Shown here: positions 1-30,932 of the stretch, in pieces
How positions within the stretch are numbered: position 1 is the first letter of the stretch
Layout of the letters: every line of letters starts with the position of its first letter
Notes under the pieces: generated by a model
The model's input: the letters and a program-made list of their open reading frames with translations, nothing else
Told to the model about the DNA's origin: nothing
The model's database searches: none
Made by a program: the position numbers and the translations under genes
Source of the DNA: a virus
Taxonomy: Duplodnaviria; Heunggongvirae; Uroviricota; Caudoviricetes
Strand: one strand, 5' to 3'
Length of the DNA stretch: 30,932 nt
IMG/VR virus record: IMGVR_UViG_2529293142_000025
Coordinates: 1-30,932 of that record

Positions 1-335
1 CATCAGTTCGCCATGGGTAAATACCGGCACCCATCCGTCCATATGACGCCGCGATACCACCGCAAGACAGGGATGAATAATCGCATCGGTGTCATCTTCG
101 GTCAGGGAAGACAGTTCCTCAGCGATACGCGGGAGCATGGTTTCAAACACCGGTTTTAACTGCTCGAATTTCACGGTGTCGATTTTGCCATCAGCAGGCA
201 AACGGGAGCGAATGCTCCCGAAATCTGACATCATTCCCGCCAGTACCGGCAGAAGTTTGCGGGTCACTTTCAGCTGGTCAAAAACGCTGAGTTTTGCCGT
301 GCGATATTTCACACCTTTGATTTCGAATTCCATGT
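1..335 (-). CDS. phage tail-module protein, N-terminal part only (gene runs off the left edge of the window)
   Basis: ATG at 333-335 on minus strand with GGGGAG SD-like motif upstream; frame open to position 1 (MEFEIKGVKYRTAKLSVFDQLK...); absent from ORF track because no stop is in the window. Confidence 0.35.
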
Positions 336-336
336 A

Positions 337-777
337 TTAAAACTCCCCGAGAACCTGGTCAATCTTGCCGCAGTCAAACACCCACGGCATCGTATTACCG
401 GTTTTAGCGTTGGCGTTATCCGGTTGTTTCTGGAACGCAACACTGCGTGCCGTGATGATGTCGCCGCTGACCTTGTTGCGGATCACGATAACGTTATTCC
501 CCCATGTGGCAGAAGACTGGCTCTGTGCGTTATACGCCAGCGACAATTTTTTATTTGTCGGTGATGTCTTCAGAAGGTTAACGGTAATCGTCCCGCTTTT
601 TTCTGCATGGAGGCTGTGCATTACTTCACCATCAGCACCGATGGTCATGGTGTTTTTAGGACCGCCCATCGCAACCACAATCCCCTCTTCAGAACTTGCA
701 GAACCGTACCCGAGGTCAATCGAACCGGTCGGCCCGGTCAGCGTCGCAGTGACATCCATAAAAGAATAGGTAGACAT
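337..777 (-). CDS. putative tail tube protein (contractile-tail type)
   Basis: 146 aa ORF directly downstream of the sheath-like gene; size and position typical of a tube protein; family assignment from memory only. Confidence 0.4.
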   Translation of the reverse strand: MSTYSFMDVTATLTGPTGSIDLGYGSASSEEGIVVAMGGPKNTMTIGADGEVMHSLHAEKSGTITVNLLKTSPTNKKLSLAYNAQSQSSATWGNNVIVIRNKVSGDIITARSVAFQKQPDNANAKTGNTMPWVFDCGKIDQVLGEF

Positions 778-787
778 TCACTTCCCC

Positions 788-1933
788 TTAGCGAACAACG
801 TTAATCTGTACGTCAGCGTAATGAACCGCGCCTGCAAGTTTTATTGCAGCCTGAATCACCGGAGCCTTACGGGCTTCACGTTCTGATTGTGCCTGTTCAT
901 CCAGCGGCTGGGCGTATACGTAATAACCTTTGGGCAGTGTGTCACCTGATGACAACTGACCAAGGTCGCCCCCGTTCCATACACCCGGAGCAATCAGTCC
1001 ATTCTGAACGGCCTGATCCAGTGATTTTTCAACATTTGATAACAGTCGGGTAATACCGGCTTCAGTCTGGGGAACTTTCGTGGTGCTGGTATAAAGCAGG
1101 TTATAGAGGTTGGTCTGCACATAATTCTGTAACCAGTCCAGGCCGTGGCGTTCATCAAAGAAATCGCCGTTAGCCATCACTCCCTGCTGGAGGATAGCCG
1201 TATCATTCTGGTAGTACACGAATACATTGCAGTTTTTTGCATCAAGTGCCGATGCCTGGCTGACTGTCAGTGTTTCATACCCGACACCCGGCTCCTGCTT
1301 AAACTTGAGCGTAATCGCGGTATTACTGCCATTGAAATTAACCGTGAATGCCCGGCCAAATGCAGATAACGCAGCGTATTTATTACCCGATGAATACTGA
1401 ATAAAACTGCGTGAATATCCGGCATTTTTCAGTTTTGATGCCAAATCATCGCTGGATGCAGTCTGCAGGCATTTCTCATCGCTTGTCGTAATCGCCAGAA
1501 TACGGCTTACAGAAGAGGATTCGATCGCCGCAGCCACTTTCAGCCAGTCTGCATCCGGAATATCTTCATCGTCTGCAATCCCCAGCCCATACCATGAAGT
1601 ATAATCGAGCATGGCATTCACAGCCTGCTCCAGCGTCTCAGGCGTGGCCTGTTCGCTGTCTCCCTTCGTTTTCACCCAACGACCAACAAAAACCTCCTGA
1701 GGTTTCGGTGATTGAGAGAAAAACACCTGCGCAGCCTTATATTCTGGTGATTCCACGCCAAAATCTTTTCCAATATCTTCCGCGGCAGAATAACGGCGAA
1801 TGCGCTCACTTACCGGAATGATTGTGGACGGGCCGAGAATGAGTAATGCACCAAAATTTCGCCCTGATGCTGCACGCGGCGACATGATCACATCAACATT
1901 AACAACGTTTGATACAGGCAAGCCCTGTGCCAT
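788..1933 (-). CDS. putative tail sheath protein
   Basis: 381 aa ORF after the head-completion genes, followed by the tube-like ORF; resembles sheath proteins of PBSX-like contractile tails (memory-based). Confidence 0.4.
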
Positions 1934-1936
1934 AGC

Positions 1937-2563
1937 TTAATCTCCGAAAAAGATGACTGGTGCTTCCACCAGCGATTTAATACCGTACTCGCGCACAACC
2001 TTCCGGCGCAGACGCACCGTCATATCGTAGCGGCGGACCCATTGCTGATTAATAAGTTCAGGGAAGGGAGTCAGACCTGTGTAATCGCCAAGAGACAGCC
2101 CCAGCGCATTCAGTGCTGCGTTGTTCTGCGGTACAGATATACCGTCACGAAACCGGGACGCATACACCATCCCCGCCGGACCATAAAACGAAGCCATACA
2201 CTCAATCGTTTCATGCCGCCAGAGCTGAGAGCCATCATCGGTCTGTCTGGTGAATGCCGGACTGTCATCACCTGACCATCCGATAACCCCAAACGCACAC
2301 CAGTTCGTTTCAGCCGGTAGCAGTGGCGGCTGCTCTTTCTGCCAGCGCGGACGAACCATCCCGGCAGACAGACCGGAAACGTTACGCATCCACTGGCTTA
2401 ACAGCCTGTCGAGCGCTTCGTCATAATCCGGATCGCCACTGGTTGGTATCAGCCATCCGCGCTCTGTGCTGGTGTTATTGCTCAACCGGAGTTCCCCCAT
2501 CAAACGGCAGCAACTCACAATGCGCCTGAACGAATCCGACACCATAAGCTGTATACGGGTCAA
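1937..2563 (-). CDS. phage structural protein (neck/tail completion), start uncertain
   Basis: 208 aa ORF in structural operon; track start is TTG and overlaps the upstream gene by 89 nt; internal ATGs at about 2500 and 2392 are alternative starts. Confidence 0.35.
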   Translation of the reverse strand: MTRIQLMVSDSFRRIVSCCRLMGELRLSNNTSTERGWLIPTSGDPDYDEALDRLLSQWMRNVSGLSAGMVRPRWQKEQPPLLPAETNWCAFGVIGWSGDDSPAFTRQTDDGSQLWRHETIECMASFYGPAGMVYASRFRDGISVPQNNAALNALGLSLGDYTGLTPFPELINQQWVRRYDMTVRLRRKVVREYGIKSLVEAPVIFFGD

Positions 2564-2864
2564 CGAAGGTCACACGGTAATCACGGCCCTGATACGTCAC
2601 GATATCGGAATCACGGCCAGTCTGTCCCTGCGTCAGTCGCTCAGTCGTCACAATCAGAATTGCACCACTGATTACCTGCCCTGCCTGCATACGGCGGTTT
2701 TCCAGAGAGCGATCAACAGTTACGACTCCGGCAAACTGCTTTTTAACTTCACTGTCGCTGCCGATCCCGTCCTCATCCACCGTTTGCACTCGGCGTGTTA
2801 CCCACAAATTGAAGTCGCAAAAATCGGGGTCAAAAAGCACATCTGTTACATCAAGAGTCGGCAT
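2475..2864 (-). CDS. phage structural protein (head-tail joining region)
   Basis: 129 aa ORF, same strand and tight spacing within structural operon. Confidence 0.4.
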   Translation of the reverse strand: MPTLDVTDVLFDPDFCDFNLWVTRRVQTVDEDGIGSDSEVKKQFAGVVTVDRSLENRRMQAGQVISGAILIVTTERLTQGQTGRDSDIVTYQGRDYRVTFVDPYTAYGVGFVQAHCELLPFDGGTPVEQ

Positions 2865-3405
2865 CTTTATCCCTCACAACATGGGTAATGGCTCTGCGAT
2901 ATTGCCCGGTGTCAATTAATGGTTTCGCCAGATCGGTTCCCGGAGATTCGCCAGCAGCACGCCGGGCAAGTTCCAGTGTTGCCCCCTTGCGCCCCCGACG
3001 AGCCCGGGCTTCAACAGTGCTGTCAGCAAGCGGCGTAAAGCCGGTAATGGTCATGTAACGCCTGACGCCATTAGCGGCCAGCGTTCCGGCACGGTTGAGT
3101 GCGCGTTCTGCTCCCGCAGCATTACCATCAAGTGCAGCCTGCGCCGCGGCTTTGAGCTGCGGCACCGTCTGCTCTTCTGCCGATTTAACGCCGGGGACCA
3201 GGTGAGGTCGTGGCGGGATGTTCTGCTCTGGTGAGCCGTATTCGTTGAGGTAACCGATGCCCGCATTACCAAACGGAACATCATCCCGCCCGCTGTCTTC
3301 CGAAGGGATGCCGACCAGCACATCTTTTTTGGTTAACGACCTGAGCGCATCCAGAATGGCCTTAGCGTTATCCACCCTCGTTGTTACACCGCTTTTGAAA
3401 CTCAT
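2851..3405 (-). CDS. phage structural protein (head-tail joining region)
   Basis: 184 aa ORF; ATGA-type coupling to the upstream gene at 3402-3405. Confidence 0.4.
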
Positions 3406-3809
3406 AGCTGGCGACCGCCTGCACCGAACATCGTGATCAACTGATAAAATTCAGCGCCATATCGGGTGTTATTCCAGAAGCCTGCATCAGGATTCAGCGT
3501 CGCGCTGATGTCATAACTGACACTTACCTTGTCAACGGACTTTGAGGACTGAACACCATTGGTTGAGCCGCCAGGGCCACCAGCCAGCATCGCCCTGCTG
3601 TCAGCCGCCCAGAGCGTCATGTAGTGCGCAACGAACAATCCGGCAAAGTACGGAAACAACTTTTTGCCGGTGACGTTTTCGCTCAGCAGTTCATCTGCCA
3701 GATTCAGACGAAACTGGATTTGCGCTTCGGGATATTTGGCAGGGTCAGCAAACTGCGGGAAGTCGCGGCGAAAATCACTTACCGCTGGCAGACTTTGATT
3801 CTTTGGCAT
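3402..3809 (-). CDS. phage structural protein (head completion/connector-like)
   Basis: 135 aa ORF within operon. Confidence 0.4.
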
Positions 3810-3996
3810 TTTTTACCTCGTTACGCGCGTCTGTGGCTTTGCCAACGGATACTTCCGCGTGCGCACGAGTGAACCAGTGCGTGGCAACGTCTTCCTCCAC
3901 AGCATGACGGCCTTTAACAAACTCGCGCCGTGAACCGTCGGGAAGCGTGAGCACAAACGGGGTATGTACGTGTATTACTGCATTATTTTTTGCCAT
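3775..3996 (-). CDS. small phage protein downstream of capsid gene
   Basis: 73 aa ORF between major capsid gene and head-completion genes. Confidence 0.3.
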
Positions 3997-4037
3997 CGGG
4001 TCATCCTTAATGGCCCCGCCAGGGGGCCATATGGCTG

Positions 4038-4979
4038 TTAAATGCCATCAACGTACGAAATGGTTTCTTTGTACACTGGCTCGACTGCACCCAGCTTGCC
4101 GTAGTAAGTGACGATCTGATACAGACCGCGATACTGCACCGGCACGCTCTGAAGCGGAACCAGCGGGTAGCGGACGTATTTTTTATCGTTGGTGTACGCA
4201 ACCATGCGATCCTTATTCCCCACACCACGGCCTTTCAGCCATTTAACCGCGCGGATATTCAGCGGAACACCGTTCTGGTGATAGCTGATGGTGTTGGTCT
4301 GAAGGTACGTCAACAGGGACTGGTTACCCGCAGATGAAACGATGATGCTGGACAACAGAGCAAACTGCTCAGGCGGGATCAGCAAATCACGCGGAACCAC
4401 AGAGTAACCGGAAGCGGCCCACGCATCAGACAGCACCTGGTTAATGCTTGCGCGGATTTCGTCCGGTGTTGAGGTTGCCCACGTTTTGGCAGCGTTGTTG
4501 ACAGGCACACCGTCCAGGGTAACAAGACCTTTCAGGTTTAATGCGGAATCGCCAACATATACCTGTTCATCGTTATCCATCTGCCATTTCAGTTGCATAC
4601 CGTCATACTTCTGCGTATCAATCGGGCGGCCGACCTGCTGAGCAGCCTGCAATTCTATGACCGTCCAGCCAAGTTCCATCCCCCACAGGTTCAGCGGGTT
4701 ACCGGATTTGCCGATATCCACGTTCACGCCAGCAATAGCGGTTGAGTCTTTGCCTACCCAGTTTTTGCCATTCGGATTTGCACCAGTACCCGCAGCGGCG
4801 AAGCTGGTATTCGTCCAGCTGGAAATGTCATCTGCGATGGAGACATCTTCACGCAGTTGGATATCGCGGGTCCAGGTGTACCCCACCAGTGGCAGGTTCA
4901 GCGTCTGGTCGAGTCGCTCCAGCTCCCCGATGAGAAAGGCACCAGAGCTGTCAACGGTTGCCTGATCAAAAGTAATCAT
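4038..4979 (-). CDS. putative major capsid protein
   Basis: 313 aa ORF in the expected position after scaffold-like and decoration-like genes; typical size. Confidence 0.5.
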   Translation of the reverse strand: MITFDQATVDSSGAFLIGELERLDQTLNLPLVGYTWTRDIQLREDVSIADDISSWTNTSFAAAGTGANPNGKNWVGKDSTAIAGVNVDIGKSGNPLNLWGMELGWTVIELQAAQQVGRPIDTQKYDGMQLKWQMDNDEQVYVGDSALNLKGLVTLDGVPVNNAAKTWATSTPDEIRASINQVLSDAWAASGYSVVPRDLLIPPEQFALLSSIIVSSAGNQSLLTYLQTNTISYHQNGVPLNIRAVKWLKGRGVGNKDRMVAYTNDKKYVRYPLVPLQSVPVQYRGLYQIVTYYGKLGAVEPVYKETISYVDGI

Positions 4980-4990
4980 TCGTCTGTTCC

Positions 4991-5416
4991 TTAAATCTTC
5001 CAGGAAATTTCTGCATTGCCGTCAGCATCACCGGCACCTGTGAATTCAGCGTTGGTCAGCACCACGTTTTTGCCACTGACTGACGTGGCCATGAATCCAC
5101 CCAGCGGCACTTTGATGGATTCATCAGTGGAGACGACAACGTATACCGGGTCGCCTTTTTTGATGGTGCTGGCATCAAAATCAGAACCGAGATTAACGGT
5201 CACGTAGCCACGCTTCATTGCGTCGCCCGGGAAGTTCTTGCCACTCCCCACCTGGCGAACCATGTCCGGCTGCGAAGTGGTCGGATAAGGGCGCACATAG
5301 ATCCCCTTCACCTTGTCTGCGGTATCACCATCTGCCAGCGGCACGAAAAAACCGTCATCATCGTATTTACCAGCCAGCCCATAGGCAGCAAAGGCGTTAT
5401 CGGATTTAAGGACCAC
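4991..5416 (-). CDS. phage head protein (decoration/structural-like)
   Basis: 141 aa ORF immediately upstream of capsid gene. Confidence 0.4.
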   Translation of the reverse strand: MVLKSDNAFAAYGLAGKYDDDGFFVPLADGDTADKVKGIYVRPYPTTSQPDMVRQVGSGKNFPGDAMKRGYVTVNLGSDFDASTIKKGDPVYVVVSTDESIKVPLGGFMATSVSGKNVVLTNAEFTGAGDADGNAEISWKI

Positions 5417-5498
5417 CGGTTCGACGGTTAAGTCCTGCGGGCGAGAGACAGCCCGGCAATGCCAACAGGCATCCGGTACAGAAATACATTATTCATTT

Positions 5499-6373
5499 TT
5501 ACCCTTTACGGTTTGCCCAGAATTCGGCGTTTTGTTTGTTCAGGGAAGCGATACTGGTCATGCCCATGTTTGGGCGCTGTGCATCGCCGGTGGTGGCGCG
5601 GGTGTTTCGCCCTTTGGCAATCTCAGACACGGCATTAAACGCCATGTCGACCGATTGTTTCGGTAATTTGCGGATATCCGCATCACCGACTATCTGGCGA
5701 ACCAGCGTTTTGTCAGCAGAAGCCAGAACCTCACGTTTGAACGCGGTCGGTTTCATCTTACGGCTCAGATCAATACCCGGAACAATAACTTCGGCACGCC
5801 AGGCTGCGTCACCAGTAATCGTGGTTTCCTCTTCATCGTCCTCGCCGTCACCGGTCGGATTATCGTCAGGCTTATTATCGTTATCGCCCGTGGCATTTCC
5901 TTCCAGCTTAGCCAGCAGGGCTTTCAGTAATGTTTTGAGGTCATCATCACTGTCGCCGGTTGGGCCTCCCCCATCTCTGGTGCTTTGTCCGGTAGTGGTT
6001 GCTGCGGGGACAGGTTGATATTGAGATTAACGCCCTGCGGCAAATCCCCCTCATCTCCTGTAACCGATGCGGGAGCCGACTCCACCAGTTCGTTCATGGT
6101 GTCGGCATCTCCTGTCTTGATGGCCGCACGCATGCGGTTCCACCAGTTTTTCTTTTGATTTGCCATTGTGTCTCTGTCTCCAATTGCACAACGATTTCCG
6201 GCTCTGCCTTTAGGGACAAGAGCCACATGGTTTCCGGTAATATCGACCTGCTCAGCTTTACCTGGCTCGGTCTGCTCGTACTCCGCGTCATAGCCGCACG
6301 ACACTTCGCGCAGGCCATCTTCGATAAGCTGAATGGCGTTTTCGTCTTTGACGATAAGGTCAGCCAGCATCAA
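5499..6373 (-). pseudogene. head-assembly (scaffold-like) gene with a reading-frame break
   Basis: 149 aa ORF (5924..6373) ends at TGA, but a second frame with an acidic scaffold-like stretch (DNDNKPDDNPTGDGEDDEEETT) is open from 6026 down to 5499 with no start codon before ATG 5756; frames would join with one extra base in the C5 run at 5968-5972. Confidence 0.35.
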
Positions 6374-6717
6374 ATCAGACTGCTCACCGTCCCGCGCCGG
6401 ACATTCTGGAGGTGCCCGACAGCAAGCTCTTTCCAGTTCTCGGGATTTACCAGCCGCACATTCCCGTTTTCATCTTCAGGATGCAGAATCGTGATGCTCA
6501 TCCCTTCGAATGAGGCAAGCGTGGCCGGATGGAATACCTGCTCAGGAGAACGCGTGACGACTATTTCACCGAACTTATCGGGTTTCAGTTTTGGCAGGTC
6601 ATCAGCACCATAGAGCTGCTTACCTGTTCGTCCTATCGGCACGTCTTTGCACAGCAACGAGCCGTCAGCCAGCTGATAGCGGGTTTCCCCCAGCCGGGTA
6701 TTGAAAAAATATTTCAT
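6370..6717 (-). CDS. phage head-assembly protein (may belong to the same gene family as the adjacent ORF)
   Basis: 115 aa ORF, ATGA overlap with the 149 aa ORF. Confidence 0.35.
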
Positions 6718-6731
6718 GTGTTACCTGCGAT

Positions 6732-7505
6732 TCAGGCGGGATAAGAATGGGAGGTGGGAAAAACGATTTCTTTATAACAGCGACAATTCGGGAGCTCGCC
6801 AGCGTGACCGGTCATGCCATCAAGCGTTGGAGGTTTGCCCCATTCGACAAATTTACCTTCCATTTCCCGATGAGAATGCCTGACGTCACCATCTTCGGCT
6901 GTACGCCAGATATAACCATTCGAACCAATTGCCAGCGCACGCGCCTGATCCAGCGCGCCGGTTGCACGTCCAAGTTCAGTACGGGCAATCAGGTCAGCTC
7001 TGGACTTTGCTATATCACCCGATGCGGCTATTTCTTTAGCAAAATGTTCCGCTCTCCCACCGGTCACAACAGCTTCAATCGCCCGATTCTGGATGTCGTA
7101 CACCCTGTCAGCCGCCTCGAGGGGTAGCGATTTAATGTACTTAACCTGTTCAGCAACGATGGATTTCATCACCTGCCCTGGCGGGGCACTGTTTACCAGA
7201 TTGCGTAGCTCACGGCTGATGGTTTTGCTGTGTTTACGCCACTGCTCATCATTCTTGCGCACAATATCGGCGGTAAAGTTTTCCGCGACCTTTGTCGCCC
7301 AGGGGGTGATGATTTCACTGTAGCGTTCCAGCGCCTCAATAATTTCCGTGATACTGTCATTTGAACCATCGTAGTGACCATTTACGATGTCCCCTACCGC
7401 CCGCGCTATCCTGCGTAGGCTGGTTCGATACCGGATTTCCGCCTGACGGTTCCTGCGGTTCGTCATCAGGTTCGCCGATGCCGGGCGGCGCTTCATCTTC
7501 GGCAT
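6732..7505 (-). CDS. head morphogenesis protein, Mu F-like
   Basis: C-terminal motif ...WRTAEDGDVRHSHREMEGKFVEWGKP...GHAGELPNCRCY typical of F-like minor head proteins; located after portal; start uncertain (all ATG starts overlap portal by over 100 nt). Confidence 0.55.
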   Translation of the reverse strand: MPKMKRRPASANLMTNRRNRQAEIRYRTSLRRIARAVGDIVNGHYDGSNDSITEIIEALERYSEIITPWATKVAENFTADIVRKNDEQWRKHSKTISRELRNLVNSAPPGQVMKSIVAEQVKYIKSLPLEAADRVYDIQNRAIEAVVTGGRAEHFAKEIAASGDIAKSRADLIARTELGRATGALDQARALAIGSNGYIWRTAEDGDVRHSHREMEGKFVEWGKPPTLDGMTGHAGELPNCRCYKEIVFPTSHSYPA

Positions 7506-8823
7506 TCTCGATGTCCTCGTCGGTAATGGATGCCCCGATGCCGGTTACGTCAGAATTTTCTCGCAAATCAGTCATAGCGGCCTTCAGTGTCATCAGACCA
7601 TCACCCAGCGCTGTACTGATTGCGTTGGTAGTGTTTAACGCCACCGTTGAGCGATCGACATCAGACATTTGCCAGAGCGGGTTAAACTCAAACGTGAAAT
7701 CGTCCGGCAGCGGCTTGCCAAGCTCCGAACGATGCATGATGTCCAGTATCCGCCGCACCGGAAGACGTAAACGCCTCTCCTGCAACGAACTGATGCGGTC
7801 GTAATAGTTGGCAAGGTCTGCATCACCGGTAGAAAATCCTTTCGGGGACTGTCCGAACAACCGCACCAGTGGGATACCAACAGCGCCACTAATCTGTTCT
7901 GCAAACTGTGATAGGATGTCATCCAGACCACTGAAGCTGTACTGATGCGTTTCAAACTTATCCCGCGAGTCCATGAGCGTCATGCCTTCATTGCTCTGGA
8001 ACTGTCGAATCAGGTCGATATTCTTCAGCAACGCTTCATACGCAGGACCACCAAGTGCGATAAGCTCGCGTAGCTTCTCCACGCTGTAGGTACGCAAATG
8101 CGCTTTGTAGACCAGCTGCGCCGCGCCGACAGTAGCGCTGTCGAACGCGGTAAGACGATCCCAGATACGCTCTACAACCGACATTCCCCATTCGTTCTCG
8201 GTCATCTTCTGCTGAAATGGCAGCGTGACGCCATCAAAGCGAATCAGTCGACTGTGATGAATGCGCCAGGCAGGAATTCCCGTTGCTGTGGTCACCACAT
8301 CGTAAAACTCAGGTTTACCCAGGTCCGGCCCCATATCTTTAATGCGGCGGGTCAGTACCGGGTCAATCATCCAGCGGTCGAGCGGGAGAATCCCCTTAAA
8401 CTTGCCCTTACCGATGGTTTCGGGTCGCAGCGGGGTCATTGGTGCCTGCCCCTCAATCATGATGAAACCCACCGCGCCGCCGTAGAGACGCGACCATTTC
8501 AGCACGTCATTCAGCGCATCCCAGATTTGCAACTCATCCAGTTGTGATTCGAGAATGCCACGATCTTTTGCATCAATTTCCGAAGTGATGCGAATGCCTT
8601 TGCGGGTCATATCATCCGGGATAGCATCGACTGCTTCGCCGATGATCCAGGATGAACGATAGGACCATTCCACCAGCATGCGGTTACGACTGGTGAAATT
8701 AGCCCGGTAGGTGGATGCTGAGTGCTGGTTAGGTGTCTGCATCCCTACGCGGGCAATAAAATTCTCATAACCATCAGCTGTGGCCTGCGCAGTTCGCCGC
8801 AGGGCTTGTTTGTTTCGTGCCAT
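7357..8823 (-). CDS. portal protein
   Basis: 488 aa ORF immediately after terminase large subunit, acidic C-terminus; start shares position 8823 with terminase stop. Confidence 0.6.
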   Translation of the reverse strand: MARNKQALRRTAQATADGYENFIARVGMQTPNQHSASTYRANFTSRNRMLVEWSYRSSWIIGEAVDAIPDDMTRKGIRITSEIDAKDRGILESQLDELQIWDALNDVLKWSRLYGGAVGFIMIEGQAPMTPLRPETIGKGKFKGILPLDRWMIDPVLTRRIKDMGPDLGKPEFYDVVTTATGIPAWRIHHSRLIRFDGVTLPFQQKMTENEWGMSVVERIWDRLTAFDSATVGAAQLVYKAHLRTYSVEKLRELIALGGPAYEALLKNIDLIRQFQSNEGMTLMDSRDKFETHQYSFSGLDDILSQFAEQISGAVGIPLVRLFGQSPKGFSTGDADLANYYDRISSLQERRLRLPVRRILDIMHRSELGKPLPDDFTFEFNPLWQMSDVDRSTVALNTTNAISTALGDGLMTLKAAMTDLRENSDVTGIGASITDEDIENAEDEAPPGIGEPDDEPQEPSGGNPVSNQPTQDSAGGRGHRKWSLRWFK

Positions 8824-10226
8824 CAGGCCTGTCTCCCCAGCTGTTCCCAGATATCCAGCGATGTATCAATTGGCGCGAAGGCCATAATGAATGCGTCAGC
8901 AACGTTTGGTGACGGTATCTCGCGTTTTGCGAGGTCTTTTTTACTTTCGACCATCACACGTCCGTTACGGTCAAAATCGCGATGAGGTGTTGTCAGTTCC
9001 AGTTTCAGCTTTTCAAGCAACGGACAACGAGAATCTATGCTGATCAGCTCATCCACAGGATACTGTTCTCCGTTGTTAATGGCGTTAAACGTATTTCTGA
9101 AACGGTCAGCCACCAGCCACCATGCCTGAGCCTTAAGATTTGCGAAAAAGTCTTTGTTGGGGATGCCGTTGTATTCGTCATCTGGCTCATGCACACCAGC
9201 ACCGGCGTTAAACCTCTGGTAATTCACACGTCTCGCGTATGCATTCTCGCTCTTCCGGTCAGCGTTAATTTCAGAGAATTTAGCACCGGCAGACGCACCA
9301 ACACCGATAGAGTCGTAAACAATTTCTGCTTCACGCTCCAGCGCCGCCTGATAAGTACGCTGGCAGCTCTTCAGTAATTCATCTTCTTTGGCCTTCCATT
9401 CGTCGGCCCAGAAAACAACGGATCCGTGACGGTAAACGTTAGCGCACTTATCTGTACCACTGTCAGCCACGTCAAAGCCAATACGCTTTCTTCCACTGGG
9501 TTCGAAATTTAACGTTTTGTGCGCATCCACTGCGGCTTCTATCCAGGACAGTTTGATGATTGCCGCATCATCATCAGACTCCGGAACGCCCTCATACACA
9601 TGTTTAAAACCATCCGGATCACGGCGTCGCGCCGCGTCGATAACCTTAAGCATGGTGTCAGACAGAAACGGATTTTCGTCATAGTTAATTTTGCGGATGA
9701 GAGTGCCTTCGGGCGGATCAACAACGAAGTTGCGCCAGACGAAATCAGTAACAAGTCCGGGATTGAATATGAACCAGCATTCCGAACCCTCTTTACGGAT
9801 CGTTGGCTCCAGAATTTTCCACTGGTATTCCGTCAGTGCGTGGGCTTCTTCCAGCCACAACACATCGATCCCCTCCAGTGACTTAATTTCTTCGATGTTG
9901 CGCCATAATCCATAAAAAACAAATTCCGAGCCAGTAACCCGGTTAATGATTTTGTTGTTCAGAATACGGAAACGGTGCCGCAGGCCAAACCTGTCTATCT
10001 GAATTTTGAGCAGGGTATACACCGACTCTTCGATTTTGTTCTGGATCTGACGGGCACAACAAAAACGCAGGGTGTATTTATTCGACAGAAATATGGCAAT
10101 ACCAGCGGCATCCCATGATTTTGACGATGACCGGCCACCATAAAGCACTTTGTTACGTGCCCGCGTAGTCCAGAAACTACGTAAAGCCGGATTAAGCGTC
10201 GGTTTGGATGTCAGAGTAGAAGTCAT
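8823..10226 (-). CDS. terminase large subunit
   Basis: Walker A-like YGGRSSSKS near N-terminus, about 470 aa; start chosen at ATG 10224-10226 (alternative ATG at 10244); the longer track ORF start is probably not used. Confidence 0.8.
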   Translation of the reverse strand: MTSTLTSKPTLNPALRSFWTTRARNKVLYGGRSSSKSWDAAGIAIFLSNKYTLRFCCARQIQNKIEESVYTLLKIQIDRFGLRHRFRILNNKIINRVTGSEFVFYGLWRNIEEIKSLEGIDVLWLEEAHALTEYQWKILEPTIRKEGSECWFIFNPGLVTDFVWRNFVVDPPEGTLIRKINYDENPFLSDTMLKVIDAARRRDPDGFKHVYEGVPESDDDAAIIKLSWIEAAVDAHKTLNFEPSGRKRIGFDVADSGTDKCANVYRHGSVVFWADEWKAKEDELLKSCQRTYQAALEREAEIVYDSIGVGASAGAKFSEINADRKSENAYARRVNYQRFNAGAGVHEPDDEYNGIPNKDFFANLKAQAWWLVADRFRNTFNAINNGEQYPVDELISIDSRCPLLEKLKLELTTPHRDFDRNGRVMVESKKDLAKREIPSPNVADAFIMAFAPIDTSLDIWEQLGRQA

Positions 10227-10941
10227 TGAGGTCACGCTCTCCATTGCCATCATCAATACCTGCATCACGGCGAAGACGATCAGCCTCCAGAGACACCTTA
10301 TCGGTGGCGGCCTTGCGGTAGGCTGTATCAGCAAATATTTTTCCTACCGTCGCAAGCGTGCCAACGATGGACTCAATACGAACTGTATTGCGCATCATTG
10401 CTTTCTCGGCGGCGCTGATATTTTCCATCAGCATCTTCCTTTCCTGGTCCCCATTAGCATCTTCCAGCGACACCAGCCACCGACCAATATTCTCTGCAGC
10501 GACAAGGTTGTTAGCACGAAGGCGAAATAATTCGTCCTCGAGCGTCAACGCTTTAGCGTCCTCTATCACCTCATCTTTGAGCAGAAGGCGACGGGCATAA
10601 CCACCGTGTTTTAATGCCTGCTGGTTACCGGGTTGGAATGGGTTAGTCGGGGGATCGGTACGCATTCCGCGTATCGGTTTCGTATCCGGTGTAGCTTCTG
10701 TTTTTGGTTGCGTACCTTTTTGTGTAAGGCCAGTAATGGCAGGCTTTCTGCTGGTACGCACTTTTCTTTTTTGCGTACCATTTTTGCAAACCTGCGTACC
10801 GCCACTGCGTACCCAACCAAGCTTTTTAGCCCTCTTCCTGATAGCCCCTTCTGTTACGCCATATTTCTCGCCTATATCACGGAGGCTAAGGACTCCGGCC
10901 CGGTATGCCGTTTCGATGGCCTCCCAGTCCGGTTTTGCCAT
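10192..10941 (-). CDS. terminase small subunit (HTH DNA-binding)
   Basis: 249 aa ORF directly upstream of large subunit; N-terminal HTH-like LSLRDIGEKYGVTEGAIRKRAKKLGW. Confidence 0.6.
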   Translation of the reverse strand: MAKPDWEAIETAYRAGVLSLRDIGEKYGVTEGAIRKRAKKLGWVRSGGTQVCKNGTQKRKVRTSRKPAITGLTQKGTQPKTEATPDTKPIRGMRTDPPTNPFQPGNQQALKHGGYARRLLLKDEVIEDAKALTLEDELFRLRANNLVAAENIGRWLVSLEDANGDQERKMLMENISAAEKAMMRNTVRIESIVGTLATVGKIFADTAYRKAATDKVSLEADRLRRDAGIDDGNGERDLNDFYSDIQTDA

Positions 10942-10999
10942 GAATTTTTCCTCTTAGTGACATTATCGCAGCCCCTCACCGAAGGGCTGCTGTAATGCC

Positions 11000-11188
11000 T
11001 TAACCCAGTTTCGCTCGCACCAGAGCATCTTTTGCTTCAAGCAATTTACGTAACCCAGCCGACTTTTCCGGACCGTCTGGCAAAGATTCATCCATTACTC
11101 TTGCCAGTTCACCAATTGGCTTACTCACTTCCTTTAACGAAGTCGGAAGATGCTCATAATTGAAATATTTCATAATTGACGATTCCAT
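11000..11188 (-). CDS. small hypothetical protein upstream of terminase
   Basis: 62 aa; AAGGAGA SD placed 6 nt before the second ATG of the track ORF. Confidence 0.35.
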   Translation of the reverse strand: MESSIMKYFNYEHLPTSLKEVSKPIGELARVMDESLPDGPEKSAGLRKLLEAKDALVRAKLG

Positions 11189-11220
11189 CATTTCTCCTTA
11201 GTAAAACAATTATCAGGCGA

Positions 11221-11402
11221 TCAGTTCTGCATACACTGCCGGACACCGTCGACAATTTCACAGACCTGAGAAGCTGTATCGAAAAGCTGGCGCGCCTTAT
11301 CCAGGCTGACGCATCCCACCAGGAAAAAGGCACCAGTATCGCTACCAGTGCCCATTTCGCCGCCGTTCGCGGCATTCTGTGTGTCCAGTGTTTTCGGCTC
11401 AT
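11221..11402 (-). pseudogene. lysis-associated lipoprotein (Rz1/o-spanin-like), frame broken in a homopolymer run
   Basis: ATG 11400-11402 with AGGTG SD encodes MSRKHWTHRMPRTAAKWALVAILVPF...; the next frame reads ...FFLVGCVSLDKARQLFDTASQVCEIVDGVRQCMQN-stop at 11221; one extra base in the run at 11324-11328 (T5 on the coding strand) yields a 61 aa lipoprotein precursor with basic n-region, hydrophobic core and LVGC lipobox. Confidence 0.45.
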
Positions 11403-11416
11403 AACACACCTGGTTA

Positions 11417-11800
11417 TCAGCGTTTCAACTGAAAGTGAGGCCCGTCTTTCAGTGTTTTCCAGTCCCCGCCCCATTCGATGGCAGTTCCCAGCTCTGCGGC
11501 AGCCTGCTTAAATGCCTGCGCGATTTTCTCGTACAGAGGCCAGTCCCATGACACCTGGCTGCCAATGTAGGCCACAACATCCACCGCATCACCGGTCAGG
11601 TGGCGGCTGTTCATGGTCTGGCTCTTGCCTTCTGCAACCAGCTGTTTCTGGCGTTCTTTCGTGCGCAGACCTTCTGTAACACCGAAATCAACCTCCGTCA
11701 GCTCCAGCGCACGGCGAACGACAGCAACCAGCTGTGGTTTGACGCCCTCCAGATTTTTTTCACTGCGACGACTGAATCTGAATTTACCCGACATGCTCAC
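11417..11800 (-). CDS. endolysin, peptidase M15 (L-alanyl-D-glutamate/D-Ala-D-Ala peptidase type)
   Basis: 127 aa with H..D and GGDW-type motifs of M15 peptidases; sits in the lysis cassette after holin genes. Confidence 0.65.
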   Translation of the reverse strand: MSMSGKFRFSRRSEKNLEGVKPQLVAVVRRALELTEVDFGVTEGLRTKERQKQLVAEGKSQTMNSRHLTGDAVDVVAYIGSQVSWDWPLYEKIAQAFKQAAAELGTAIEWGGDWKTLKDGPHFQLKR

Positions 11801-12072
11801 CTCCGGAATGAAAGGATTTTTGAAACGTTCCCGCGTGCGCGTATTACCAGCACGCAGAACAGCAAATTAAGCCCCACCGCCAGCCAGTTCGCCGCTAACG
11901 GGCGACCACACAGATAGCTGAGGGGCGCAAAGGCATACAGCAGCATCAGCAGCCAGGCCAGCCATGACATCAGCGGTTTGTGTCTGGAGTCACGACGACG
12001 ATAAAAAAAGAGCGTCAGCACGATAACCGTGCATAACGCCACATTCAGCAATCCGGGAAGGTTACTTAACAT
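11797..12072 (-). CDS. small multi-TM membrane protein (holin/antiholin-like)
   Basis: about 91 aa with 2-3 hydrophobic segments; ATGA coupling to endolysin start at 11797-11800. Confidence 0.4.
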   Translation of the reverse strand: MLSNLPGLLNVALCTVIVLTLFFYRRRDSRHKPLMSWLAWLLMLLYAFAPLSYLCGRPLAANWLAVGLNLLFCVLVIRARGNVSKILSFRR

Positions 12073-12454
12073 TGCCGCCTCCTCCACCCCGCAGGCGGGA
12101 GAACAGGCCGGACACCAGTGATGCGATATCCTGCTGGTGGATGAACGACAGAATCTTCACCGACACCACCGCCACCAGCACCGCACACAGTGCATCCGCA
12201 GATGTACCGTCATAACCTGTTTTTGATGCAATCCAGGCTGACAGTACACGCGCCCCCAGTACACCAACAATGAACGACACCAGAAAATGTGCCGCCACAC
12301 GCCAGGCTGAAATCTTCTGCGGCATCGTTGCCACAAACAACGCCCCGGCGAACGCACCAAACACAATCCCGAAATCCGTTCCGGTAAACAGCCCGAATAC
12401 CGTCGCCCCGCCGAGCGCCGCAGCCGTGCCGGAACCGGATAAGGGTTCAGACAT
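12062..12454 (-). CDS. putative holin
   Basis: 130 aa Gly/Ala-rich membrane protein starting MSEPLSGSGTAAALGG; AGGAG SD 8 nt upstream of ATG 12452-12454; the track ORF upstream extension is not supported. Confidence 0.5.
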   Translation of the reverse strand: MSEPLSGSGTAAALGGATVFGLFTGTDFGIVFGAFAGALFVATMPQKISAWRVAAHFLVSFIVGVLGARVLSAWIASKTGYDGTSADALCAVLVAVVSVKILSFIHQQDIASLVSGLFSRLRGGGGGNVK

Positions 12455-12472
12455 ACTTTTTCTCCTGTAAAT

Positions 12473-12494
12473 AAAAAAGGGCCACCAGCGGCCC
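12473..12494 (-). terminator. Rho-independent terminator between cargo cassette and holin
   Basis: minus-strand hairpin GGGCCGCTGGTGGCCC followed by TTTTTT. Confidence 0.5.
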
Positions 12495-12545
12495 GTAAAA
12501 AACAACACCCCGTCAAAGGCACCCGCAGATGCCTTTTGTGTGGTG

Positions 12546-12698
12546 TTATTCAGATTTGCGCAGTAAAGGCCGGAGTACGGCCAGCGCCATCGCCACCAGC
12601 ACACCATCTGCCAGCACCGACATCAGCCGTCCGGTGAAATCCACCACCACTACCAGAAACAGCAGGATGGCAGCCAGCACAAGGCGCGCACTTTTCAC
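12546..12698 (-). CDS. small hydrophobic protein (50 aa, two predicted TM segments)
   Basis: GTG start with GGAG SD 8 nt upstream, overlapping the stop of the TerB-like gene; VKSARLVLAAILLFLVVVVDF...; below the ORF-track size cutoff. Confidence 0.3.
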   Translation of the reverse strand: MKSARLVLAAILLFLVVVVDFTGRLMSVLADGVLVAMALAVLRPLLRKSE

Positions 12699-13120
12699 AG
12701 GTACTGCTCCAGCGGTAACTGCAGCGCCTGAGCAATTTTCTTGAGCTGTGCTTCTTCATCCGGACCAATGCCATCCTGGTCAGCGATATCCAGACACAGG
12801 CACAGCACATTAACTGCATCATCAGTACCGGCAACATCAGCCAGCTGACGAAGGGCTTCGGCATTGGCAGAACGCGGCGACGCTTCATAACGGGCGCGGA
12901 TATTTGCACTCATTTGTGCAATCTCACCGGAGAACGGCGCAAAGGCAGGAAGTGCTGCAATGGTTTTCTCCAGTACCGCGACTTCTTTCGCGTCACAGGT
13001 GTCGTCAGCATATGCAATGGAATACGCGCCCCAGACGGTCGCCTCCACTGCGTCGCGGTTCTCCATCTTCTTCACTTCGGTAATGGCCTTGCGGGTTTTC
13101 TTTTTGAAAATACCAAACAT
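12695..13120 (-). CDS. TerB-like domain protein (cargo gene)
   Basis: 141 aa; two repeats of the pattern hydrophobic-A-x-D-[DG]-x4-E (AYADDTCDAKE and DIADQDGIGPDEE) as in TerB/DjlA-N helical domains; memory-based. Confidence 0.45.
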   Translation of the reverse strand: MFGIFKKKTRKAITEVKKMENRDAVEATVWGAYSIAYADDTCDAKEVAVLEKTIAALPAFAPFSGEIAQMSANIRARYEASPRSANAEALRQLADVAGTDDAVNVLCLCLDIADQDGIGPDEEAQLKKIAQALQLPLEQYL

Positions 13121-13493
13121 CGTGACTTTTCCTTTTAGTGGGTGAGCCTGCGCCCGGGGGTGACCAGCCCACAGAGAAAGTCACACTGACCATCCCGTAA
13201 GCTCACCCCTGAAAGGCTCTGTGGTTTTTGATGTGCGCCGGGCGTGGCGCGAAGAAATGAAATAAAGCTTATCTGAAATTAAGGTTAATACGGGGATTTA
13301 AACCATTTTTAAAGCTTAGTAATATCAACTCGTCTCCCGGAGGAGACAGATGCTTATGATTCTTCACGGACTTTGTCCCGCGGCTTTAATCCGACGGCCG
13401 CGCCTTTTTTCACCCTCCCGCAAATTGCTAACCAAGGACCTTGTCCCACGAGTATTCCAGAATGCTCGTGTCTTTTTTTGTCCGGAGAAGAAA

Positions 13494-13518
13494 TAAAAAA
13501 ACCGCCCGGTGGAGGCGG
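13494..13518 (-). terminator. Rho-independent terminator downstream of the tRNA genes
   Basis: minus-strand hairpin CCGCCTCCACCGGGCGG followed by TTTTTTT. Confidence 0.5.
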
Positions 13519-13800
13519 TAAAGGATGTATTTCCAGGTTTTGCTTAGTATATGATTAATCTCAATGTCATTTTTAGCGATGTTTACAACATCGGGATGGC
13601 ACATCACCGACCCTGTCAGGAAATACAAAATCTCCACCGACAATGCGCCATTCCGATGTTATAAAAAAATCAGCACTGATACCGTAATAAATAACATTCA
13701 TTACAGGACGGGATGTAGTAAGGAGTCAGGGTAAAACAAAAACATCCCACACATATAATGTGTCAGTGCCTAACACAACCTAGCATCTATTGTCCTCTGC

Positions 13801-13875
<75 letters not shown>

Positions 13876-13878
13876 ATA

Positions 13879-13954
<76 letters not shown>

Positions 13955-14202
13955 ATTGGCTCTTCAGGGGAGCGATATCACCGCTCAAAGAAGAGTTCCC
14001 CCTCAGAGCCGTTTTCGATGATACGATTTAATACTCCAATCGCAACAACACCTTGCGTCAAGTTATGTAAATTTATTTATATGTTTTTATTTTATGTGAA
14101 TAATTCACTTTCACTTAAAATATAAATGACAATATATAAACAAATTTATTTTGAAGGCGATTATTAAATGTCGTTTCTGATATCACGCCCCAGAAACAAC
14201 AA

Positions 14203-14222
14203 AACCCGCTCAATGGCGGGTT
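14203..14222 (-). terminator. terminator after roi-like gene
   Basis: minus-strand hairpin AACCCGCCATTGAGCGGGTT followed by T-rich tract. Confidence 0.4.
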
Positions 14223-14317
14223 CTGGTAAAGTTCATGCGCTTGATTCGCCTCGCGATACAGCTTTGCGAAGCGTACCGGAATTGAAGCAGTTTATGGCTA
14301 AAATTGCAAGAACTTTT

Positions 14318-14929
14318 TTAAAGCTGCATCAGCCTTTCCACCAGTTTATCTCTGCGAACAACAAACCAACCATTGGCTCTCGCCAGTTCCAGCCATGACT
14401 CAAGGGAAATAACAATATCATCATCCCGCAACTGAATTGTGGAAACAGTGACACCGCCTCGCTGATAACAGAGAACTCGCGTGTCGTAACTTTTCTGGCA
14501 TGAAGCTGGCGCTGACAGATCCTTTTGTCTGAAATAGCAGTCTTCCAGTTTTTCGAACACATCCCACGCCTGATCGGTTTCGAGCATTTTGGCGTGACGG
14601 GCTGCGCCTCGTTCTGTCCAGAGGATAAGGGAGCGGGCTTTCGGGGAAATTTGTAACCCTCTTAAAGATGGTTGCAAATTTTGTGAGTTACTTAAAGTAA
14701 CCCGCAAATTTTGTGAGTAGTTTAAAGCTACCCGCAATTCTTTAAGGTCATTACCAACAACTTTGAAAAAGTGTTTCCCTTCAACGAAGCGTGCTTTGTT
14801 CTCATGATGATTCTGGCGAATACGCACCGGCTCAGTGCCGTAAAGCTGCGCCAAAAGTTCGGTGGTAATAACAGGAATCTGGTTATGGGTGATAGGGGAG
14901 AGAGTTTCAACAGAAATTTGAGTTGTCAT
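14318..14929 (-). CDS. antirepressor-like DNA-binding protein (KilA-N/ORF6N-type, Roi-like)
   Basis: 203 aa; N-terminal ...LLAQLYGTEPVRIRQNHHENKARFVEGKHFFKVVGNDLKEL and ...SLILWTERGAARHAKMLETDQAWDVFEKLE resemble the two halves of the KilA-N/ORF6N fold; first gene after the late promoter. Confidence 0.5.
   Translation of the reverse strand: MTTQISVETLSPITHNQIPVITTELLAQLYGTEPVRIRQNHHENKARFVEGKHFFKVVGNDLKELRVALNYSQNLRVTLSNSQNLQPSLRGLQISPKARSLILWTERGAARHAKMLETDQAWDVFEKLEDCYFRQKDLSAPASCQKSYDTRVLCYQRGGVTVSTIQLRDDDIVISLESWLELARANGWFVVRRDKLVERLMQL
14671..14733. repeat. about 30 bp tandem direct repeat (2.5 copies) inside the roi-like gene
   Basis: GGTTGCAAATTTTGTGAGTTACTTAAAGTAACC / CGCAAATTTTGTGAGTAGTTTAAAGCTACCC / GCAATTCTTTAAGG on plus strand. 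Confidence 0.7.
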
Positions 14930-15090
14930 AATGACGCCCTCTGGTGGTTTCTTAATAACTCACCACCGACGACGCCAATCGTCTGGTGGTGAACTGTGCA
15001 GGGTTGGCGTAACCGGGAAACCGACCGGCGCGGATCTCTCCGCCCCCACACAGCCCACCATAATTCAGATGTGCGCGTGCATACGACAAT

Positions 15091-15112
15091 AAAAAACACG
15101 CTCGCGGCGTGT
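15091..15112 (-). terminator. tR-prime-like terminator downstream of late promoter
   Basis: minus-strand hairpin ACACGCCGCGAGCGTGT followed by TTTTTTATT. Confidence 0.5.
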
Positions 15113-15173
15113 ATCTGTCGCGGTCTCTATCCAGGACGCCAATCCCGACGCCAGATTTTGCTGGCGCGTGAGG

Positions 15174-15203
15174 AATATAGCCCCGGATAACAGATTGAGT
15201 CAA
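15174..15203 (-). promoter_or_regulatory. late promoter (pR-prime-like), Q-dependent antitermination region
   Basis: minus strand TTGACT, 18 nt spacer, TATATT; the -35 overlaps the Q stop codon, as in lambda. Confidence 0.5.
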
Positions 15204-15754
15204 CAGACGGTTTTTAGATCCCCGGAAGAGAATGCATCACGCATCGGCAGATAGAGCATAAACTCTGCCATTTTCAACCACGCATCTATGCGATTACGGC
15301 ACGTGGCGTAACACCACTCAGGGTGTGAACCATTCAGCAATTCAGCCATTTTTCGCTTAGTCATCCCCCTCCCTTCATATCGTTGCCGGAGGATACAAAT
15401 CAATCCTGGGTGTTCTGCCAGCACTTCACTAATCACCCGATCAATGCATAACGCCTCTGAATCGGTACAATGTACCAGCCAGCTCTTTTGCTTGCCGTTA
15501 ATCATATCCCGCAAAAAAGCCTCAAGTTCAGGTTTGTCCAGACCTGCTTTTTTCATCCTCCGGAGCGCCTCGTTAATTGCCGTTTTTGTCAGCTTTTTAG
15601 AGGCCAGCAACTGGTTGAACATATTTCCCGTCTTACCGCCGCCAATATACGACCAGCGCCCCCACATGCGCAGTTTTCCCTGAATCCAGACACTTTCCAA
15701 CGTGGTGAGACGAAGGTGTTCCCCGCTTTTGCCTGTATTTGTTGGGTAAATCAT
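15200..15754 (-). CDS. late-gene antiterminator Q-like protein
   Basis: 184 aa from ATG 15752-15754; position at end of nin region directly before the late promoter; the N-terminal extension in the track ORF overlaps the upstream gene. Confidence 0.55.
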   Translation of the reverse strand: MIYPTNTGKSGEHLRLTTLESVWIQGKLRMWGRWSYIGGGKTGNMFNQLLASKKLTKTAINEALRRMKKAGLDKPELEAFLRDMINGKQKSWLVHCTDSEALCIDRVISEVLAEHPGLICILRQRYEGRGMTKRKMAELLNGSHPEWCYATCRNRIDAWLKMAEFMLYLPMRDAFSSGDLKTVC

Positions 15755-16041
15755 AAATAACCTTCCTTTCTCCAGATTTCTTGTGTGCGAAAAACACCTT
15801 CTGCATGCATCAGGCGCAATTCTTCTTTGGTGTAATCGCTGGTTTTTACCCGCCCGTCGATTAAATCGTGGCACGAGCTACAGGCAATCGCTGCCTGCAT
15901 ATCGTGTGGTTTTGTCGCTGTTCCGCACGTCCCCGCCAGCCTGTAATGCGCCAGCACAGATGTTTCGGGATTGTGATTGCAGTAGCCAGGAATTCTGACG
16001 GTGCACATCTGCCCCCGCGCCGCTTTACGTAAATCCACCAT
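15751..16041 (-). CDS. Cys-rich nin-region protein (YbcO/DUF1364-like)
   Basis: 96 aa with several Cys/His (CTVRIPGYCNH...CSSCHDL); stop overlaps Q start. Confidence 0.45.
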   Translation of the reverse strand: MVDLRKAARGQMCTVRIPGYCNHNPETSVLAHYRLAGTCGTATKPHDMQAAIACSSCHDLIDGRVKTSDYTKEELRLMHAEGVFRTQEIWRKEGYL

Positions 16042-16640
16042 TACGCAAACTCCAGCAGCTGCGCGGCCACATTTTCGACTTCCTCCGGAGAGGAGAATTT
16101 ACGGAACAGGATCCAGTTCCACAGCACATTCAGTACGGCTTTATAAACCTGCTGAAACTCGGTTTCGTCCATATTCGCAAAAGCGATGGATTTCGCCCGA
16201 CGCCCGTGGCTACCGTCCGGATAAATATGCTCGGTGTAAAATCCGGCCTGAATGGTTACCCACTCGCGGAAAGCGTCAAACGACTTTAGCAATGCCGTAT
16301 CCCGGGTTCTGCGTGTCGCAACTGTATTCAGATATTGCTCTGCGGCTTCGCTCAGAGCTGGCGTATGTTCCCGGCCTACTGATTCGCACAGATAATCAAC
16401 GAAACCGGACACCAGTTTTCGTTCGCGAGGCGTGATCGCCCCTCCGACTGGAGTCCAGTAATCGAATCCCAGTTGCAGGAGTTTGAAAAAACGCTTGTGG
16501 AATGCGTAGTTACGAACGCGCTTAAAATCAGCGTGTATCCACTCGCCTATTTTGATTTGATGCAGAAAATCGCAACTCTCCGGCGTCGCCGGGAGAAGTA
16601 ATCCGGAAGAGGTTTGTTTGACCAGTTGTATATGCGCCAT
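16041..16640 (-). CDS. nin-region protein of unknown function (DUF1367-like)
   Basis: 199 aa ORF coupled to the downstream gene. Confidence 0.4.
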   Translation of the reverse strand: MAHIQLVKQTSSGLLLPATPESCDFLHQIKIGEWIHADFKRVRNYAFHKRFFKLLQLGFDYWTPVGGAITPRERKLVSGFVDYLCESVGREHTPALSEAAEQYLNTVATRRTRDTALLKSFDAFREWVTIQAGFYTEHIYPDGSHGRRAKSIAFANMDETEFQQVYKAVLNVLWNWILFRKFSSPEEVENVAAQLLEFA

Positions 16641-16711
16641 CGTAGTTCTCCGCTGGCGCAGTAGAATGGGTGTTCAGCCCGTTATGTAGTATACCAGAAT
16701 TAATGCCAATA

Positions 16712-16963
16712 CTAACAGGATGCTCTGACTCGCAATTCATCCAGCAGTTTATCATTTCCCATAATGTCACTTACCCTCATCGGTAAAAAAATTGCCTTTC
16801 GACCATTACGATACATCATTGATTTTTTAGTTTCAGGGAAGTAATCCATTTCGACTATAACTGACAGGTCATCACGACGTATGACTGCATATTTGCTACT
16901 AAATAGTTTCTTTATTTTTTCCACGATGCCTCCAGGTTTATAAGTACAAACGGTTATATCCAC
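16712..16963 (-). CDS. hypothetical protein in AT-rich island
   Basis: 83 aa ORF with GTG start and no clear SD; low GC context. Confidence 0.25.
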   Translation of the reverse strand: MDITVCTYKPGGIVEKIKKLFSSKYAVIRRDDLSVIVEMDYFPETKKSMMYRNGRKAIFLPMRVSDIMGNDKLLDELRVRASC

Positions 16964-17105
16964 ATAGAGACAAAAATATTAATCTGAAAAATATTTATTT
17001 CACGTCGTATATTTGATTATTTAATGTGCAGGTGCAATGACTTTTATTTTTGTTGTGTATATAATCAAATATATGGTTATTTTTCACCCTGCGTATTCAG
17101 CGCGC

Positions 17106-17129
17106 AACAAAAAACCCGCCGAAGCGGGT
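17106..17129 (-). terminator. Rho-independent terminator of hok transcript
   Basis: minus-strand hairpin AACCCGCTTCGGCGGGTT followed by TTTTTTG. Confidence 0.55.
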
Positions 17130-17198
17130 TAAGTGCGGGTGCGTTGAGGATGCCTGACACATCAGAGGTGGCGAGGGATTTCTCCCTCGCCTGGTCTC

Positions 17199-17354
17199 TT
17201 ACTCCTCAGGTTCGTAAGCTGTGAAGACAACGACCTCCGTCTGGCCGGTTCGGATTCGTACCTCGCAGAGGTCTTTCCTCGTTACCAGTGCCGTCACAAT
17301 GACGGTTAAACAGATGACGATCAGGGCGATTAACATCGCCTTTTGCTGCTTCAT
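17199..17354 (-). CDS. hok: Hok/Gef family type I toxin
   Basis: 51 aa MKQQKAMLIALIVICLTVIVTALVTRKDLCEVRIRTGQTEVVVFTAYEPEE; an in-frame upstream mok-like extension starts at 17411; structured leader with inverted repeats at 17451-17490. Confidence 0.8.
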   Translation of the reverse strand: MKQQKAMLIALIVICLTVIVTALVTRKDLCEVRIRTGQTEVVVFTAYEPEE

Positions 17355-17542
17355 AGCCTGCTTCTCCTTGACCTTTCGGTCCGTAAGAGGCAATCTATAT
17401 GTGTCTAGCATATAGGGGCCTCACTTCGATTTATAGTCGGGTGGGGCTTTTATCTATCTGCCGTTGGTGTTCATGCCTGAGGCAGATAGCCTCAAGCACC
17501 CGCAGCAATTCTACTTAACTCTCCTTTTCCCGCAAACCGTTT

Positions 17543-17626
17543 TTATCCCCAGCGGCAAATCGAATACACCACCAGCGCCACCGCCATCGCAATTCCTACC
17601 GTTGTGAATGCTTCAGGCCAGGTCAT
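17543..17626 (-). CDS. 27 aa hydrophobic peptide
   Basis: MTWPEAFTTVGIAMAVALVVYSICRWG; strong SD GGAGGTGA; ATG overlaps the TGA of the upstream gene (ATGA coupling). Confidence 0.3.
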   Translation of the reverse strand: MTWPEAFTTVGIAMAVALVVYSICRWG

Positions 17627-17988
17627 TGATTCACCTCCTGCGGTGGTTCAGGCAACGCTTCCAGTGATGCTTTCACAAACCACGCGGCCTGAACTATTAC
17701 GTCATGAATCCAGCGCAAATCAGCCTCGCGATCTTTCTTTTTCATCTTTTCGCCACTTAAAGCCTGGCTTATGTGGCTGCGAACCAGGTTTTCATGTAAT
17801 TCCTTCGCATCCTCAATGGTGAAACCACCAGGCAGGCGAGCCGGAGCTACCGGAGAGTTGCCAGCCTTACGCATGGCCATTTCCACGATTTCAACCATAT
17901 CTCCTGGTGGAATTTTACAAAGTTGCCCAATACATTTCTGCTGCCTGGCATATTCGAGAATGTGCTCCAGTTTGGTTCGATTAATCAT
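17623..17988 (-). CDS. nin-region hypothetical protein
   Basis: 121 aa ORF coupled to neighbours on both sides. Confidence 0.4.
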   Translation of the reverse strand: MINRTKLEHILEYARQQKCIGQLCKIPPGDMVEIVEMAMRKAGNSPVAPARLPGGFTIEDAKELHENLVRSHISQALSGEKMKKKDREADLRWIHDVIVQAAWFVKASLEALPEPPQEVNQ

Positions 17989-18401
17989 TATTTATCTCCC
18001 TTAAGCATGGCGGCGCGGCAGGCGTTCCAACCATCAGCATATGTTTCAGTTACACCGTCGAGATGGCAGGTAAGCAAATCCATTTCATCAGGCACTACCA
18101 TCGCTGGCGGCGCTGCGTAAAGCGGTGTTATTTCTGCCCGAAAATCACCGACTTTATGCAGTCGCACCCAGCGTTCGGCTTCTGCTTTGTCAGAATACAT
18201 AGCGGTGAACGTATTATATTCATGGTCAATTTGCGTGAAGGTTGCCTTCCACGCCACCGGTTCTGCTTCCAGCGATGCCAGCGCGATACGAAACACATTA
18301 GCAAGCAGGCTGTCTGAAGATTGGTTATCGTGCGCCGCGTCGCTCAGGAAACCAGTGATGAATGATTTAATCTCCGCGTTTTCTCTGAAAATAGTGATCA
18401 T
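17988..18401 (-). CDS. nin-region hypothetical protein
   Basis: about 137 aa from ATG 18399-18401, which lies 1 nt after the upstream stop. Confidence 0.4.
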   Translation of the reverse strand: MITIFRENAEIKSFITGFLSDAAHDNQSSDSLLANVFRIALASLEAEPVAWKATFTQIDHEYNTFTAMYSDKAEAERWVRLHKVGDFRAEITPLYAAPPAMVVPDEMDLLTCHLDGVTETYADGWNACRAAMLKGDK

Positions 18402-18402
18402 A

Positions 18403-18621
18403 TCAGTTCTCCTTATACGGATTAATTTTATTGTGCAGTGTGTTGAACGAGGCCCATACCACGTCGTTATACAATTCAATAACTGGCTCAATTATTTTCC
18501 CGATTACCCAGACAAAAATTAGCGGGGATATCGGTATCATCAACACGATAAACAGAATGAGAAACAAAAATTCTGTCGCTCTACTTTTTCGCGGATATTC
18601 TTTTCTGAATAATGCAGTCAT
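18403..18621 (-). CDS. small membrane protein
   Basis: 72 aa with hydrophobic segment FLFLILFIVLMIPISPLIFVWVIG. Confidence 0.4.
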   Translation of the reverse strand: MTALFRKEYPRKSRATEFLFLILFIVLMIPISPLIFVWVIGKIIEPVIELYNDVVWASFNTLHNKINPYKEN

Positions 18622-18713
18622 TTATTACCGCCCTTTCGGGCGGCCTCCTGATGTTTTGAGGGTGCAGAAATCCCTCCGGTTAAGGATTAAATTTTTAACA
18701 GCGCTAAATTTAA

Positions 18714-19070
18714 TTATTCAGTTCTGGATTTTGTCGCCCTACGTATCCGCGCTTTCGCGTTACGCTCAATCTGAATTAACTTTTCTATATTTTTCCGCCT
18801 TTCTTGCTCCTCCTGGCGCAATAACCTTACATCATCTGCCAGTCTGGTTTCTCTTTTAGCCACAGAGAGCATCCAGTCAAACGGCTCCACAACTGCACCG
18901 CAGATTTTACAGCGGACCTGACGCTCTTTTTCGTCAACCTGGACAGAAGCGTGATGACAATATGGTCTTTCCGATGGCTCATAAAGAAAATTAACCTGAT
19001 TACGCGGGTCATCCTCTTTTACCGGAAATAAAACAATATTACTTAACTCATCTTCTGGTTTTATTCCCAT
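18714..19070 (-). CDS. nin-region hypothetical protein with Cys/His cluster
   Basis: 118 aa from ATG 19068-19070 with AAGGAGAGGAG SD; CHH...C..C pattern. Confidence 0.4.
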   Translation of the reverse strand: MGIKPEDELSNIVLFPVKEDDPRNQVNFLYEPSERPYCHHASVQVDEKERQVRCKICGAVVEPFDWMLSVAKRETRLADDVRLLRQEEQERRKNIEKLIQIERNAKARIRRATKSRTE

Positions 19071-19512
19071 ACTCCTCTCCTTTGATGTGAATGCCAGCAA
19101 CACGTAGTGCATGTTCTAAGTCAGCCAGATAAAGCCAGCAGCCATTTTCTTTAGGTATCATGACGTGGCGCTCATCATCATTTATCGGATGTCCATATCG
19201 AAGGCCGTAGCGAGTCGGCAAATGAACTTCCCGCGCTTCCAGCTCTTTAACACGTTCCTCGAGTTCGTAGACTCTGCATTGTTCTTTATCATCAATCAGA
19301 TATAACCCAAGACATTCGCTTTCTACCCAGCCACCGAAATCATGATCGTAACGCTCACACGAAAACTCACCATCGCTGTCCTTTGTTGGAATGGTGTAAC
19401 TGTCTAATGGGCCGCCATACGTCGGCACATTTCCCAATGTCGGATGCTCAATCCACATGAAAAATGCACGTCCGGTTATAGGACAAATATCTGGTCGCCA
19501 TTGGTTACTCAC
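19048..19512 (-). CDS. nin-region hypothetical protein
   Basis: about 154 aa from GTG 19510-19512, 6 nt after AGGAGG. Confidence 0.4.
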   Translation of the reverse strand: MSNQWRPDICPITGRAFFMWIEHPTLGNVPTYGGPLDSYTIPTKDSDGEFSCERYDHDFGGWVESECLGLYLIDDKEQCRVYELEERVKELEAREVHLPTRYGLRYGHPINDDERHVMIPKENGCWLYLADLEHALRVAGIHIKGEEYGNKTRR

Positions 19513-19804
19513 TGTTTGCCTCCTGGAAAATAACTGCATGCCCCAGTTTCTCCGCCAGCGCCAGTTCTGCCTTAGCACCTGCTGACCGCTGCCAGCCTTT
19601 CAGCATGTAAATCGCATCCACACAACGAATCATTGCCATGCAAATATCCATGTAGTGTGGCTGTGTCAGTCCGTCCGGAAGTACTGCCGGGTTTAAGACT
19701 GTATGCCCTTCCCGTTTCAGTTCCTCTTCCGCCTTGTGGAACGCCTCACGGTTGAAATTTTTATATCCGGTCATTGGACCGGCGATATAGACTCTCACCC
19801 TCAC
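19505..19804 (-). CDS. nucleoside 2-deoxyribosyltransferase-like protein (DUF4406-like)
   Basis: 99 aa beginning MRVRVYIAGPMTG...; family assignment from memory. Confidence 0.4.
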   Translation of the reverse strand: MRVRVYIAGPMTGYKNFNREAFHKAEEELKREGHTVLNPAVLPDGLTQPHYMDICMAMIRCVDAIYMLKGWQRSAGAKAELALAEKLGHAVIFQEANSE

Positions 19805-20229
19805 GCCATCACCTCCTGAAAATTACCCTGATAAAACGCCAACACTCGCTGCATAACCTCACTCTTCCGGCACTCGCGACAGATTATGTTCAGGTGTCTG
19901 TCGTAGCGGCGTATTTCTCCGTCTGGTAACTTTCGAATCAGTGTCTGGTCAGTTGTTTTCTCCGGTGTCTTACGCCATTCACGATACGCCTGCTCTGATG
20001 CAAAAACACCGTATTCCCCGGACATATATAAATCACCACAAGCCAGTACATCCACAAGGCAGCGTCGGACCGAATGCCAGCCAGCTCCCGTCGCTCTCTC
20101 CAGTTGCGACATCGTCATGCGTTCATTTTTGCGTACCAACCCGATAATTCGTGCCTTTAGCTCTTCCCGCTGTTCGGATGTAAAAACTTTTGCCACAAGT
20201 CCTCCTGAAAAATCACCTTCACAATTCAT
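19801..20229 (-). CDS. Ren-like protein
   Basis: 142 aa; C-terminal LNIICRECRKSEVMQRVLAFYQG resembles lambda Ren C-terminus; located directly after the P-like gene as in lambda. Confidence 0.4.
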   Translation of the reverse strand: MNCEGDFSGGLVAKVFTSEQREELKARIIGLVRKNERMTMSQLERATGAGWHSVRRCLVDVLACGDLYMSGEYGVFASEQAYREWRKTPEKTTDQTLIRKLPDGEIRRYDRHLNIICRECRKSEVMQRVLAFYQGNFQEVMA

Positions 20230-20891
20230 ACAAAACCAGCTGCCTTCCGGCGTTCATACTCCCGTTTCAGCAACTCAATTGGTGTTGGCCCCGACGGGCG
20301 TTTTGGTGCTGCCAGTTGCCGCCGTACGGGCGGAACGCTGAAGCCGTCACCAACATGCTTTGCCCATTTCGCTAGTTGCCGTTCTGCAAGTCGTTTTAAC
20401 TCCCCTTCGGTCATCTGGCGCTCAATCCCCTTTGAACGCATCTCGAGGCAAATGTGATACAGCACAGGCTGAGACCACGGGTATTTATCGCTTCCGTCGT
20501 ATCGCCAGGACTCATTGCGCCAGCGGCGGTACTCCTTCATCACAACATCAACCGTCAGACCGAATGGATTGGCTCCGCTTTCCGAAATCAGTGCCACAAA
20601 CTCAGCCAGGTCCGGAGGCCATGTTTCACCCGTCCGGCAGCGGTCCATGCACTGGCGGCAGACCTGTCGGATTTGCTGCTCAGTCATCGCGCCAATCTGT
20701 GCAATCCAGAGCTTCGAAGGTGCGGCCCCGTTCTTCTGGGTCCAGCGGTTCGAATAAATCTCCCCCATGAGTTCCCACAGCTTCCAGGCAGTTTCCGTCG
20801 TTGATAAATCCGTTTTCACGTTCCCACTGCTCACGTGCTGCCCGAATTTCCTGAACTGCCCGTGATGCGGTGCCACCTGGCGCGGCTGCAT
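20226..20891 (-). CDS. replication protein P-like (helicase loader)
   Basis: 221 aa; central and C-terminal similarity to lambda P (..YPWSQPVLYH.. vs ..YPWKSNAHYW..); SD AAGGGGGTGA before ATG 20889-20891. Confidence 0.6.
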   Translation of the reverse strand: MQPRQVAPHHGQFRKFGQHVSSGNVKTDLSTTETAWKLWELMGEIYSNRWTQKNGAAPSKLWIAQIGAMTEQQIRQVCRQCMDRCRTGETWPPDLAEFVALISESGANPFGLTVDVVMKEYRRWRNESWRYDGSDKYPWSQPVLYHICLEMRSKGIERQMTEGELKRLAERQLAKWAKHVGDGFSVPPVRRQLAAPKRPSGPTPIELLKREYERRKAAGFV

Positions 20892-21726
20892 GACTCACCC
20901 CCTTGCTGACTGGTTTAACCTGCGCCCTGACGTGATTTACGTGACGGGCGAATTTCTGCTCCCACTGAACCTGCGTGAACACTTTGCCCTCATCGCTCCA
21001 GTAATCCCGGAAGGCGGCAAGTTCAGCAGGTGTAAATTCCGGCTCCGGCAGAGCCACTCCCCACAGTGCAGCCCGTCGTCGGAAATCCGGCGACGGATTC
21101 CAGCCGGCGGTCATCGGAAATTTTCCGATGGGTTCGCTCAGGCCTTCCAGGTAATCAGGTTCCGTTGCCTGCAACGGCAAACCATTCGACTCACTGACCG
21201 GAGCACTCTCGCGCACGCGCGCGTTATGTGTGGGGTTTAATTCTTTATCTGTATCTTTATCTGTCGTGACTCGTCGTGACATGTCGTGACATATGCGTGA
21301 CTCGTCGCGCGCCCCCTCATTCTGTTTTCGTAATTTTTCCCTCTCGCGCTGCGCTCTCTTGCGCTCTGCCGGGGATTTCGCGGTTTGTGAAACGTTGCCA
21401 TTGTCCTCTTTCAGTACCTGGCGTTTTTCCCATCCACTGATCAAATCTCCATCAAGTACCCGCCCCTGCATTGCCTGTAAAATTGAATCAATTACTTCTT
21501 CCGTCACATCAAGCGCACTTGCTAAATCTTCCGCTGTGACATCAATGTGACCACGTAGTGACACGCCGTGACATGTCGTGACATTTCGTGACGCGCTCAC
21601 CAGAAGGTGGATATACACAGCCATCACTGTTGCGATTGGCTGTCCTGACACCCTGGAAATTGTTCGCCACTTAGGATCGTTTGGCATGTCATGCCATAAT
21701 CTGAGCCAGGCGTTAGCCATACTCAC
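20680..21726 (-). CDS. replication initiator O-like protein with DnaT-like C-terminal domain; 3-prime end uncertain
   Basis: N-terminal HTH/replisome-organizer-like region; FPMTAGWNPSPDFRRRAALWGVALPEPEFTPAELAAFRDYWSDEGKVFTQVQWEQKFAR matches the DnaT C-terminal region from memory; contains two iteron arrays; the ORF overlaps the P-like gene by 212 nt. Confidence 0.55.
   Translation of the reverse strand: MSMANAWLRLWHDMPNDPKWRTISRVSGQPIATVMAVYIHLLVSASRNVTTCHGVSLRGHIDVTAEDLASALDVTEEVIDSILQAMQGRVLDGDLISGWEKRQVLKEDNGNVSQTAKSPAERKRAQREREKLRKQNEGARDESRICHDMSRRVTTDKDTDKELNPTHNARVRESAPVSESNGLPLQATEPDYLEGLSEPIGKFPMTAGWNPSPDFRRRAALWGVALPEPEFTPAELAAFRDYWSDEGKVFTQVQWEQKFARHVNHVRAQVKPVSKGVSHAAAPGGTASRAVQEIRAAREQWERENGFINDGNCLEAVGTHGGDLFEPLDPEERGRTFEALDCTDWRDD
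21233..21301. repeat. iteron array 1 with adjacent AT-rich tract (candidate replication origin)
   Basis: AT-rich TTCTTTATCTGTATCTTTATCTG followed by 4 direct repeats GTCGTGAC with 10 bp periodicity. Confidence 0.55.
21545..21592. repeat. iteron array 2
   Basis: 4-5 direct repeats of nTnGTGAC with 10 bp periodicity, same orientation as array 1. Confidence 0.5.
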
Positions 21727-21791
21727 CTCTTCTGATACCGAATCTTTTTACTCACGAATTGCCGGAAGCGATCCGGTATGAATATTGTCAG

Positions 21792-22217
21792 TCAATGCAC
21801 AACCACAATATTTCCCGCCGGACCACCACGATTCATCTGATTGAAACCAGCGATCGCCACTGCGACAAAATCATCAGCGTCTCTCACCAGTCGTTCCCGC
21901 GTCTCCACCAGCTCCCGAAAATAGGCTGAACTGTGGCTGCGCATTCGGGCCACCAGCAGAGGTGGCATTGCTGTTTCGATCGCTGGTAACAATGCCTGAA
22001 TTTTTTTAACCGCATCAGGGGTGTCTTTCTCCACCCAGCGGAAAATTTTCTGAGTATTGCGAGCCAGGGCTTCCGGATGGCTGTCGTCATACAGTTCTGG
22101 GAACGTCATACCCAGTTCAAAATAAGCCCTGGTTATTTCAGCTGCCGGAACTTTTTCACCGTCCGGATGCGCCCAGGCATTCATCGCCATGCGGATGTGT
22201 TCATGCTTGATTTTCAT
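21792..22217 (-). CDS. ydaT: YdaT-like protein (CII-position gene of Rac-type immunity region)
   Basis: 141 aa beginning MKIKHEHI; position immediately after the cro-like gene. Confidence 0.45.
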   Translation of the reverse strand: MKIKHEHIRMAMNAWAHPDGEKVPAAEITRAYFELGMTFPELYDDSHPEALARNTQKIFRWVEKDTPDAVKKIQALLPAIETAMPPLLVARMRSHSSAYFRELVETRERLVRDADDFVAVAIAGFNQMNRGGPAGNIVVVH

Positions 22218-22482
22218 GAATCAAGCTCCTAGAAAGTGGTTGTGTTAACGTTTTGGTATCTTCCAGCTCGGGCCAAATATTCATCCAATCAAAAGGCCTT
22301 AGTTGCTGACGTGTAACTTCACCATTACTGGCTCGCTCAATAAGGACACATAACGATGCCCCTAACACTTGACCTTTACTCAATGCCTTTCTTAGATAAC
22401 CGATGCTGGTACCACACTCGCATGCAAACATACGCTGTTCATCTGACGAAAGAGAATTGAGAAATATTCTTAATTCTTCCAT
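22201..22482 (-). CDS. ydaS: YdaS-like Cro-type HTH regulator
   Basis: 93 aa with HTH-like CGTSIGYLRKALSKGQ; divergent from repressor gene. Confidence 0.5.
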   Translation of the reverse strand: MEELRIFLNSLSSDEQRMFACECGTSIGYLRKALSKGQVLGASLCVLIERASNGEVTRQQLRPFDWMNIWPELEDTKTLTQPLSRSLIHENQA

Positions 22483-22499
22483 AGCTACTCCTTAGTAAA

Positions 22500-22582
22500 C
22501 ACAGCAAAGAATACCTGCAGGTAAACAAAAGTCAATACCCACAGGTTGTTTACCTTGCAGTAATCGCATCTATTATTTACCT
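22500..22582. promoter_or_regulatory. divergent promoter/operator region between ydaS-like and racR-like genes
   Basis: inverted half-sites GGTAAACAA (22520-22528) and TTGTTTACC (22546-22554) within flanking inverted repeats CCTGCAGGTAAACAA / TTGTTTACCTTGCAG. Confidence 0.5.
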
Positions 22583-23001
22583 ATGGACAAATATGAATTT
22601 AGACGACAGCAACTCATCAAAATTCGTGATGAGAAATGCGATGGTAAAGCGGTTAACGTGGCCAGAAAGATCGGGCGCGAGCCTTCTTATGTATCAAGAA
22701 TGTTGTACCCAGAGGGGAAAAAGGGAAAAAACGGATCGCTGATGATATGGTGGAGATTATCGAAGAGTCCTTTGGGTTACCCCGGGGATGGATGGATGGT
22801 ATCGTTTCATCATCAACGAACACAGCCTCCAGTTATGAAACAAGGGTTCTAACGCCACGACAACGTATTTTTTTAGATCTCTTAGACGAACTGCCAGAAA
22901 GTGAAGCGGATAACTTATTAAAAACTCTTGAAGAGAAAAAACAGTATTACAATATGATCTACGAAGAAATCCGTAAAAAGAAAGCACAAAACGCATCATA
23001 G
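22583..23001 (+). pseudogene. racR: RacR-like prophage repressor, split by a frame break in an A-run
   Basis: ORF 22583..22852 carries the N-terminal HTH (VARKIGREPSYVSRML) then decays into non-protein-like sequence; ORF 22747..23001 carries the C-terminal part and is open upstream without a start; frames join with one extra A in the A6 run at 22726-22731. Confidence 0.55.
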
Positions 23002-23045
23002 CTCACCAAACAACTAGTCACCAGTTAAGACACCGCAAAAAATTT

Positions 23046-23080
23046 ACCCATAGGTATTTACTTTTTAAATACCTATGGGT
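23046..23080 (+). terminator. perfect 15 bp inverted repeat downstream of racR (terminator or protein-binding palindrome)
   Basis: ACCCATAGGTATTTA-CTTTT-TAAATACCTATGGGT followed by T-rich ATCCTTCTTTTC. Confidence 0.35.
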
Positions 23081-23260
23081 ATCCTTCTTTTCATACCAAC
23101 TCACCCCGCTCCACAGAATGCAGGGCAATACTTCGAGTTACCAGGCAGTGGTCAGGGGTTAAGTAGCCAGCCCGAGGCATACGAACATGACGGCAGTTGT
23201 TGATTGATACAAAGCGCAGTAGATAAAACGTTCCGCCACCCGGCGTTAAGGGGAAAAAAG

Positions 23261-23479
23261 ATGGTTGGTGAAGATCTGGTTGTTATTAACGGTCAATTGT
23301 GCAGCAAAGATGTGGCAGCCATGCTTATTAGCAAGGTTCTTCCAACTGTGCTGGAGGTCATTGCAGAAAAAGTAAAGGCTGGTCGTCCAGACAAGGAAGT
23401 TGAAGAGGCGGCAAAAACAGTTGTTCATGCCGCTACAGAAGCAATTATTTTGAAGAGCCTAGTTTCGCCCAAGCCTTAA
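23261..23479 (+). CDS. small hypothetical protein (YdaF/YdaG-position)
   Basis: 72 aa from ATG 23261 with AAGGGG SD. Confidence 0.35.
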   Translation: MVGEDLVVINGQLCSKDVAAMLISKVLPTVLEVIAEKVKAGRPDKEVEEAAKTVVHAATEAIILKSLVSPKP

Positions 23480-23639
23480 GTGAATCGGAGCTTTTTTTAG
23501 CATCACGTTCATTAAGTAGTGACAAAAACTCATTCTCAGCATTCTCGATTTCCGAGAAAAATTCTTGATGAGTTGTTTCTCGCTGCGATCTGATGCTGAA
23601 AGCTAAAGCAAGTAGCCAGGCTTTGTCTTTATTATCCAT
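23445..23639 (-). CDS. hypothetical small protein in sieB-position region
   Basis: 64 aa ORF, no clear SD; convergent with the preceding gene. Confidence 0.2.
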   Translation of the reverse strand: MDNKDKAWLLALAFSIRSQRETTHQEFFSEIENAENEFLSLLNERDAKKSSDSLKAWAKLGSSK

Positions 23640-24044
23640 CGGAATACCTTATTACTGGTTGTGTGAGAACTCCAGTATACCACCGAGCCTGAAGTGGTAA
23701 AAAGACAGGCGCACAACACGAAGGCGCACGGAGGAGGTGTTTTTCCCTTAGAAGGCTTGTCGTTAAACTTCTTCGACCGTGCGCTTCCGGTTGTGAATAA
23801 CAACACTGCTGTGTGTAGTCTTGGTGGCATCAGTTTTTTCTTGAAGTTCGACTGATGTCCGCCCTTTTTAAAGTGAATTTTGTGATGCGGTGAATGCGGC
23901 TAAGCGCACGCGGCACAGTTAAAAGTCATGTTAGTCCTTATTGGTTTGGGTGGGAAAGCCGACTGTAATTGTTAACTGGTTGCAGTCACCTGGAGGCACC
24001 AGGCACCGCATCAACAAAGTTCATTTGTAAAAATGGAGATAATT

Positions 24045-24266
24045 ATGATTGCACATCACTTCGGAACTGATGAAATACCACGTCAGTGTGTGACTCCTGG
24101 TGATTATGTTCTTCATGAAGGCCGGACATATATCGCCTCGGCAAACAATATTAAAAAGCGAAAACTTTATATTCGTAACCTGACTACAAAAACATGCATT
24201 TCTGACTGCATGATTAAAGTCTTCCTCGGTCGTGATGGTTTACCTGTAAAGGCGGAGTCATGGTGA
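24045..24266 (+). CDS. kilR: KilR, FtsZ-targeting killing protein of Rac-type prophage
   Basis: 73 aa [32 protein letters not shown]...; GGAG SD 7 nt upstream; matches KilR as recalled. Confidence 0.7.
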
Positions 24267-24436
24267 TGACTAAGAAAATAAAATGTGCTTACCACCTTTG
24301 CAATAAAGGAATTGAAGAAAGCAAAAGCATTAAAAGACCACTTCATTTCATGCGTGGAGTTATCCCAACGACGGAAATGAAAAAATATTGTAGTGAAAAT
24401 TGTGCCGAAAAAGACCAGATGGCACACGAACTTTAA
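24266..24436 (+). CDS. ydaE: YdaE, small Cys-rich zinc-binding protein
   Basis: 56 aa [56 protein letters not shown]; start overlaps kilR stop (TGATG); below ORF-track cutoff. Confidence 0.6.
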   Translation: MTKKIKCAYHLCNKGIEESKSIKRPLHFMRGVIPTTEMKKYCSENCAEKDQMAHEL

Positions 24437-24509
24437 TTAACTGACTATGCGAAACTGAATTTATGCCAGCAATGGCAGGGATTCGCTCAACCTTAATTAA
24501 GGAGAAAAA

Positions 24510-24785
24510 ATGATTACCAATTATGAAGTCACTGTTGTAACTACCGATGACATTGTTCACGAGGTTAATCTGGAAGGAAAGCGTATTGGCTACGTGATTA
24601 AAACAGAAAATAAAGAAACCCCATTCACTGTGGTTGATATTGACGGTCCATCAGGCAACGTAAAAACACTTGATGAAGGTGTCACAAAAATGAGTCTGGT
24701 TCACATCGGAAAGAATCTGCCCGCAGAAAAAAAAGCCGGATTTCTGGCAACTCTGATTGCAATGAAATTAAAAGGTGAAATCTGA
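24510..24785 (+). CDS. racC: RacC
   Basis: 91 aa MITNYEVTVVTTDDIVHEVNLEGKRIGYVIKTENKETPF...; matches RacC as recalled. Confidence 0.65.
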   Translation: MITNYEVTVVTTDDIVHEVNLEGKRIGYVIKTENKETPFTVVDIDGPSGNVKTLDEGVTKMSLVHIGKNLPAEKKAGFLATLIAMKLKGEI

Positions 24786-24883
24786 AAAAAGAAAGCCTGC
24801 ACAACGTGCAGGCCTGAGTGAAGAACCTGGGACATTTATTCATCACTCGCAGTAATTTTAATCTGAGTTGAGGTTAAAAAACA

Positions 24884-27535
24884 ATGAGCACAAAACCACT
24901 CTTCCTTTTACGGAAAGCGAAAAAATCATCCGGTGAACCTGACGTCGTCCTGTGGGCAAGCGACGATTTTGAATCAACCTGTGCCACTCTGGACTACCTG
25001 ATCGTTAAGTCAGGTAAAAAACTGAGCAACTATTTTAAAGCTGTTGCCACAAATTTTCCTGTCGTTAATGACCTTCCCCCTGAAGGTGAGATCGATTTTA
25101 CCTGGAGTGAACGCTATCAACTCAGCAAAGACTCCATGACCTGGGAACTAAAACCGGGAGCAGCGCCAGACGACGTTCACCATCAGGAGGATGCACCGGA
25201 AACCGAAGAAGCGACGGGAGGCCAGGAAGAAAACGCGCAGGCAGACGCCCACGAGGATTGCCAGGATTGCGAAGTCTCTGTAGCCACTTTGCGGTTCACA
25301 CAGCGTCTTCTGCACATTTTTACGTATGCAGCCGGGGATCGAAAATACCTGCATCATGCCACCCGTGAACAACGCAAACACATTACTGCTCTTGAGATGG
25401 ATCAGGAAAACAGCTATGTCCAGAATCTGCTGTTGGCCATACGCAGCATGGCAGAACCGACAACTCTGGATAATGCCGCCCTGCTCCGCCTGACTGATGC
25501 AATTAAGGCAGTGTTCTCTATCACGAAAAAACATCAGCCCTATGAATTTAAGAATTTCATTTCAGCCTGGCTGGATACCGAACACATTGATCGCGGTCTT
25601 CTGACAAAAGAATGGCGAAAAGGGAATCGTGTTTCACGCATCACTCGCACGGCTTCCGGTGCTAATGCTGGCGGCGGGAACCTCACCGATCGCGGCGAAG
25701 GTTTCGTCCACGATCTGACATCACTGGCGCGCGATGTAGCCACTGGCGTACTGGCCCGTTCAATGGACGTGGACATCTATAACCTTCATCCGGCACACGC
25801 TAAACGCATTGAGGAAATTATCGCTGAAAATAAACCACCCTTTTCTGTTTTCCGCGACAAATTCATCACCATGCCTGGCGGGCTGGATTATTCCCGCGCC
25901 ATCGTGGTTGCGTCCGTGAAAGAAGCACCAATTGGGATCGAGGTCATCCCCGCACACGTCACTGAATATCTGAACAAAGTACTGACTGAAACCGATCATG
26001 CCAACCCTGATCCGGAAATCGTGGATATTGCCTGCGGTCGCTCCTCGGCCCCGATGCCGCAACGAGTAACAGAAGAAGGAAAACAGGACGATGAAGAAAA
26101 ACCACAACCATCTGGCGCAATGGCAGATGAACAGGCAACGGCTGAAACAGTGGAACCGAATGCAACTGAACATCATCAGAACACGCAGCCGCTGGATGCT
26201 CAGTCACAGGTAAATTCTGTTGATGCGAAATATCAGGAACTGCGGGCAGAACTCCATGAAGCCCGGAAAAACATTCCATCAAAAAATCCTGTCGATGCCG
26301 ATAAATTGCTTGCTGCATCACGTGGTGAATTTGTTGACGGAATTAGCGACCCGAACGATCCGAAATGGGTTAAGGGGATCCAGACTCGCGATTCTGTGTA
26401 CCAGAACCAGCCAGAAACGGAAAAAATCAGCCCGGATGCGAAACAACCTGAGCCAGTAGTGCAACAGGAACCGGAAATAGTCTGCAATGCCTGCGGTCAG
26501 ACTGGCGGGGATAACTGCCCTGACTGTGGTGCGGTGATGGGCGACGCAACATACCAGGAAACATTCGGTGAAGAGAATCAGGTTGAAGCTAAGGAAAAAG
26601 ATCCGGAGGAAATGGAAGGCGCTGAACATCCGCACAATGAGAATGCTGGCAGCGATCCGCATCGCGATTGCAGTGATGAAACTGGCGAAGTCGCAGATCC
26701 CGTAATCGTAGAAGACATAGAGCCAGGTATTTATTACGGAATTTCGAATGAGAATTACCACGCGGGTCCCGGCGTCAGTAAGTCTCAGCTCGATGACATT
26801 GCTGATACTCCGGCACTGTATTTGTGGCGTAAAAATGCCCCCGTGGACACTACAAAGACAAAAACGCTCGATTTAGGAACCGCTTTCCACTGCCGGGTAC
26901 TTGAACCGGAAGAATTCAGTAACCGCTTTATCGTAGCACCTGAATTTAACCGCCGTACAAACGCCGGAAAAGAAGAAGAGAAAGCGTTTCTGATGGAATG
27001 CGCAAGCACAGGAAAAACGGTTATCACTGCGGAAGAAGGCCGGAAAATTGAACTCATGTATCAAAGCGTTATGGCTTTGCCGCTGGGGCAATGGCTTGTT
27101 GAAAGCGCCGGACACGCTGAATCATCAATTTACTGGGAAGATCCGGAAACAGGAATTTTGTGTCGGTGCCGTCCGGACAAAATTATTCCTGAATTTCACT
27201 GGATCATGGACGTGAAAACCACAGCGGATATTCAACGATTCAAAACGGCTTATTACGACTACCGCTATCACGTTCAGGATGCATTCTACAGTGACGGTTA
27301 TGAAGCACAGTTTGGCGTGCTGCCAACTTTCGTTTTTCTGGTTGCCAGCACAACTGTTGAATGCGGACGTTACCCGGTTGAGATTTTCATGATGGGCGAA
27401 GAAGCAAAACTGGCAGGCCAGCAGGAATATCACCGCAATCTGAGGACCCTGGCTGACTGCCTGAATACCGATGAATGGCCAGCTATTAAAACGTTATCAC
27501 TGCCCCGCTGGGCTAAGGAGTATGCAAATGACTAA
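24884..27535 (+). CDS. recE: exodeoxyribonuclease VIII (RecE), C-terminal PD-(D/E)XK nuclease domain
   Basis: 883 aa; long acidic/disordered N-terminal and central region; C-terminal domain ...[34 protein letters not shown]...[14 protein letters not shown]...[16 protein letters not shown] matches the RecE nuclease domain. Confidence 0.85.
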
Positions 27536-28336
27536 GCAACCACCTATCGCAAAAGCCGATCTGCAAAAAACCCAGGGAAACCGTGCACCAGCAGCAGTAA
27601 AAATAACGACGTGATCAGCTTTATTAATCAGCCATCAATGAAAGAGCAACTGGCAGCAGCTCTCCCACGCCATATGACGGCTGAACGAATGATACGTATC
27701 GCCACCACAGAAATTCGTAAGGTTCCGGCGCTAGGAAACTGTGACACCATGAGTTTTGTCAGTGCGATCGTTCAGTGTTCACAGCTCGGCCTTGAGCCAG
27801 GTAGCGCCCTCGGCCACGCATATTTACTGCCTTTTGGTAATAAAAACGAAAAGAGCGGTAAAAAGAACGTTCAGCTAATCATTGGTTATCGCGGCATGAT
27901 TGATCTGGCTCGCCGTTCTGGTCAAATCGCCAGCCTGTCAGCCCGTGTTGTCCGTGAAGGTGACGAGTTTAGTTTTGAATTTGGCCTTGATGAAAAGTTA
28001 ATACACCGCCCGGGAGAAAACGAAGATGCACCAGTGACCCACGTCTATGCTGTCGCAAGACTGAAAGACGGAGGGACTCAGTTTGAAGTTATGACGCGCA
28101 AACAGATTGAACTGGTGCGCAGCCAGAGTAAGGCTGGTAATAACGGGCCATGGGTAACTCACTGGGAAGAAATGGCAAAAAAAACGGCTATTCGTCGCCT
28201 GTTTAAATACCTGCCTGTCTCAATTGAAATCCAGCGTGCAGTATCAATGGATGAAAAGGAACCACTGACAATCGATCCGGCAGACTCCTCTGTATTAACC
28301 GGGGAATACAGTGTAATCGATAATTCAGAAGAATAA
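27528..28336 (+). pseudogene. recT: RecT single-strand annealing protein, frame broken in an A-run near the 5-prime end
   Basis: ATG 27528 (overlapping recE stop) encodes [28 protein letters not shown]-stop (27612-27614); the main ORF 27611..28336 (VISFINQPSMKEQLAAALPRHM...) is in the next frame; one extra A in the A5 run 27599-27603 restores ...AAVKNNDVISFINQ... Confidence 0.8.
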
Positions 28337-28380
28337 TTCAGCCTGGCGGTGTAATGCACCGCCAACGTGAGACAGTTTTT

Positions 28381-28587
28381 ATGACAAAAATTATGAGATA
28401 TGACGATGTTAAACCATGTCCGTTTTGTGGTTGTCCATCTGTTACAGTGAAAGCAATTTCAGGATATTACCGGGCAAAATGCAACGGATGCGAATCCCGA
28501 ACTGGCTATGGTGGAAGTGAAAAAGAAGCACTCGAAAGATGGAATAAACGAACTACTGGAAATAATAATGGAGGTGTTCATGTATAA
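28381..28587 (+). CDS. ralR: restriction alleviation protein RalR/Lar-like, Cys4 zinc-ribbon
   Basis: MTKIMRYDDVKPCPFCGCPSVTVKAISGYYRAKCNGCESRTGYGG...; start at internal ATG 28381. Confidence 0.6.
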   Translation: MTKIMRYDDVKPCPFCGCPSVTVKAISGYYRAKCNGCESRTGYGGSEKEALERWNKRTTGNNNGGVHV

Positions 28588-28768
28588 AATAACTGCCACT
28601 ATTGAAAAAGAAGGTGGCACTCCTACTAACTGGACAAGATATTCAAAATCTAAATTAACGAAATCAGAATGCGAAAAAATGCTCTCAGGGAAAAAAGAAG
28701 CAGGCGTGTCCAGAGAGCAGAAAGTAAAGCTGATAAATTTTAATTGCGAGAAACTTCTGTCCTCGTGA
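28580..28768 (+). CDS. ydaC: YdaC-like small protein
   Basis: 62 aa MYKITATIEKEGGTPTNWTRYSK...; GGAGGTG SD 5 nt upstream. Confidence 0.55.
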   Translation: MYKITATIEKEGGTPTNWTRYSKSKLTKSECEKMLSGKKEAGVSREQKVKLINFNCEKLLSS

Positions 28769-28868
28769 GTTGCATTATATACAAATTAGAACTTCATAGC
28801 TGATTATTAAAAATCAACCACACCCGCCAGTATTCTGTATATTTACTGGCGGTCATATCGTAAGAGGT

Positions 28869-29156
28869 ATGGCAATGAATCTTGTGACACTCAAAACGTG
28901 GGGAAAACTCAGATATCCGGATAACCCACCATCAATATCAACGCTGAGACGATGGGCAAGGAATGGAAACATTTATCCTGCACCTGAACTACACGGGAGG
29001 AGTTACAGGGTGGTTCCGGAAGCTTTCTATATCAACCCAAATAAGGTTGATACCGATATAACACACCATCAGCCTAATGGGCGACAAGGGAGAGACAGTC
29101 CGTTACTGGAGAAGTTAAAACATGCAGCGGAAAAAATACGATCCCAATTTACCTAA
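28869..29156 (+). CDS. xis: excisionase (lambda Xis-like)
   Basis: ...LVTLKTWGKLRYPDNPPSISTLRRWARNGNIYPAPELHGRSYRV resembles lambda Xis; overlaps int start by 35 nt as in lambda. Confidence 0.6.
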   Translation: MAMNLVTLKTWGKLRYPDNPPSISTLRRWARNGNIYPAPELHGRSYRVVPEAFYINPNKVDTDITHHQPNGRQGRDSPLLEKLKHAAEKIRSQFT

Positions 29157-30198
29157 AAACTTAACATATCGAAGGAGGGACAAAGCATATTACTGGCGCA
29201 ACCCTCTGACGAAAGAAGAATTTACACTAGGTAAAATTTCAAGAAGAGATGCAGTAGCGCAGGCAATTGAAGCAAATCATTATATATACAAAAACTACTC
29301 TCCTGCTGCCTTAATTGAAAAACTAAAAGGGTTCGACTCATTTACTATGGCAGACTGGATTGAACGTTACAAAACGATTCTTATAAGGAGAAAAGTGTCC
29401 AGAAATACTTATAAAATTCGGGTAAATCAACTGGAGACAATAAAAGAAAAATTAGGAGGGGTTTTACTGACAGAAATAACCACTCGCCATATTGCCGAGT
29501 TTCTTGATTTGTGGATTGAAGGAGGGAAAAACACGATGGCAGGATCAATGCGTTCTGTGTTATCTGATATGTTCCGCGAGGCCATTGTTGAAGGACGTAT
29601 ATCTCAAAATCCAGTAACGCCAACAAGAGCACCGAAAATAGTAGTTACAAGAGAACGGCTGAAACTAAAGACATACAACTGCATCAGGGAGGCAGCAGAT
29701 CAACTTCCGACATGGTTCCCATTAGCTATGGACTTAGCCCTTGTAACAGGACAACGTCGCGAAGACATAACAAATATGCGGTTCAGTGAGATTTATGATG
29801 ATCGTCTCCACATCAGGCAAATTAAGACAGGAATGATGATTGCTATCCCCCTGTCACTCAGCCTTCCTGTCGCTGGTTTACGACTTGGTACAGTAGTTGA
29901 ACAGTGCCGCATGGTAAGTAGGGGGGATTATCTAATCAGTGCCGGGATTAGAAAAAACAGCCCTGACGGCAGCATTCACCCGGACGGCCTGACAAAGAAA
30001 TTTGTCGCAGCCAGAAAATTAACAGGTATCCAGTTCAGTGAAAACCCACCAACTTTTCACGAGATCAGAAGCCTGGCTGGACGATTGTACAAAGAAACAT
30101 GTGGGGAAGAATTTGCTCAACGTCTACTTGGCCACACATCGGAGAAGACAACAAAAATGTATCTTGATGAGAGAGAAAAAACGTACTTACTGCTCTGA
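29122..30198 (+). CDS. int: tyrosine integrase, lambda Int family
   Basis: 358 aa; N-terminal arm-binding-like [27 protein letters not shown] and C-terminal ...[15 protein letters not shown]...[15 protein letters not shown] align with lambda Int including the catalytic region. Confidence 0.85.
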
Positions 30199-30245
30199 TT
30201 TTAACGTAAATGGATTGTTAAATGTGTTTTGGTTGTGATATAACC

Positions 30246-30348
30246 AAAAAAGACCGGAATACAGAAATTCGAGTAAATTTCGAGTAATTTCGGGGAGACG
30301 TTTGCAACTAATTGATTTTAAATACAATTAAAAAAAGACCGAATACGA
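30246..30348. repeat. imperfect direct repeat AAAAAAGACCG(G)AATAC (30246-30263 and 30330-30348) flanking 11 bp tandem TTCGAGTAA units; candidate att core/arm sites at the prophage junction
   Basis: the second copy is the 3-prime half of the SdsR terminator; the first lies 86 bp toward int. Confidence 0.4.
30301..30328 (+). promoter_or_regulatory. sigma-70 promoter for RyeA
   Basis: TTTGCA, 16 nt spacer, TACAAT. Confidence 0.45.
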
Positions 30349-30432
30349 TTCCTGTATTCGGTCCAGGGAAATGGCTCTTGGGAGAGAGCCGTGCGCTAAA
30401 AGTTGGCATTAATGCAGGCTTAGTTGCCTTGC
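30330..30432 (-). ncRNA. sdsR: SdsR (RyeB) small RNA
   Basis: about 103 nt on minus strand starting GCAAGGCAACUAAGCCUGCAUUAAUGCC..., ending in hairpin GACCGAAUACAGGAAUCGUAUUCGGUC plus U7; sigma-S-like -10 TCTATTCTTAA just upstream; identity from memory. Confidence 0.6.
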
Positions 30433-30561
30433 CCTTTAAGAATAGATGACGACGCCAGGTTTTCCAGTTTGCGTGCAAAATGGTCAATAAAAAGCGTGGT
30501 GGTCATCAGCTGAAATGTTAAAAACCGCCCGTTCTGGTGAAAGAACTGAGGCGGTTTTTTT
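30336..30561 (+). ncRNA. ryeA: RyeA (SraC) small RNA, antisense to SdsR
   Basis: plus-strand transcript predicted from the TTTGCA/TACAAT promoter to the terminator at 30521-30561; fully overlaps sdsR on the opposite strand. Confidence 0.45.
30521..30561. terminator. bidirectional Rho-independent terminator (RyeA on plus, yebY on minus)
   Basis: hairpin AAAACCGCC...GGCGGTTTTTTT with U-tracts on both strands. Confidence 0.55.
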
Positions 30562-30590
30562 ATTGGAAATCAAAAGGCTATTTTAGGTAA

Positions 30591-30932
30591 TTAACAGAGT
30601 TTTTCAGCTCGTTCTATAAACGGTGCCAGACTCATTTTTTCGCCGGGATTGTTAGGATCATCAATCTGAATCACCGAAATGGGTTGGGCTTTAGTCTTCC
30701 CACTGGCAACTTCCTTTTGTGCGATATCGTTTAAAGGATACTGCACGAGGGTACTTGGGTTGATGACATACAAAGCATTACCCGGTCGGCAAGTCAGCAT
30801 CACCTCTTCGCGATTAAACGCCCATTTGTCTTTACCCACTTCAAAACGGCTGACGGTAATCACCTGCGGTGCAGCCAGCGCCGCTGCAGAACTGGTGAGT
30901 AACAGAAACGCCAGAATACTTTTTTTCATCAT
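30591..30932 (-). CDS. yebY: periplasmic protein YebY (signal peptide), chromosomal flank
   Basis: 113 aa with N-terminal signal peptide [20 protein letters not shown]; start codon at the window edge; gene neighbourhood ryeA/sdsR-yebY as in E. coli (from memory). Confidence 0.55.

Follow-up and report, generated by a model that had tools for sequence, protein, structure and literature searches.

A lambdoid Escherichia coli prophage with Rac/lambda-type early genes and a contractile-tail head–tail module

The late module and its tail lineage

The sequence analysed here (the window) is a stretch of 30,932 nucleotides that holds most of one E. coli prophage, in which Rac/lambda-type early genes are joined to a contractile-tail head and tail module. 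The prophage accounts for ~30.3 kb of the window, and its complete size is estimated at roughly 42–44 kb. One complete late module, from the terminase subunits to the start of the tail chaperone gene, occupies positions 1–10941 of the minus strand. These limits, given in the preliminary description, are exact: the TerS gene starts at 10941 and every minus-strand ORF from there to position 1 is a morphogenesis gene.

1–333, minus strand: tail assembly chaperone, N-terminal 111 codons (Pfam Phage_TAC_15, E = 9e-20); the gene leaves the window
337–777, minus strand: tail tube protein, 146 aa (Pfam KPP10_Orf10, E = 9e-61)
788–1933, minus strand: contractile tail sheath, 381 aa (PHROG 205 'tail sheath', E = 1e-135; Pfam DUF3383, E = 4.5e-101)
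1937–2485, minus strand: tail (neck) terminator (Pfam Phage_tail_terminator_9, E = 1.4e-34; RefSeq orthologue 'phage neck terminator protein')
2475–3996, minus strand: four head–tail joining genes (PHROGs 939, 222, 302, 6497), namely 2475–2864, 2851–3405 (tail completion/Neck1), 3402–3809 (DUF4054, E = 3e-27) and 3775–3996
4038–4979, minus strand: major capsid protein, 313 aa (Pfam Major_capside PF09950, E = 7e-88; Pam3 capsid 8hdt, E = 5e-19)
4991–5496, minus strand: capsid cement/decoration protein (Pfam XM1_gp53_minor_capsid and Phage_cement), 5' end frameshifted
5499–6717, minus strand: DUF2213 (Pa193_gp24 family) scaffold/protease-like head gene (PHROG 1961), split into three ORFs
6732 to 7466 or 7505, minus strand: MuF-like head morphogenesis protein (Pfam Phage_Mu_F, E = 2e-17; PHROG 324, E = 7e-91)
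7357–8823, minus strand: portal protein, 488 aa (Pfam Phage_portal_3, E = 5e-106; PHROG 146, E = 1e-174)
8823–10226, minus strand: terminase large subunit, PBSX family (TIGR01547; Pfam Terminase_3)
10192–10941, minus strand: terminase small subunit, 249 aa (PHROG 370, E = 1e-94)

The chaperone gene begins with the ATG at 333–331, and its orthologue in relatives has 150 residues. Because the window ends inside this gene, the tape measure, baseplate and fibres are absent from view; with attL, they make up the left third of the element outside the window.

Profile annotation confirmed the sheath and tube assignments of the preliminary description. The sheath matches the solved sheaths of XM1 (gp6, 7kh1; E = 6e-41) and Pam3 (8hdr; E = 1e-23), the tube matches that of Pam3 (8hdr; E = 4e-9), and capsid homology to these phages is likewise detectable by sequence. 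No siphovirus structural family, lambda or other, was found among the profile matches of the structural ORFs in 1–10941. The nearest solved relatives of the sheath and tube are XM1 and Pam3, Gram-negative and cyanobacterial myophages, although distant ones as these E values indicate. Several Pfam cement, neck, tube and baseplate families carry the names of XM1, E217, Pam3 and phiTE: the neighbouring cement, neck and baseplate proteins are tied by Pfam to E217 and Pam3, and the precomputed labels give KPP10_Orf10 as Phage_Tube_PhiTE and DUF4054 as E217_gp27. XM1, Pam3, E217 and phiTE, whose hosts are Vibrio, cyanobacteria, Pseudomonas and Pectobacterium, are generally described as lytic and are not known to carry a lambdoid early region. 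Such structurally solved 'simple' myophages serve as the mechanical model of a minimal contractile injection tail (PMC9942802, PMC11972413).

The morphogenesis genes had been described as PBSX-like, which holds for the large terminase alone. This protein matches the NCBIfam equivalog TIGR01547 (141 bits; cutoff 105) and has this family and Pfam Terminase_3 in common with the terminase of Bacillus subtilis PBSX, a likeness judged by family membership. PBSX also encodes a contractile tail, but its sheath and tube belong to different Pfam families, which we take to be PF04984 for XkdK and PF09393 for XkdM. Neither family was matched in the Pfam profile search of the structural ORFs; the sheath and tube matched DUF3383 and KPP10_Orf10 only, with no further Pfam family at E<=0.01, and the tail is of this lineage. 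Genus names were tallied over 1,109 phage records encoding a homologue of the sheath; the ten commonest are all Gram-negative and do not include Bacillus. We therefore regard as very improbable the reading of the locus as a domesticated PBSX-like defective particle or tailocin, producing contractile particles without propagating its own genome. The terminase family would suit it, and the head genes are indeed broken as sequenced while the sheath and tube are whole; however, these head genes are whole in close relatives, the related Salmonella phage SEN34 is plaque-forming, and, whereas PBSX is defective, the element in the window has the full temperate set of integrase, excisionase, repressor and replication genes.

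Early region, integrase and attachment site

The remainder of the element carries the following features.

11000–12454, minus strand: lysis cassette with two holins (12062–12454 and 11797–12072), an M15 endolysin (11417–11794) and small downstream ORFs (Pfam Phage_holin_8, Phage_holin_3_7, Peptidase_M15_4)
15200–16640, minus strand: DUF1367/YbcO/DUF1133 (Q-like antiterminator) block, upstream of the late operon (Pfam)
19801–22482, minus strand: rightward early operon (Pfam and PHROG matches) with Cro-like/YdaS-like (22201–22482), CII-like/YdaT (21792–22217), DnaT-domain initiator (20680–21720), lambda-P-like (20226–20891) and DUF977 (19801–20229) genes
22583–23001, plus strand: putative repressor, 139 aa in relatives (PHROG 5736), split in the window
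23092–28818, plus strand: Rac-type leftward module with kilR, ydaE, racC, recE (24884–27535), recT (27528–28336, frameshifted at 27598), ralR, RalA sRNA and rcbA (Pfam Exonuc_VIII, RecT, Lar)
28869–30198, plus strand: excisionase and lambda-type tyrosine integrase, 358 aa (Pfam Exc, Arm-DNA-bind_1, Phage_int_M, Phage_integrase)
30329–30360, no strand: attR core of about 32 bp, lying at the 3' end of host sdsR/ryeB

The early genes form a lambdoid set, comprising YdaS/Cro-like, YdaT/CII-like, DnaT-domain, lambda-P-like, DUF977, DUF1367/YbcO/Q-like, RecE, RecT, Lar/RalR, Xis and Int proteins. At DNA level, comparison with K-12 Rac upheld the proposed Rac likeness for one block only. From kilR through ydaE, racC, recE, recT and ralR to rcbA the nucleotide identity to K-12 Rac is 92–96%, with RalA scoring 219 bits in Rfam, but DNA-level likeness is confined to 23092–28818. 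Outside it, the YdaT-like protein (30% identical) is the only one to match the K-12 Rac region by tblastn at E<1e-5, a threshold at which the integrase, excisionase, repressor and replication proteins have no match; RacR has no homologue in the element. In amino acids, the full-length prophage Rac-SA53, at the Rac site, is 89–97% identical in the P-like protein (94%), in the DnaT-domain protein over its C-terminal residues 147–348 (89%), and in DUF4406, DUF1367 and YbcO; the Q-like protein is 72% identical and DUF977 54%, and the DUF1367/YbcO/Q-like block ranges from 72 to 93% against Rac-SA53 irsA/ybcO/q. Neither Rac-SA53 nor the lambda-like tail remnants of K-12 Rac have any structural protein in common with the element.

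The integrase is not IntR, and the integration site is the 3' end of sdsR/ryeB beside yebY, not ttcA as in K-12 Rac. Homology to the K-12 host starts at 30329 and continues through ryeA/sdsR to yebY at 30591–30932; Rfam finds SdsR and SraC/RyeA at this host flank. The xis-int segment is 99.2% identical in nucleotides to that of a prophage between pphA and yebY in E. coli FDAARGOS_1289, a complete relative of ~41.6 kb bounded by a 32-bp repeat, whose left and right host flanks overlap at K-12 positions 2604–2635. The element is not a version of Rac: its integrase and attachment site are different, and its immunity/replication block is common to other lambdoid prophages.

The hybrid of Rac/lambda-type early region and contractile-tail structural module is, as the preliminary description held, borne out as a single element. 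Since K-12 Rac is itself a remnant and the nearest relatives differ between modules, one might instead suppose a Rac-like cryptic remnant lying beside an unrelated myovirus prophage or tailocin cluster. We give this hardly any credence: the transcription map is unbroken and lambdoid on one strand, from Q-like gene through lysis, terminase and head to tail, and the window has only one integrase and one att; from 10941 to 23000 it contains neither a further att or integrase nor any host gene. Furthermore, the FDAARGOS_1289 relative is a single element with one flanking repeat, and in SEN34 this architecture is packaged in a single genome of 40.7 kb.

Frameshifts in the sequence as written

As written, five single-base homopolymer deletions break four genes. 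The cement gene has a C4>C3 deletion at 5451–5454, leaving an ORF of 141 aa versus 167–168 aa in relatives. The DUF2213 gene has single-base deletions at about 5969 and 6386–6388; its three ORFs cover PHROG 1961 consecutively (1–103, 109–248 and 328–416), and the gene is unbroken, at 406 aa, in 20 of the 20 relatives with gene calls listed. An A7>A6 deletion at about 22717–22725 splits the repressor gene into overlapping ORFs matching PHROG 5736 at 1–70 and 50–133; the gene is whole in the otherwise identical relatives L006 and L007. The fifth deletion is that in recT.

These deletions are, most likely, homopolymer under-calls of the source assembly. Over 14886–30932 the window shows no substitutions against three independent draft assemblies, and the sole differences are three homopolymer deletions (two against L008, which shares the repressor-gene deletion), of which two are the repressor and recT frameshifts. 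The four deletions of the structural module are all homopolymer contractions absent from 21 of 21 DNA-aligned relatives, a comparison that leaves aside the contig-level indels of eight loci. Clean single-base indels relative to close relatives, as read from indel lists, number roughly 17 deletions and 2 insertions in the window.

The deletions may also be real, in which case the element would be a defective, decaying copy lacking scaffold, cement, repressor and full-length RecT, and cryptic like K-12 Rac. This is the less likely reading, with a rather small chance of being right. Four genes are, after all, disrupted in the sequence at hand, and one independent draft assembly, AFDY02, has the repressor-gene deletion too. 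The four structural deletions cluster within 940 bp (5451–6388) while 45 other homopolymers of >=5 bases in 1–10997 are error-free, which is unexpected under a uniform sequencing-error process. They could be real, because no near-identical relative was found across the whole of 1–10997, where the best are 98.1–98.7% identical. Against decay, differences in homopolymer length without a single substitution over 16 kb, between assemblies otherwise 100% identical, are typical of a technical cause. All the deletions shorten a homopolymer, and homopolymers between genes are affected too (5495–5500, 17046, 23839, 24784). There are no IS insertions, large deletions or nonsense substitutions, and lysogeny would be unstable with the repressor broken and the lytic genes otherwise intact. 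The earlier claim that the prophage is intact is unsupported, given where the window ends and the frameshifts in DUF2213 (two), cement, repressor and recT; the frameshifts resemble homopolymer sequencing errors, and so the data establish neither an 'intact' nor a 'degraded' prophage.

Relatives, module exchange and life cycle

Taking these data together, we consider it highly probable that the element is one temperate lambdoid prophage with a SEN34-type (Brunovirus-like) contractile-tail virion module, assembled as a module-exchange mosaic and integrated at the sdsR/ryeB 3' end. SEN34, of genus Brunovirus, is a temperate phage and stands as prototype of a lambda-like cluster separate from others. 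It carries int, exo/RecT, kil, repressor, cII, O/P, nin, Q and lysis genes; a long contractile tail (myovirus) was seen by electron microscopy alongside lambda-like early genes (PMC5261728). The two have the same architecture, with gene-for-gene synteny from portal to tail chaperone. From portal to tube, all structural proteins have amino-acid identities of 65–98% to their SEN34 counterparts (sheath 65%, to its 'tail sheath'; tube 73%, to gp14; capsid 87%; portal 92%), and nucleotide identity is 83% over 61% of positions 1–10941. The large terminase differs, its C-terminal half alone matching (37% amino-acid identity), as do the integrase, the lysis cassette and the early genes, which in SEN34 are lambda-type exo, RecT-like and gam with O/P replication versus RecE/RecT here. 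These differences leave whole-genome nucleotide similarity too low for SEN34 to be of the same genus or species.

Besides kil-recET-ralR-xis-int and ydaS/ydaT-type immunity, the FDAARGOS_1289 prophage encodes this structural module, at 98.1% over 1–10997, together with tape measure, baseplate J, spike and fibres; it differs in its lysis cassette (lambda-family holin, GH24 lysozyme), ydaV-type replication block and repressor. Four GenBank records (vB_EcoM-689R2, -611R5, -683R1 and -606R2) are 98.3% identical over 1–8876. These were predicted as prophages by PHASTER in draft genomes and are not phage isolates (bioRxiv 10.1101/2022.06.29.498070). In vB_EcoM-689R2 the terminase is a different one and the early region is of polymerase/helicase type; homology to its type ends at 8876, TerL being a separate mosaic block. 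The same head–tail module is elsewhere joined to other terminases and early regions, the same lysis cassette is joined in other strains to lambda-type or HK97-type head modules, and the rightward early operon is 94.9% identical in nucleotides to a prophage of strain 2014C-3075, where its neighbours are ydfB/ydfC/dicB. Block boundaries, mapped against different relatives, are as follows.

1–8876: portal to tail
8829–10997: PBSX-family terminase pair
10961–13955: lysis cassette, TerB-like gene and tRNAs
14190–17548: antirepressor, Q-like and nin-like genes
19228–23196: immunity and replication
23092–28818, followed by 28393–30360: Rac-type kil-recET-ralR, then xis-int-att

The element most probably arose by module exchange among enterobacterial lambdoid phages, with at least six blocks of different nearest relatives joined at gene boundaries. 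Phage Rad52-like recombinases, RecT among them, are reported to drive mosaicism of this sort through relaxed homologous recombination (PMC3945230). By homology, lysogeny would be kept by the divergent repressor/Cro-like/CII-like switch. On induction, Kil, RecET, RalR, Xis and Int would come from the leftward operon, the replication proteins and the Q-like antiterminator from the rightward one. The latter would open a single late operon running from holins and endolysin through TerS/TerL, portal, MuF, scaffold, cement and capsid to neck, terminator, sheath, tube and chaperone, and presumably on to the tape measure, baseplate and fibres beyond the window. Virion morphology, inducibility and packaging mode we infer solely from SEN34 and family membership.

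When 5,426 complete E. coli genomes were searched, 339 contained the head module; an identical major capsid protein is indexed in 3,113 blocks of a public collection. At least 25 genomes are colinear with the window from position 1 or 20 to about 24,500–25,000, and in some E. coli genomes the same site is occupied by this Rac-type/myovirus prophage. The mosaic of Rac/lambda-type early genes and a myovirus module is genuine, but it was known before from Salmonella phage SEN34, is frequent in E. coli, and is in this sense ordinary.

Structural module and tail type

Nearly all of the genes between positions 1 and 22482 of the window are read on the minus strand and those between 22583 and 30198 on the plus strand, after which host DNA follows. 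The late module occupies 1–10941 without interruption and is read on the minus strand from TerS to the tail assembly chaperone; the limit of 10941 set in the preliminary description is exactly the start codon of TerS.

Table. Genes of the late module
10192–10941, minus strand, TerS
8823–10226, minus strand, TerL
7357–8823, minus strand, portal
6732–7466, minus strand, MuF-like protein
5499–6717, minus strand, DUF2213 scaffold/protease-like gene
4991–5496, minus strand, cement protein (XM1 gp53 and E217 gp24/Pam3 gp6 families)
4038–4979, minus strand, major capsid protein (Pam3 major capsid, E = 5e-19)
2475–3996, minus strand, four head–tail joining genes
1937–2485, minus strand, tail terminator
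788–1933, minus strand, sheath
337–777, minus strand, tube
1–333, minus strand, first 111 codons of the tail assembly chaperone (Phage_TAC_15)

For the sheath protein the family matches are to PHROG 205 'tail sheath' (E = 1e-135) and to DUF3383 in Pfam (E = 4.5e-101), and those to solved sheath structures are to XM1, a Vibrio phage (7kh1, E = 6e-41), and to the cyanophage Pam3 (8hdr, E = 1e-23). The adjoining tube gene, which is followed by the chaperone gene (Phage_TAC_15, 1–333), belongs by Pfam to KPP10_Orf10 (E = 9e-61) and matches the solved tube of Pam3 (E = 4e-9). Both assignments, sheath and tube, tentative when first made, are thus borne out by both families and structures, and lambda-type and other siphovirus structural families gave no matches. 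By tblastn the sheath has matches in 1,109 of 50,697 phage records, mostly in phages of Vibrio, Pseudomonas, Escherichia, Salmonella, Klebsiella and Erwinia, many of them annotated 'tail sheath'. The tail terminator gave only chance WD-repeat matches in the PDB. In relatives the tape-measure and baseplate genes (J/gp47-type wedge, spike, sheath initiator) lie directly downstream, which here is to the left of position 1.

The morphogenesis genes had been likened to those of PBSX-type elements, and this holds for the large terminase only: TerL scores 141.4 bits, above the cutoff of 105, with NCBIfam TIGR01547, the equivalog named 'PBSX family phage terminase large subunit'. At E ≤ 0.01 Pfam assigns the sheath to no family beyond DUF3383 and the tube to none beyond KPP10_Orf10. 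The PBSX sheath XkdK and tube XkdM, which we take to be PF04984 and PF09393, belong to families that the window sheath and tube do not match, a separation that is one of Pfam family assignment only. In addition, a PBSX-type element is a defective particle that packages random host DNA and has no integrase or replication genes, whereas the window carries integrase, excisionase, repressor and replication genes. Judged from these family assignments, the proper label for the tail would be the DUF3383/KPP10_Orf10 lineage of simple myophages, the solved members of which include XM1 and Pam3.

We note a short, strongly divergent patch in the MuF-like gene (7241–7266) relative to the prophage of E. 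coli FDAARGOS_1289, within surroundings that are 98% identical. It contains several compensating indels with no net frameshift and may be a micro-mosaic or gene-conversion tract.

Early region, Rac and the attachment site

Pfam and PHROG annotation of 11000–30198 gives a lambdoid early organization like that of SEN34, with int/xis, recombination genes and kil, then repressor/cro/cII, replication genes, Q and lysis genes. Together with the sheath and tube matches, this confirms the proposed hybrid of Rac/lambda-type early genes and a contractile-tail module. One arm carries the Cro-like/YdaS-like gene, CII-like/YdaT, a DnaT-domain initiator, a lambda-P-like protein, DUF977, DUF4406, hok/sok, DUF1367, YbcO, a DUF1133 Q-like antiterminator and an ORF6N antirepressor-like gene, along with two tRNAs, the TerB-like gene, a pair of holins and an endolysin of the M15 type. 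The other carries kilR, ydaE, racC, recE, recT, ralR, rcbA, xis and int.

Table. Regulatory and accessory loci of the early region
12695–13120, TerB-like 'tellurite resistance' gene, upstream of the holins
13801–13875, tRNA-Gly(TCC), upstream of the holins
13879–13954, tRNA-Thr(TGT), upstream of the holins
14318–14929, ORF6N-domain gene, directly downstream of the C4/IsrK RNAs
14982–15065, C4 antisense RNA (Rfam)
15091–15167, IsrK (Rfam)
15128–15180, C4 a1/b1 target (Rfam)
17199–17411, hok-like ORF
17352–17501, sok
22201–22482, Cro-like/YdaS-like gene
22583–23001, repressor, divergent from the Cro-like/YdaS-like gene
28586–28764, RalA, antisense to the ralR/rcbA region

Identity to K-12 Rac at the DNA level is confined to 23092–28818 (92–96%), which spans kilR–recE–recT–ralR/RalA; RalA is recognized by Rfam with 219 bits and RecT by its NCBIfam equivalog with 437 bits. 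In tblastn searches of the K-12 Rac region, the window integrase, excisionase, repressor and replication proteins found no match, and the only matching protein encoded outside 23092–28818 was the YdaT-like one, at 30% identity. There was no match to K-12 racR or ydaS, nor from the replication proteins to ydaU or ydaV, and the Pfam YdaS/YdaT matches are weak. The name Rac is apt for the kil–recET–ralR module but not for the integrase, the att site or the RacR/YdaS/YdaT immunity genes.

Rac-SA53 (KU052037.1; L027), a full-length prophage at the Rac site, has more in common with the window. Its 'ydaV' is 94% identical to the window P-like protein and its 'ydaU' is 89% identical to the DnaT-domain protein over residues 147–348, the C-terminal part; with DUF4406, DUF1367 and YbcO these fall at 89–97% amino-acid identity, and the Q-like protein is at 72%. 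The immunity and replication block 19228–23196 is 94.9% identical to a prophage with ydfB, ydfC and dicB as neighbours. Because the relatives differ from block to block, the early region is itself a mosaic and is 'Rac' only in part. Rac-SA53 and the window have no structural proteins in common. The structural module of Rac-SA53 (L027 25731–45341) is unrelated, with a Baseplate_J gene as its only recognized tail gene; the 445- and 147-residue candidates at its sheath and tube positions have no Pfam match, and the former also has no PDB match. It may be that even a complete 'Rac' is no lambda-type siphovirus.

Rfam places SdsR/RyeB and SraC/RyeA at 30326–30470, followed by yebY. Homology to the empty K-12 site starts at 30329, with the attR core at about 30329–30360, and in the FDAARGOS_1289 strain the flanks on either side share 32 bp of host sequence (K-12 locus positions 2604–2635), corresponding to the 3' end of sdsR. 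The host gene that received the prophage is thus the sRNA gene sdsR/ryeB, which lies antisense to ryeA; insertion is at its 3' end, and the core repeat measures about 32 bp. Rac proper is integrated by IntR at ttcA, whereas here the host flank is sdsR/ryeA–yebY and int/xis are unmatched in K-12 Rac; the element is not Rac by position or by integrase. A Salmonella phage attaches within the last 23 bp of ryeB, and integration at this locus in Salmonella is reported to change RyeA/RyeB expression (PMC7380047).

Several accessory loci may be recorded here. From its gene and RNA content, region 14318–15203 looks like an RNA-controlled antirepressor module of the P1/P7 or Gifsy-1 type, placed between the Q-like gene and the lysis cassette. 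In E. coli, many prophages of other head types carry the TerB-like and tRNA block (12695–13954) together with the lysis cassette. There are two type I toxin–antitoxin loci, hok/sok (17199–17501) and ralR/RalA (28354–28768). We also note that PP818812.1, 'Actinobacillus phage vB_Apl-pPE4', covers 52% of the early region at 93.4% nucleotide identity, including the recE, recT and KilA-N genes. Such closeness is unexpected for a phage attributed to a Pasteurellaceae host; the phage may have been assigned to the wrong host, or its DNA may be of E. coli origin.

Homopolymer contractions and completeness

The preliminary description regarded the prophage as intact, provided that the sheath and tube assignments hold, but intactness is unproven: the window ends inside the chaperone gene, about 13 kb of tail genes and attL lie beyond it, and four genes are broken by deletions.

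Table. Genes broken in the window sequence
~5969 (5969–5972) and 6386–6388, DUF2213 gene, split into three ORFs
5451–5454, cement gene, 5' end lost
~22717–22725, repressor, split
27598, recT, frameshifted

Contractions of homopolymers are found at 5451–5454, 5495–5500, 5969–5972, 6386–6388, 11323, 12456, 13224, 13494, 17046, 22717–22725, 23839, 24784 and 27598. They are single-base differences, systematic against every close relative; by our reading of the indel lists, the clean single-base indels comprise roughly 17 deletions and two insertions in the window. The clearest comparison is over 14886–30932, 16 kb in which three independent draft assemblies (NEOK01000029.1, AATCFV010000030.1 and AFDY02000035.1) show no substitutions and, homopolymer lengths aside, are identical to the window. 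From the first two contigs the window differs only by three contractions (T6 to T5, A7 to A6 and A6 to A5). The repressor (139 residues) is whole in these two and RecT (269 residues) in all three, while AFDY02000035.1 shares the A7 to A6 contraction that is the repressor deletion.

The four deletions in the structural module are likewise all homopolymer contractions (C4 to C3, T6 to T5, C6 to C5 against one allele, and C3 to C2). They are absent from all 21 relatives with DNA aligned to the window, and each of the 20 with gene calls encodes a 406-residue DUF2213 protein and a cement protein of 167–168 residues. An exact-product look-up of the truncated 115-residue DUF2213 fragment, in search of the frameshift in other assemblies, returned nothing on record; exact capsid and portal look-ups gave many relatives, none with the deletions. 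The best of these is 98.7% identical, and since no structural relative is nearer, the frameshifts here are less firmly settled than those of the early region.

These comparisons argue that the gene-breaking deletions are likely to be sequencing artefacts, and the contractions probably stem from the chemistry by which the source assembly was sequenced. One caveat is that the four structural deletions are confined to 940 bp of a module in which 45 further runs of at least five bases are clean; a second is that AFDY02000035.1 shares the repressor deletion. In the sequence as written, the DUF2213 gene (twice) and the cement gene are broken while the neck, sheath and tube genes are not. Were the deletions real and selectively clustered in head-assembly genes, this would be a SEN34-type prophage in early conversion to a head-less contractile, tailocin-like particle, which we consider very improbable. 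The artefact reading implies that the source assembly carries homopolymer errors which create false pseudogenes of the DUF2213, cement, repressor and recT genes.

Relatives and mosaic joints

Electron microscopy of Salmonella phage SEN34 showed a long tail of the contractile type; its regulatory and replication genes are lambda-like, and its authors noted that it founds a new cluster of lambda-like phages (PMC5261728). It is a 40.7-kb temperate phage with integrase, exo/RecT-like/gam, kil, repressor, cII, O/P, nin, Q and lysis genes, downstream of which the structural genes follow in the order found in the window. By tblastn, 14 window ORFs in succession, which stand for 12 genes (portal through tube), match SEN34 at 65–98% amino-acid identity; the structural module DNA matches at 83% over 61% of its length. 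Megablast similarity to SEN34 lies within the structural module only, SEN34 does not appear among the best 25 early-region matches listed, and the only non-structural proteins matching it by tblastn are DUF1367 (55%) and Kil (39%). The genus threshold for phages in current taxonomy is a whole-genome nucleotide similarity of roughly 70%, and on these alignments the window would fall short of genus-level similarity to SEN34.

The FDAARGOS_1289 prophage, of about 41.6 kb, occupies the same site, with int/xis at 99.2% and the structural module at 98.1% over 1–10997. It has a Rac-type kil–recET–ralR block and runs on into genes for the tape measure, baseplate, spike and fibres. Colinear matches to the window from position 1 or 20 to about 24,500–25,000 occur in at least 25 complete genomes, 339 of the 5,426 complete E. 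coli genomes carry the head module, and index entries for a capsid protein identical to that of the window number 3,113 blocks in the public collection. Among the complete E. coli genomes, coverage of the window stays below 80% in every case, so that this exact mosaic is absent from them. GenBank entries vB_EcoM-689R2, -611R5, -683R1 and -606R2, which are PHASTER-predicted prophages, match at 98.3% over 1–8876, and a 2026 table of temperate urinary-tract coliphages has one entry with vB_EcoM-683R1 as its closest GenBank match and SEN34 as its closest classified phage (PMC12945033). Two adjacent elements, instead of one genome, were considered and rejected. The element is a SEN34-like lambdoid myovirus prophage with a Rac-type RecET module, integrated in sdsR. 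Its hybrid architecture is real, but in view of the published SEN34 and the wide spread of the type in E. coli it is previously described and common.

Each of the blocks has its own nearest relatives. Homology of the vB_EcoM-689R2 type stops at 8876, the TerL/portal boundary, that lineage having another terminase and a polymerase/helicase early region. The terminase pair (8829–10941) is about 83.5% identical to Klebsiella prophage-type phages. FDAARGOS_1289 homology stops at 10997, and homology to a prophage with an HNH/P27-type terminase begins at 10961, in the intergenic DNA upstream of TerS. A look-up with the TerB-like protein returned other prophages: in the ten further places listed for it, the structural modules that come after the same TerB/holin/holin/M15 cassette are of lambda type (Nu1/GpA/gpW/gpE), of HK97 type or otherwise non-SEN34. 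Elsewhere the early region ahead of the head–tail module is of NinB–G/Q, Prim-Pol/VapE or Rac type, and the terminase genes ahead of it are of two different sets. Lysis cassette and head–tail module have thus each been joined to several different partners in other strains. Published work attributes such mosaicism to exchange via relaxed homologous recombination by phage recombinases such as RecT (PMC3945230); by analogy, the window blocks may have been exchanged at gene boundaries, promoted by RecT-like recombinases.

By coordinates, the three draft contigs end some 6.1–6.4 kb to the left of position 14886, near 8530–8800 (about 8674), just inside the portal-to-tail block (boundary at 8876) that is also found in prophages with another terminase. 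This suggests that the head–tail module is present twice in these strains, breaking the short-read assemblies.

For such prophages the label should be SEN34-like lambdoid myovirus, and neither Rac nor PBSX-like. Their insertion in the 3' end of sdsR may, by analogy with the Salmonella phage (PMC7380047), alter the SdsR/RyeA sRNA pair. Beyond correct annotation the importance of the element is small, but it illustrates cleanly how lambdoid phages of enterobacteria exchange modules, here with a Rac-type RecET module travelling with a myovirus-type virion.

Follow-up and report, generated by a model that had tools for sequence, protein, structure and literature searches.

Prophages undergoing real decay carry large deletions, IS insertions, nonsense mutations and substitutions, and these lesions are common to related strains. 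Homopolymer tracts of about 8-9 nt or more are usually required both at contingency loci and for productive transcriptional slippage; in a phase-variable locus the tract would sit in the promoter or 5' coding region, and both of its lengths would be common in populations. In mutation-accumulation lineages of E. coli, mismatch-repair mutators included, several substitutions are seen for each indel. Broken reading frames can also come from sequencing, e.g. 454 assemblies contain artificial frameshifts through homopolymer errors, with a bias to A/T runs (PMC3277595).

The window analysed here (i.e. the whole stretch of 30,932 bases) is a Rac-like lambdoid E. coli prophage whose integration site adjoins yebY. 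It contains recE-recT-ralR, kilR, a ydaS/ydaT-like immunity region and an E217/Pam3-like head-tail module. The element is a mosaic, with a lysis cassette and replication module from other relatives than its head and recombination modules. The initial annotation placed frame breaks at five homopolymer runs, in recT, a repressor-like gene, a lysis lipoprotein gene, a head gene and possibly the O/P junction. Taken at face value, these describe a prophage without recombination (RecT), immunity, lysis and head assembly. Comparison with other copies of the element indicates that the breaks are very probably consensus errors of the window's assembly, one base being missing at ten homopolymer runs that the chemistry under-called and that were left too short in assembly. 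Their relevance is to annotation, rather than to biology.

Results

Ten one-base deletions separate the window from intact copies

Two contigs of NEOK01, NEOK01000069.1 (window positions 1-8803) and NEOK01000029.1 (8677-30932), jointly cover all 30,932 bases, and their differences from the window amount to one substitution and ten one-base gaps. Over the stretches fetched from AATCFV01 (window 1-8782 and 10684-30932), that assembly was concordant with NEOK01 throughout. In terms of substitutions, NEOK01, AATCFV01 and AFDY02 are 100% identical to the window over 10684-30932, with one substitution (at 5807) over 1-8803. AFDY02, a later assembly version, has the NEOK01 sequence except at the two longest A runs affected (A8 and A7, i.e. 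the 13495 and 22726 sites), where it has the window's deletions; it is without the other eight. The AFDY project used 454 Titanium FLX sequencing and Celera assembly (PMC3491183).

All ten gaps are deletions on the window side, with no insertions, and all ten lie inside homopolymers. Six are coding and four non-coding, across unrelated genes; of the non-coding ones, one falls in the spacer between a stop and a start codon, one in the tail of a terminator-like hairpin and the others between genes. The ratio of indels to substitutions against the intact copies is thus 10:1, and relative to those copies the window has no nonsense codons, IS elements, larger deletions or rearrangements. Between 2 and 21 loci, three identical copies included, were compared at each site, and eight of the ten deletions were absent from every relative aligned across the site, bar the recT deletion in one further assembly (see below).

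The deletion rate climbed with true run length: none of the 16443 runs of 1 nt and none of the 4470 runs of 2 nt had lost a base (0/20,913 pooled), the later counts being 1/1086 at 3 nt, 1/314 at 4 nt, 0/126 at 5 nt, 5/51 at 6 nt, 1/11 at 7 nt and 2/4 at 8 nt. Runs of at least 6 nt make up 1.3% of bases yet hold 8 of the 10 deletions (binomial P ~5e-14); two deletions fall in very short runs (true lengths C3 and C4). Because the window has ~190 runs of at least 5 nt, about one per 160 bp, nearness to a run of 5-6 nt carries no significance by itself. Homopolymer differences from 95-97% identical relatives at 12457, 13225, 23468 and 23699 are lineage differences that the identical references have too, and were not counted.

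The ten include four of the five runs in the initial annotation (recT, repressor-like, lipoprotein and DUF2213 head genes), where the frame shifts exactly at the run and intact copies have one more base. The O/P run drops out, and six deletions had been missed (5452-5454 and 6387-6388, coding; 5496-5500, 13495-13501, 13663-13669 and 17047-17051, non-coding). Its reading of the split ORF pairs as single genes is borne out by identical prophages, which carry intact ORFs of 269 (recT), 139, 60 and 406 aa. It had also proposed that related genomes with the same split ORFs would point to true pseudogenes; such sharing was found only at the repressor run (AFDY02 and scattered assemblies), not elsewhere.

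Head genes

The features of this region, all on the minus strand, are as follows.

5499..6717, minus: DUF2213 head gene (PF09979), 406 aa once repaired, with two breaks in the window
5968..5972, minus: DUF2213 break 1, C5; C6 in identical references, CC[G/A]CCC in 98%-identical relatives
6387..6388, minus: DUF2213 break 2, C2; C3 in all 21 relatives; new here
5807, minus: only substitution against identical references, C versus A on the plus strand, Ser to Ala in DUF2213
4991..5496, minus: gene for the structural cement protein (PF22758/PF23982), 168 aa after repair, broken past codon 14
5452..5454, minus: cement gene break, C3; C4 in all 21 relatives; new here
5496..5500, minus: spacer deletion, T5; T6 in references; run takes in the stop codon of DUF2213, the 3-nt spacer and the start codon of the cement gene

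Because the 5496-5500 run spans stop, spacer and start, the deletion there only shortens the spacer and breaks no frame. An intact 406-aa DUF2213 ORF is found in more than 20 relatives, and for the 115-aa DUF2213 fragment specific to the window there was no called protein on record. All 21 relatives at ~98% identity have the longer runs at 5452, 5968 and 6387, and 19 of the 21 scored longer at 5496.

Four of the ten deletions cluster within 940 bp (5452-6389), and the substitution at 5807, the only one in the window, falls inside the same cluster. This points to a locally poor consensus, e.g. from low coverage or from a repeat that a second prophage also carries, beyond the effect of chemistry alone.

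recT

27528..28336, plus: recT (PF03837 RecT), 269 aa after repair, which is the length called for RecT in identical prophages
27599..27603, plus: recT break, A5; A6 in NEOK01, AATCFV01 and AFDY02, with 0 mismatches around it

Three-frame translation gives a 28-codon head that ends at a stop codon (27612-27614) and a tail that continues in the next frame. With a 1,101-bp recT query, 1,726 RefSeq genomes gave at least 80% coverage; the best 15 were inspected, and these best-scoring RefSeq complete E. coli genomes listed reach 99.9% over 1,102 bases, i.e. one gap. An exact pattern search of IMG/VR viral contigs and GTDB representative genomes did not find the A5 pattern.

The sole other A5 seen was in the Logan assembly of an early SRA run, SRR057628, which has 0 mismatches to window 26602-30932. 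This assembly has an additional, private A6-to-A5 deletion that splits the integrase; together with the recT A5, this marks the read set as prone to homopolymer loss. If SRR057628 and the window rest on separate data, the recT A5 would be real in that strain. The literature search found no papers naming SRR057628, NEOK or GCA accessions.

Repressor-like gene

22583..23001, plus: repressor-like gene, 139 aa when intact, divergent from the cro-like and ydaT genes
22726..22731, plus: repressor-like gene break, A6; A7 (GGGGAAAAAGGGAAAAAAACGG) in NEOK01 and AATCFV01

This gene had no Pfam match. In the window three-frame translation splits it into ORFs of 89 aa and 84 aa; the intact 139-aa ORF is present in NEOK01, AATCFV01 and six further loci (L040-L043, L004 and L005). 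AFDY02 has the A6 allele as well, as do scattered assemblies from NCBI, ENA and Logan that represent at least five haplotypes and differ in prophage backbone; two RefSeq complete genomes, CP116925.1 and CP122923.1, are among the carriers. Among 822 RefSeq complete genomes ~700 have A7 and at most ~21 (at most ~2.6%) have A6, these counts being bounds estimated from evenly spaced rows of the 822. Identity bands were unusable for the counting, as with short megablast queries one gap per 102 nt rounds to at least 99%.

Several A6 carriers look error-prone. Three one-base deletions set the carrier L044 apart from locus L050, two of them in A7 runs and the third in an A3 run; the pair has no substitutions over the 1.4-kb immunity region and 99.75% identity over the 8.4 kb compared. 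In carrier L054 the adjacent gene is flagged as frameshifted, and in L051 and L053 the integrases are split. A second, decayed immunity region at 23103-23795 was considered and rejected, tblastn with the immunity proteins of locus L001 having matched nothing there.

Lysis lipoprotein gene and non-coding runs

11221..11402, minus: lysis-cassette lipoprotein gene, 60 aa, lipobox LVGC, downstream of the M15 endolysin
11324..11328, minus: lipoprotein break, A5 on the plus strand; A6 in all references
13495..13501, minus: non-coding deletion, A7 on the plus strand; A8 in NEOK01, AATCFV01, L040 and L042
13663..13669, no strand assigned: non-coding deletion, A7 against A8 in every reference; lies between tRNA genes and lysis cassette
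17047..17051, no strand assigned: non-coding deletion, T5; T6 in references; between a 70-aa gene and a hok-like gene

On translation, the lipoprotein frame of the window is lost past codon 26, ahead of the lipobox Cys; the intact 60-aa ORF is present in five other loci (L037-L040 and L065). The 13495-13501 run, whose A7 is common to AFDY02, forms the T tail of a minus-strand hairpin that resembles a terminator.

O/P junction

20898..20902, minus: C5 run at the O/P junction, coding-strand GGGGGTGAG, 5 nt upstream of the P ATG (20891)
20226-20891, minus: P ORF, 221 aa, overlapping the 3' end of the O-like gene out of frame
20680-21720, minus: O-like gene, its 3' end overlapped by the P ORF

The frame break suspected here was not upheld, as the run has the same length in all six relatives aligned across it (net length difference 0) and the RefSeq genomes among those six annotate the O-like gene and P as separate intact CDSs. 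At one locus BLAST set two offsetting one-base gaps just ahead of the run. In the 221-aa ORF the Pfam Phage_lambda_P match starts at residue 56, a point that lies upstream of the O stop codon. By its sequence and position, GGGGGTGAG looks like a ribosome-binding site, rather than a frame break. Codon-position analysis for the frame under selection found only 7 substitutions in the O/P overlap.

Discussion

The suggestion of homopolymer-length sequencing error in the initial annotation is strongly supported by the ten single-base losses, all in homopolymers and at a rate rising with run length. Flow-based pyrosequencing would be the most likely chemistry, or another homopolymer-blind method, that under-called run lengths; the assembler would then have retained the short call at ten runs, giving false frameshifts. 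We infer that the window and the AFDY assembly, which was sequenced on 454, go back to one strain or one set of reads. Some observations sit less easily with an artefact. The C3 and C4 deletions are odd for simple flow-signal saturation, and replication slippage is likewise steeply dependent on run length. The occurrence of the repressor A6 on several haplotypes also counts against an artefact at that run, which could be a genuine recurrent slippage allele.

The alternative offered in the initial annotation, genuine slippage in a decaying or phase-variable prophage, lacks support at no fewer than eight or nine of the ten sites. If all ten deletions were genuine slippage in a decaying prophage, then recombination, immunity, lysis and head assembly would have been lost. 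The breaks are present in the sequence as given, slippage is length-dependent, and a second assembly (SRR057628, Logan) has the same recT allele; against this, a single substitution beside ten indels over 30.9 kb, four of the ten in non-coding runs and every one of them -1, with nonsense mutations, IS elements and larger deletions not seen, makes such decay very unlikely indeed. Nor are the lesions shared with the relatives examined, apart from the repressor run (with 13495 also in AFDY02 and the recT A5 in SRR057628), and ten indels per 31 kb extrapolates to ~1,600 per genome, a load that would not be viable if the mutations were real. We consider it extremely unlikely that the runs serve functional recoding or switching, i.e. 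as phase-variable contingency tracts or as sites where programmed slippage, ribosomal or transcriptional, would restore the frame. Transcriptional slippage is possible on A tracts and the repressor tract does vary in length among assemblies; however, tracts in the window are just 2-7 nt long (true lengths in coding tracts 3-7 nt), the sites are spread over unrelated genes and non-coding DNA, and the same genes in relatives are ordinary uninterrupted ORFs that need no recoding and require no conserved arrangement of slippery heptamer plus structure. Phase variation is further opposed by the rarity of the short repressor allele among the 822 complete genomes and by the other short coding-tract alleles being unseen, bar the recT A5 of SRR057628.

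In a mixed case, which we regard as improbable, most sites would be artefacts and the repressor A7-to-A6 change, and perhaps the A8-to-A7 change at 13495, would be a genuine lineage allele arising through replication slippage. In the repressor-like gene the slippage would have struck its longest A tract, leaving an 89-aa protein in which an N-terminal stretch, helix-turn-helix-like by eye, is kept and the C-terminal half is missing. Of the ten deletions, AFDY02, a later assembly version, has just those at 22726 and 13495, and A6 recurs in NCBI, ENA and Logan assemblies; but these two are also the longest runs, precisely where residual errors are expected, A6 is rare beside ~700 genomes with A7, and its carriers look error-prone (L044, L054, L051 and L053). 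The scatter over haplotypes with identical A7 partners is, moreover, the pattern expected of a recurrent miscall in a 7-nt run. A further version, in which the A7 tract is a genuine recurrent slippage hotspot, the -1 allele arising independently on many haplotypes as a mutational switch of prophage immunity with the other nine sites artefacts, we hold to be distinctly improbable; here the -1 allele would truncate the repressor just past that N-terminal stretch. If true, -1 slippage in the repressor would be a mutational immunity switch in a widespread prophage module.

Returning to consensus error, the breaks are almost certainly not real mutations but the result of single bases lost from short homopolymers in the window's assembly, and the prophage is therefore to be read as intact; as judged from sequence, other assemblies of the element show its RecT, repressor-like, lysis lipoprotein, DUF2213 head and cement genes to be whole. 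With the ten bases restored the prophage is fully intact, the same as the copies in other STEC-type assemblies, and probably inducible. The source assembly likely carries many similar false frameshifts genome-wide, and its pseudogene calls are therefore unfit for inferring prophage decay, phase variation or gene loss.

With the cryptic prophages of K-12 (Rac, Qin and DLP12) the window shares split ORFs in phage genes; unlike them, it has none of the marks of decay listed at the outset. The deletions resemble the homopolymer errors of flow-based (Roche 454, Ion Torrent) and early nanopore sequencing, which are also one-base, confined to homopolymers, length-dependent and A/T-dominated, shift frames and split ORFs artificially, and do not occur where that sequence is assembled from short reads. 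Unlike those platform errors, two of the deletions are in very short C runs (C3, C4), and the 940-bp cluster suggests an added local cause (low coverage or repeat consensus). As to the element itself, its gene order and content match those of Rac-type lambdoid E. coli prophages at the yebY-side attachment site, with 94-99% identity to annotated RefSeq prophages, and once the ten bases are restored there is no biologically meaningful difference between them.

Ten single-base deletions separate the window from otherwise identical copies

Exact window proteins, looked up in public assemblies, led us to three NCBI draft genomes with the same prophage, GCA_002133845.1 (NEOK01), GCA_012710875.1 (AATCFV01) and GCA_000225185.3 (AFDY02). 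In NEOK01 the prophage is covered by contigs NEOK01000069.1 (window 1-8803) and NEOK01000029.1 (8677-30932), and over all 30,932 bases the window differed from these by ten gaps of one base each and a single substitution (5807). The stretches retrieved from AATCFV01 (window 1-8782 and 10684-30932) matched NEOK01 throughout. Each of the ten gaps was a deletion in the window and lay inside a homopolymer.

Deletions in the window (base and run length in the window and in the reference copies)
5452-5454: window C3, reference C4; cement protein gene
5496-5500: window T5, reference T6; stop/spacer/start between DUF2213 and cement genes
5968-5972: window C5, reference C6; DUF2213 gene
6387-6388: window C2, reference C3; DUF2213 gene
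11324-11328: window A5, reference A6; lipoprotein gene
13495-13501: window A7, reference A8; terminator-like T tail
13663-13669: window A7, reference A8; intergenic
17047-17051: window T5, reference T6; intergenic
22726-22731: window A6, reference A7; repressor-like gene
27599-27603: window A5, reference A6; recT

Nearness to a run is insufficient by itself, because the window holds about 190 runs of at least 5 nt. Counted per run by true length, deletions affected 0/16443 runs of 1 nt, 0/4470 of 2 nt, 1/1086 of 3 nt, 1/314 of 4 nt, 0/126 of 5 nt, 5/51 of 6 nt, 1/11 of 7 nt and 2/4 of 8 nt. Runs of at least 6 nt thus contained eight of the ten deletions in 1.3% of the bases (binomial P about 5e-14), and the placement is highly non-random.

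Prophage layout and the interrupted genes

The window is an E. coli lambdoid, Rac-like prophage. Its gene layout was taken from annotated RefSeq relatives (94-99% identity) and Pfam matches.

Prophage layout
1 to ~10.9 kb, minus strand: tail, head, portal and terminase module, E217/Pam3-like (left half)
11000-13120, minus strand: lysis cassette with TerB-like (141 aa), DUF3927 (50 aa), Phage_holin_8 (130 aa), Phage_holin_3_7 (91 aa), M15_4 endolysin (125 aa), 60-aa lipoprotein (lipobox LVGC) and 62-aa protein
13501-13519: terminator-like hairpin, its T tail being the shortened A/T run 13495-13501
13801-13954, minus strand: tRNA-Gly(tcc) and tRNA-Thr(tgt) genes, between late-regulation genes and lysis cassette
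After the tRNA genes: late-regulation genes (ORF6N, DUF1133/antiterminator-Q-like, YbcO, DUF1367) and a hok-like gene
Replication module: DnaT-domain O-like gene and lambda-P-like gene
Immunity region: ydaT, cro-like gene and divergent 139-aa repressor-like gene
Right end: kilR, ydaE, recE, recT, ralR, xis, int
30591-30932: yebY, adjoining the integrase end

A Pfam search gave no match for the 60-aa lipoprotein or the 62-aa protein of the lysis cassette; the lipoprotein may perhaps have a spanin-like role. Near the hok-like gene the + strand carries a sigma-70-like consensus match, and only that (ATGACT-17-TATAAT, 17037-17065), with the shortened T run 17047-17051 inside its spacer, which would be 18 nt long with the reference T6.

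Three-frame translation of the window showed the protein changing frame exactly at four of the five runs listed by the initial annotation, namely in recT (27599-27603), the repressor-like gene (22726-22731), the 60-aa lipoprotein gene (11324-11328) and the 406-aa DUF2213 head gene (5968-5972). The fifth site, a possible break at the O/P junction, was not borne out, and with ten deletion sites in all the list was too short. The split ORFs of these four genes had also been read as single genes, rightly. Restoring the ten bases recreated the intact 269-, 139-, 60- and 168-aa reference ORFs letter for letter, and likewise the 406-aa ORF except for one substitution.

The O/P junction is intact

The run at the O/P junction (20898-20902) had the window's length in all six relatives aligned across it, and RefSeq annotates the O-like gene and P as separate intact CDSs. 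On the minus strand (20226-21720), the DnaT-domain O-like gene encodes 346 aa and ends with a stop codon at 20680-20682, and a lambda-P-like ORF of 221 aa overlaps its last ~212 nt in a different frame. Read on its coding strand, this ORF has its ATG at 20891, and the run belongs to GGGGGTGAG, five nucleotides 5' of that ATG. The Pfam Phage_lambda_P match starts at residue 56 of the 221-aa ORF, which is upstream of the O stop codon, and P therefore starts within the 3' end of O in the other frame. This arrangement is conserved, and the long out-of-frame overlap seems to be a conserved property of this replication module. Gene callers start P differently in identical sequences, giving 153, 180 or 221 aa.

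A deletion cluster in a repeated head module

Four of the deletions and the only substitution (5807) fall within 940 bp (5452-6389) of a repeated head module, two of these deletions being in very short C runs. The prophage contigs fetched from NEOK01, AATCFV01 and AFDY02 all end at window ~8.5-8.8 kb (~8526-8803), inside the portal/terminase junction (loci L029, L030 and L032). In L029 (AFDY02000034.1) an identical head-tail module is joined to a different packaging module (Terminase_2 and a 540-aa large subunit). The contig ends and this different terminase therefore point to two prophages sharing the module, and the strain probably carries two prophages whose common module, near-identical between them, exceeds 8.8 kb. 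The window's join across the shared module may be the assembler's choice. The cluster points to more than homopolymer chemistry, namely a consensus of poor local quality that could have arisen over the repeat common to the two prophages.

Short repressor and recT alleles in other assemblies

The tract GGGGAAAAAGGGAAAAAAACGG (window 22718-22731) in the 139-aa repressor-like gene has A6 instead of A7 in NCBI, ENA and Logan assemblies (loci compared: L044-L054). The protein-position index has 99 blocks in which an 84-aa product of the gene's downstream half is called; A6 was present in eight of the ten loci shown among these, and also in the RefSeq genome CP116925.1 (L054). The short repressor allele is therefore not private to the window, yet few RefSeq complete genomes have it, at most about 21/822 (at most about 2.6%) versus about 700 with A7. 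The A6 loci comprise at least five haplotypes and occur in both Rac-like and Qin/DicB-like backbones; no substitution separates one of these haplotypes from an A7 locus, and A6 carriers tend to have split genes or further deletions in homopolymers. The best fit is a recurrent miscall at a 7-nt run, and we regard it as improbable that this immunity gene has a genuine slippage hotspot.

In 26 blocks of the collection the RecT called is N-terminally truncated, at 232 aa. The loci examined (L055-L064; equivalent of window 27523-27604) each had a different small lesion in the first ~80 nt of recT, mostly one-base indels at various runs, with some insertions and one 11-bp deletion that removed the start codon. 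The assemblies concerned show many other homopolymer indels, and false recT truncations seem to be common in public assemblies.

Sequencing history

AFDY02 equals NEOK01 except for two deletions that it has in common with the window, at 13495 and 22726. One shortens an A8 and the other an A7, both among the longest A runs. Of the 15 runs of 7-8 nt in the corrected window three are shortened in the window, and by chance both AFDY02 deletions would fall among those three with a probability of about 3 in 105. A common strain or data set is therefore the probable origin of both the window and AFDY02. The AFDY project used 3-kb paired-end libraries, 454 Titanium FLX and Celera 6.0 assembly (PMC3491183). 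That paper lists AFDY00000000 as isolate 031 (O174:H21) in Table 1 and as 'H.I.8' in appendix Table A1, so that the strain behind AFDY is ambiguous from PMC3491183 alone. The Logan assembly of SRR057628, an early public SRA run, matched window 26602-30932 without mismatch and had the same recT A5, together with a further deletion of its own, A6 to A5 at 29952, by which the integrase is split; homopolymers lose bases in this read set. For 454 assemblies, A/T-biased homopolymer errors that cause artificial frameshifts are documented (PMC3277595). For the window, the sequencing technology is one that we infer.

Sequencing error or mutation

Of the readings offered in the initial annotation, the first, homopolymer-length sequencing error, is very probably correct: in all likelihood the organism itself lacks these frame breaks, and its prophage is best regarded as biologically intact. 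All ten changes are -1, and four are in non-coding runs, so the pattern tracks run length and not gene function. Comparison of the window with the references revealed neither nonsense codons nor IS elements, and no larger deletions. With the exception of the repressor A6, the short alleles appear essentially private among the sequences compared. The longer runs at 5452, 5968 and 6387 were present in 21/21 relatives (~98% identity), and at 5496 the longer run was scored in 19/21. With a 1.1-kb recT query, exactly one gap separated each of the best 15 of 1,726 covering RefSeq complete genomes from the window (99.9%, 1,102 bases).

Phase variation, or programmed or transcriptional slippage, would make the frame changes functional, but these explanations do not fit, as the tracts are short, each protein is a single uninterrupted ORF in relatives and the sites include non-coding DNA. 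Sequencing error also agrees with the overall balance of changes. Extrapolated, ten indels per 31 kb amount to about 1,600 per genome, and with ten indels to one substitution the balance is inverted relative to real divergence: in E. coli mutation-accumulation work several substitutions arise per indel, mismatch-repair mutators included.

What the first reader, a model, noticed from the sequence alone, without database searches (positions are those of the whole stretch)
5499..6373. Head-assembly gene region: long start-less open frame continuing from the 149 aa ORF
A 176-codon open frame (5499-6026) with a strongly acidic scaffold-like segment has no usable start upstream of ATG 5756 and overlaps the 3-prime end of the 149 aa ORF by about 100 nt. 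One extra C in the C5 run 5968-5972 fuses the two into about 290 aa. Alternatives are a programmed frameshift producing two scaffold isoforms, or an artifact.
Basis: seen in the sequence. Interest (0 to 1): 0.5.

Follow-up and report, generated by a model that had tools for sequence, protein, structure and literature searches.

The report
Frameshift-broken phage head protease-scaffold gene
The "start-less" open frame is the tail end of one ordinary prophage head-assembly gene (a capsid-maturation protease fused to a scaffold) that one-base deletions in short runs of identical bases have cut into three pieces; it is a broken gene, partly perhaps a sequencing error, not a programmed frameshift.

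Summary
The frame 5499-6026 (minus strand) has no start before ATG 5756. It overlaps the 149-aa ORF by 103 nt, and one extra C in the C5 run 5968-5972 fuses them into 291 aa.

With the 115-aa ORF 6370-6717, all three pieces form one 406-aa DUF2213 gene (5499-6717). This gene is a single ORF in every relative examined. It encodes an N-terminal T4 gp21/herpesvirus-assemblin-like prohead protease, a disordered acidic linker and a helical scaffold domain.

The window carries one-base homopolymer deletions at 6387-6388, 5968-5972, 5496-5500, 5452-5454 and 27598.
- **C5 deletion:** shared with other assemblies, including E. coli FDAARGOS_1059, where RefSeq marks the gene "frameshifted". It is probably a real but rare inactivating mutation.
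- **Other deletions:** private to the window and absent from a contig identical elsewhere over 8.8 kb. They are most likely sequencing or assembly errors.

Relatives read GGC, GGT or GGG at the site, so there is no conserved slippery sequence. Met322 is not conserved. Programmed frameshifting is not supported. Ordinary, low interest.

The parts
5499..6717 (-). Whole DUF2213 prohead protease-scaffold gene. It is 406 aa and uninterrupted in relatives. Here it is split over three frames by two 1-nt deletions.
   Evidence: Alignment to L001/L002/L003. Repairing both sites gives 406 aa with 3 differences from WP_240764358.1. Pfam PF09979 E 2.9e-42 for the intact relative. PHROG 1961 over the full length.
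6370..6717 (-). Fragment 1: 115-aa ORF, the N-terminal half of the protease domain (contains His79).
   Evidence: Matches DUF2213 profile positions 4-91, 62 bits; ORF list.
6387..6388 (.). CC where relatives have CCC (GGG on the coding strand). This 1-nt deletion separates fragments 1 and 2 and is private to the window.
   Evidence: The exact 86-mer occurs in 0 of 316 complete E. coli genomes with a match. Exact pattern absent from JGI metagenome contigs and GTDB genomes.
5924..6373 (-). Fragment 2: 149-aa ORF. It holds the C-terminal half of the protease domain (Ser140, His164), the start of the linker, and a 15-residue out-of-frame tail (EAQPATVMMTSKHY).
   Evidence: Matches DUF2213 profile positions 96-166, 74 bits. 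The tail is seen by comparing.
5968..5972 (.). C5 run (G5 on the coding strand) inside the conserved PEMGG motif. Relatives read CCGCCC, CCACCC or CCCCCC. This is the frameshift the finding is about.
   Evidence: Shared with L007, L008/L138, L012, L016 and L135. RefSeq annotates this allele as 'frameshifted'.
5499..6026 (-). Fragment 3: 176-codon open frame covering the acidic disordered linker plus the C-terminal helical scaffold domain of the same gene.
   Evidence: Translation. PHROG 1961 positions 231-416, E 1e-56. AF2 model: residues 221-257 and 274-288 are disordered, and residues 290-375 are helical with block-mean pLDDT about 79-96.
5499..5756 (-). 85-aa ORF from the first ATG of fragment 3 (Met322 of the intact protein). 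Probably not a genuine gene.
   Evidence: Met322 is Met or Val in relatives. Only a weak GAG lies upstream (reading). It is called as a gene only in assemblies where the parent gene is broken.
5496..5500 (.). T5 run (relatives T6) between the DUF2213 stop codon and the ATG of the cement gene. A private 1-nt deletion with no coding effect.
4991..5496 (-). Downstream cement/decoration gene. It is 168 aa in relatives. Here a private deletion in the C3 run 5452-5454 (relatives C4) shifts the frame after about 14 codons, leaving a 141-aa GTG ORF 4991-5416.
   Evidence: Pfam PF22758/PF23982 match begins at profile position 33-34.

Best explanation
Window 5499-6717 (minus strand) is one gene of a temperate myovirus-type prophage head module. 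The order is terminase, portal, MuF-like minor head protein, this gene, cement protein, major capsid protein.

**The intact product.** It is 406 aa with three parts:
- an N-terminal prohead serine protease of the T4 gp21 / herpesvirus assemblin fold, with invariant His79, Ser140 and His164;
- a disordered acidic linker;
- a C-terminal helical scaffold domain, of the kind seen bound inside the capsid in Pseudomonas phage Pa193 (gp24).

By inference from P2 gpO and Pa193 gp24, the scaffold end would direct capsid assembly. The protease would then process the core.

**What happened in the window.** The gene is interrupted by non-programmed one-base deletions in short homopolymer runs.
- The C6 to C5 deletion (5968-5972) lies in the disordered linker. 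It arose by slippage on the minority allele in which the synonymous Gly codon is GGG. It is a real, inherited loss-of-function allele found in a few E. coli prophages. It yields a 264-aa protease that lacks the scaffold domain.
- The second break (6387-6388) and the lesions at 5496-5500, 5452-5454 and 27598 are private to this sequence. They are most probably sequencing or assembly under-calls of homopolymers.

**Shown versus inferred.** Shown: gene identity, single-ORF norm, positions and distribution of the lesions, fold. Inferred: catalytic and scaffolding roles, and the split between real mutation and error.
For: **One gene, single ORF in relatives.**
- Annotated as one 1221-nt CDS in E. 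coli A41, phage vB_EcoM-606R2 and Salmonella phage SEN34.
- All 120 listed close homologues are about 390-450 aa, or 576-aa fusions with the cement protein, and cover 95-100% of the query.
- The library search found 6457 representatives in all. Among the 150 listed, distant ones down to about 35% identity are mostly 390-520 aa and align from residue 1 to about 405.

**Lesions.**
- Over window 1-10997, the only indels against three relatives in the conserved sequence are four 1-nt deletions at 5452-54, 5496-5500, 5968-72 and 6387-88. A fifth lies in a variable intergenic stretch near 10985.
- Repairing two of them restores 406 aa.
- The two upstream ORFs are two halves of one Pfam domain.

**C5 is shared.** It occurs in FDAARGOS_1059 (PGAP: 'frameshifted'), in NCTC UGEB01, and in Logan contigs from SRR057628, SRR15989255 and ERR7012635.

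**The other lesions are private.**
- The SRR057628 contig is identical to window 1-8803 except for three deletions and one substitution, all between 5454 and 6388.
- The exact 6387-88 allele is in 0 of 316 complete genomes with a match, and the recT allele in 0 of 153.

**No slippery site.** The position reads GGC 61, GGT 47, GGG 9 in IMG/VR, and C5 in 0 contigs.

**Fold.**
- AF2 mean pLDDT is 80.
- The BFVD search returns many 'prohead serine protease' entries.
- His79, Ser140 and His164 are invariant in 50 diverse sequences.

**Scaffold role.** Pa193 gp24 lies in the same gene order, and its residues 286-326 are bound at the capsid five-fold vertices (PMC11456595).
Against: - The raw reads of the window's own assembly were not available. 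The split into 'real mutation' (C5) and 'error' (the others) rests on comparison with other assemblies.
- If the window and the SRR057628 contig come from the same read set, their agreement on C5 is not independent. The FDAARGOS and NCTC evidence then carries the argument.
- The three private indels and one private substitution cluster within 935 of 8803 nt (about p = 0.004 under a uniform model, my calculation). Simple random error does not predict this. A locally poor stretch of the assembly, or a real local mutation cluster, has to be assumed.
- In FDAARGOS_1059 the rest of the head-tail module is annotated intact. Some residual function of the C5 allele therefore cannot be excluded.
- Protease activity and scaffolding are inferred from fold and from homologues, not tested.
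Confidence: 0.85

Rival explanations
1. All the lesions, including the private ones, are real mutations. The prophage would be decaying, perhaps in a mismatch-repair-deficient lineage that accumulates -1 frameshifts in homopolymer runs.
For: - The C5 allele is real elsewhere.
- Other assemblies show further independent lesions of the same gene: a W307 amber codon, a Mu-like prophage insertion and other homopolymer deletions.
- All window lesions are -1 events in runs, the classic slippage spectrum.
Against: - Over 8.8 kb, a contig that is otherwise base-for-base identical lacks all three private deletions.
- None of 316 and 153 complete genomes shares the alleles tested at 6387-88 and 27598.
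- Four private indels (three of them in the 8.8 kb compared) against a single private substitution is the signature of homopolymer under-calling rather than of evolution.
- The NCTC PacBio assembly shows the same kind of extra deletions, and these vanish in the FDAARGOS assembly of the same prophage.
Confidence: 0.2
2. Everything, including the C5 run, is a sequencing artifact, and the real prophage carries an intact 406-aa gene.
For: - G6/C6 runs are under-called by 454, Ion Torrent, Nanopore and unpolished PacBio chemistry.
- The window demonstrably carries other suspicious homopolymer deletions.
- Some C5-bearing Logan contigs (L012) also carry other homopolymer deletions.
Against: - C5 is present in five other assemblies from different projects.
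- These include the FDAARGOS_1059 and NCTC assemblies of the same prophage from two separate projects, which agree on C5 but not on the NCTC-only deletions.
- L008/L138 and L016 carry C5 as their only indel in this gene.
Confidence: 0.1
3. Programmed -1 ribosomal (or transcriptional) slippage on the G5 run makes two isoforms: a short protease, and a full-length protease-scaffold fusion.
For: - In the C5 allele, a P-site tRNA-Gly on GGG could re-pair one base back on the G run (reading).
- The 87 nt downstream fold somewhat better than shuffles (z = -2.2).
- The rest of the module is intact in FDAARGOS_1059.
Against: - There is no X XXY YYZ heptamer.
- The run itself is not conserved: 108 of 117 IMG/VR contigs read GGC or GGT.
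- Relatives, including isolated phages (vB_EcoM-606R2, SEN34), encode a single ORF.
- Only 1 of 292 complete genomes with a match has C5.
- The predicted structure is diffuse, not a compact hairpin or pseudoknot 5-9 nt downstream.
- In the window itself a second break upstream would still destroy the protease domain.
Confidence: 0.03
4. A natural two-gene arrangement: the downstream part is translated on its own from an internal start (lambda C/Nu3-like), giving a free scaffold or an 85-aa protein.
For: - An 85-aa ORF is called by gene finders in 24 or more contigs.
- Nested scaffold genes are known in lambda (own knowledge).
Against: - Those contigs are exactly the ones where the parent gene is broken by a frameshift, an amber codon or a Mu insertion.
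- Met322 is Val in many relatives.
- There is no convincing Shine-Dalgarno sequence upstream of ATG 5756.
- The 85 residues are only part of a helical domain that is confidently predicted from about residue 290.
Confidence: 0.03

Closest known systems
DUF2213 / PF09979 proteins of temperate enterobacterial myoviruses (e.g. Salmonella phage SEN34 gp5 YP_009191611; E. coli WP_240764358.1; the pseudogene I6I16_RS12710 of E. coli FDAARGOS_1059)
   Same: - 84-99% DNA identity and the same place in the head module.
- The FDAARGOS_1059 copy carries the identical C5 frameshift on an identical 81-mer.
   Different: - The window has a second break at 6387-88, plus lesions in the intergenic spacer and in the cement gene, that none of these relatives has.
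Pseudomonas phage Pa193 gp24, putative scaffolding protein (PMC11456595)
   Same: - Same Pfam family according to the collection's labels (PF09979 'Pa193_gp24').
- Same gene order: gp24, cement gp25, capsid gp26.
- A C-terminal helical region with acidic turns. In Pa193, residues 286-326 bind the capsid interior at the five-fold vertices.
   Different: - Pa193 gp24 is 478 aa and too diverged for a sequence hit to the PDB fragment.
- Whether the enterobacterial protein stays in the virion is unknown.
T4 gp21 prohead protease and herpesvirus assemblin (HCMV, KSHV, VZV)
   Same: - Invariant His79/Ser140/His164, with a spacing like the assemblin His-Ser-His triad (own knowledge).
   Different: - 9-19% sequence identity.
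- Here the protease is fused to its own scaffold domain. Activity is untested.
Bacteriophage P2 gpO (protease-scaffold fusion) and lambda C/Nu3
   Same: - Functional analogy: one polypeptide, or nested genes, combining a prohead protease with a capsid-binding scaffold C-terminus (own knowledge).
   Different: - No sequence relationship was tested here.
- No conserved internal start like that of Nu3.
Programmed -1 frameshifts of phage morphogenesis genes (lambda G/GT tail chaperone)
   Same: - Two overlapping frames in a virion-assembly gene. That is the only resemblance.
   Different: - No conserved slippery heptamer, no conservation of the two-frame layout, and relatives have a single ORF.

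Membership tests
DUF2213 (PF09979) prohead protease-scaffold proteins | Significant match to the family HMM | tested here: met
   The intact relative scores 145 bits (cut-off 22). The window fragments score 62 and 74 bits on profile positions 4-91 and 96-166. PHROG 1961 matches over the full length at E 3e-199.
DUF2213 (PF09979) prohead protease-scaffold proteins | Position in the head module between the portal/MuF-like protein and the cement + major capsid genes | tested here: met
   Window ORF order, identical to annotated relatives and to Pa193 gp24-gp25-gp26.
DUF2213 (PF09979) prohead protease-scaffold proteins | One uninterrupted ORF of about 400 aa (protease + linker + helical C-terminal domain) | tested here: not met
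   The window copy is split over three frames by deletions at 6387-88 and 5968-72. It is therefore a disrupted (pseudo)gene copy of the family, or a mis-sequenced one.
Assemblin / T4 gp21-type prohead serine proteases | Assemblin fold with conserved catalytic His/Ser/His | tested here: met
   [not shown]
Assemblin / T4 gp21-type prohead serine proteases | Proteolytic activity on capsid or scaffold substrates | not testable with these tools
   Needs biochemistry.
Programmed -1 ribosomal frameshift site | Slippery heptamer X XXY YYZ, conserved among relatives | tested here: not met
   The site reads ATG GGG GAG. At the equivalent position relatives read GGC 61, GGT 47, GGG 9, all in frame.
Programmed -1 ribosomal frameshift site | Two-frame gene layout conserved in related phages | tested here: not met
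   Homologues are single ORFs. The exact C5 81-mer is in 1 of 292 complete genomes with a match, where it is annotated as a pseudogene.
Programmed -1 ribosomal frameshift site | Stimulatory RNA structure just downstream | tested here: inconclusive
   The 87 nt downstream fold at -25.6 kcal/mol, z -2.2. The fold is diffuse and the centroid is weak.
Homopolymer sequencing/assembly error | Lesion private to one assembly and absent from an independent assembly of near-identical DNA | tested here: met
   Met for 6387-88, 5496-5500 and 5452-54. The alleles at 6387-88 and 27598 are also absent from all complete genomes with a match. The test could not be applied to 27598 against the near-identical contig, which does not reach that far.
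Homopolymer sequencing/assembly error | The same criterion applied to the C5 run 5968-5972 | tested here: not met
   C5 is shared by L007, L008/L138, L012, L016 and L135 from different projects.
Nested internal-start scaffold gene (lambda Nu3-like) | Conserved internal Met with a ribosome-binding site | tested here: not met
   Met322 is Met or Val in relatives. Only a weak GAG lies 7 nt upstream of ATG 5756.

The most novel reading that the evidence does not exclude
The G6/G5 tract in the disordered linker might act as a reversible, slippage-prone switch, or as a leaky recoding site. It would turn capsid assembly of an otherwise intact prophage off or down. Carriers such as FDAARGOS_1059 would then keep a silenced but revertible phage. 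In that reading, the several independent lesions of this one gene (frameshift, amber codon, Mu insertion) would reflect selection for head-less, non-lytic prophages.
Probability: 0.03. Interest if true: 0.45.

Novelty: already known. Interest (0 to 1): 0.08.

Why it matters
It matters little biologically. This is a known phage gene family, with a frameshift allele that RefSeq already flags as a pseudogene.

Its practical value is for annotation.
- The three ORFs (115, 149 and 85 aa) and the truncated cement and recT genes should be merged or flagged as frameshifted, not reported as separate proteins.
- The stretch 5450-6390 of this sequence should be treated as low quality until the reads are checked.

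A by-product is a confident structural assignment of DUF2213. It is a T4 gp21/assemblin-fold prohead protease fused to a scaffold domain. That supports and extends the "putative scaffolding protein" label given to Pa193 gp24.

Tried and rejected
- **AF2 on a shallow alignment.** Using 20 close homologues gave pLDDT 35. I discarded it and replaced it with a 50-sequence alignment of diverse homologues.
- **Sequence searches of the PDB**, with one protein and with a profile, found nothing real.
- **Exact-pattern scans for the C5 allele** in JGI metagenome contigs and GTDB genomes returned only chance 19-mer matches in unrelated organisms. The private 6387-88 allele was found nowhere.
- **Source of the window.** The exact-protein look-up pointed to NCTC assembly UGEB01000001. 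That locus is only 97.4% identical to the window and has different extra deletions, so it is not the source.
- **Literature.** The SEN34 paper has no virion proteomics. The 'essential DUF2213 domain' paper on Burkholderia does not bear on this locus.
- **W307 amber allele.** I considered it as evidence for a natural two-protein form and rejected it. It is absent from 301 complete genomes with a match. The contigs carrying it were found only because the search was for the 85-aa ORF, which is called when the parent gene is broken.

Full report
**1. Observation.**

The genes of this region are on the minus strand. The frame 5499-6026 is open for 176 codons, and its first ATG/GTG/TTG is ATG 5756, which gives the 85-aa ORF. 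It overlaps the 3' end of the 149-aa ORF 5924-6373 by 103 nt. It contains a strongly acidic segment. The run 5968-5972 is CCCCC, and adding one C gives a 291-aa ORF from TTG 6373.

**2. What it really is.**

The neighbourhood is a phage head module (annotated relatives):
- terminase large subunit, 8823-10334;
- portal (DUF1073), 7357-8823;
- MuF-like minor head protein, 6732-7505;
- the region in question;
- a cement/decoration gene, 4991-5416;
- the major capsid protein (DUF2184), 4038-4979.

In E. coli prophages, in the isolated phages vB_EcoM-606R2 and 689R2, and in Salmonella phage SEN34, the space between the MuF-like gene and the cement gene holds one CDS of 1221-1233 nt. It is annotated 'DUF2213 domain-containing protein'.

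In the window, the 115-aa ORF 6370-6717 matches DUF2213 profile positions 4-91. The 149-aa ORF matches positions 96-166. The 176-codon frame matches the C-terminal 186 positions of PHROG 1961. Restoring one base at 6387-88 and one at 5968-72 gives a 406-aa protein with 3 differences from WP_240764358.1.

**3. The lesions.**

Over window 1-10997 (about 98% identity to three relatives), the only indels in the conserved sequence are four one-base deletions in short runs:
- C4 to C3 at 5452-54;
- T6 to T5 at 5496-5500;
- six bases to C5 at 5968-72;
- C3 to C2 at 6387-88.

A fifth indel lies in a variable intergenic stretch near 10985.

A Logan contig assembled from SRR057628 is identical to window 1-8803 apart from four differences. 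It lacks three of these deletions and differs at position 5807 (Ala305 in the window, Ser elsewhere). It shares the C5 run. There the gene reads as 264 aa plus 85 aa.

The C5 state also occurs in several other assemblies:
- contigs from SRR15989255 and ERR7012635;
- the NCTC PacBio assembly UGEB01000001;
- the complete genome of E. coli FDAARGOS_1059, where PGAP annotates 'DUF2213 domain-containing protein, frameshifted'.

The NCTC and FDAARGOS loci show the same mismatches against the window, so they are the same prophage. The extra homopolymer deletions of the NCTC assembly are absent from the FDAARGOS assembly. This is a direct example of what pure sequencing errors look like.

The C5 allele is rare. 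It is the exact 81-mer in 1 of 292 complete genomes with a match. It occurs in 0 of the IMG/VR contigs, against 117 that carry the six-base in-frame version.

The 6387-88 allele is in 0 of 316 complete genomes with a match. It is also absent from JGI metagenome contigs and GTDB genomes.

A fifth private homopolymer deletion lies far away. A6 to A5 at 27598 truncates recT from 269 to 241 aa. It is seen in 0 of 153 complete genomes with a match.

My reading is as follows. C5 is a genuine slippage mutation that arose on the minority GGG (C6) allele and is inherited in a few prophage lineages. The private lesions are most probably homopolymer under-calls. Three private indels and one private substitution fall within 935 of 8803 nt (about p = 0.004 under uniformity, my calculation). 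This points to a locally poor stretch of the assembly, but I could not check reads.

**4. Programmed frameshift?**

- On the coding strand the site is ATG GGG GAG, inside the conserved motif PEMGG. This is not an X XXY YYZ heptamer.
- The equivalent codon in relatives is GGC (61), GGT (47) or GGG (9), always in frame. The run is therefore a synonymous accident, not a conserved signal.
- All 120 listed close homologues cover 95-100% of the query as one polypeptide. Two of them are 576-aa fusions with the cement protein.
- Among the 150 listed representatives (of 6457 found), the distant ones down to about 35% identity are mostly 390-520 aa and align end to end.
- The downstream RNA folds only modestly better than shuffles (z -2.2) and diffusely.
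- In the window itself, a second break splits the protease domain. No single recoding event could rescue the gene.

A separate downstream protein is not supported either. Met322 is Met or Val in relatives, and no good ribosome-binding site precedes ATG 5756. The contigs in which an 85-aa gene is called are exactly those where the parent gene is broken. The causes are the C5 frameshift, other homopolymer deletions, a W307 TGG to TAG amber codon, or an inserted Mu-like prophage. The amber allele is absent from 301 complete genomes with a match.

**5. How the intact gene works.**

An AF2 model of a 98%-identical relative, built on 50 diverse homologues, has mean pLDDT 80.
- Residues 1-180 form a compact beta-rich domain with pLDDT above 90.
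- Residues 221-257 and 274-288 are disordered. The frameshift site, at about residue 250, lies in the first of these.
- Residues 290-375 form a confident helical domain.

His79, Ser140 and His164 are invariant across the 50 sequences. Their spacing resembles the assemblin His-Ser-His triad (own knowledge). Catalysis was not tested.

For the C-terminal part the best precedent is Pseudomonas phage Pa193 gp24. It belongs to the same Pfam family and sits in the same gene order. Its residues 286-326 form a helix-turn-helix pentamer bound to the capsid interior at the five-fold vertices, and it is interpreted as a scaffolding protein (PMC11456595).

The inferred mechanism is a protease-scaffold fusion, functionally like P2 gpO (own knowledge). 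The C-terminal domain would recruit the protein into the assembling procapsid, and the protease would then process the core. The C5 allele would leave a 264-aa protease without its targeting/scaffold domain. That should abolish or cripple head assembly.

**6. Comparison, novelty and verdict.**

The window copy passes the family tests for DUF2213 (HMM match, synteny, fold). It fails the 'single uninterrupted ORF' test, so it is a disrupted or mis-sequenced copy. It fails every testable criterion of a programmed frameshift site. The identical allele is already annotated as a frameshifted pseudogene in RefSeq.

The finding is therefore real as an observation and ordinary as biology. It is useful mainly as an annotation and quality warning for 5450-6390 and 27598. 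The one non-trivial residue is that several independent lesions hit this gene while the rest of the module looks intact in FDAARGOS_1059. However, my sampling was biased towards broken copies, so I give the 'switch or leaky recoding' reading only about 3%.

Noticed in passing
window 27598 (recT, 27528-28336 expected; ORF called 27611-28336): A private A6 to A5 deletion truncates the N-terminus of the Rac-type recT (269 aa in E. coli O103:H2 strain 129, 241 aa here). The exact 83-mer occurs in 0 of 153 complete genomes with a match. Probably another homopolymer error.
   Followed up: partly
window 5452-5454 and ORF 4991-5416: The cement/decoration gene (168 aa in relatives, PF22758/PF23982) loses its first ~27 codons through a private C4 to C3 deletion. 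The 141-aa GTG ORF is an artefact of that.
   Followed up: yes
L136 (Logan SRR35774738_20) about 1-9500, next to the 85-aa ORF at 10001: A Mu-like prophage (MuA, MuB, Gam, Mor, GemA homologues) is inserted inside the DUF2213 gene of a related prophage, leaving only the last ~85 codons callable.
   Followed up: no
L137 5006-6226; also L009, L011, L013, L014: Another natural null allele of the same gene: W307 TGG to TAG, on two different haplotype backgrounds, giving 306-aa and 85-aa calls. It is absent from 301 complete E. coli genomes with a match.
   Followed up: partly
Proteins P0076, P0080 (446/449 aa) and P0077, P0089 (576 aa): Natural length variants of the family. Two have a ~40-residue tandem duplication in the linker/scaffold segment (NLNINLSPQQ...KALLA). 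Two are read-through fusions of the DUF2213 protein with the downstream cement protein.
   Followed up: no
window 23800-30932: The prophage is a mosaic. A SEN34-like myovirus head-tail module is joined to a Rac-like early/recombination region (kilR, recE 24884-27535, recT, excisionase, integrase 29122-30198). It is integrated next to the host genes yebY (30591-30932) and copD.
   Followed up: partly
L007 (NCTC UGEB01000001.1) versus L135 (FDAARGOS_1059): Two assemblies of the same prophage. The PacBio-only NCTC record has extra one-base homopolymer deletions that break the DUF2213 N-terminus and the major capsid gene (119 + 204 aa). These are absent from the FDAARGOS record, so the NCTC protein entries such as STK91972.1 are partly artefacts.
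   Followed up: partly
window 5454-6388: All four differences between the window and the otherwise identical 8.8-kb SRR057628 contig fall within 935 nt: three deletions and the substitution at 5807. Random error does not explain this clustering. It suggests a low-coverage or mis-assembled patch.
   Followed up: partly

What the first reader, a model, noticed from the sequence alone, without database searches (positions are those of the whole stretch)
11221..11402. Hidden lysis lipoprotein gene revealed by correcting a T5/A5 run
Neither annotated frame gives a sensible protein, but inserting one base at 11324-11328 creates a textbook lipoprotein precursor (MSRKHWTHRMPRTAAKWALVAILVPFFLVGC + 30 aa mature peptide with 3 Cys) immediately after the endolysin with a good SD. 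This is the expected place for an o-spanin or Bor-like lipoprotein. No partner i-spanin with coiled coil was found, so the spanin complement is unclear.
Basis: partly seen in the sequence, partly recalled or inferred. Interest (0 to 1): 0.5.

Follow-up and report, generated by a model that had tools for sequence, protein, structure and literature searches.

The report
Frameshifted phage lysis lipoprotein gene
A one-base gap in a run of T's hides a real, widely conserved 60-residue lipoprotein gene at the end of a prophage lysis cassette; the gap looks like a sequencing error or recent decay, and the protein appears to replace the usual two-protein outer-membrane "spanin" on its own.

Summary
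Observation confirmed. On the minus strand, 15 nt after an M15 endolysin, the ORF starting at 11402 breaks at a T5 run (A5 at 11324-11328 on the plus strand). The ORF is under purifying selection (pN/pS 0.21, against 0.9-1.7 in the other frames).

The T5 allele was found nowhere else: 0 in IMG/VR, 0 in metagenome contigs, 0 of 474 places in complete E. coli genomes. It is one of at least five gene-breaking single-base deletions in this window. That points to sequencing error or prophage decay, not programmed frameshifting.

The protein is the one Kongari et al. (2018) listed as the phiP27 "o-spanin". Their partner "i-spanin" turns out to be an antisense shadow of another gene, and it is absent from about 95% of loci. 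In 106 unique contexts no i-spanin-like partner is conserved.

The lipoprotein always follows the endolysin, across two endolysin types, three holin families and several phage backbones. It is almost mutually exclusive with Rz/Rz1, which fills the same slot. Most likely it handles the outer-membrane step of lysis without a dedicated inner-membrane partner; this is inferred, not shown.

The T-run is also the U-tract of a conserved terminator-like hairpin inside the gene.

The parts
11221..11402 (-). Frameshifted copy (182 nt instead of 183) of the P27-type lysis-cassette prolipoprotein gene. The intact product is 60 aa: MSRKHWTHRMPRTAAKWALVAILVPFFLVG|CVSLDKARQLFDTASQVCEIVDGVRQCMQN.
   Evidence: intact in relatives; PHROG 7528, 60/60, E 1e-38; pN/pS 0.21.
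11324..11328 (-). T5 run (A5 on the plus strand) that is one T short. Relatives have T6 (CCT TTT TTC) or T7. This is the site of the frameshift and also the U-tract of the hairpin element.
   Evidence: Alignment A1. The T5 25-mer is absent from IMG/VR and metagenome contigs and from complete E. coli genomes. The T6 allele is in 60 IMG/VR contigs. Codon choice holds the run: CCT 82/83, TTT 83/83, TTN 83/83.
11328..11353 (-). Conserved 11-bp hairpin with a GNRA loop (GGGCACUGGUA-GCGA-UACUGGUGCCU) directly followed by the U-run. It is an intrinsic-terminator-like element inside the signal-peptide coding region.
   Evidence: scan; -23 kcal/mol, z -4.9, 0/200 shuffles; pairs kept in 81-83 of 83 unique CDSs; third-position diversity 0.031 in the stem against 0.137 elsewhere; kept in Lelliottia L006 and in L227; absent in Mu-like L230.
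11311..11313 (-). TGC codon of the lipobox cysteine (Cys31 of the intact protein). It is out of frame in the window because of the upstream deletion.
   Evidence: Cys31, Cys48 and Cys57 invariant across the family.
11417..11794 (-). M15 family L-alanyl-D-glutamate peptidase endolysin. Its stop codon lies 15 nt upstream of the lipoprotein start.
   Evidence: PF13539, E 1.6e-12; PHROG 465 endolysin, E 8e-76; PGAP annotation in the relative.
11797..12072 (-). Holin of the 3-TMD family PF05449.
   Evidence: (PF05449 E 2e-21; PHROG 217 holin).
12062..12454 (-). Putative holin of family PF16931 (Phage_holin_8), the first gene of the cassette.
   Evidence: It is also present in cassettes that carry Rz/Rz1 instead of the lipoprotein.
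11000..11191 (-). Small soluble-protein gene (PHROG 1761/5120, unknown function) that marks the downstream boundary. It follows lysis cassettes whichever spanin type they carry, so it is not a specific partner.
   Evidence: L145 with Rz-type spanins; Mu-like L230.

Best explanation
Window 11221-11402 (minus strand) is a copy of the small outer-membrane lipoprotein gene that ends phiP27-type lysis cassettes (holin, holin, endolysin, lipoprotein). The copy is inactivated by loss of one T from a T6 run.

Shown: the gene is real, conserved and under purifying selection. The deletion is unique to this window. It is one of at least five single-base deletions that break otherwise intact genes here. 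I judge sequencing or assembly error the more likely cause (about 60%) and genuine prophage decay the alternative (about 40%).

Inferred mechanism of the intact protein:
- It is translated from Met1 and exported by Sec.
- It is lipidated at Cys31 and cleaved by signal peptidase II.
- It is sorted by Lol to the inner leaflet of the outer membrane, because residue +2 is Val or Ala and never Asp.
- The 29-residue tail is a proline-free, amphipathic, heptad-patterned helix with two invariant cysteines (Cys48, Cys57), which probably form disulfides.
- After holin and endolysin have acted, it carries out or triggers the last step of lysis, breaching the outer membrane. It does so in place of an Rz/Rz1 spanin pair and without a dedicated phage-encoded inner-membrane partner.

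The T-run also serves as the U-tract of a conserved hairpin in the mRNA. That element probably attenuates or terminates transcription unless the polymerase is antiterminated, and it makes the site prone to slippage.
For: Identity of the gene:
- Relatives have intact T6/T7 alleles.
- PHROG 7528 matches full length, and there are 140 homolog clusters.
- pN/pS is 0.21 (0.15 for the mature part, 0.20 for residues 1-9), against 0.89 and 1.67 in the other frames.

The deletion is private:
- T5 allele 0 hits, T6 allele 60 contigs in IMG/VR.
- 0 hits in metagenome contigs.
- No 100% match among 474 places in 310 complete E. coli genomes.

Error or decay context:
- All 5 single-base gaps against the 98.2%-identical relative are bases missing from the window, mostly in short runs.
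- They split the DUF2213 head gene into 3 frames and truncate a 168-aa gene.

Lysis role:
- In a holin-anchored sample, 68 of 80 cassettes carry the lipoprotein.
- It is always the gene after the endolysin, behind either M15 or GH108 endolysins.
- It is also found with a third holin family and in lambdoid and Mu-like backbones, at only 33-53% identity.
- Cassettes with the same holins and endolysin but no lipoprotein carry an embedded Rz/Rz1 in the same slot: L189, L165, L173, L174.
- Counts over all loci: lipoprotein only 210, Rz only 4, both 2. In both of the last the lipoprotein copy is N-terminally truncated, and one is also frameshifted.
- The closest backbone relative has an overlapped spanin pair in the same slot.
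- The complete phiP27 genome has no other spanin candidate.

No partner:
- No conserved i-spanin-like ORF lies within 1.3 kb in 106 unique contexts.
- 38 of 86 loci run endolysin to lipoprotein directly.
- The small ORF c17 and the PF16931 holin also occur with Rz/Rz1.
- The published phiP27 i-spanin ORF is antisense to a PHROG 36812 gene and has stop codons in a diverged copy.

Protein features: lipobox and Cys31, Cys48, Cys57 are invariant. The mature part is predicted helical, is amphipathic, has no proline, and has Val/Ala at +2.
Against: - No experiment links this protein to lysis; the argument rests on position and distribution.
- A 29-residue helix anchored in the outer membrane is about 4 nm long and cannot reach the inner membrane. 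The known spanin mechanism (a periplasm-spanning complex and membrane fusion) therefore cannot apply as such, and no alternative mechanism is demonstrated.
- The region between lysis genes and terminase is a known insertion site for accessory genes, so linkage alone is not proof.
- Mutual exclusivity with Rz/Rz1 rests on only 4-6 Rz-type cassettes.
- AF2 confidence for the mature part is modest (pLDDT 60-68).
- Whether the frameshift is an error or a real mutation cannot be decided without the reads.
Confidence: 0.6

Rival explanations
1. It is the outer-membrane half of a true two-component spanin. The inner-membrane partner exists but was not recognised: an unlinked phage gene, one of the small membrane ORFs (c8/PHROG 1115 or c17/PHROG 4906) in some phages, or a host protein.
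For: Kongari et al. 2018 classed phiP27 as a separated two-component system. Small TMD proteins lie directly upstream of the lipoprotein in about 45% of loci. Conserved cysteines recall the intermolecular disulfides of Rz/Rz1 (established knowledge, not tested here).
Against: - The published i-spanin ORF is an antisense artefact present in about 5% of loci.
- c8 and c17 are missing from 38 of 86 loci, including the window.
- c17 also precedes Rz/Rz1.
- c17 has only about 15 periplasmic residues and c8 has a C-terminal TMD.
- No i-spanin-like topology is conserved within 1.3 kb, nor found in the lysis region of the window, and no Rz/Rz1 homolog is found in the complete phiP27 genome.
- Both holins persist when Rz/Rz1 replaces the lipoprotein.
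Confidence: 0.15
2. It is an accessory (moron) lipoprotein unrelated to lysis, for example a superinfection-exclusion or host-fitness factor in the manner of Cor, Llp or Bor. It merely sits at the recombination-prone junction after the lysis genes, and phages of this type simply lack an outer-membrane lysis function.
For: - The junction between endolysin and lipoprotein accepts unrelated insertions: c25, the PHROG 36812 gene and a KilA-N-like gene.
- A terminator-like hairpin separates the GH108 endolysin from the small-gene trio in some loci.
- About 13% of phages in the 2018 survey had no recognisable spanin.
- The mature peptide does not resemble typical proline-rich o-spanins.
Against: - The gene stays linked to the endolysin, not to the variable downstream genes, across two endolysin types, three holin families and lambdoid, P27-like and Mu-like backbones down to 33% identity.
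- It is nearly mutually exclusive with Rz/Rz1 in the same slot, and is degraded when both are present.
- No promoter-like site lies ahead of it.
- It sits 3-15 nt from, or overlaps, the endolysin stop codon, which suggests co-translation from the late transcript.
- There are no hits to defence or exclusion models or to the Bor family.
Confidence: 0.2
3. The T5 run is functional: a programmed -1 ribosomal frameshift or a phase-variable tract that switches the lipoprotein on and off.
For: - The run is a slippery U-rich tract next to a very stable hairpin.
- A -1 slip on CCU UUU U would restore the lipoprotein frame.
- A second, independent frameshift occurs at the same run in L224.
Against: - T5 occurs in no other sequence among hundreds of relatives, whereas T6 or T7 is universal.
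- The hairpin lies upstream rather than downstream of the run, the wrong geometry for -1 frameshift stimulation.
- The zero-frame product of the T5 allele is unconstrained sequence (pN/pS about 0.9-1.7).
- The window carries several other gene-breaking single-base deletions.
Confidence: 0.02

Closest known systems
phiP27 'o-spanin' (Kongari et al. 2018, BMC Bioinformatics 19:326; record coordinates 20706-20861; singleton o-spanin family)
   Same: It is the same protein family, 95% identical over 60 residues. It holds the same position after the M15 endolysin and has the same 30-residue, about 83% helical periplasmic part.
   Different: - The 2018 paper called it from Met10 (51 aa). Conservation and pN/pS of residues 1-9 support Met1 and 60 aa.
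- It was paired with a 64-aa i-spanin that I find to be an antisense shadow of a PHROG 36812 gene, absent from the window and from about 95% of loci.
- The window copy is frameshifted.
Lambda Rz1 and other o-spanins of two-component spanins
   Same: It is a small outer-membrane lipoprotein encoded at the 3' end of the lysis cassette, with conserved cysteine(s) in the mature part. It occupies the slot that Rz/Rz1 fills in sister cassettes.
   Different: - No embedded, overlapped or adjacent i-spanin gene.
- The mature part is helical and proline-free instead of proline-rich and unstructured.
- No sequence similarity to Rz1.
T1 gp11 unimolecular spanin (u-spanin)
   Same: A single gene product with an N-terminal lipoprotein signal that would handle the outer-membrane step alone.
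   Different: gp11 has a C-terminal transmembrane domain that anchors it in the inner membrane and a long beta-rich periplasmic domain. This protein ends 29 residues after the lipidated Cys and has no second hydrophobic segment.
Colicin lysis proteins / bacteriocin release proteins (Pfam PF02402 Lysis_col)
   Same: A very small lipoprotein (mature part about 28-30 residues) whose expression leads to envelope permeabilisation without an inner-membrane partner. The unusually long, conserved signal peptide recalls the stable, active signal peptides of release proteins (established knowledge, not tested here).
   Different: No supportable homology: 1 of 14 members hits PF02402 at E 0.07, far below threshold. 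It is encoded in phage lysis cassettes, not colicin operons, and its mature part is helical with two Cys. Dependence on phospholipase A is untested.
phiKT gp28 'disruptin' (cationic antimicrobial-peptide-like lysis protein)
   Same: It would be a non-spanin, single-component solution to outer-membrane disruption: a short amphipathic helix.
   Different: Disruptin is a soluble, strongly cationic peptide without a lipid anchor. This mature peptide is lipid-anchored and near neutral, with net charge -1 to +2.

Membership tests
o-spanin of a two-component spanin | N-terminal lipoprotein signal peptide with lipobox and lipidated Cys | tested here: met
   L-[VA]-G-C is invariant. A basic n-region and a hydrophobic h-region precede it. 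In the window itself this is met only after restoring the missing T.
o-spanin of a two-component spanin | Outer-membrane sorting (no Lol-avoidance Asp at +2) | tested here: met
   Residue +2 is Val (23) or Ala (5) in 28 members; +3 is Ser, Thr or Asn.
o-spanin of a two-component spanin | Gene located in the lysis cassette next to the endolysin | tested here: met
   15 nt after the endolysin stop in the window. The same arrangement holds in most of 86 + 80 loci and in divergent members.
o-spanin of a two-component spanin | Cognate i-spanin gene (N-terminal TMD plus periplasmic domain) that embeds, overlaps or adjoins the o-spanin gene | tested here: not met
   None in the window. None is conserved in 106 unique contexts. 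The published phiP27 candidate is an antisense artefact.
o-spanin of a two-component spanin | Complements an Rz1 (or Rz/Rz1) lysis defect; forms a periplasm-spanning complex | not testable with these tools
   Requires genetics and biochemistry. The 29-residue tail is too short to span the periplasm alone (inference).
Unimolecular spanin (T1 gp11 type) | N-terminal lipobox AND C-terminal transmembrane domain in one polypeptide | tested here: not met
   The lipobox is present, but there is no hydrophobic segment after Cys31 and the protein ends at residue 60.
Colicin lysis protein / bacteriocin release protein (PF02402) | Match to the Lysis_col profile above the gathering score | tested here: not met
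   0 of 14 members reach the threshold; the best is E 0.07 in one member.
Colicin lysis protein / bacteriocin release protein (PF02402) | Action depends on outer-membrane phospholipase A (PldA) | not testable with these tools
   Needs expression in pldA mutant and wild-type hosts.
Bor/Iss lipoprotein family | Match to the Lambda_Bor profile; about 97-aa lipoprotein | tested here: not met
   No Pfam or NCBIfam hit of any kind at E <= 1 or at E <= 10 over 14 members. The protein is 60 aa.
PHROG 7528 (phage protein family of unknown function) | Full-length profile match | tested here: met
   E 1.3e-38, positions 1-60 of 60, using the corrected sequence.
Programmed -1 ribosomal frameshift site | Slippery site conserved in the shifted configuration, with a stimulatory structure 5-9 nt downstream | tested here: not met
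   The T5 configuration is found in no relative. The hairpin is upstream of the run.
Intrinsic (Rho-independent) terminator (for the hairpin at 11328-11353) | Stable G+C-containing stem-loop immediately followed by a U-tract, conserved beyond what coding needs require | tested here: met
   -23 kcal/mol, z -4.9. 11 pairs plus T6/T7 are kept in 81-83 of 83 unique CDSs, synonymous diversity is depressed, and codon choice is forced. Termination activity itself is not testable here.

The most novel reading that the evidence does not exclude
The P27-type lipoprotein would be a third, single-component class of phage outer-membrane-disrupting protein, distinct from spanins and from disruptin. It is a 30-residue, disulfide-bearing amphipathic lipopeptide anchored only in the outer membrane, and it would functionally replace an Rz/Rz1 pair. 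It might work by destabilising the outer membrane or its tethering once the peptidoglycan is gone, or by activating a host factor as colicin release proteins do. Its expression would be gated by an intragenic terminator that only antiterminated late transcription reads through.
Probability: 0.35. Interest if true: 0.75.

Novelty: new variant of a known kind. Interest (0 to 1): 0.42.

Why it matters
For this window the practical message is ordinary. The "missing" gene results from a single-base deletion, one of several here, and should be annotated as a frameshifted or low-quality copy of a known conserved gene.

The broader point concerns phage lysis. The only published functional label for this family, the o-spanin of a two-component spanin in phiP27, rests on an i-spanin call that does not survive scrutiny. 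The lipoprotein nevertheless behaves genomically like the outer-membrane lysis component of hundreds of enterobacterial prophages, including Stx2e phages. It trades places with Rz/Rz1.

If it works alone, it extends the known ways in which phages breach the outer membrane. It would also be a very small, genetically tractable tool, testable with the existing lambda Rz/Rz1 complementation assay.

The intragenic terminator-like hairpin is a further, separately testable regulatory feature.

Tried and rejected
- **Family and RNA libraries.** Pfam, NCBIfam and PADLOC scans of the corrected protein and of 14 divergent members gave nothing usable. Rfam had no match for the hairpin region.
- **Structure.** AF2 returned only a single long helix at modest confidence. 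I did not run fold searches, because a lone helix would give meaningless matches.
- **Profile search.** Of 1.84 billion representatives only 25 were relatives, and none belonged to a named family.
- **Collection scans.** The genome-contig scan returned only 3 loci. The metagenome scan for the T5 allele returned none.
- **Candidate partners considered and rejected:**
  - c8/PHROG 1115 and c17/PHROG 4906: absent from many loci, and c17 also occurs with Rz.
  - The PF16931 'holin': also present in Rz-type cassettes.
  - DUF3927 and TerB upstream genes: present in only about 12 loci.
  - The downstream 63-aa gene: it follows both cassette types.
  - The in-frame upstream extension giving 84-aa gene calls: it overlaps the endolysin and is not conserved in other contexts.
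  - Met10 as the start, or a dual start: position 10 is Met, Val, Ile or Thr across the family.
- **Selection test on the phiP27 insert.** It failed at first for lack of variation and was resolved with a 67%-identical copy.
- **Literature.** The phiP27 genome paper (PMC127862) is not held. The 2025 Stx2e paper concerns only the holin. No paper describing a stand-alone o-spanin-like lipoprotein was found.
- **Programmed frameshifting or phase variation.** Rejected on allele counts.
Full report
**1. The observation**

The feature lies on the minus strand. A 127-aa ORF (11417-11800; PGAP-equivalent start at 11794) is an M15 peptidase endolysin (PF13539, E 1.6e-12; PHROG 465 'endolysin', E 8e-76). 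Two holin-family genes precede it: PF05449 at 11797-12072 and PF16931 at 12062-12454.

Fifteen nucleotides after the endolysin stop codon, an ATG at 11402 opens a frame that reads MSRKHWTHRMPRTAAKWALVAILVPF. At CC-TTTTT-CC (A5 at 11324-11328 on the plus strand) this frame runs into unconstrained sequence. The adjacent frame continues FFLVGCVSLDKARQLFDTASQVCEIVDGVRQCMQN and stops at 11221-11223.

**2. It is a real gene that is broken only here**

The window is a phiP27-like lysis cassette in a mosaic E. coli-type prophage. In E. coli C311 and E. coli W the same interval is a PGAP-annotated 183-nt CDS.

The DNA alignment shows T6 (C311) or T7 (E. coli W, through a synonymous TTC to TTT change) where the window has T5.

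| Test | Result |
|---|---|
| PHROG 7528 (unknown function) | 60 of 60 positions, E 1.3e-38 |
| Pfam, NCBIfam | no hit |
| Large protein database | 140 clusters from E. coli, Salmonella, Citrobacter, Cronobacter, Yersinia; labelled 'hypothetical protein' or 'Lipoprotein' |
| pN/pS, lipoprotein frame (66 unique CDSs) | 0.21 (mature part 0.15; residues 1-9 0.20) |
| pN/pS, the two other frames | 0.89 and 1.67 |

So the gene is coding and is read from Met1. Position 10 is Met, Val, Ile or Thr, so the 51-aa form called from Met10 is not the conserved start.

**3. Nature of the frameshift**

| Collection | T5 allele | T6 allele |
|---|---|---|
| IMG/VR viral contigs (25/26-mer) | 0 | 60 contigs |
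| Metagenome contigs | 0 | not scanned |
| 310 complete E. coli genomes, 474 matching places | none at 100% identity; best 98.6%, i.e. one gap | not counted |

The deletion is therefore private to the window. That excludes a conserved programmed frameshift or phase-variable tract.

It is also not alone. Against the closest backbone relative (E. coli Z1323CEC0005, 98.2% over window 20-10997), all five single-base gaps are bases missing from the window, at 5452, 5496, 5970, 6387 and 10986. Three are contractions of short homopolymer runs. They split the 406-aa DUF2213 head protein over three frames and remove the start of a 168-aa protein. The other genes compared are intact and 86-100% identical.

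Further run contractions occur at 17047, 23468 and 23699.

A deletion-only, homopolymer-biased pattern that hits essential genes suggests sequencing or assembly error. A decaying prophage is the alternative. The sequence alone cannot decide between them.

**4. What was already known**

Kongari et al. 2018 (PMC6139136) list phiP27 as having a 'separated' two-component spanin, the shortest in their survey at 62 periplasmic residues. Their supplementary table gives the i-spanin at 20348-20542 and the o-spanin at 20706-20861.

The o-spanin is this lipoprotein called from Met10: 51 aa, with a 30-residue periplasmic part predicted 83% helical. The phiP27 GenBank record itself annotates the wrong frame (L32).

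The 64-aa 'i-spanin' does not hold up:
- It has a TTG start and lies entirely antisense to a 90-aa ORF.
- That 90-aa ORF matches PHROG 36812 end to end (E 5e-20), while the 64-aa ORF matches nothing.
- In a 67%-identical copy of the segment the 90-aa frame stays open. Differences fall 23/10/50 by codon position and pN/pS is 0.24.
- In the same copy the 'i-spanin' frame acquires two stop codons, and that copy is not next to lysis genes.
- The segment is present in only 4-5 of the cassettes sampled and is absent from the window.

The published two-component assignment is therefore not supported.

**5. Genomic behaviour**

In 86 loci found through the protein, the gene is always the last gene of the lysis cassette:

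| Architecture | Loci |
|---|---|
| M15 endolysin then lipoprotein directly, as in the window | 38 |
| GH108-type endolysin, small membrane ORF c8 (PHROG 1115), with or without c17 (PHROG 4906), then lipoprotein | about 27 |
| Other insertions between endolysin and lipoprotein | remainder |

In 80 cassettes sampled through the holin, and so without bias towards the lipoprotein, 68 carry it.

The informative exceptions are L189, L165, L173 and L174. They have the same two holins and the same M15 endolysin, but an embedded Rz/Rz1 pair sits in the slot. In L189 the Rz gene starts 16 nt after the endolysin stop codon.

Over all loci the counts are:
- lipoprotein only: 210
- Rz only: 4
- both: 2

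In both loci of the last group the lipoprotein copy has lost its first 14 codons, and one copy is also frameshifted.

The closest backbone relative of the window has a different cassette in the same slot: lambda-type holin, GH104 endolysin, and an overlapped spanin pair made of a DUF2570 protein with an N-terminal TMD and an ORF with lipobox LSGC. The same small downstream gene and terminase follow.

Family members at only 33-53% identity again follow an endolysin directly. They do so with a third holin family (PF05106), with either endolysin type, in a Q-antiterminator lambdoid and in a Mu-like phage.

The complete phiP27 genome has no Rz/Rz1 homolog and no other small lipoprotein near the lysis genes. 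An independent survey found Rz in 277 of 279 Stx phages, with the metallopeptidase endolysin confined to the two-member Stx2e cluster (PMC8136144).

**6. No partner**

- In 106 unique contexts no i-spanin-like ORF (one N-terminal TMD plus at least 40 further residues) is conserved within 1.3 kb on either side.
- The window has no homolog of either spanin family and no such topology in its lysis region.
- c17 also precedes Rz/Rz1, and the PF16931 protein persists in Rz-type cassettes.
- The downstream 63-aa gene follows both cassette types.

**7. The protein**

- Cys31 (lipidated), Cys48, Cys57 and the lipobox glycine are conserved down to 33% identity.
- Residue +2 is Val or Ala, which predicts outer-membrane sorting.
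- The mature 30 residues are proline-free and near neutral. They are amphipathic (hydrophobic moment 0.35-0.53) with a heptad a/d pattern.
- They are predicted helical: AF2 gives one helix over residues 12-59 at pLDDT 60-68 in the mature part.
- The n-region of the signal peptide is unusually long, basic and conserved (M-x-R-K-H-W-T-H-R...).
- The family is compact, with 25 representatives among 1.84 billion.

**8. Most likely mechanism (inferred)**

A Sec- and LspA-processed lipopeptide, sorted by Lol to the outer membrane, performs or triggers the outer-membrane step of lysis after holin and endolysin have acted. It takes the place of Rz/Rz1 and has no dedicated phage inner-membrane partner.

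The classical spanin mechanism cannot apply unchanged, because about 4 nm of helix cannot span the periplasm. The protein fails the defining i-spanin criterion for an o-spanin. It lacks the C-terminal TMD of a u-spanin. It has no supportable homology to colicin lysis proteins (best E 0.07 in 1 of 14 members), and it is not cationic like disruptin.

It may work like a colicin release protein or like a membrane-destabilising lipopeptide; this is untested.

The rivals are an unrecognised partner (0.15), an accessory lipoprotein unrelated to lysis (0.20) and a functional frameshift (0.02).

**9. An unexpected extra**

The T-run is the U-tract of a hairpin: GGGCACUGGUA-GCGA-UACUGGUGCCU, followed by U5 in the window and U6 or U7 in intact copies.

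- The 47-nt fold has -23 kcal/mol, z = -4.9, and 0 of 200 shuffles fold as well.
- In 83 unique CDSs the 11 pairs are kept in 81-83.
- Codon 25 is CCT in 82, codon 26 is TTT in all 83, and codon 27 is always TTN, even when it encodes Leu.
- Third-position diversity is 0.031 in the stem against 0.137 elsewhere.
- The element persists in a 58%-identical Lelliottia copy and in the 33%-identical L227, where the inner stem is different but still complementary.
- It is partial in L229 and absent from the Mu-like L230.

This is an intrinsic-terminator-like element inside the coding region. It plausibly acts as an attenuator that antiterminated late transcription reads through. It also explains the invariant signal-peptide core, and it is a plausible hot spot for slippage: L224 has an independent frameshift at the same run.

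**10. Verdict**

As a feature of this window it is a broken copy of a known conserved gene. As a family it is an o-spanin-like lipoprotein that appears to lack an i-spanin, which makes it a new variant of a known kind and worth a simple complementation experiment.

Noticed in passing
window 11328-11353 (minus strand), with the T-run at 11324-11328: A conserved intrinsic-terminator-like hairpin (11 bp, GNRA loop, then a U-tract) lies inside the lipoprotein signal-peptide coding region. The fold is -23 kcal/mol with z -4.9. The stem and T6 are held at synonymous sites in 83 unique CDSs. It is kept in the Lelliottia copy and in L227 and is absent in Mu-like L230.
   Followed up: partly
window 5452, 5496, 5970, 6387 (also 10986, 17047, 23468, 23699): Further single-base deletions relative to a 98%-identical E. 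coli prophage, all missing from the window and mostly in short homopolymer runs. They split the DUF2213 head gene (about 5502-6717) into three frames and truncate the adjacent 168-aa gene (4994-5497). This indicates low-quality sequence or a defective prophage.
   Followed up: partly
L001 2339-2533 (+) = phiP27 record 20348-20542: The ORF published as the phiP27 i-spanin (Kongari et al. 2018) is antisense to a 90-aa gene (L001 2323-2595, minus strand; PHROG 36812). It has two stop codons in a 67%-identical homolog (L235), so it is almost certainly not a gene.
   Followed up: yes
L001 2621-2776 and 2127-2342 (phiP27 L32 and L31): The phiP27 record annotates the wrong frame across the lipoprotein gene: L32 reads MHGDF...FFPGGMRQPG. 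L31 is an ORF in the lipoprotein's reading frame that overlaps the end of the endolysin gene. The true 60-aa lipoprotein ORF (L001 2670-2852) is not annotated.
   Followed up: yes
L030 3662-3844 and 3862-3996 (and about 45% of related loci): Two small membrane-protein genes, c8 (PHROG 1115; 60 aa, C-terminal TMD) and c17 (PHROG 4906; 44 aa, N-terminal TMD), sit between the endolysin and the lipoprotein. c17 also sits directly before Rz/Rz1 in L173 and L174. They may be accessory lysis factors, comparable with Lcc6 of phage LambdaSo (bioRxiv 10.1101/2024.01.23.576932).
   Followed up: partly
L224 4186-4367; L144 3890-4023; L221 5386-5520: Other damaged copies of the lipoprotein gene. L224 has an independent frameshift at the same run (T6C1 instead of T6C2). 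In L144 and L221, which also carry Rz/Rz1, the first 14 codons are replaced, and L144 has a further frameshift.
   Followed up: yes
window 11000-11191 (minus strand): A small soluble-protein gene (PHROG 1761/5120, unknown function) follows the lysis cassette. Homologs sit in the same place after lipoprotein-type and Rz-type cassettes alike, and in a Mu-like phage (L230 3216-3404).
   Followed up: partly
window 11352-11402 (codons 1-17 of the lipoprotein gene): The signal-peptide n-region is unusually long, basic and conserved (M-x-R-K-H-W-T-H-R-x-P-R-x-A-A-K-W; net charge +4 to +6 plus two His; pN/pS 0.20 for residues 1-9). This hints at a role beyond export, for example timing or a stable signal peptide.
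   Followed up: no
window 12546-13120 (minus strand): A TerB-family gene (12695-13120) and a DUF3927 small membrane-protein gene (12546-12698) lie directly upstream of the holins. The DUF3927 ORF clustered in about 12 of the related loci and a TerB-like ORF in about 11, so neither is a fixed part of the cassette.
   Followed up: partly

Follow-up and report, generated by a model that had tools for sequence, protein, structure and literature searches.

A tciA-tciB cassette of a lambdoid prophage and its conserved structured leader RNA

Introduction

To our knowledge, TerB has remained without a mechanism for about 30 years. For the ter cluster, the proposed core unit is a complex of TerC and TerB, terC affects phage resistance, and insertions in ter lead to loss of phage inhibition and colicin resistance (PMC12054061). 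The minimal tellurite-resistance unit reported is TerC-TerD, and no activity has been demonstrated for TerB in the absence of TerC or TerD (PMC12054061).

Phage P1 carries tciABC. The names of P1 tciA and tciB rest on homology only and tciABC is non-essential in P1 (PMC10695390; PMC9603915); it is dispensable for plaque formation (PMC10695390) and is a hypervariable region of P1-like phage-plasmids (PMC9603915). The tciABC genes are induced during P1vir infection, and the P1 annotation places them in the ban operon, which is repressed by C1, after the C1-controlled promoter Pban. In the Sakai prophage Sp10, ECs_1959 is annotated as a "TciA/TerB-like protein", and Tree et al. described its slot as a PR' moron site. 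Here we describe a cassette of this kind in a 30,932-nucleotide stretch of a tailed-phage genome (IMGVR_UViG_2529293142_000025), referred to below as the window.

The cassette is already catalogued

The cassette consists of two genes:

12695..13120, minus strand: tciA, 141-aa TerB-family protein, all-helical
12546..12698, minus strand: tciB, 50-aa DUF3927 protein with a GTG start, two-TM hairpin

In BLASTP, TciA was 84% identical to P1 TciA over all 141 aa and TciB was 49% identical to P1 TciB, and the cassette is almost certainly a lambdoid-prophage copy of the P1 tciA-tciB accessory pair. The P1 genome annotation names both genes, and PGAP annotation of the pair is present in hundreds of genomes. 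TciA matches PHROG 632 (1.4e-63) and TciB matches PHROG 1470 (1.2e-23). The exact TciA and TciB sequences are already in NCBI, on 188 and 80 contigs, respectively, and the cassette occurs in about 10% of complete E. coli genomes. The initial annotation had put this locus forward as an undescribed accessory module, a claim that these records contradict, and since the cassette itself is catalogued, little is gained by reporting the pair. Its statement that the function is unknown still stands, given the homology-based P1 names and the non-essential P1 genes, and our literature search found no experiment or phenotype data linking tciA or tciB to a phenotype.

Protein families of TciA and TciB

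According to the minus-strand ORF list, the two genes share a GTGA overlap, the GTG start of tciB lying within the tciA stop. TciA scored 28.5 bits against Pfam TerB (PF05099), above the gathering score of 24.4, while TciB scored 52.6 bits against DUF3927 (PF13064, cutoff 25) in a match spanning residues 4-48 of 50. The length of TciB fits the DUF3927 norm of ~50-66 aa. Its hydrophobicity peaks twice, at residues ~4-20 and ~25-42; TM1 ends at an invariant D20-F21, TM2 contains an Asp (D31), and both termini are basic. Thus, TciB is a two-TM DUF3927 peptide that is translationally coupled to TciA. The TerB-like gene and coupled two-TM ORF of the initial annotation are borne out by these results, including the HMM search that it had proposed as a check. 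No NCBIfam model matched TciA or TciB, none of the PADLOC-DB 2.0 defence-system models had a family for either protein at E <= 1, and no PHROG lysis family matched TciB.

To reach TerB in the PDB, a family profile was needed; a search with the single TciA sequence returned only spurious PNPase matches. The TciA family profile matched the K. pneumoniae TerB structure 2JXU over its full length (residues 6-142, E = 2e-28). On this profile comparison, TciA is homologous to TerB of the ter operon along its entire length. The AF2 model of TciA (pLDDT 89.4) is a six-helix bundle whose best structural match in the PDB by Foldseek was the TerB-like 2h5n (probability 1.0, TM 0.51-0.57, E = 0.08); 2JXU was not retrieved in that search. 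In a 100-sequence alignment, E46, A113, and E122 were conserved in at least 90% of the sequences. The family consensus reads ...ADG.....E... twice, with hardly any variation at the motif glutamates E46 and E122. Judging from the alignment, these paired acidic motifs form a putative metal site.

The co-occurrence of the two genes, another check that had been proposed, was seen in the relatives: among the ~90 loci that were fetched with the window TciA, only two do not have TciB after TciA, and one of these is a truncated contig. Conservation of the small ORF had been named as a point on which the original proposal could fail, and the ORF is kept in homologous loci. The TerB plus DUF3927-like pairing persists down to 33-43% TciA identity (L260, L261, and L262, with TciA relatives of 33-40% identity, are among such loci). 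In a distant relative (L263-265), a 360-aa Na_Ca_ex transporter gene replaces the small ORF. Moreover, the DUF3927 gene of E2348/69 PP2 comes after a 247-aa multi-TM protein instead of a TerB protein, so TciB is not exclusive to TciA. One natural TciA-TciB fusion (P0052) appears to be a single frameshifted P1-type sequence and was not used as evidence.

The cassette as late-operon cargo

The following features surround the two genes:

15200..15874, minus strand: Q-type antiterminator (DUF1133 / Phage_antitermQ), presumed driver of read-through into the cassette
13801..13954, minus strand: tRNA-Gly(UCC) and tRNA-Thr(UGU), upstream of the cassette in late-operon orientation
13501..13519, minus strand: upstream rho-independent terminator, 7 bp stem ACCGCCUCCACCGGGCGGU followed by U7, found by scan
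12479..12547, minus strand: 3' UTR with tandem terminators, the first from sequence reading and the second from the scan
12062..12454, minus strand: Phage_holin_8, in the lysis cassette (11417..12454) immediately downstream of the tciAB cassette
11797..12087, minus strand: Phage_holin_3_7, lysis cassette
11417..11800, minus strand: M15 endolysin, lysis cassette

The neighbours (a Q-like protein, an ORF6N antirepressor, tRNAs, two holins, and the M15 endolysin) are similar in related loci. Directly after the tciB stop, sequence reading gave a larger compound stem-loop (12547..12504) with a U-run at 12502..12497, and the scan gave a second terminator at 12494..12479 (GGGCC-GCUGGU-GGCCC, 6 bp stem and U6). 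Terminator-like sites numbered 15 in the region versus 5.2 +/- 2.0 in shuffles. Of the two strong minus-strand terminators reported previously, both were recovered by the scan, at 13519..13501 (U7) and 12494..12479 (U6).

In most related loci, homology begins only at 13251-13262, a sharp boundary joined by many different upstream contexts, and where relatives have other downstream genes the conserved block stops at ~12466. Thus, tciAB, a structured leader of ~130 nt, and the 3' terminators travel together as one block, and the terminator at 13519..13501 lies outside it. The AT-rich stretch at 13263-13330, which had been proposed as a candidate promoter, also falls outside the block. A consensus scan of the minus strand at 13120-13500 found no sigma-70-like site, and the best match in a laxer home-made promoter scan was 7/12, with nothing convincing; both scans used the sigma-70 consensus only, and an activator-dependent or alternative-sigma promoter would escape them. 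Most relatives have a rho-independent terminator immediately next to the conserved leader. The earlier description of the cassette as self-contained is therefore not supported, for want of a detectable promoter and because of this adjoining terminator. Since no sigma-70 promoter was found and a terminator abuts the block in most relatives, the cassette looks like insulated late-operon cargo rather than a self-contained unit.

Transcription of tciAB would then come mainly from Q-antiterminated late RNA polymerase, i.e. during lytic growth. The part given to Q is presumed by analogy with lambdoid late-operon biology. Lytic-growth transcription fits the location of the P1 genes in the C1-repressed ban operon, and we consider late or lytic expression of tciAB probable.

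The pair could instead be lysogenic-conversion cargo with a promoter of its own that is active in the repressed prophage, making the lysogen resistant to tellurite, colicins, or phages. Both the P1 gene names and the initial annotation imply this reading. TciA is a homologue of TerB, and the ter cluster inhibits phages and protects against colicins (PMC12054061). Furthermore, the cassette occupies the moron slot used by stx and, as in a classical moron, has a terminator on either side, and TciA is hypervariable, as expected of a conflict gene. However, the scans gave no sigma-70-like promoter in the interval from the upstream terminator to tciA, the AT-rich stretch does not belong to the conserved block, and a terminator abuts the leader in most relatives. 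In P1, these genes are controlled by the C1 repressor, and TerB by itself is not known to confer resistance (PMC12054061). We therefore regard lysogenic conversion as unlikely and favor late, lytic expression.

The stx slot and the adjacent lysis genes

The position of the cassette had been likened to that of stx, and the order of genes in phiP27 agrees with this. There, tRNA-Ile and tRNA-Arg are followed by stxA2e/B2e, a decayed tciB remnant, and the same lysis cassette, and the 3' hairpins of the window cassette are retained. It appears that stx2e took the place of tciA and of the 5' portion of tciB in phiP27. In phiSTEC1575-Stx2k, other genes precede the same lysis cassette. With regard to the features of a moron, the window cassette lies in a slot between genes that carries other cargo in related phages and it has its own terminator, while sigma-70 scans detected no promoter of its own. 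That the lambdoid stx slot is commonly filled by tciAB helps to reconstruct the origin of toxin phages.

In most close relatives, the pair is directly upstream of the Hol8-Hol3-M15 cassette, and TciB, a 50-aa two-TM peptide with charged ends, might be a holin- or antiholin-like peptide with TciA as its cytoplasmic regulator, the two tuning the triggering time of the adjacent two-holin system. If read by Q-modified polymerase, tciAB would also be co-transcribed with the lysis genes. The adjacency is not conserved, however, as downstream genes differ in other loci. In P1, the pair is flanked by tRNA genes and ban, and the 6.4 kb examined contain no lysis gene; in the O157 prophages, tciB is separated from the holin by a 1.85-kb esterase gene and by sRNA genes. 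In addition, tandem terminators separate tciB from the holin in the window, a Na/Ca exchanger replaces TciB in L263, and TciB has no match among the PHROG lysis families. A role in lysis timing is thus somewhat less likely even than lysogenic conversion.

A structured leader RNA upstream of tciA

The part of the travelling block upstream of tciA contains the following elements:

13121..13252, minus strand: conserved structured leader RNA of ~130 nt, based on conservation, pair counts, diverged copies, and energies
13250-13246 with 13239-13235, minus strand: hairpin P1 of the leader
13244-13238 with 13157-13151, minus strand: helix E
13224-13217 with 13176-13169, minus strand: helix A
13191-13187 with 13183-13179, minus strand: apical hairpin H
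13208-13200 with 13148-13140, minus strand: helix B
13216-13212, minus strand: anti-SD-like CCUUU facing the SD AAAGG at 13135-13131

Because helix B crosses helices A and E, the leader would form a pseudoknot or have an alternative fold. It is present in 1222 of 5426 complete E. coli genomes, and diverged copies also front unrelated antirepressor genes.

Several of its properties would fit a mere linker for recombination, a "boundary sequence" that frequent module exchange among lambdoid phages keeps alike, and not a functional RNA. The boundary at 13251-13262 is sharp and is joined by many upstream contexts, and one leader, still 87% identical at the nucleotide level, fronts TciA alleles that are only 43% identical at the amino acid level. 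A few clades also hold most of the sequences, so few independent changes have been sampled. The pairing pattern argues against a linker. Four helices are supported by covariation and survive in the diverged copies with both strands changed (20 of 28 pairs changed on both sides, compared with 8.6 +/- 1.9 in shuffles). In the alignment, 90.8% of cells were paired versus 30-52% with slid partners, and helices P1 and B were absent from the model that aligned the diverged copies. Moreover, the fold is kept at ~50-60 bits in front of the unrelated antirepressor genes. A mere linker is very unlikely in our judgment, and we treat the leader as a structured RNA. The pairing of the anti-SD CCUUU with the SD had no independent covariation.

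Rfam 15 had no credible family for 13121-13262 (the best overlapping matches were 13-15 bits, E > 6), and an Rfam scan of 5.5 kb gave nothing in 13121-13262 at E <= 1. The leader and the tciB 3' UTR were also considered as PasA, PasC, PasD, AgvB, AsxR, or STnc100, but neither the Rfam searches nor BLAST with the Pas sequences of E2348/69 gave a match. A coding leader was rejected too: a 62-aa ORF (13193..13005) overlaps it, and its ATG is lost in other clades. A literature search found no printed leader sequence. As far as we have checked, the leader is an unreported feature.

One tentative reading, which we hold with well under even confidence, is that the leader belongs to an uncatalogued class of cis-regulatory RNAs of lambdoid prophages acting as a pseudoknotted or two-state translational switch. 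The anti-SD CCUUU next to helix B would compete with the E/A stem and gate late-operon accessory genes, namely tciA and antirepressors of several types, on a signal that might be a trans-RNA, a protein, temperature, or an ion, and TciA-TciB would be a minimal two-gene TerB system. If this is true, TciA-TciB could reveal what TerB domains do at the membrane. The occurrence of the leader before both tciA and antirepressor genes hints at shared post-transcriptional control of late-operon accessory genes.

Proposed role of TciA-TciB

The explanation of the whole locus toward which we lean slightly is that a P1-type tciAB accessory pair in a cargo slot is read late and gated by its leader, and makes a membrane-tethered TerB complex that buffers ion homeostasis. 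The leader would gate tciA translation through pairing of the conserved CCUUU with the SD next to helix B. TciA would be a cytoplasmic, acidic-motif TerB-fold protein that probably binds divalent cations, and TciB would dock it on the inner membrane, as proposed for TerB on TerC. By this analogy, a membrane-tethered TciA-TciB complex is modestly favored. The complex might buffer membrane and ion homeostasis against depolarising insults such as DNA entry by superinfecting phages, pore-forming colicins, or membrane-acting abortive-infection effectors, and such buffering would protect productive infection and the lysis schedule. This physiological role is a more speculative part of the proposal and we offer it only as a possibility.

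Comparison with known systems

The leader resembles the RNAs that control antirepressors (c4 RNA of P1/P7, IsrK of Gifsy-1) in that it fronts tciA and, as diverged copies, antirepressor-type genes. Like SD-sequestering leaders, it has a conserved pyrimidine stretch that can pair with the SD. The tciA leader has no sequence or model similarity to C4, c4-a1b1, isrK, or any other Rfam 15 family, and its own regulatory role is a predicted one.

With the PR' morons (stx in phiP27 and Stx2 phages, and ECs_1959 of Sp10), the cassette shares the slot between Q/tRNA genes and lysis genes, a 3' terminator, and interchangeability with stx2e, while differing in that sigma-70 scans detected no promoter of its own. 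Sp10 ECs_1959 is accompanied by the convergent sRNA AgvB, whereas Rfam scans and BLAST with the E2348/69 Pas sequences found no AgvB, AsxR, or Pas sRNA in the window.

P1 tciABC is similar in several respects: TciB keeps the VDFT...SVL(A/S)DG motifs, the start and stop codons overlap, tRNA genes are nearby, and the lytic-phase control of the P1 genes probably applies here as well. P1 also has tciC, which is absent here; tblastn with P1 TciC matched P1-type loci only (L001, L010), and in the window terminators follow tciB. Furthermore, the window pair is in a presumably Q-dependent late operon beside holins, whereas the P1 genes are in the C1-controlled ban operon and lack the structured leader.

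TerB of terZABCDEF (IncHI2 R478; K. pneumoniae, 2JXU) and TciA belong to one fold family over their full length (E = 2e-28), have a similar size (~150 aa), and share paired acidic "(A)DG-x5-E" motifs, although TciA is only ~30% identical to canonical TerB. In contrast to the ter cluster, TerC, TerD, TerZ, TerA, and TerE are absent among the seven neighbouring ORFs scanned here, and the partner of TciA is a 50-aa hairpin instead of the large integral membrane protein TerC. The membrane partnership proposed for TerB with TerC may nevertheless have its analogue in TciA and TciB, and a two-gene module of TerB and a 2-TM peptide, with a Na/Ca exchanger as an alternative partner in a distant relative, is a much simpler test bed than the seven-gene ter operon.

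Identity and organization of the cassette

The two genes of the cassette belong to a known pair. The 141-aa protein matched Pfam TerB (28.5 bits, threshold 24.4), upholding its initial annotation as TerB-like, and PHROG 632 'tellurite resistance' (1.4e-63), and the 50-aa protein matched DUF3927 (52.6 bits) and PHROG 1470 'TciB-like' (1.2e-23). A DNA search from the cassette led to phage P1 tciA, and the P1 proteins were 84% (TciA, over 141 aa) and 49% (TciB, over 47 aa) identical to the window proteins by BLASTP. NCBI has the exact TciA sequence on 188 contigs ('tellurite resistance TerB family protein') and the exact TciB sequence on 80 ('DUF3927 family protein'), and the cassette DNA was matched in 553 of 5426 complete E. 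coli genomes. ECs_1959 of Sakai prophage Sp10 is annotated 'TciA/TerB-like protein', and its position has been treated as a PR' moron site (Tree et al. 2014, PMC4104026), just downstream of which lie convergent sRNA genes such as AgvB (PMC4104026). The initial annotation put the cassette forward as a candidate undescribed accessory module, but given the P1 pair, the exact proteins in NCBI and the two PHROG families, the tciAB module is already described and routinely annotated, and the cassette itself is already known. No model in PADLOC or NCBIfam matched TciA or TciB.

Records with the labels Bacillota MAG, Pseudomonas lundensis and Kocuria sabuli (L004, L009, L013) and PP818812.1 (L002, 'Actinobacillus phage vB_Apl-pPE4') also contained near-identical enterobacterial tciAB DNA, probably because E. 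coli-type prophage DNA was mis-binned or contaminated them. One database protein (P0052, 196 aa, PF05099 and PF13064) is a P1-type TciA-TciB fusion found on one contig only, most likely a frameshift at the overlapping stop and start.

Features of the cassette, upstream to downstream
13954..13801, minus strand, tRNA-Thr and tRNA-Gly, upstream of the cassette
13519..13501, minus strand, upstream-side terminator (terminator scan)
13252..13121, minus strand, leader of 130-140 nt, from block boundary to tciA ATG (conservation)
13120..12695, minus strand, tciA, 141-aa ORF (ORF call)
12698..12546, minus strand, tciB, 50-aa ORF with GTG start, after tciA (ORF call)
12547..12497, minus strand, compound stem and U-run directly 3' of the tciB stop (sequence read by eye)
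12494..12479, minus strand, downstream-side terminator (terminator scan)

ORF, Pfam and terminator scans agreed with the initial description of a TerB-like gene and a coupled 50-aa ORF between two minus-strand terminators; the tciA stop is overlapped by the tciB GTG start in the sequence GTGA. The region contains 15 terminator-like sites, compared with 5.2 +/- 2.0 in shuffles, and because of the compound stem and U-run after tciB the cassette ends in tandem terminators. The placement between phage tRNAs and the holin also stood: farther upstream than the tRNAs come the genes for an ORF6N antirepressor and a DUF1133/Q-type antiterminator, and genes for Phage_holin_8, Phage_holin_3_7 and an M15 endolysin lie downstream.

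TciA is a TerB protein paired with TciB

As a single query, TciA found nothing meaningful among PDB sequences. A family profile built from 100 members matched the NMR structure of K. pneumoniae TerB (2JXU) at E = 2e-28, with profile residues 6-142 aligned to chain residues 12-149 of 153. In structure comparison, the confident AlphaFold model (pLDDT 89.4), a six-helix bundle, came closest to the TerB-like protein 2h5n. TciA is a genuine TerB. With 151 representatives at E <= 1e-3 among 1.84 billion, its family is small; it has an N-terminal MFG(I/L)F.KK motif and two acidic '(A)DG-x5-E' motifs, and at least 90% of the aligned sequences conserve E46, A113 and E122.

TciB, basic at both termini, has two hydrophobic segments, with an invariant Asp-Phe where TM1 ends and an Asp inside TM2. 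All but two of the loci retrieved with the window's TciA have a TciB homologue directly after TciA, and one of these two is a truncated contig. A small DUF3927-like ORF also lies downstream in three TciA relatives of 33-40% identity (L260, L261, L262), in two of which the gene caller had missed it. The small ORF is thus kept with TciA down to this level of identity, and the deep conservation of a TerB and small-membrane-protein pairing is an addition of this analysis. The surroundings of the distant relatives are phage-like (HNH, TerL, NinG and Q genes). On phage- or plasmid-like contigs of ~78 kb (L263-L265, 3001-4581), the gene after a TciA relative (34% identity) encodes no DUF3927 peptide but a 360-aa Na_Ca_ex (CaCA) transporter. 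In prophage PP2 of E2348/69 (L257, 1630-2835), the DUF3927 gene follows a 247-aa multi-TM protein that is not a TerB, and therefore the small peptide is a membrane module able to serve other partners. The published sRNA PasD2 begins 40 nt past this DUF3927 stop codon. From these pairings, TciA may be a cytoplasmic TerB-fold protein acting at the inner membrane via a small or large membrane partner, in parallel with the TerB-TerC core proposed for the ter system (PMC12054061).

A conserved structured leader precedes tciA

The leader is much better conserved than tciA. Between the window and the O157-type allele, leader identity is 87% (nt), compared with 47-60% for the tciA body (nt) and 43% for TciA (aa). 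It was matched by BLAST in 233 of 256 fetched loci and 1222 of 5426 E. coli genomes carry it; it had no match in Rfam 15, and no printed leader sequence was found in the literature searched. RNAalifold on 86 distinct copies predicted helices E and A and an apical hairpin H, all three nested, and a covariance model was built on this structure. Helices E, A, P1 and B stay paired in diverged copies despite different sequences.

Table. Strands of leader helices in the window and in diverged copies
Helix E: window CGCCCG/CGGGCG; diverged UCUCAC/GUGAGA, UGCCCA/UGGGCA, UCGCAC/GUGCGA
Helix A: window CCACAGAG/CUCUGUGG; diverged CAGAGAG/CUCUCUG, ACCACAA/UUGUGGU
Helix P1 (5' hairpin): window GCGCC/GGCGC; diverged UGCGC/GCGCA, UCGCUU/AAGCGA
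Helix B (long-range): window GGGUGAGCU/GGCUCACCC; diverged GAUGAGCCUUG/CAAGGUUCAUC, AAGCGAGCCUG/CAGGCUCACUU

In a 24-sequence alignment, whose underlying model did not include P1 and B, both sides had changed in 20 of 28 pairs, against 8.6 +/- 1.9 in shuffles (observed count reached in 0 of 500), and 90.8% of alignment cells were paired, against 30-52% with partners slid. These compensatory changes weaken the idea that the leader is a mere recombination linker, which we consider very improbable.

Since helix B crosses A and E, the leader either forms a pseudoknot or switches between two states. The conserved motif C(C/U)UUU lies directly 5' of one B strand and the SD AAAGG 3' of the other; the two can pair in 24 of 24 copies, with no independent covariation of this pairing in those copies. 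When B was enforced, the best nested structure (-51.6 kcal/mol) included the anti-SD pairing; enforcing E and A gave -43.3 kcal/mol, compared with an MFE of -54.4 kcal/mol. These predicted energies, with the B-linked anti-SD pairing, make it plausible that the leader acts as a translational gate.

The covariance model found a diverged leader upstream of a 38%-identical TciA on a metagenomic lambdoid contig (L261), and diverged leaders also precede antirepressor-type genes sited after lysis genes.

Second, diverged leader copies in related loci
L259 (Sakai Sp10), 4423-4558, before ECs_1965 (P22_AR_N domain)
L054, 6098-6233, before a KilAC ANT domain gene
L002, 3341-3207, before a KilA-N domain gene
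L006, 6481-6596, before the gene for an uncharacterised 246-aa protein

These copies score 42-61 bits and have their 3' end at the gene ATG; the window has a single copy. A covariation-supported leader RNA that is absent from Rfam and also fronts antirepressor genes is thus added by this analysis. That it constitutes a new regulatory RNA class, with TciAB as a minimal TerB system, is a tentative proposal.

E. coli FORC_029 (L095, 3001-3242) has a decayed chromosomal copy near hypT, in which a leader of 72% identity is directly followed by a DUF3927 pseudogene, tciA is lost and IS elements lie around. Leader matches of 60-80% identity, this one included, came from 282 of 1227 matching records.

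The cargo slot and its transcription

In phiP27 (L268, 4584-4697 and 4874-6109), the order is tRNA-Ile, tRNA-Arg, stxA2e, stxB2e, a tciB remnant and then the same holin-holin-M15 cassette as in the window. The remnant, a frameshifted tciB 3' end with the same 3'-UTR hairpins as in the window, lies between stxB2e and the holin. Because of this remnant and the shared lysis cassette, stx2e sits exactly where the window has tciA and the 5' part of tciB, and it seems to have replaced them. The suggested stx-type cargo position is therefore confirmed, and the exact equivalence of the two slots is new here. Homology of phiSTEC1575-Stx2k to the window ends at 12499, the terminator. O157 prophages have the order Q (DUF1133), tRNA-Ile, tRNA-Arg, leader, TerB, DUF3927 and nanS-p esterase gene.

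Comparison of ~90 loci placed the travelling block from 13251-13262 to ~12466, and in most relatives a rho-independent terminator of variable stem sequence abuts its front. A consensus scan of the minus strand from 13500 to 13120 found no sigma-70-like promoter, and the best match upstream of tciA in a laxer scan was only 7/12, so neither the proposed upstream promoter nor a self-contained, promoter-driven unit was borne out. The promoter scans and block boundaries likewise weaken the explanation of tciAB as lysogenic-conversion cargo with its own promoter, which is unlikely. The lack of a promoter and the abutting terminators argue against such a unit expressed in the lysogen and for insulated cargo that would be read by Q-antiterminated polymerase late in the lytic cycle, the scans having covered sigma-70 consensus sites only.

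Other RNA elements were observed in the window. Directly downstream of the Q-like gene, 14982-15180 (minus strand) matched isrK (75.5 bits), the c4 a1/b1 target element (50.5) and C4 antisense RNA (66.7), followed by the ORF6N antirepressor gene (14318-14929, minus strand) and a terminator (14225..14200). Judged from these matches, the late region here contains a control unit for an antirepressor that resembles P1/P7 immI or Gifsy-1 IsrK. Outside the conserved tciAB block, 13297-13480 (plus strand) may encode a small transcript antisense to the late operon, with a weak promoter (TTTAAA-17-TAATAT, 8/12), a hairpin at 13331-13348, terminator-like hairpins at ~13378-13412 and 13447-13470, and a 152-nt fold of z = -3.0. 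A 46-nt hairpin and T-run (13368-13413) is ~92% identical to unannotated DNA between yodB and tRNA-Ser (serU), and 5418 of the 5426 complete E. coli genomes contain this match; serU is a phage integration site. RalA antitoxin RNA, sok antitoxin RNA and the host SraC/RyeA-SdsR/RyeB pair were matched at 28586-28764, 17352-17501 and 30326-30470, respectively; the last of these lies at the end of the window, which places the prophage directly beside the ryeA/ryeB chromosomal locus.

Proposed function and comparison with phage P1

The explanation that we favor, at somewhat better than even odds, is that late-operon transcription includes a P1-type tciAB cargo block, whose leader acts as a gate. TciA, a TerB-fold and probably cation-binding protein, would be docked on the inner membrane by TciB, and, less certainly, the complex would steady membrane and ion homeostasis against depolarising insults while a productive infection runs. 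Support for this physiological role is indirect: the ter cluster has phage-inhibition and pore-forming-colicin phenotypes and terC a phage phenotype (PMC12054061), a distant relative has a Na/Ca exchanger as partner, and TciA is hypervariable. Alternatively, tciAB might be a lysis-timing accessory, but the holin adjacency of the window is not conserved in P1 or O157 prophages, and we regard this as quite unlikely.

The P1 tciABC genes are non-essential by CRISPRi (PMC10695390) and form a hypervariable region across the P1-like phage-plasmids surveyed (PMC9603915). P1 carries a third small gene, tciC, in addition to tciAB, whereas the window has no tciC. In the P1 annotation, the tci genes follow the C1-controlled Pban promoter and are flanked by tRNA genes on one side and ban on the other. 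This C1-controlled placement is consistent with lytic expression, and the induction of tciABC during P1vir infection points in the same direction.

Follow-up and report, generated by a model that had tools for sequence, protein, structure and literature searches.

The window analysed here is the whole 30,932-nt (31-kb) stretch of viral DNA, and the repeat that concerns us lies within a minus-strand gene at 14318..14929, which encodes a 203-aa protein of the ORF6N antirepressor family (AnrP/Ant-like by ORF, Pfam and PHROG evidence). The protein matches Pfam PF10543 (ORF6N) with 69.8 bits (cut-off 27.8; E 2.5e-19) over residues 12–115, and the alignment of these residues to an 86-position profile implies an insertion of about 20 aa. 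A match to the anti-repressor family PHROG 2379 (E 6e-92) covers 203 residues against a 187-position profile, and E. coli proteins identical to the window protein are annotated as "ORF6N domain-containing protein". ORF6N, a predicted DNA-binding domain, appears to be winged-helix-like, with its variable loop at the position of the "wing". As expected of ORF6N antirepressors, which belong to the Bro-network proteins, the architecture is modular, with one N-terminal domain and varied C-terminal modules: in phage 1717 (Stx2) a near-identical N-terminal module is joined to P22_AR_C and annotated as Ant, and in E. coli genomes it is joined to KilAC or other C-termini. The preliminary description had called the coding sequence roi/antirepressor-like. 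The antirepressor part of this label is right, given the ORF6N and PHROG matches, and the roi part is wrong, since ORF6N is the sole Pfam match in the protein, with no KilAC/ANT or Rha domain, and the annotated Roi of phage 1717 (Rha plus KilAC/ANT, PF03374) is encoded by a separate gene that adjoins the Ant gene. We consider the window protein a predicted antirepressor of the AnrP/Ant type, an activity assigned from annotation and context.

Upstream of the antirepressor gene, also on the minus strand, are a C4-type antisense RNA (14982..15065; Rfam RF01695, 66.7 bits with a gathering score of 45, E 4e-12), an isrK-type Hfq-binding sRNA (15091-15167; RF01394, 75.5 bits) and, overlapping the latter, a c4-a1b1 target element (15128-15180; RF03163, 50.5 bits), all three scoring above their Rfam gathering scores. 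The isrK region also contains a terminator-like hairpin (15112..15096, minus strand), and a promoter-like TTGACT-18-TATATT is found at 15203..15174 on the same strand. Further upstream is a gene for a Q-like antiterminator (15200..15874, minus strand; Pfam DUF1133, E 4e-107, and Phage_antitermQ), and downstream of the antirepressor gene there is another terminator-like hairpin (14200..14225, minus strand), with 10 pairs followed by a T-rich tail. The order along this strand (Q-like gene, isrK, C4-type RNA, antirepressor) is an arrangement of the antQ-isrK-anrP type, and with the C4 RNA, the a1b1 target and isrK directly upstream on the same strand, the locus resembles P1 immI (c4 RNA-icd-ant) and Gifsy-1 in gene order and RNA elements. 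According to PMC4825925, the Gifsy-1 locus has the order antQ-isrK-orf45-anrP, translation of its antirepressor-like AnrP is controlled by IsrK, and expression of AnrP raises the level of antQ operon transcripts. The control described for P1 immI and Gifsy-1 acts at the 5' leader, whereas the feature in the window lies inside the coding sequence, and a term search of PMC4825925 brought up no palindrome within the coding sequence of the antirepressor.

The 30-bp tandem repeat occupies 14674..14737 (TRF: 2.1 copies, 85% matches, no indels, score 86), within a few bases of the 14671-14733 originally reported. By a rough estimate, about 5e-4 occurrences of 25/30 matches, at any offset and period, would be expected by chance in 31 kb. 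Read on the minus strand, the repeat is in frame and encodes LRVALNYSQN LRVTLSNSQN LQPSLRG (the peptide across the repeat is DLKELRVALNYSQNLRVTLSNSQNLQPSLRGLQISPKARS), which agrees with the duplicated decapeptide that had been described; with a period of 30, no indels and an intact ORF, it has the form of an in-frame coding VNTR. It had been placed in the predicted DNA-binding domain, and it does lie inside the Pfam ORF6N match, between a helix (59-71) and a strand (100-104) of the AlphaFold model.

Since inverted repeats were found in every unit, the array can be described as three palindromic units. Unit A (14711..14737; plus strand TTGTGAGTAGTTTAAAGCTACCCGCAA), which codes for LRVALNYSQ, was located by pattern match and forms hairpin 3 of the predicted fold; unit B (14681..14707; plus strand TTGTGAGTTACTTAAAGTAACCCGCAA), coding for LRVTLSNSQ, and unit C (14647..14681; AAATTTGTAACCCTCTTAAAGATGGTTGCAAATTT), a diverged third copy coding for LQPSLRGLQI, were located as inverted repeats and form hairpins 2 and 1. 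With unit C, whose divergence is beyond detection by TRF, the array spans approximately 14647-14741. The inverted-repeat search paired arms 14675-14693/14695-14713 at 84% complementarity and the 17-nt arms of unit C (14647-14663/14665-14681) at 88%, and the AAATTT junctions of the array form further dyads. The array region holds the second and third strongest palindromes of the window, that of unit C being the second (score 12), and the window as a whole has 3 palindromes scoring at least 11, compared with 0.25 expected from Markov simulations. Units A and B differ at five positions, all within the inner stem (plus strand GTTAC...GTAAC versus GTAGT...GCTAC); four of these differences compensate one another in two pairs, and the remaining one results in a G.T. 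Folded as plus-strand RNA, the array gives three consecutive hairpins (-34.1 kcal/mol, z -4.1), with values of -29.2 kcal/mol (z -3.8) for the coding-strand RNA and a z of -3.1 for single-stranded DNA. The array is also the AT-richest part of the antirepressor gene (GC 0.30).

Repeat length varies among relatives, as near-identical homologs have one unit fewer or one unit more. Homologs that are 88–98% identical across the whole protein are mostly 193 aa long, exactly ten residues fewer, and contain either LRVALNY...SQNLQPS or LRVTLSN...SQNLQPS: unit A stands alone in four 193-aa homologs (P0035, P0036, P0044 and P0075) and unit B alone in P0039 and P0117. Ant of phage 1717 has one extra unit (+10 aa), an exact copy of unit B with all 30 bases identical (100%). 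The steps of length change are exactly 30 bp, or 10 aa, and a separate 8-aa deletion characterizes the 185- and 195-aa homologs, which do not have LQPSLRGL (unit C). The window gene thus has three units and its close relatives one, two or four. Homologs do not all carry the identical segment as ordinary conserved sequence, and the exact-unit differences among the 193-, 203- and +10-aa forms support the idea, put forward in the preliminary description, of a linker of variable repeat length. The N-terminal module is matched in 936/5426 complete E. coli genomes (roughly one in six), where it comes in 374-, 404- and 434-bp versions. At 82 related viral loci, the loop from GKHFF to LILWTERG is 38, 40, 42, 48, 50, 58 or 68 aa long. 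Representatives clustered at 50% identity (150 in total) mostly have 26–33 residues between these two motifs, and approximately 25 of them are expanded to 38–59 residues by repeats of several unit types, P0123 and P0128 having an expanded loop with a 14-aa unit. The repeat is itself a length polymorphism in a common prophage gene, present also in many Stx phages; it could be of use in typing, and it may lead to assembly errors.

Recent duplication had been suggested as the origin of the repeat, and this applies to one case and not to the other. For the two copies in the window a fresh duplication was rejected, as they differ by five clustered compensatory changes and each is found alone elsewhere; they are more likely to stem from an old duplication or from unequal recombination between alleles. 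The extra unit of phage 1717, which is identical to its neighbor, is by its sequence a fresh duplication.

An AlphaFold model of the window protein, built from an 86-sequence alignment, has a mean pLDDT of 68.7, with 79–87 in the ORF6N core and 35–38 at residues 72–91. For the 185-aa homolog P0297, which has just one palindromic unit, the mean is 80.4 and the equivalent loop scores 74–79. This comparison of predictions with and without the extra units, which had been proposed as a check, places the added units in a loop that is predicted to be disordered and is predicted to be ordered in the homolog that does not have them. The added residues are probably neutral for folding. No solved structure related by sequence to the window protein was found. 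In common with in-frame coding VNTRs of bacterial and phage surface or linker regions, the array has head-to-tail units of 3n bases, near-identical alleles that differ in copy number, and a location in a protein segment that is predicted to be disordered and is tolerant. It differs from such VNTRs in that every unit is palindromic, the diverged units differ by compensatory changes, and the single-unit form is a palindrome conserved across the gene family.

For the wider family, we gathered N-terminal domain DNA from IMG/VR and GenBank phages, which gave approximately 90 loop variants in all from Proteobacteria- and Firmicutes-type phages; the enterobacterial-type set comprised 111 distinct domain sequences with 66 loop peptides (hereafter classes). 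Nearly all variants in the enterobacterial-type set retain one or more palindromes at a shared codon position, and their stems are unlike one another (AACCTCT/AGAGGTT, GACTAGT/ACGAGTC, GAGTGTC/GACACTC, GAGAGTAGC/ACTACTCTC, CAGACTGAC/GTCAGTCAG and CACAGAGTA/TACTCTGTG). Within the ~400 nt that encode the domain, the top palindrome has its centre in the variable core, which makes up 15% of the length, in 54/66 enterobacterial-type classes (binomial 4e-33), and it lies in the loop in 20/27 classes of an independent Firmicutes-type set (binomial 1e-10), both P values being optimistic and overstating independence because the loop classes are phylogenetically related. It also lies in the loop in 9/10 distant phage genes; the distant genes examined include those of Acinetobacter, Salmonella S135, Lactococcus bIL285 (orf6), Clostridium CDMH1, Paenibacillus and Bacillus phages, as well as a Yersinia gene with 14-bp perfect arms. 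The palindrome is weak or absent in phage SaltyDalty L245 and in several FK-type and Firmicutes classes. A palindrome at one codon position in the genes of such distant phages suggests a constraint at the level of DNA or RNA.

The stems covary. Across 46 distinct 35-nt units, 72.3% of cells were paired versus 50.6% when shuffled (0/500), and the covariation score was 0.547, compared with 0.195 for shuffled units (0/500) and 0.04–0.16 with the partner slid; in alignment A6 two register offsets were picked after the palindromes had been seen, which favours pairing somewhat. Several stem pairs were never broken in the 46 units, yet each occurs as two to four pair types. Codon usage points in the same direction: synonymous recoding matched the observed palindrome in at most 1% of 300 trials for 37/66 enterobacterial-type classes (median z 3.75), and permutation of codon order gave the same picture for this set. 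The codons of LRVALNYSQ are one example: where E. coli has CGG for Arg and TCA for Ser, the Salmonella type has AGA and TCT, a synonymous double change that turns two non-Watson-Crick positions into pairs. For the Firmicutes-type set, recoding gave p<=0.05 in 13/27 classes and p<=0.01 in 6/27. Codon choice thus appears tuned to the palindrome in the enterobacterial clade, with weaker codon-level support in the Firmicutes type. As the units are palindromic and covary, a feature at the nucleic-acid level exists here, which the preliminary description had not noticed. Length polymorphism of this kind is ordinary; for a conserved, covarying palindrome within ORF6N genes, and more generally for any repeat or palindrome in the coding sequence of ORF6N proteins or antirepressors, no prior description was found in the literature searched, and the 24B_1/d_ant paper proved not relevant to either.

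The reading that we favour, with a probability of roughly 0.6, is that the repeat is an in-frame, copy-number-variable expansion of a hairpin-forming palindromic module in a tolerant loop of ORF6N. The family would carry one such module in its wing loop, and in the E. coli/Stx clade the module would have been multiplied in frame, giving alleles with one to four units. Allele comparisons suggest that units may be gained and lost by slipped-strand mispairing or by unequal recombination at the shared junction CTCACAAAATTTGCGGGT. Their effect on the protein would only be to lengthen a tolerant surface loop. Complementarity of the arms may be kept by hairpin-templated (template-switch) correction, by selection on the stem-loop as DNA or RNA, or by both. 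Quasipalindrome correction of the Ripley type is a related template-switch process. Template switching would account for the clustered compensatory differences, as it produces clustered multi-base changes with arms that stay complementary and perfect stems without stepwise intermediates, both of which would fit the window array. That template switching generates and preserves hairpins is documented (Monttinen & Loytynoja 2022, PMC8794818). Most descriptions of it concern RNA genes and non-coding DNA, whereas here it would act on a protein-coding loop and change two peptide segments at once. Selection on the stem-loop would better account for persistence at one codon position across phyla, which a purely mutational origin does not easily explain. 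In either case, sequence changes while symmetry is kept, at one codon position of a widespread family of phage regulators. If the palindrome is maintained by template switching itself, it would show clearly, in nature, how hairpin-driven mutation can shape a protein loop, and it would be a caution that covariation by itself is no proof of function.

It is also possible, though we hold this more doubtful than otherwise, that the palindromes are a functional cis-acting element within the coding sequence, in the form of a stem-loop in mRNA, antisense RNA or DNA that sets a limit to antirepressor expression, determines its timing or is recognized by the ORF6N protein, with the array as its multi-hairpin version. 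Conservation of position with covarying stems in Proteobacteria- and Firmicutes-type phages is consistent with this, as are the codons tuned to the palindrome and the regular, strong three-hairpin fold. Antirepressor genes are, moreover, typically under tight RNA-based control, and this one stands behind C4 and isrK RNAs. Against it, none of the families in Rfam 15 matched the array at gathering score (the best were rivX with 21.6 bits against 100 and CbSR14 with 18.6 against 172), and no promoter or terminator consensus was found at the array. Stem length and strength vary widely, and some homologs have no palindrome. A strand-specific RNA hairpin was specifically set aside, with no significant strand preference in RNA stability (34 windows, p 0.08) and with G.T and A.C mismatches at 15 versus 25, counts of events that are not independent.

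A broader form of the same proposal, which we put forward tentatively, is that a conserved, covarying palindrome in the wing loop, shared by the ORF6N genes of Gram-negative and Gram-positive phages, constitutes an undescribed cis element, the window being an expanded allele of it. Such an element might regulate the antirepressor, for example by signalling RNA processing or pausing, or by forming a structure that the protein itself recognizes. Alternatively, it might serve as a built-in generator of diversity, in which hairpin-templated correction would rewrite both arms at once, two peptide segments of a putative specificity loop would be changed in one step, and slippage would multiply the module. 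If it is selected, it would add to the control of prophage induction, that of Shiga-toxin phages and Gifsy-type prophages included, a new cis element embedded in coding sequence.

We regard it as improbable that the units form an operator-like array for a dimeric DNA-binding protein (the antirepressor or another phage regulator) that happens to be tolerated in the ORF, much as the lambda ori iterons are within gene O or the Roi site within roi; the preliminary description had suggested a DNA site such as a binding array. Dyad symmetry often runs through the centre (TTTAAA / CTTTAAG), the 30-bp spacing is close to three helical turns, no strand bias is seen, the GC content (0.30) is the lowest of the gene, and ORF6N is itself a predicted DNA-binding, winged-helix-like domain. 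However, the inner half-sites of the three units differ (GTAGC, GTTAC and AACCATC) and homologs have many others, which is unlike the operators of one protein, since only the symmetry is conserved and the half-site sequences are not. Searches with the unit and its half-sites (14-, 15- and 27-mers) found no copy elsewhere in the 31-kb window beyond chance, so that the proposed search for the same 15-mer elsewhere in the prophage yielded no partner sites there, and the host gene is not a replication initiator. The 86-bp array region occurs at 940 places in 710 of the 5426 E. coli genomes, and among the matches listed (40 of 940 places), 38 are in antirepressor genes and 2 are without annotation. 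What survives of the suggested DNA site is that the units are palindromic and covary.

An intragenic operator of the Roi/IHF type can likewise be set aside. Roi of phage HK022 reportedly binds a site inside its own gene, adjoining an IHF site, and like the window gene it is an antirepressor-like gene of the nin/Q region with a possible DNA site in its own ORF. The HK022 protein is composed of Rha and KilAC, whereas the window gene has ORF6N only, and no IHF consensus (WATCARNNNNTTR, at most 1 mismatch) was found between 14247 and 15187, several hundred bases around the array.

Least probable of all, in our judgement, is a purely peptide-level origin, in which the repeat would be an ordinary duplicated linker and its palindromy would simply follow from the order of residues in the loop. 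In its favour, codons for hydrophobic residues are complementary to those for hydrophilic ones, and a loop in which the two alternate is partly palindromic at no cost; sequences after recoding still score 4-5.5, and about half of the Firmicutes-type classes are not significant on recoding. Against this account stand the rarity (at most 1% of trials in 37/66 classes) with which recoding at fixed amino acids reaches the observed score, the synonymous double change that restores pairing in LRVALNYSQ between the E. coli and Salmonella types, and covariation far above the shuffled and slid controls.

Three further candidates were considered and rejected. Palindromic elements of Rickettsia (RPEs) are said to occur in frame within protein genes, at 100-150 bp, and they resemble the window units in that palindromic DNA is accepted in frame where the protein surface permits it. 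RPEs are, however, dispersed over many unrelated genes and intergenic sites, whereas the listed matches of the 30-bp unit are in antirepressor genes; with 38/40 listed places in such genes, and no other copy in the window, the array is not a dispersed element of the RPE, MITE or REP type. A programmed -1 frameshift was considered because "A AAT TTG", which is in frame, formally has the X XXY YYZ pattern and the hairpin follows it. The idea was dropped as speculation, since FK-type and Firmicutes homologs do not have the motif and a spacer is missing. The -1 frame at this motif stops at a TAA in the loop.

The third candidate was an origin of replication with initiator iterons. The iterons of the lambda ori lie in the linker-coding part of the O gene and are direct repeats with internal dyads, whose number varies among lambdoid phages. 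The window array is similar to them in having direct repeats with dyad symmetry inside the gene for a DNA-binding protein. It differs in that the gene is an ORF6N antirepressor and not a replication initiator, and in that the unit sequences are not conserved between copies: the inner sequences differ from one unit to another. No initiator or unwinding element was identified for the array, which is itself the AT-richest part of its gene (GC 0.30). A separate gene of the window at 20680-21726, of replication type with a DnaT domain, contains 10-bp repeats of its own.

The 30-bp palindrome repeated in the antirepressor gene (14318..14929, minus strand) looks modular when its sequence is compared across related loci, with separate covariation of the outer and inner stems, since one inner cassette (e.g., GTAGCTTTAAACTAC, encoding VALNY) is found with differing outer stems in viral loci carrying related genes (L240/L241, L207 and L117) versus the units of the window. 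The outer stems around this shared cassette are either TTGCGG...CTCACAA (encoding LR..SQ) or CACAGA...TCTGTG (encoding HR..SV). The unit junctions also carry a motif that could be read as a frameshift site: the coding strand has CAA AAT TTG at 14700-14712 (minus strand), in which the in-frame A AAT TTG formally matches the X XXY YYZ slippery pattern. This heptamer recurs at every junction, with a hairpin immediately after it, and the -1 frame that follows stops at a TAA inside the loop. The match is probably coincidental, as the motif is not conserved among FK-type or Firmicutes homologs.

Three RNA elements at 14982-15180 (minus strand) separate the Q-like gene from the antirepressor gene, namely a C4 antisense RNA, a c4-a1b1 target element and an isrK-type sRNA, all of which (3/3) exceed their Rfam gathering scores. 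This order of RNA elements and genes matches that of Gifsy-1 antQ-isrK-orf45-anrP and of P1 immI. The annotation of the homologous protein P0052 (237 aa) adds 44 aa at the N-terminus; compared with window positions 14930-15030, this extension reads across the stretch matching the C4 RNA, and the start was probably called too far upstream. Two tRNA genes (13804-13954, minus strand; Rfam 65.6 and 73.8 bits) are located downstream of the antirepressor gene and are followed by a TerB-like ORF (12695..13120, minus strand), an arrangement that resembles the tRNA/moron region which Stx-type lambdoid prophages carry downstream of Q. The sole phage record matching the whole antirepressor gene (PP818812.1, "Actinobacillus phage vB_Apl-pPE4"; 83% over 612 nt) shares the E. 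coli-type layout, including an equivalent run of genes upstream and a TerB gene downstream. Its Actinobacillus host label is unexpected, given the E. coli-like lambdoid module.

The top-ranking palindrome in the window is at 23045-23081 (TACCCATAGGTATTTA-CTTTT-TAAATACCTATGGGTA, perfect 16-bp arms), flanked by ORFs 22201..22482 (minus strand) and 23204..23479 (plus strand); it may serve the immunity region as an operator or as a bidirectional terminator. ORF 20680..21726 (minus strand), whose product has a DnaT DNA-binding domain, contains tandem repeats with units of about 10 bp at 21242-21307 and 21558-21592. These repeats (GTCGTGACTC, 4.4 copies; GTGACATGTC, 3.5 copies; TCTTTATCTGTA, 1.9 copies) look like origin iterons within a replication gene. 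They would be the type of binding array tolerated within an ORF that the preliminary description had raised as one possibility for the antirepressor gene, here located in a different gene.

Follow-up and report, generated by a model that had tools for sequence, protein, structure and literature searches.

A mobile antirepressor cassette of the Gifsy-1 isrK kind directly behind a lambdoid Q gene

The window analysed here comprises the 30,932 nt of record IMGVR_UViG_2529293142_000025, and all of the features described lie on its minus strand. The Q gene (15200-15754) encodes an AntQ-like antiterminator of 184 residues that matches Pfam DUF1133 at 2e-107, has a second, weak Pfam match to PF06530 (Phage_antitermQ) and is weakly similar to the solved structures of Q21, 6jnx and 6p18 (E = 3e-4). 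The Q protein of a Salmonella locus with the same layout (L007) is 83% identical to it. Immediately after the gene, as an earlier note on this DNA had recorded, lies a promoter of the P_isrK type (15174-15203), composed of the -35 hexamer TTGACT (15203-15198), an 18-nt spacer and the -10 hexamer TATATT (15179-15174), and the Q stop codon, TGA at 15202-15200, is found within the -35 hexamer. The site agrees with the consensus at 10 of 12 positions in a consensus scan, but four promoter-like sites were found in 3.5 kb where 4.7 were expected, a number no higher than in shuffled sequence, and the hexamers taken by themselves match no better than chance. The homologous Gifsy-1 promoter drives isrK-orf45-anrP transcription (PMC4825925).

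A pattern scan of viral contigs returned at least 120 loci carrying the same unit, a redundant sample from which 84 distinct regulatory regions were aligned. The a1 loop described below formed part of the search pattern and its conservation is therefore uninformative. Among the matches listed, the TTGAC of the -35 hexamer is at least 90% conserved across the 84 distinct copies in spite of their unrelated upstream flanks, and GGGCTATATT at the promoter is common to these copies in their unrelated contexts.

The promoter is followed by an IsrK-like RNA of 77 nt (15091-15167) that matches Rfam RF01394 over the entire model (1-77 of 77) with 75.5 bits (gathering 50), the Rfam E-values for the leader being 1e-14 to 1e-16. 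Its 5' half is also covered by a match to c4-a1b1 (RF03163) at 15180-15128, with 50.5 bits (gathering 46.7). The predicted fold contains an a1 hairpin (15167-15148) with the loop GCAAAAUC and a b1 hairpin (15147-15132) in which the b1 element, UUGGCGU, occupies 15142-15136. An intrinsic terminator (stem 15112-15096 plus U-run; TTTTTTATT follows the hairpin) is situated some 55-75 nt beyond the expected start and, by homology to Gifsy-1 and P1, transcription would begin at about 15167 to give a 77-nt leader. The short terminated leader proposed in the earlier note is thus borne out; its Gifsy-1 homologue was found experimentally as a stable Hfq-binding RNA of about 77 nt plus a read-through mRNA (PMC4825925). 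Among the 84 distinct copies from the matches listed, the terminator keeps its position and its sequence changes are compensatory. The fold energy of the IsrK-like RNA alone is unremarkable (z = -0.6). A -10-like CAAAAT at transcript positions +8 to +13 coincides with the conserved a1 loop and could be a sigma-dependent pause element.

Further downstream, at 14982-15065, the transcript would contain a C4-like antisense RNA, the equivalent of STnc1160, which matches Rfam RF01695 with 66.7 bits (gathering 45). The isrK, c4-a1b1 and C4 matches are thus all at the Rfam gathering level and stand in the expected order, and the IsrK-like RNA is found in the context of its family, after a DUF1133 AntQ-type Q gene and before a C4-like RNA with an upstream ORF and an ORF6N Ant. 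The C4-like RNA is predicted to fold into a 17-bp closing stem around two hairpins and a single-stranded b' element (ACGCCAA, 15010-15004), with an MFE of -44.5 kcal/mol and z = -4.2. The imperfect palindrome that the earlier note had placed between the terminator and the next gene is a stable hairpin (14960-14992; 14 pairs, one bulge; z = -3.7), the loop of which presents UUGGCGU (14978-14972), the downstream target of b'. This b2 hairpin shares part of its 5' arm with the 3' strand of the stem that closes C4. The b2 element itself lies 43-49 nt upstream of the ant AUG and not on the SD sequence, and the SD region may be linked to b2 through alternative pairings (GGUGGUG with CACCACC). For the a' element, complementarity to a1 and a2 is limited to ambiguous candidates of 5-6 bp, GGUUU(C) with AAAUC and GAAACC.

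The same stretch contains an upstream ORF of 33 codons (14960-15061 in the ORF list) in the position of Gifsy-1 orf45. Its AUG is inside the 5' strand of the C4 stem at position +107, as in Gifsy-1, and is conserved because the C4 stem contains it; its stop codon is 30 nt ahead of the ant AUG. We considered and rejected an orf45-type ORF as a conserved coding gene: across copies it may be as short as 8 codons or exceed 61, and the place of its stop is not fixed, and among the matches listed only eight copies have a Gifsy-1-like ORF of 45 codons with an overlapping stop.

The gene that follows (ant, 14318-14929) encodes a protein of 203 residues with an ORF6N domain (Pfam, 2.5e-19) and is preceded by the SD sequence GAGGG at 14941-14937. 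It had been described as roi-like in the earlier note, a label that does not hold, BLASTP against VT2-Sakai Roi giving E = 1.7. The protein is 99% identical to VT2-Sakai Ant over 135 residues. The gene is an Ant/AnrP-type antirepressor gene, and its product would act as such by homology to Gifsy-1 and P1. No Rfam match to an isrJ homologue after ant was obtained in 13900-14400, even at E <= 10, which leaves the idea that IsrJ of Gifsy-1 might be the leader of the cognate pR' a speculative one.

The b1 word, UUGGCGU, is complementary to b', ACGCCAA, and is repeated in the window as b2. The Salmonella copy has different words in the same arrangement (UUGGUCU/AGACCAA/UUGGUCU), as does a second copy at the same locus (UUUGCAC/GUGCAAA/UUUGCAC). 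Among the matches listed, an exact triplet of b1 word, reverse complement and repeated word is present in 79 of the 84 distinct copies, and the words of the 84 fall into at least ten specificity classes. In the 84-copy alignment, drawn from the matches listed, b1 and b' are paired at 97.1%, compared with 14-40% when the partner is slid; there are 115 double-change cells, compensatory change is seen in six of eight pairs, and none of 500 shuffles reaches the observed values. Likewise, b' and b2 are paired at 96.3% with 80 double-change cells, values that again none of 500 shuffles reaches. The three elements therefore co-vary, and the compensatory mutants tested in Gifsy-1, G28/C162 and G31/C159 (PMC4825925), map exactly onto b1 and b'.

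That the hexamers and the hairpin are a functionless chance resemblance would agree with the number of promoter-like sites and with the IsrK fold energy given above, but is scarcely credible when set against an Rfam E of 1e-14 or lower, the conservation of the unit in hundreds of genomes and unrelated contexts, the strength of the b1/b'/b2 co-variation and an experimentally characterised homologue in Gifsy-1. The co-variation and the homology effectively refute this explanation.

The unit formed by the promoter, IsrK-like RNA, C4-like RNA and ant is a cassette that is mobile. In VT2-Sakai and many other Stx phages it is 98% identical to that of the window, with homology that begins at window position 15203, and in VT2-Sakai it is found directly behind nin60/NinE, in the nin region, 2.5 kb upstream of an unrelated Q gene. 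Among the matches listed, comprising at least 121 viral-contig copies, the gene just upstream of the cassette encodes NinE in 34, a DUF1133 Q in 23, a PF06530 Q (933W/Q21 type) in 21, a PF06323 Q (82 type) in 14 and a PF03589 Q (lambda type) in one, the others having something else in this position. The genes that precede the unit thus include NinE and representatives of four Pfam Q families. Conversely, isrK and C4 follow Q in only three of 27 species-representative loci that encode relatives of the window Q. Near-identical copies of the cassette are present in 926 of 5,426 complete E. coli genomes, Stx phages included.

What usually follows the window type of Q is seen in seven relatives that have no cassette (L005, L006, L008, L011-L013 and L015). 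In these the Q stop codon is immediately followed by DNA homologous to window 14319-14198, which in the window itself comes right behind the ant stop codon. In L006 the match to window 15800-15227 passes directly into a match to 14319-13798, with 92% identity. Compared with L006 and the relatives like it, in which Q is joined directly to this block, the window therefore contains an insertion, about 0.9 kb long, that separates Q from its usual neighbour. The direct junction of Q and block is present in 635 complete E. coli genomes.

The block after ant has the layout of a candidate late promoter unit (14192-14309), with the -35 hexamer TTGCAA (14309-14304), a 17-nt spacer, an extended -10 TGcTTCAAT (14289-14281), a -10-like TACGCT (14275-14270) at about +1 and a terminator stem (14225-14200 plus U-run, found in a terminator scan). 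Its hexamers are weak, with TTCAAT lacking the A at position 2, and the promoter scan missed it. In 25 of 25 aligned distinct copies TAYGCT is kept, and positions +1 to +30 are strongly conserved; the terminator, at about +50 to +80, differs in sequence among relatives and is constant in position. The leader of the block folds with z = -2.7. In L006 the -35 hexamer of the block (TTGATT) likewise overlaps the Q stop codon, and such overlap is therefore a recurring property of Q/promoter junctions. Downstream of the block are genes for tRNA-Thr(UGU) and tRNA-Gly(UCC) (13801-13954; ARAGORN and Rfam), and the same tRNA pair follows the block in L006 and L008. The tRNA genes are succeeded by a TerB-like gene and then by the holin gene, and all genes through the holin are co-oriented. 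Candidate direct repeats for Q binding are visible by eye in both the promoter at 15203-15174 and the 14309-14192 block.

The blocks found behind the cassette depend on the type of Q in front of it. Among the matches listed, 15 of 17 cassettes behind a DUF1133 Q are followed by the window-type block about 810 nt on. Also among the matches listed, the 933W-type Q class has 19 members, and all 15 with enough downstream sequence show the Stx PR' block, which starts 774-857 nt after the cassette position and includes TTTACGATCGTAA from the end of the Stx Q gene. The PR' start of an Stx2 phage has been mapped by dRNA-seq at 1,266,203, with tR' 258 nt downstream (PMC7547250). With a constant record-version offset of 142 nt applied, this mapped start is 7 nt after TTTACG-16-TATCAT, and a terminator is found 257-258 nt downstream of it.

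These observations bear on the central proposal of the earlier note, that the promoter on the Q stop codon and the terminator behind it reproduce the pR'/qut/tR' logic. If the flagged promoter were the true Q-dependent late promoter, the IsrK-like RNA would be a terminated leader like lambda 6S RNA or StxS, and Q would load at the site and read through ant and the tRNA genes to the lysis genes. The flagged site does have the promoter-then-terminator arrangement of a pR' unit. It is immediately 3' of Q with its -35 on the stop codon, the genes through the holin share its orientation, CAAAAT is present at +8 to +13, and half of the cassette copies among the matches listed are directly behind a Q gene. 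The wording of Sy et al. 2020 for Gifsy-1, in which IsrK is mentioned in passing as the product of an antitermination-regulated promoter, agrees with this reading as well. We nevertheless regard it as improbable. The promoter is not co-inherited with a cognate Q family; its core and leader are also found behind NinE and behind four Pfam families of Q, and one core cannot be the dedicated loading site of four such families. Intact cognate post-Q blocks that are specific to the type of Q, the mapped Stx2 PR' included, are kept downstream of the cassette, and most relatives of the window Q have no cassette and carry the other block directly after Q. The leader must keep its pairing with the C4-like RNA, which limits how its sequence can change. 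Nor are late genes the first to follow the terminator, the order being antirepressor, second promoter/terminator unit, tRNAs and holin. The identification of the flagged unit with pR'/qut/tR' is therefore not supported, and the Q-dependent late promoter is most likely, judging from the sequence comparisons, the 14309-14192 block, about 890 bases downstream of the flagged promoter.

A hybrid of the two readings would assign a Q-binding element to the -35 hexamer and the upstream half of the spacer, with Q modifying polymerases at both promoters. In the alignment of the 84 distinct copies from the matches listed, the -35 hexamer and the first half of the spacer do fall into classes that track the upstream gene; among the matches listed, the register of TGA within TTGAC recurs behind DUF1133, PF06323 and PF03589 Q genes; and window 15207-15185 contains an imperfect direct repeat, CTGTTGAC / CTGTTATC, direct repeats being what Q21-type proteins bind (10.1101/651190). 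Descent by itself would, however, produce linkage to the upstream gene, as recombination has no homology to use further upstream. Moreover, copies in the NinE context have an equally good TTGAC and spacer, the spacer and the conserved cognate block share no motif by inspection, and the fact that the cognate block is retained indicates a need for it. Dual use of the flagged promoter by Q is accordingly an unlikely arrangement.

The reading that we prefer is that the flagged stretch is the regulatory head of an antirepressor cassette of about 0.9 kb (approximately 15203-14320), a homologue of the Gifsy-1 isrK locus that works on the P1 immI principle, and we consider it very probable. The direction of regulation is taken by homology from Gifsy-1 and P1. 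A constitutive sigma-70 cassette promoter would initiate transcription at about 15167, and most transcripts would end at the terminator to yield the 77-nt IsrK-like RNA with its target loops a1 and b1. A minority would read through into the C4-like RNA, the b2 hairpin and the ant mRNA. In the long RNA, b' would have two possible partners, b1 on its upstream side and b2 shortly before the ribosome-binding region of ant, and this pairing would leave ant untranslated. Free IsrK-like RNA would act in trans as a decoy for b', and the long RNA would then refold to a translatable form. The Ant protein so produced would inactivate a prophage repressor, with early transcription and Q expression rising as a result. 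The Gifsy-1 locus provides the model for these steps: its read-through mRNA remains untranslated unless IsrK opens it in trans for synthesis of AnrP, and AnrP raises antQ expression (PMC4825925).

Building on its distribution, we ask what the cassette does at the place where it is found. In several Q families the cassette appears, from sequence, to sit repeatedly between Q and the cognate late promoter, which is a modestly new point. It is conceivable, and we offer the idea only tentatively, that a mobile module has landed repeatedly at the Q/late-promoter junction, in at least three to four Pfam families of Q, and that its placement is functional and couples the antirepressor switch to Q. Such coupling might arise if transcription or translation across the Q stop codon occludes the IsrK promoter, or if read-through from the Q region feeds the ant mRNA. 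Each landing would put the -35 hexamer of the cassette over the Q stop codon and displace the cognate pR' by about 0.9 kb. If this is true, the late promoter of AntQ/DUF1133-type Q proteins is at 14309-14192, and TAYGCT at +1 predicts a sigma-dependent pause there. We found no mapped loading site for Q proteins of this type in the literature searched, and the 14309-14192 block provides a concrete candidate for it, again a modestly new point.

The analysis corrects a natural misreading, made in passing in the literature as well, in which a promoter on the Q stop codon is equated with an antitermination-regulated late promoter. In the annotation of lambdoid prophages, an antirepressor cassette under RNA control should be anticipated after Q, and pR' should be sought behind it. 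The b1/b'/b2 classes should in turn set which co-resident prophages can cross-talk via their antirepressor switches, and these classes bear on prophage induction and Shiga-toxin release.

The cassette promoter shares with pR'-qut-tR' units, such as those of lambda 6S RNA, Stx PR'/StxS (PMC7547250) and phage 21 PR' (10.1101/651190), a constitutive promoter beside Q and a short terminated RNA able to act as an sRNA. Its -35 hexamer overlaps the end of the Q gene, as is also observed in Stx2 PR' and in the cognate block of L006. It differs from these units in that it is not tied to one Q family and is followed by an antirepressor gene, not by late genes. The 14309-14192 unit, for its part, resembles the layout of lambda pR', in that its +1 carries a -10-like element and its terminator, at about +50 to +80, precedes tRNAs and lysis genes. 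In Stx phages, too, tRNA genes come after PR'-tR', as they do after the candidate block of the window.

The P1/P7 immI locus (c4 antisense RNA - icd - ant) and the P4 CI RNA with seqA/seqC (Rfam clan CL00128) are built on the same principle. There, as predicted here, the antisense RNA and its targets are on one transcript, the targets lie upstream (a1/b1) and downstream (a2/b2), an antirepressor is controlled, and loop sequences set heteroimmune specificity classes; RF01695 and RF03163 are both matched in the window at the gathering score. The window cassette is found in lambdoid prophages and not in a P1-type plasmid prophage, its antirepressor is of the ORF6N type, it has no icd homologue, and its a' element is represented only by candidates of 5-6 bp. 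The a1/b1 module of the window ends at its own terminator and would therefore be released as a separate small RNA, unlike that of P1 immI. A resemblance of Gifsy-1 to P4 seqA/CI was noted by the Gifsy-1 authors themselves (PMC4825925).

The closest known system is the Gifsy-1 isrK locus (antQ - isrK - orf45/STnc1160 - anrP - isrJ; Hershko-Shalev et al. 2016, PMC4825925), which has the same gene order. Both loci have a DUF1133-type Q, a promoter at the Q stop codon, a 77-nt IsrK, a C4-like RNA and an ORF6N antirepressor; the b1/b' pairing of the window corresponds to the experimentally proven helix b-I, and in both a second short terminated unit follows the antirepressor gene. They differ in the upstream ORF, which in Gifsy-1 comprises 45 codons and overlaps the antirepressor gene and in the window, with 33 codons, ends 30 nt ahead of ant, and in isrJ, for which the window yields no homologue in Rfam at E <= 10. 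Relative to Salmonella L007, the window differs in its b word, which is UUGGCGU here and UUGGUCU there. Given that its RNA families are curated and experimentally studied and that copies are widespread in E. coli, the cassette is of a kind already known, that of the Gifsy-1 isrK locus and of P1 immI, and the functional label that the earlier note had attached to it should be replaced.

Directly 3′ of ant, the ORF6N antirepressor gene, the minus strand carries a second unit made up of a promoter, a short leader and a terminator (14192-14309), with a −10-like TACGCT at about +1. Where relatives have no cassette of IsrK, C4-like RNA and ant, this block is kept immediately 3′ of the antiterminator gene Q; the prophage's true Q-dependent late promoter is probably this block. 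In the Stx2a phage the late PR′ transcript contains a strong hairpin that resembles a terminator and has a U-run (769-790 in Sakai Sp5, locus L150, equivalent to about 12074-12098 in locus L001), only ~25-50 nt past the mapped start and well upstream of the published tR′ at +258, and the displaced PR′ blocks conserve this early hairpin.

The 5′ ends of the two minus-strand leaders in the window, at 15167-15150 and 14274-14256, are alike: both follow (G/A)CGC..GCAAA..CTG, in which GCAAA falls at about +7/+8. Either coincidence or shared ancestry may account for the similarity.

A single phage contig can hold a pair of cassettes, one of them within the nin region and the other behind Q, as found in the Salmonella locus L007 (249-573 and 3547-3871) and in L043 (3918-4242 and 7180-7504). 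The b specificities of the two L007 cassettes differ (UUUGCAC and UUGGUCU), which suggests that they act as insulated parallel switches; in L043 both cassettes carry UUGGCGU. Within the ORF6N gene of the window, a tandem imperfect direct repeat (14655-14725, minus strand), in which GCAAATTTTGTGAGT.. is present twice, encodes the antirepressor peptide repeat ..YSQNLRV../..NSQNLQP...

At its start, Q overlaps the preceding nin-region gene of the YbcO family through an ATGA stop/start (15751-15754, minus strand), and Q is therefore probably translationally coupled to that gene. The 224-aa, GTG-start version of Q in the ORF list is likely too long.

Rfam matches to the sok antitoxin RNA of a hok/sok module (17352-17501) and to RalA, the antitoxin of RalR (28586-28764), both on the minus strand, and, at the edge of the window, to the SraC/RyeA-SdsR/RyeB locus (30326-30470) suggest a Rac-like lambdoid prophage integrated beside ryeA/ryeB. 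In strain CE0021a, ralR, recET and kilR are annotated in the region matching the window's RalA region.

Minus-strand genes for tRNA-Thr(UGU) and tRNA-Gly(UCC) (13801-13954) separate the candidate late promoter from the lysis genes, with an AT-rich stretch that contains promoter-like sites (14045-14018) ahead of them. Their placement parallels that in Stx phages, in which tRNA genes follow PR′-tR′.

Follow-up and report, generated by a model that had tools for sequence, protein, structure and literature searches.

A 27-codon gene lies directly upstream of a complete hok/mok/sok module in a lambdoid prophage and is, on comparative evidence, a real gene under purifying selection, whose product is predicted to be a single-pass inner-membrane microprotein. 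The locus is part of a 30,932-nucleotide viral sequence (IMG/VR record IMGVR_UViG_2529293142_000025), and this whole stretch is called the window here. We consider it very probable that two independent modules stand side by side, hok/mok/sok at 17107-17536 and the separate 27-codon gene at 17543-17639. Both are encoded on the minus strand of a Rac-like lambdoid prophage, within its early rightward operon (replication-to-Q).

Layout of the locus

Minus-strand gene order runs from YdaS/YdaT-like, DnaT-like and P-like genes through to the 27-codon open reading frame (ORF), hok, DUF1367 (NinB-like), YbcO and DUF1133 (Q-like). This order, with its NinB-like and Q-like members, agrees with a sequence-only reading of the DNA that had placed hok in the nin region, and all the features which that reading had listed were found at the positions it gave. 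Upstream of the 27-codon ORF lies a 121-aa gene, whose N-terminal 49 residues and C-terminal LPEPPQEVNQ are common to 121-aa DUF551 proteins. Downstream, the stop codon of the ORF is 6 nt from the -35 element of the putative hok promoter, and a terminator scan of the minus strand found no terminator-like site in 17540-17800. A 47-aa ORF on the plus strand (17464-17607) was rejected, as the consensus of the homologues has a stop codon in that frame.

Table 1 Features of the locus, with positions in the window.
Feature	Position	Strand	Details and basis
121-aa gene	17623-17988	minus	Upstream of the 27-codon ORF; mosaic relative of DUF551-type prophage proteins (PHROG 24004 and 924)
Coupling signal	17623-17639	minus	Shine-Dalgarno AGGAGGTGA at 17631-17639, then ATGA; sequence
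27-codon gene	17543-17626	minus	Putative single-pass membrane microprotein MTWPEAFTTVGIAMAVALVVYSICRWG; conservation, selection, hydrophobicity
hok/mok/sok module	17107-17503	minus	Complete; prophage hokD/hokW lineage
Putative hok promoter	17508-17536	minus	-35 TTTGCG (17531-17536), 17-nt spacer, -10 TAGAAT (17508-17513); sequence
Full-length hok mRNA	17107-17503	minus	Probable 5' end ~17501-17503, 3' end past the terminator T run; RF01794 alignment start, fold, 933W identity
tac element	17490-17503	minus	GCGGGUGCUUGAGG, 5' end of hok mRNA; pairs with 17135-17149 in MFE and centroid structures
mok-like ORF	17199-17411	minus	70 codons (70 aa): hok plus a 19-codon in-frame N-terminal extension; ORF list
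hok toxin gene	17199-17354	minus	51 aa, MKQQKAMLIALIVICLTVIVTALVTRKDLCEVRIRTGQTEVVVFTAYEPEE; Pfam HOK_GEF
fbi element	17135-17149	minus	CCUCAACGCACCCGC, 3' UTR; complementary to tac save one bulged C; fold
Intrinsic hok terminator	17107-17130	minus	Stem-loop AACCCGCTTCGGCGGGTT (17113-17130), T run to 17107; terminator scan
Putative Sok promoter	17368-17396	plus	-35 TTGACC (17368-17373), 17-nt spacer, -10 CAATCT (17391-17396); alignment with the 933W promoter
Putative Sok antisense RNA	17403-17451	plus	~49 nt; positional homology to annotated sokW of 933W

The 27-codon ORF is conserved as a protein-coding gene

A bare 27-codon ORF is unremarkable; conservation is what exceeds chance. The 78 DNA alleles, among which up to 28 of 81 nucleotides differ, all have 27 codons and all keep the residues W3, P4, A6, G11, A15, Y21, S22, R25 and W26, and the replacements seen elsewhere are conservative hydrophobic swaps. 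In the frame of the ORF 43 of 96 variants are synonymous, against 26% expected (p = 5e-5), while the other two forward frames show no such excess; pairwise dN/dS lies between 0.09 and 0.57 in all 15 pairs of divergent alleles. The selection test alone does not fix the strand, because the antisense frame that shares the wobble positions shows a similar excess (synonymous fraction 0.44 observed, 0.28 expected, p = 0.001). The strand is fixed by the start codon, the Shine-Dalgarno sequence, the constant length and the module boundaries. Broken copies are few, comprising an ATG changed to AGG (locus L002), a 1-nt deletion (locus L004) and one stop at W3, and a set of loci anchored on hok DNA only holds 49 intact and 4 defective copies.

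The ORF occurs in 1360 of 5426 complete E. coli genomes (25%), with up to 5 copies per genome. A scan of one genome per species detected it only in Escherichia and Shigella prophages, apart from tiny contaminant-like contigs, and Salmonella is represented by one partial database entry of the peptide. At the positions of these matches RefSeq annotates either nothing or the upstream gene only; some GenBank submissions do call the ORF, for example as the 'hypothetical protein' AOM45384.1.

A predicted membrane microprotein, probably translated by coupling

In an ATGA, the start codon of the ORF (17624-17626) shares bases with the TGA that closes the 121-aa gene before it (17623-17625), and the Shine-Dalgarno sequence lies 4 nt upstream of the ATG. 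Among 152 distinct contexts of the ORF, the ATGA start is present in every one, a Shine-Dalgarno core in 147, and an upstream stop that overlaps the start (ATGA or TGATG) in 136. The strong Shine-Dalgarno sequence and translational coupling proposed in the sequence-only reading are thus borne out by the overlap, the motif and their conservation. The gene would close a block of small early genes as its last cistron and be translated by coupling, through ATGA and a near-perfect Shine-Dalgarno sequence, to whichever gene comes before it. A fusion or programmed frameshift with the upstream DUF551 protein was rejected, both because the 90% cluster that joins the two consists of partial, frame-fused entries ('GGESMTWPEAF...') and because the gene in front of the ORF varies among at least five unrelated ones.

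The 27-aa peptide has a Kyte-Doolittle 19-mer maximum of 2.11, and we infer that it is translated and inserted into the inner membrane with a single pass, probably with its N-terminus periplasmic and its CRWG end cytoplasmic. It resembles the small single-pass membrane proteins of E. coli and its phages, which are a class and not a family, in its one predicted hydrophobic helix, in its positive C-terminal charge and in being encoded by a short cistron with coupling to its neighbour. It has no relative in Pfam, PHROGs or NCBIfam, where the best match (KdpF, E = 0.024) was below cutoff. Neither the peptide nor hokW is listed in the supplements of two EHEC Ribo-seq studies of uninduced cultures, and a full-text literature search with fragments of the peptide found no paper. 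We expect the microprotein to target a membrane component of the host or the phage early in lytic expression, outside the toxin-antitoxin system.

The neighbouring module has the anatomy of a complete hok/mok/sok system

The Hok toxin, in-frame mok extension, structured leader and separate terminator described in the sequence-only reading are each supported, by HOK_GEF, the ORF list, RF01794 and the terminator scan respectively. The toxin matches Pfam HOK_GEF (PF01848) with E = 1.4e-21 and 76.2 bits (cutoff 22), and PHROG 251 'MokW-like' at 5.5e-32. NCBIfam Hok models score it at 46 and 39 bits, under their cutoffs of 73 and 89, so that it is not an equivalog of HokA; near-identical copies are labelled HokD by NCBI's pipeline. 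Disruption of the hok frame in homologues, which the sequence-only reading had named as grounds for doubt, is not what we see, since the 51-aa ORF is intact in ~90% of 101 homologous loci. Most homologues also retain the 19-codon in-frame mok extension, with codons 2-6 variable; in the window GAGG stands 8 nt upstream of the mok ATG.

Rfam RF01794 aligns over its full model length (1-157) to 17352-17501 with 107.5 bits (gathering score 59). Since it is the hok-sense strand that the model matches, what it describes is the Sok-targeted leader, not Sok itself. The 397-nt hok transcript folds at an MFE of -168.8 kcal/mol (z = -8.45) with its 5' end closed onto its 3' end, 14 of 15 tac-fbi positions being complementary in both MFE and centroid structures, and the exact fbi sequence recurs in 79 of 91 homologous loci. 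IsrK and RsmX matches on the 3' UTR (31 and 25 bits, both below gathering) cover the terminator hairpin only and were rejected. The putative hok promoter is unchanged in an alignment with 933W and one E. coli hokD locus; it scores under the threshold of the consensus scan, which would fit a weak constitutive promoter.

At this locus we infer the Sok promoter and the ends of Sok from the annotated sokW of 933W (2777-2847 in locus L001). The antisense RNA so positioned spans both translation signals of mok, the start codon (17409-17411) and the Shine-Dalgarno sequence (17419-17422); its predicted fold is a terminator-like hairpin with UUUU behind it (-23.4 kcal/mol, z = -3.55). Its promoter has a good -35 (TTGACC) and a weak -10 that matches 2 of 6 consensus positions. 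A Sok RNA on the plus strand had been expected around 17360-17450, and both the RNA and its promoter fall in or next to that interval by positional homology with 933W.

Taken as a regulatory circuit, the weak promoter would give an mRNA of ~397 nt, held closed at full length by the pairing of 5' tac with 3' fbi. Hok, a membrane toxin, would be translated only via the overlapping in-frame mok ORF, and the short Sok would block translation by covering the mok ribosome-binding site and start codon.

Comparison with known hok systems

The closest well-described relative is hokW-mokW-sokW of the Stx2 phage 933W and Sakai prophage 5 (AF125520, Plunkett annotation; PMC8621323), which shares this architecture. 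The two loci are 87% identical in DNA, with identical promoter, tac and fbi; the Hok proteins agree at 46 of 51 residues, and mok is in frame in both (annotated as mokW in 933W). In 933W, too, the 27-codon ORF lies directly upstream of hok, with an equal spacing of 22 nt (MTWPEAFANVGTVMAVVLVVYSICRWR). The central part of the leader, and with it Sok, is not alike in the two; the leader is 152 nt long in the window and 174 nt in 933W, the window allele being 21 nt shorter, and the hok terminators differ. So do the Sok promoters (putative TTGACC/CAATCT in the window, TTGCCT/TAACCT in 933W) and the Sok 5' ends, and Sok specificity probably differs between the two alleles. In 933W the locus stands at the right end of the prophage and comes to lie downstream of int only through circularisation, whereas the window locus is in the nin region. 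Published work established hokW-sokW as a functional type I system in which Hok is toxic, Sok neutralises it and Sok vanishes on RecA-dependent induction (PMC8621323, Takada et al. 2021); there the 933W-type sokW -10 (TAACCT) was mutated with primer YO-421 to abolish sokW (PMC8621323).

The sequence-only reading had pointed to hokD/relBE for comparison. The hokD gene (relF) of the K-12 Qin prophage encodes a near-identical toxin, one residue off (A42V), its DNA is 98% identical over window positions 17110-17368, and both genes lie in a nin region upstream of a Q-like antiterminator. Homology to K-12 reaches no further than 14 nt in front of the hok ATG, up to the border with relBE. The promoter, tac, mok start and Sok are therefore all missing from K-12, whereas the window copy is complete.

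With hok/sok of plasmid R1 the window locus has in common tac/fbi closure, the predicted translation through mok and a putative Sok over the mok ribosome-binding site, as well as matches to Pfam HOK_GEF and Rfam RF01794. In R1 mok is out of frame with hok, while the chromosomal mokC/hokC pair is in frame, as in the window. R1 hok/sok serves plasmid maintenance, whereas the window module sits in a phage early operon. HokW is only 44% identical to R1 Hok (PMC8621323).

The 27-codon gene is not tied to hok

We scored the association of the two genes within 400 nt, in 135 distinct ORF contexts and 80 distinct hok upstream contexts. A hok gene follows in 65 of the 135 ORF contexts and is missing from the other 70; conversely, the ORF is present in 38 hok contexts and missing from 42. 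The copies without hok are still under purifying selection (dN/dS of 0.24 between BP-4795 and PhiR12_1). Where hok is missing, terminator-like hairpins, DUF4222-xis-int or a convergent type II toxin-antitoxin pair lie within a few bases past the stop codon. Upstream, at least five unrelated genes precede the ORF, whose C-termini fall into 8 clusters, and homology breaks exactly at the start of the ORF and just past its stop. The 27-codon ORF is, judged by these contexts, an autonomous mosaic module that is not specific to hok. The suggestion in the sequence-only reading that the peptide is a second toxin-like element or a regulator of hok is thus left unsupported by the selected, hok-less copies that make up about half of its contexts.

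It is nevertheless conceivable, if unlikely, that the peptide is a partner of Hok (for example as co-toxin, as immunity peptide or modulator, or through its own translation upstream as a control on hok or Sok expression), making the whole a composite module. Besides the counts above, the two genes meet through at least four junction types: the direct gap of 22 nt, a terminator at ~205 nt, a further small membrane ORF at ~290 nt, and an arrangement in which a 34-aa ORF stands between the 27-aa ORF and hok. An unrelated family of small membrane ORFs (29-34 aa) likewise lies directly upstream of hok in 19 of the 80 contexts; the K-12 MG1655 lambdoid prophages (e14, Rac, Qin and DLP12) hold no copy of either small membrane ORF. 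The published pBAD18-hokW-sokW clone starts exactly at the ATG of the ORF (primer YO-432, PMC8621323), and the assays without toxicity therefore included the ORF. Against a partnership, half of the ORF copies have no nearby hok yet stay intact and under purifying selection, and the ORF is absent from half of the hok loci, from K-12 hokD and from the hok systems of chromosomes and plasmids. The published delta-hokW-sokW deletion keeps the ORF (primer YO-351, PMC8621323), so the reported phenotype needs hok-sok itself. Adjacency would also be expected from insertion, behind the final gene of an operon, of a self-contained element that brings its own promoter and terminator.

Less probable still is that the ORF has no functional product and plays a role at the DNA or RNA level, as a recombination boundary, as an upstream element of the hok promoter or by carrying translation to the operon end. 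Such a role could account for its absence from the two Ribo-seq supplements (uninduced cultures) and from RefSeq annotation, for the coincidence of its ends with mosaic junctions and for the similar synonymous signal in the antisense wobble-aligned frame. Among the three forward frames, however, the synonymous excess is specific to that of the ORF, dN/dS is below 0.6 in all pairs, hydrophobic residues are swapped conservatively and nine residues do not vary across divergent alleles. Length, start, stop and Shine-Dalgarno sequence are retained although the genes before the ORF and the DNA after it are unrelated from context to context, and a hok promoter element would not persist where hok is absent.

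That the ORF is the toxin of a second, unrecognised type I pair is scarcely credible: at 27 aa its size and hydrophobicity are within the range of known type I toxins (DinQ has 27 aa, TisB 29 and ShoB 26), but it has neither a promoter of its own (the consensus scan found no promoter-like site upstream on the minus strand) nor a long structured leader, it starts 4 nt inside the preceding gene, the scan found no promoter- or terminator-like site for an antisense RNA on the plus strand of 17540-17640 (where a weak promoter could be missed), Rfam gave no match at the ORF with E up to 1, and the ORF is an ordinary last cistron of early operons, beside xis/int in some phages.

Discussion

The hok/sok part of the locus is already known, being a complete copy of a module annotated in 933W and tested in Sakai prophage 5. 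By analogy with hokW-sokW, prophage induction would lead to loss of Sok, and Hok would then aid lysis and release. The layout described here offers a testable explanation for a point left open in the hokW-sokW paper, namely that Sok is lost only after prophage induction. Because no terminator stands between the 27-codon ORF and hok, antiterminated early transcription should run on into hok in the sense direction and meet the convergent Sok promoter, a collision that could explain the published induction-dependent loss of Sok. In 933W and Sp5 such read-through could occur only after circularisation. The level of hokW mRNA stayed constant after mitomycin C (Takada et al., PMC8621323), which counts against the idea.

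We think it improbable that the 27-aa peptide and the unrelated 29-34-residue membrane ORFs are companions of Hok that gate or potentiate the toxin in the membrane, or that translation of the peptide and the early-operon read-through it marks are the switch that removes Sok at induction. If that were true, hok systems of prophages would each consist of three parts and be tied into the lytic programme.

With the 27-codon gene read instead as a module in its own right, the useful result is a gene for a predicted membrane microprotein that is under selection and is also carried by the Shiga-toxin phages 933W and Sp5. It occurs in about a quarter of complete E. coli genomes, yet is absent from protein-family libraries and skipped by RefSeq. 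The ORF has gone unnoticed within the published hokW-sokW clone, and is relevant both to work on prophage hok systems and to work on the small proteins of Stx phages.

A complete hok/sok locus in the nin region of a Rac-like prophage

The Hok ORF matches Pfam HOK_GEF (E = 1.4e-21) and also PHROG 251 'MokW-like host killing'. Its leader of ~150 nt is a full-length match to Rfam RF01794 (107.5 bits; gathering score 59); since the match aligns to the hok-sense strand, the model represents the leader targeted by Sok and not Sok itself. Folding of the inferred minus-strand hok transcript of 397 nt (17503 to 17107) gives -168.8 kcal/mol, with z = -8.45 relative to shuffled sequences; its first 14 bases, the 5′ element tac (GCGGGUGCUUGAGG), are paired with the 3′ element fbi (CCUCAACGCACCCGC). 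Long-range closure of the tac-fbi type is a hallmark of hok mRNAs. A DNA anchor placed in the hok promoter and in tac gathered 101 homologous loci; ~90% of them have an intact Hok of 51 aa, and most retain the mok extension of 19 codons. The sequence-only reading had described a Hok toxin with an in-frame mok extension, a structured leader and its own terminator, which these matches, the 70-codon ORF and the stem-loop bear out, and the hok frame is undisrupted in most homologues. This is an ordinary hok/sok locus, already known because the homologue hokW-sokW has been tested.

Features of the hok locus and its prophage surroundings
Feature	Position	Strand	Basis or remark
Hok ORF, 51 aa	17199-17354	-	ORF list; nested in 70-codon in-frame ORF
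mok-like ORF, 70 codons, in frame with hok	17199-17411	-	ORF list
GC-rich stem-loop and T run, 3′ of hok	17113-17130	-	terminator scan
fbi	17135-17149		fold
Hok Tyr46 codon TAC, then G	17217-17220
Predicted Sok	~17403-17451	+	alignment with 933W locus; annotated sokW (L001, phage 933W, 2777-2847)
Putative Sok promoter	-35 TTGACC 17368-17373; 17-nt spacer; -10 CAATCT 17391-17396	+	alignment with 933W
27-codon ORF, product MTWPEAFTTVGIAMAVALVVYSICRWG	17543-17626	-	ORF list, conservation
121-aa gene	17623-17988	-
AT-rich spacer, hok terminator to next gene	16964-17100
Promoter-like site ATGACT-17-TATAAT	17037-17065	+	in spacer
Promoter-like site CTGAAA-18-TATATT	16984-17013	+	in spacer
C4 antisense RNA; IsrK; c4 a1b1 target	14982-15065; 15091-15167; 15128-15180	-
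Two tRNA genes	13804-13954	-
RecE-like gene	24884-27535
RalA antitoxin RNA	28586-28764	-	full length, 219 bits
SraC/RyeA and SdsR/RyeB	30326-30470		convergent pair

The minus-strand gene order runs from YdaS/YdaT-like regulators, a DnaT-domain replication protein, a lambda-P-like protein and a DUF977 protein through several small genes, the 121-aa gene, the 27-codon ORF, hok and an 83-aa gene to DUF1367 (NinB-like), YbcO and a Q-like DUF1133 gene, while RecE and the RalR/RalA pair occupy the other arm. Hok thus sits where it had been placed, in the nin region, and the lambdoid prophage is of Rac-like type. The RNA RalA, which belongs to the type I system RalR/RalA, adjoins the RecE-like gene, indicating a Rac-type left arm and a second type I toxin-antitoxin system in the prophage. 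Just 3′ of the Q-like gene lies a C4/IsrK/c4 a1b1 cluster that looks like an IsrK/anti-Q-type regulatory cassette, and two tRNA genes also lie 3′ of the Q region; the sRNA pair at the right end of the window probably marks the prophage's chromosomal flank. The spacer past the hok terminator carries two promoter-like sites directed toward hok, and many megablast matches begin at query position 1 (window 17050), so that homology reaches leftward into it, at least partly.

TACG, the TadA editing motif, occurs at the Hok Tyr46 codon here and also in 933W. For hokD mRNA, A-to-I recoding of codon 46 to Cys46 has been described (preprint 10.1101/2025.08.07.668861).

The 27-codon ORF is a conserved phage gene

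In the 27-codon ORF the start codon ATG and the TGA that ends the gene before it overlap, and a Shine-Dalgarno sequence, AGGAGGTGA, stands 4 nt upstream. The strong ribosome-binding site and coupling remarked on earlier thus hold, also beyond the window: the start is ATGA in all 152 distinct contexts, overlapped by the upstream stop in 136 and preceded by a Shine-Dalgarno core in 147. Grouped by their last 60 residues, the proteins encoded upstream form 8 clusters. The ORF occurs in 93 phage records (tblastn), in >500 IMG/VR contigs per scan and in 1360 of 5426 complete E. coli genomes (megablast), at up to 5 copies per genome, and every intact copy has exactly 27 codons. In a set anchored on hok DNA alone, used as an unbiased check of integrity, 49 copies are intact versus 4 defective; broken copies include those of related loci L002 (ATG to AGG) and L004 (1-nt deletion).

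Across 78 DNA alleles, 43 of the 96 distinct variants are synonymous in its frame (26% expected; p = 5e-5), an excess absent from the other two forward frames. An excess must and does also appear in the antisense frame sharing its wobble positions (p = 0.001); in the window, no start codon occurs in that frame across the region, and its continuation crosses, in antisense, upstream genes that differ between contexts. For six divergent alleles, dN/dS (NG86) is 0.09-0.57 in all 15 pairs. Replacements are conservative, with W3, P4, A6, G11, A15, Y21, S22, R25 and W26 invariant, and the peptide forms a single hydrophobic helix (top 19-mer Kyte-Doolittle 2.11). The ORF is a real gene under selection, of a new and unnamed but conventional kind, a phage-borne membrane microprotein; translation and membrane insertion of its product, and its role, are inferred.

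No family in Pfam, PHROGs or NCBIfam matches the peptide. RefSeq genomes leave the ORF unannotated, with the upstream gene or nothing under the match, as does the 933W record; some GenBank submissions call it 'hypothetical protein' (e.g. AOM45384.1). By a one-genome-per-species scan it appears confined to Escherichia and Shigella prophages, and it is missing from the four lambdoid prophages of K-12. A full-text search for peptide fragments and the data of two EHEC Ribo-seq studies on uninduced cultures gave no evidence of its expression.

In the 121-aa gene upstream, the first 49 and the final 10 residues match 121-aa DUF551 proteins (Shigella, E. coli), to which its middle is unrelated; this mosaic implies recombination within the gene that retained the coupling signal.

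The 27-codon gene is probably a module separate from hok

Homology with other prophages stops exactly at the start of the 27-codon ORF (many matches end at query 577, window 17626) and breaks again immediately past its stop. In some contexts the hok promoter follows, always 22 nt away; in others intrinsic-terminator-like hairpins or other genes do, with DUF4222, xis and int following in BP-4795 and PhiR12_1 and a convergent type II toxin-antitoxin pair in ArgO145. Hok lies within 400 nt downstream in 65 of 135 distinct contexts and in none of the other 70; conversely, 38 of 80 contexts upstream of hok contain the ORF and 42 do not. These counts speak against the proposal that it regulates hok, of which it is probably not an accessory. 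On the simplest reading, a block of small early genes (DUF551, Ea22 and EaA types) ends with it as the last cistron, and hok, self-contained with its own promoter and terminator, often comes just past that block.

Two things give a functional partnership with Hok some weight: the four different types of junction between the two genes, and a second family of membrane ORFs (29-34 aa) that is unrelated and lies directly 5′ of other hok loci. Given the many hok-less copies it is improbable. Between the hok-less alleles of BP-4795 and PhiR12_1 dN/dS is still 0.24. A non-coding explanation for the conservation is more doubtful still, being at odds with conservation at the protein level. That the ORF is an independent type I toxin is very unlikely, as its own promoter, leader and antisense RNA are all lacking. 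The observation of a hok/sok locus with a coupled small ORF is confirmed; its interpretation stands for hok/sok but not for the ORF as second toxin or regulator.

The second family occurs in other prophages (e.g. related loci L242, minus strand ~2640-2900, L251, L240 and L028). A 34-aa form, MSDDISLAMEGALAV[IV]AVVGVYCLVVFLMDRLGN, has its own Shine-Dalgarno sequence, and between this ORF and the hok -35 lies a perfect hairpin; a 29-30-aa form reads M(V)LVLKCALAIAAVMAIYCLAVVLMD[HR]LSD. Hok follows within 130 nt in 36/36 instances, and some loci have the order 27-aa ORF, 34-aa ORF, hok.

Sok, hokW-sokW and a possible early read-through

The nearest annotated relative is hokW/mokW/sokW of phage 933W (87% identity). 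K-12 hokD (Qin) has the same nin-region location, but its homology begins only 14 nt before the hok ATG (17368 to 17110, 98% identity), so it has no promoter, tac, mok start or Sok, whereas the window copy is complete. In Sakai prophage 5, HokW is toxic and localised to the inner membrane, and is neutralised by sokW, partly dependent on RNase III and Hfq; upon RecA-dependent induction sokW vanishes and HokW is made ~1 h before endolysin, and deletion of the locus halves phage release (Takada et al. 2021, PMC8621323). Enrichment of hok in prophages has also been reported (2026 preprint, 10.1101/2025.08.07.668861); neither source mentions a small ORF upstream of hok. The ATG of the 27-codon ORF is the exact start of the pBAD18-hokW-sokW insert of Takada et al., as set by their primer YO-432 (AGGAATTC-GAATCAATGACCTGGCCTGAAGC; window 17614-17630), so that the ORF was cloned unnoticed behind the arabinose promoter; their delta-hokW-sokW deletion (YO-351) keeps it intact.

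The predicted Sok overlaps the mok start codon and the mok GAGG, and folds into a 14-bp hairpin followed by UUUU. Its placement on the plus strand at 17360-17450 was essentially right, as that range spans putative promoter and RNA. In the alignment, the window CAATCT falls on the 933W -10 whose mutation by Takada et al. served to silence sokW (primer YO-421). Because the window -10 is weak, expression from the window allele is presumptive; promoter use and the Sok ends are likewise presumptive. The Sok 5′ end (mok codons 2-6, window 17397-17420) is hypervariable among otherwise near-identical loci, with the variants MLDTY, MLYTR, MLNTC, MNGKS, MLHKR and MSHKC, and the leaders come in two lengths, 152 nt as in the window and 174-175 nt as in 933W. 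Such variation suggests that co-resident loci have diversified in the target specificity of their Sok.

A terminator scan of the window finds none between the upstream genes and hok, and the stop of the 27-codon ORF lies 6 nt from the hok -35, so antiterminated early transcription should enter hok in the sense direction. It would then meet the Sok promoter head-on, which could explain the induction-dependent loss of sokW. We regard this idea as tentative, somewhat short of an even prospect; against it, hokW mRNA levels are reported to be unchanged after mitomycin C (PMC8621323). In 933W, the right end of the prophage has the L0142 to L0139 block, the 27-codon ORF and hokW, and the left end has int, on the same strand, so leftward early read-through would reach hokW only after circularisation. 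The wider interest of the locus would lie only in a possible tie of early-operon read-through, or of the 27-aa peptide itself, to hok activation.
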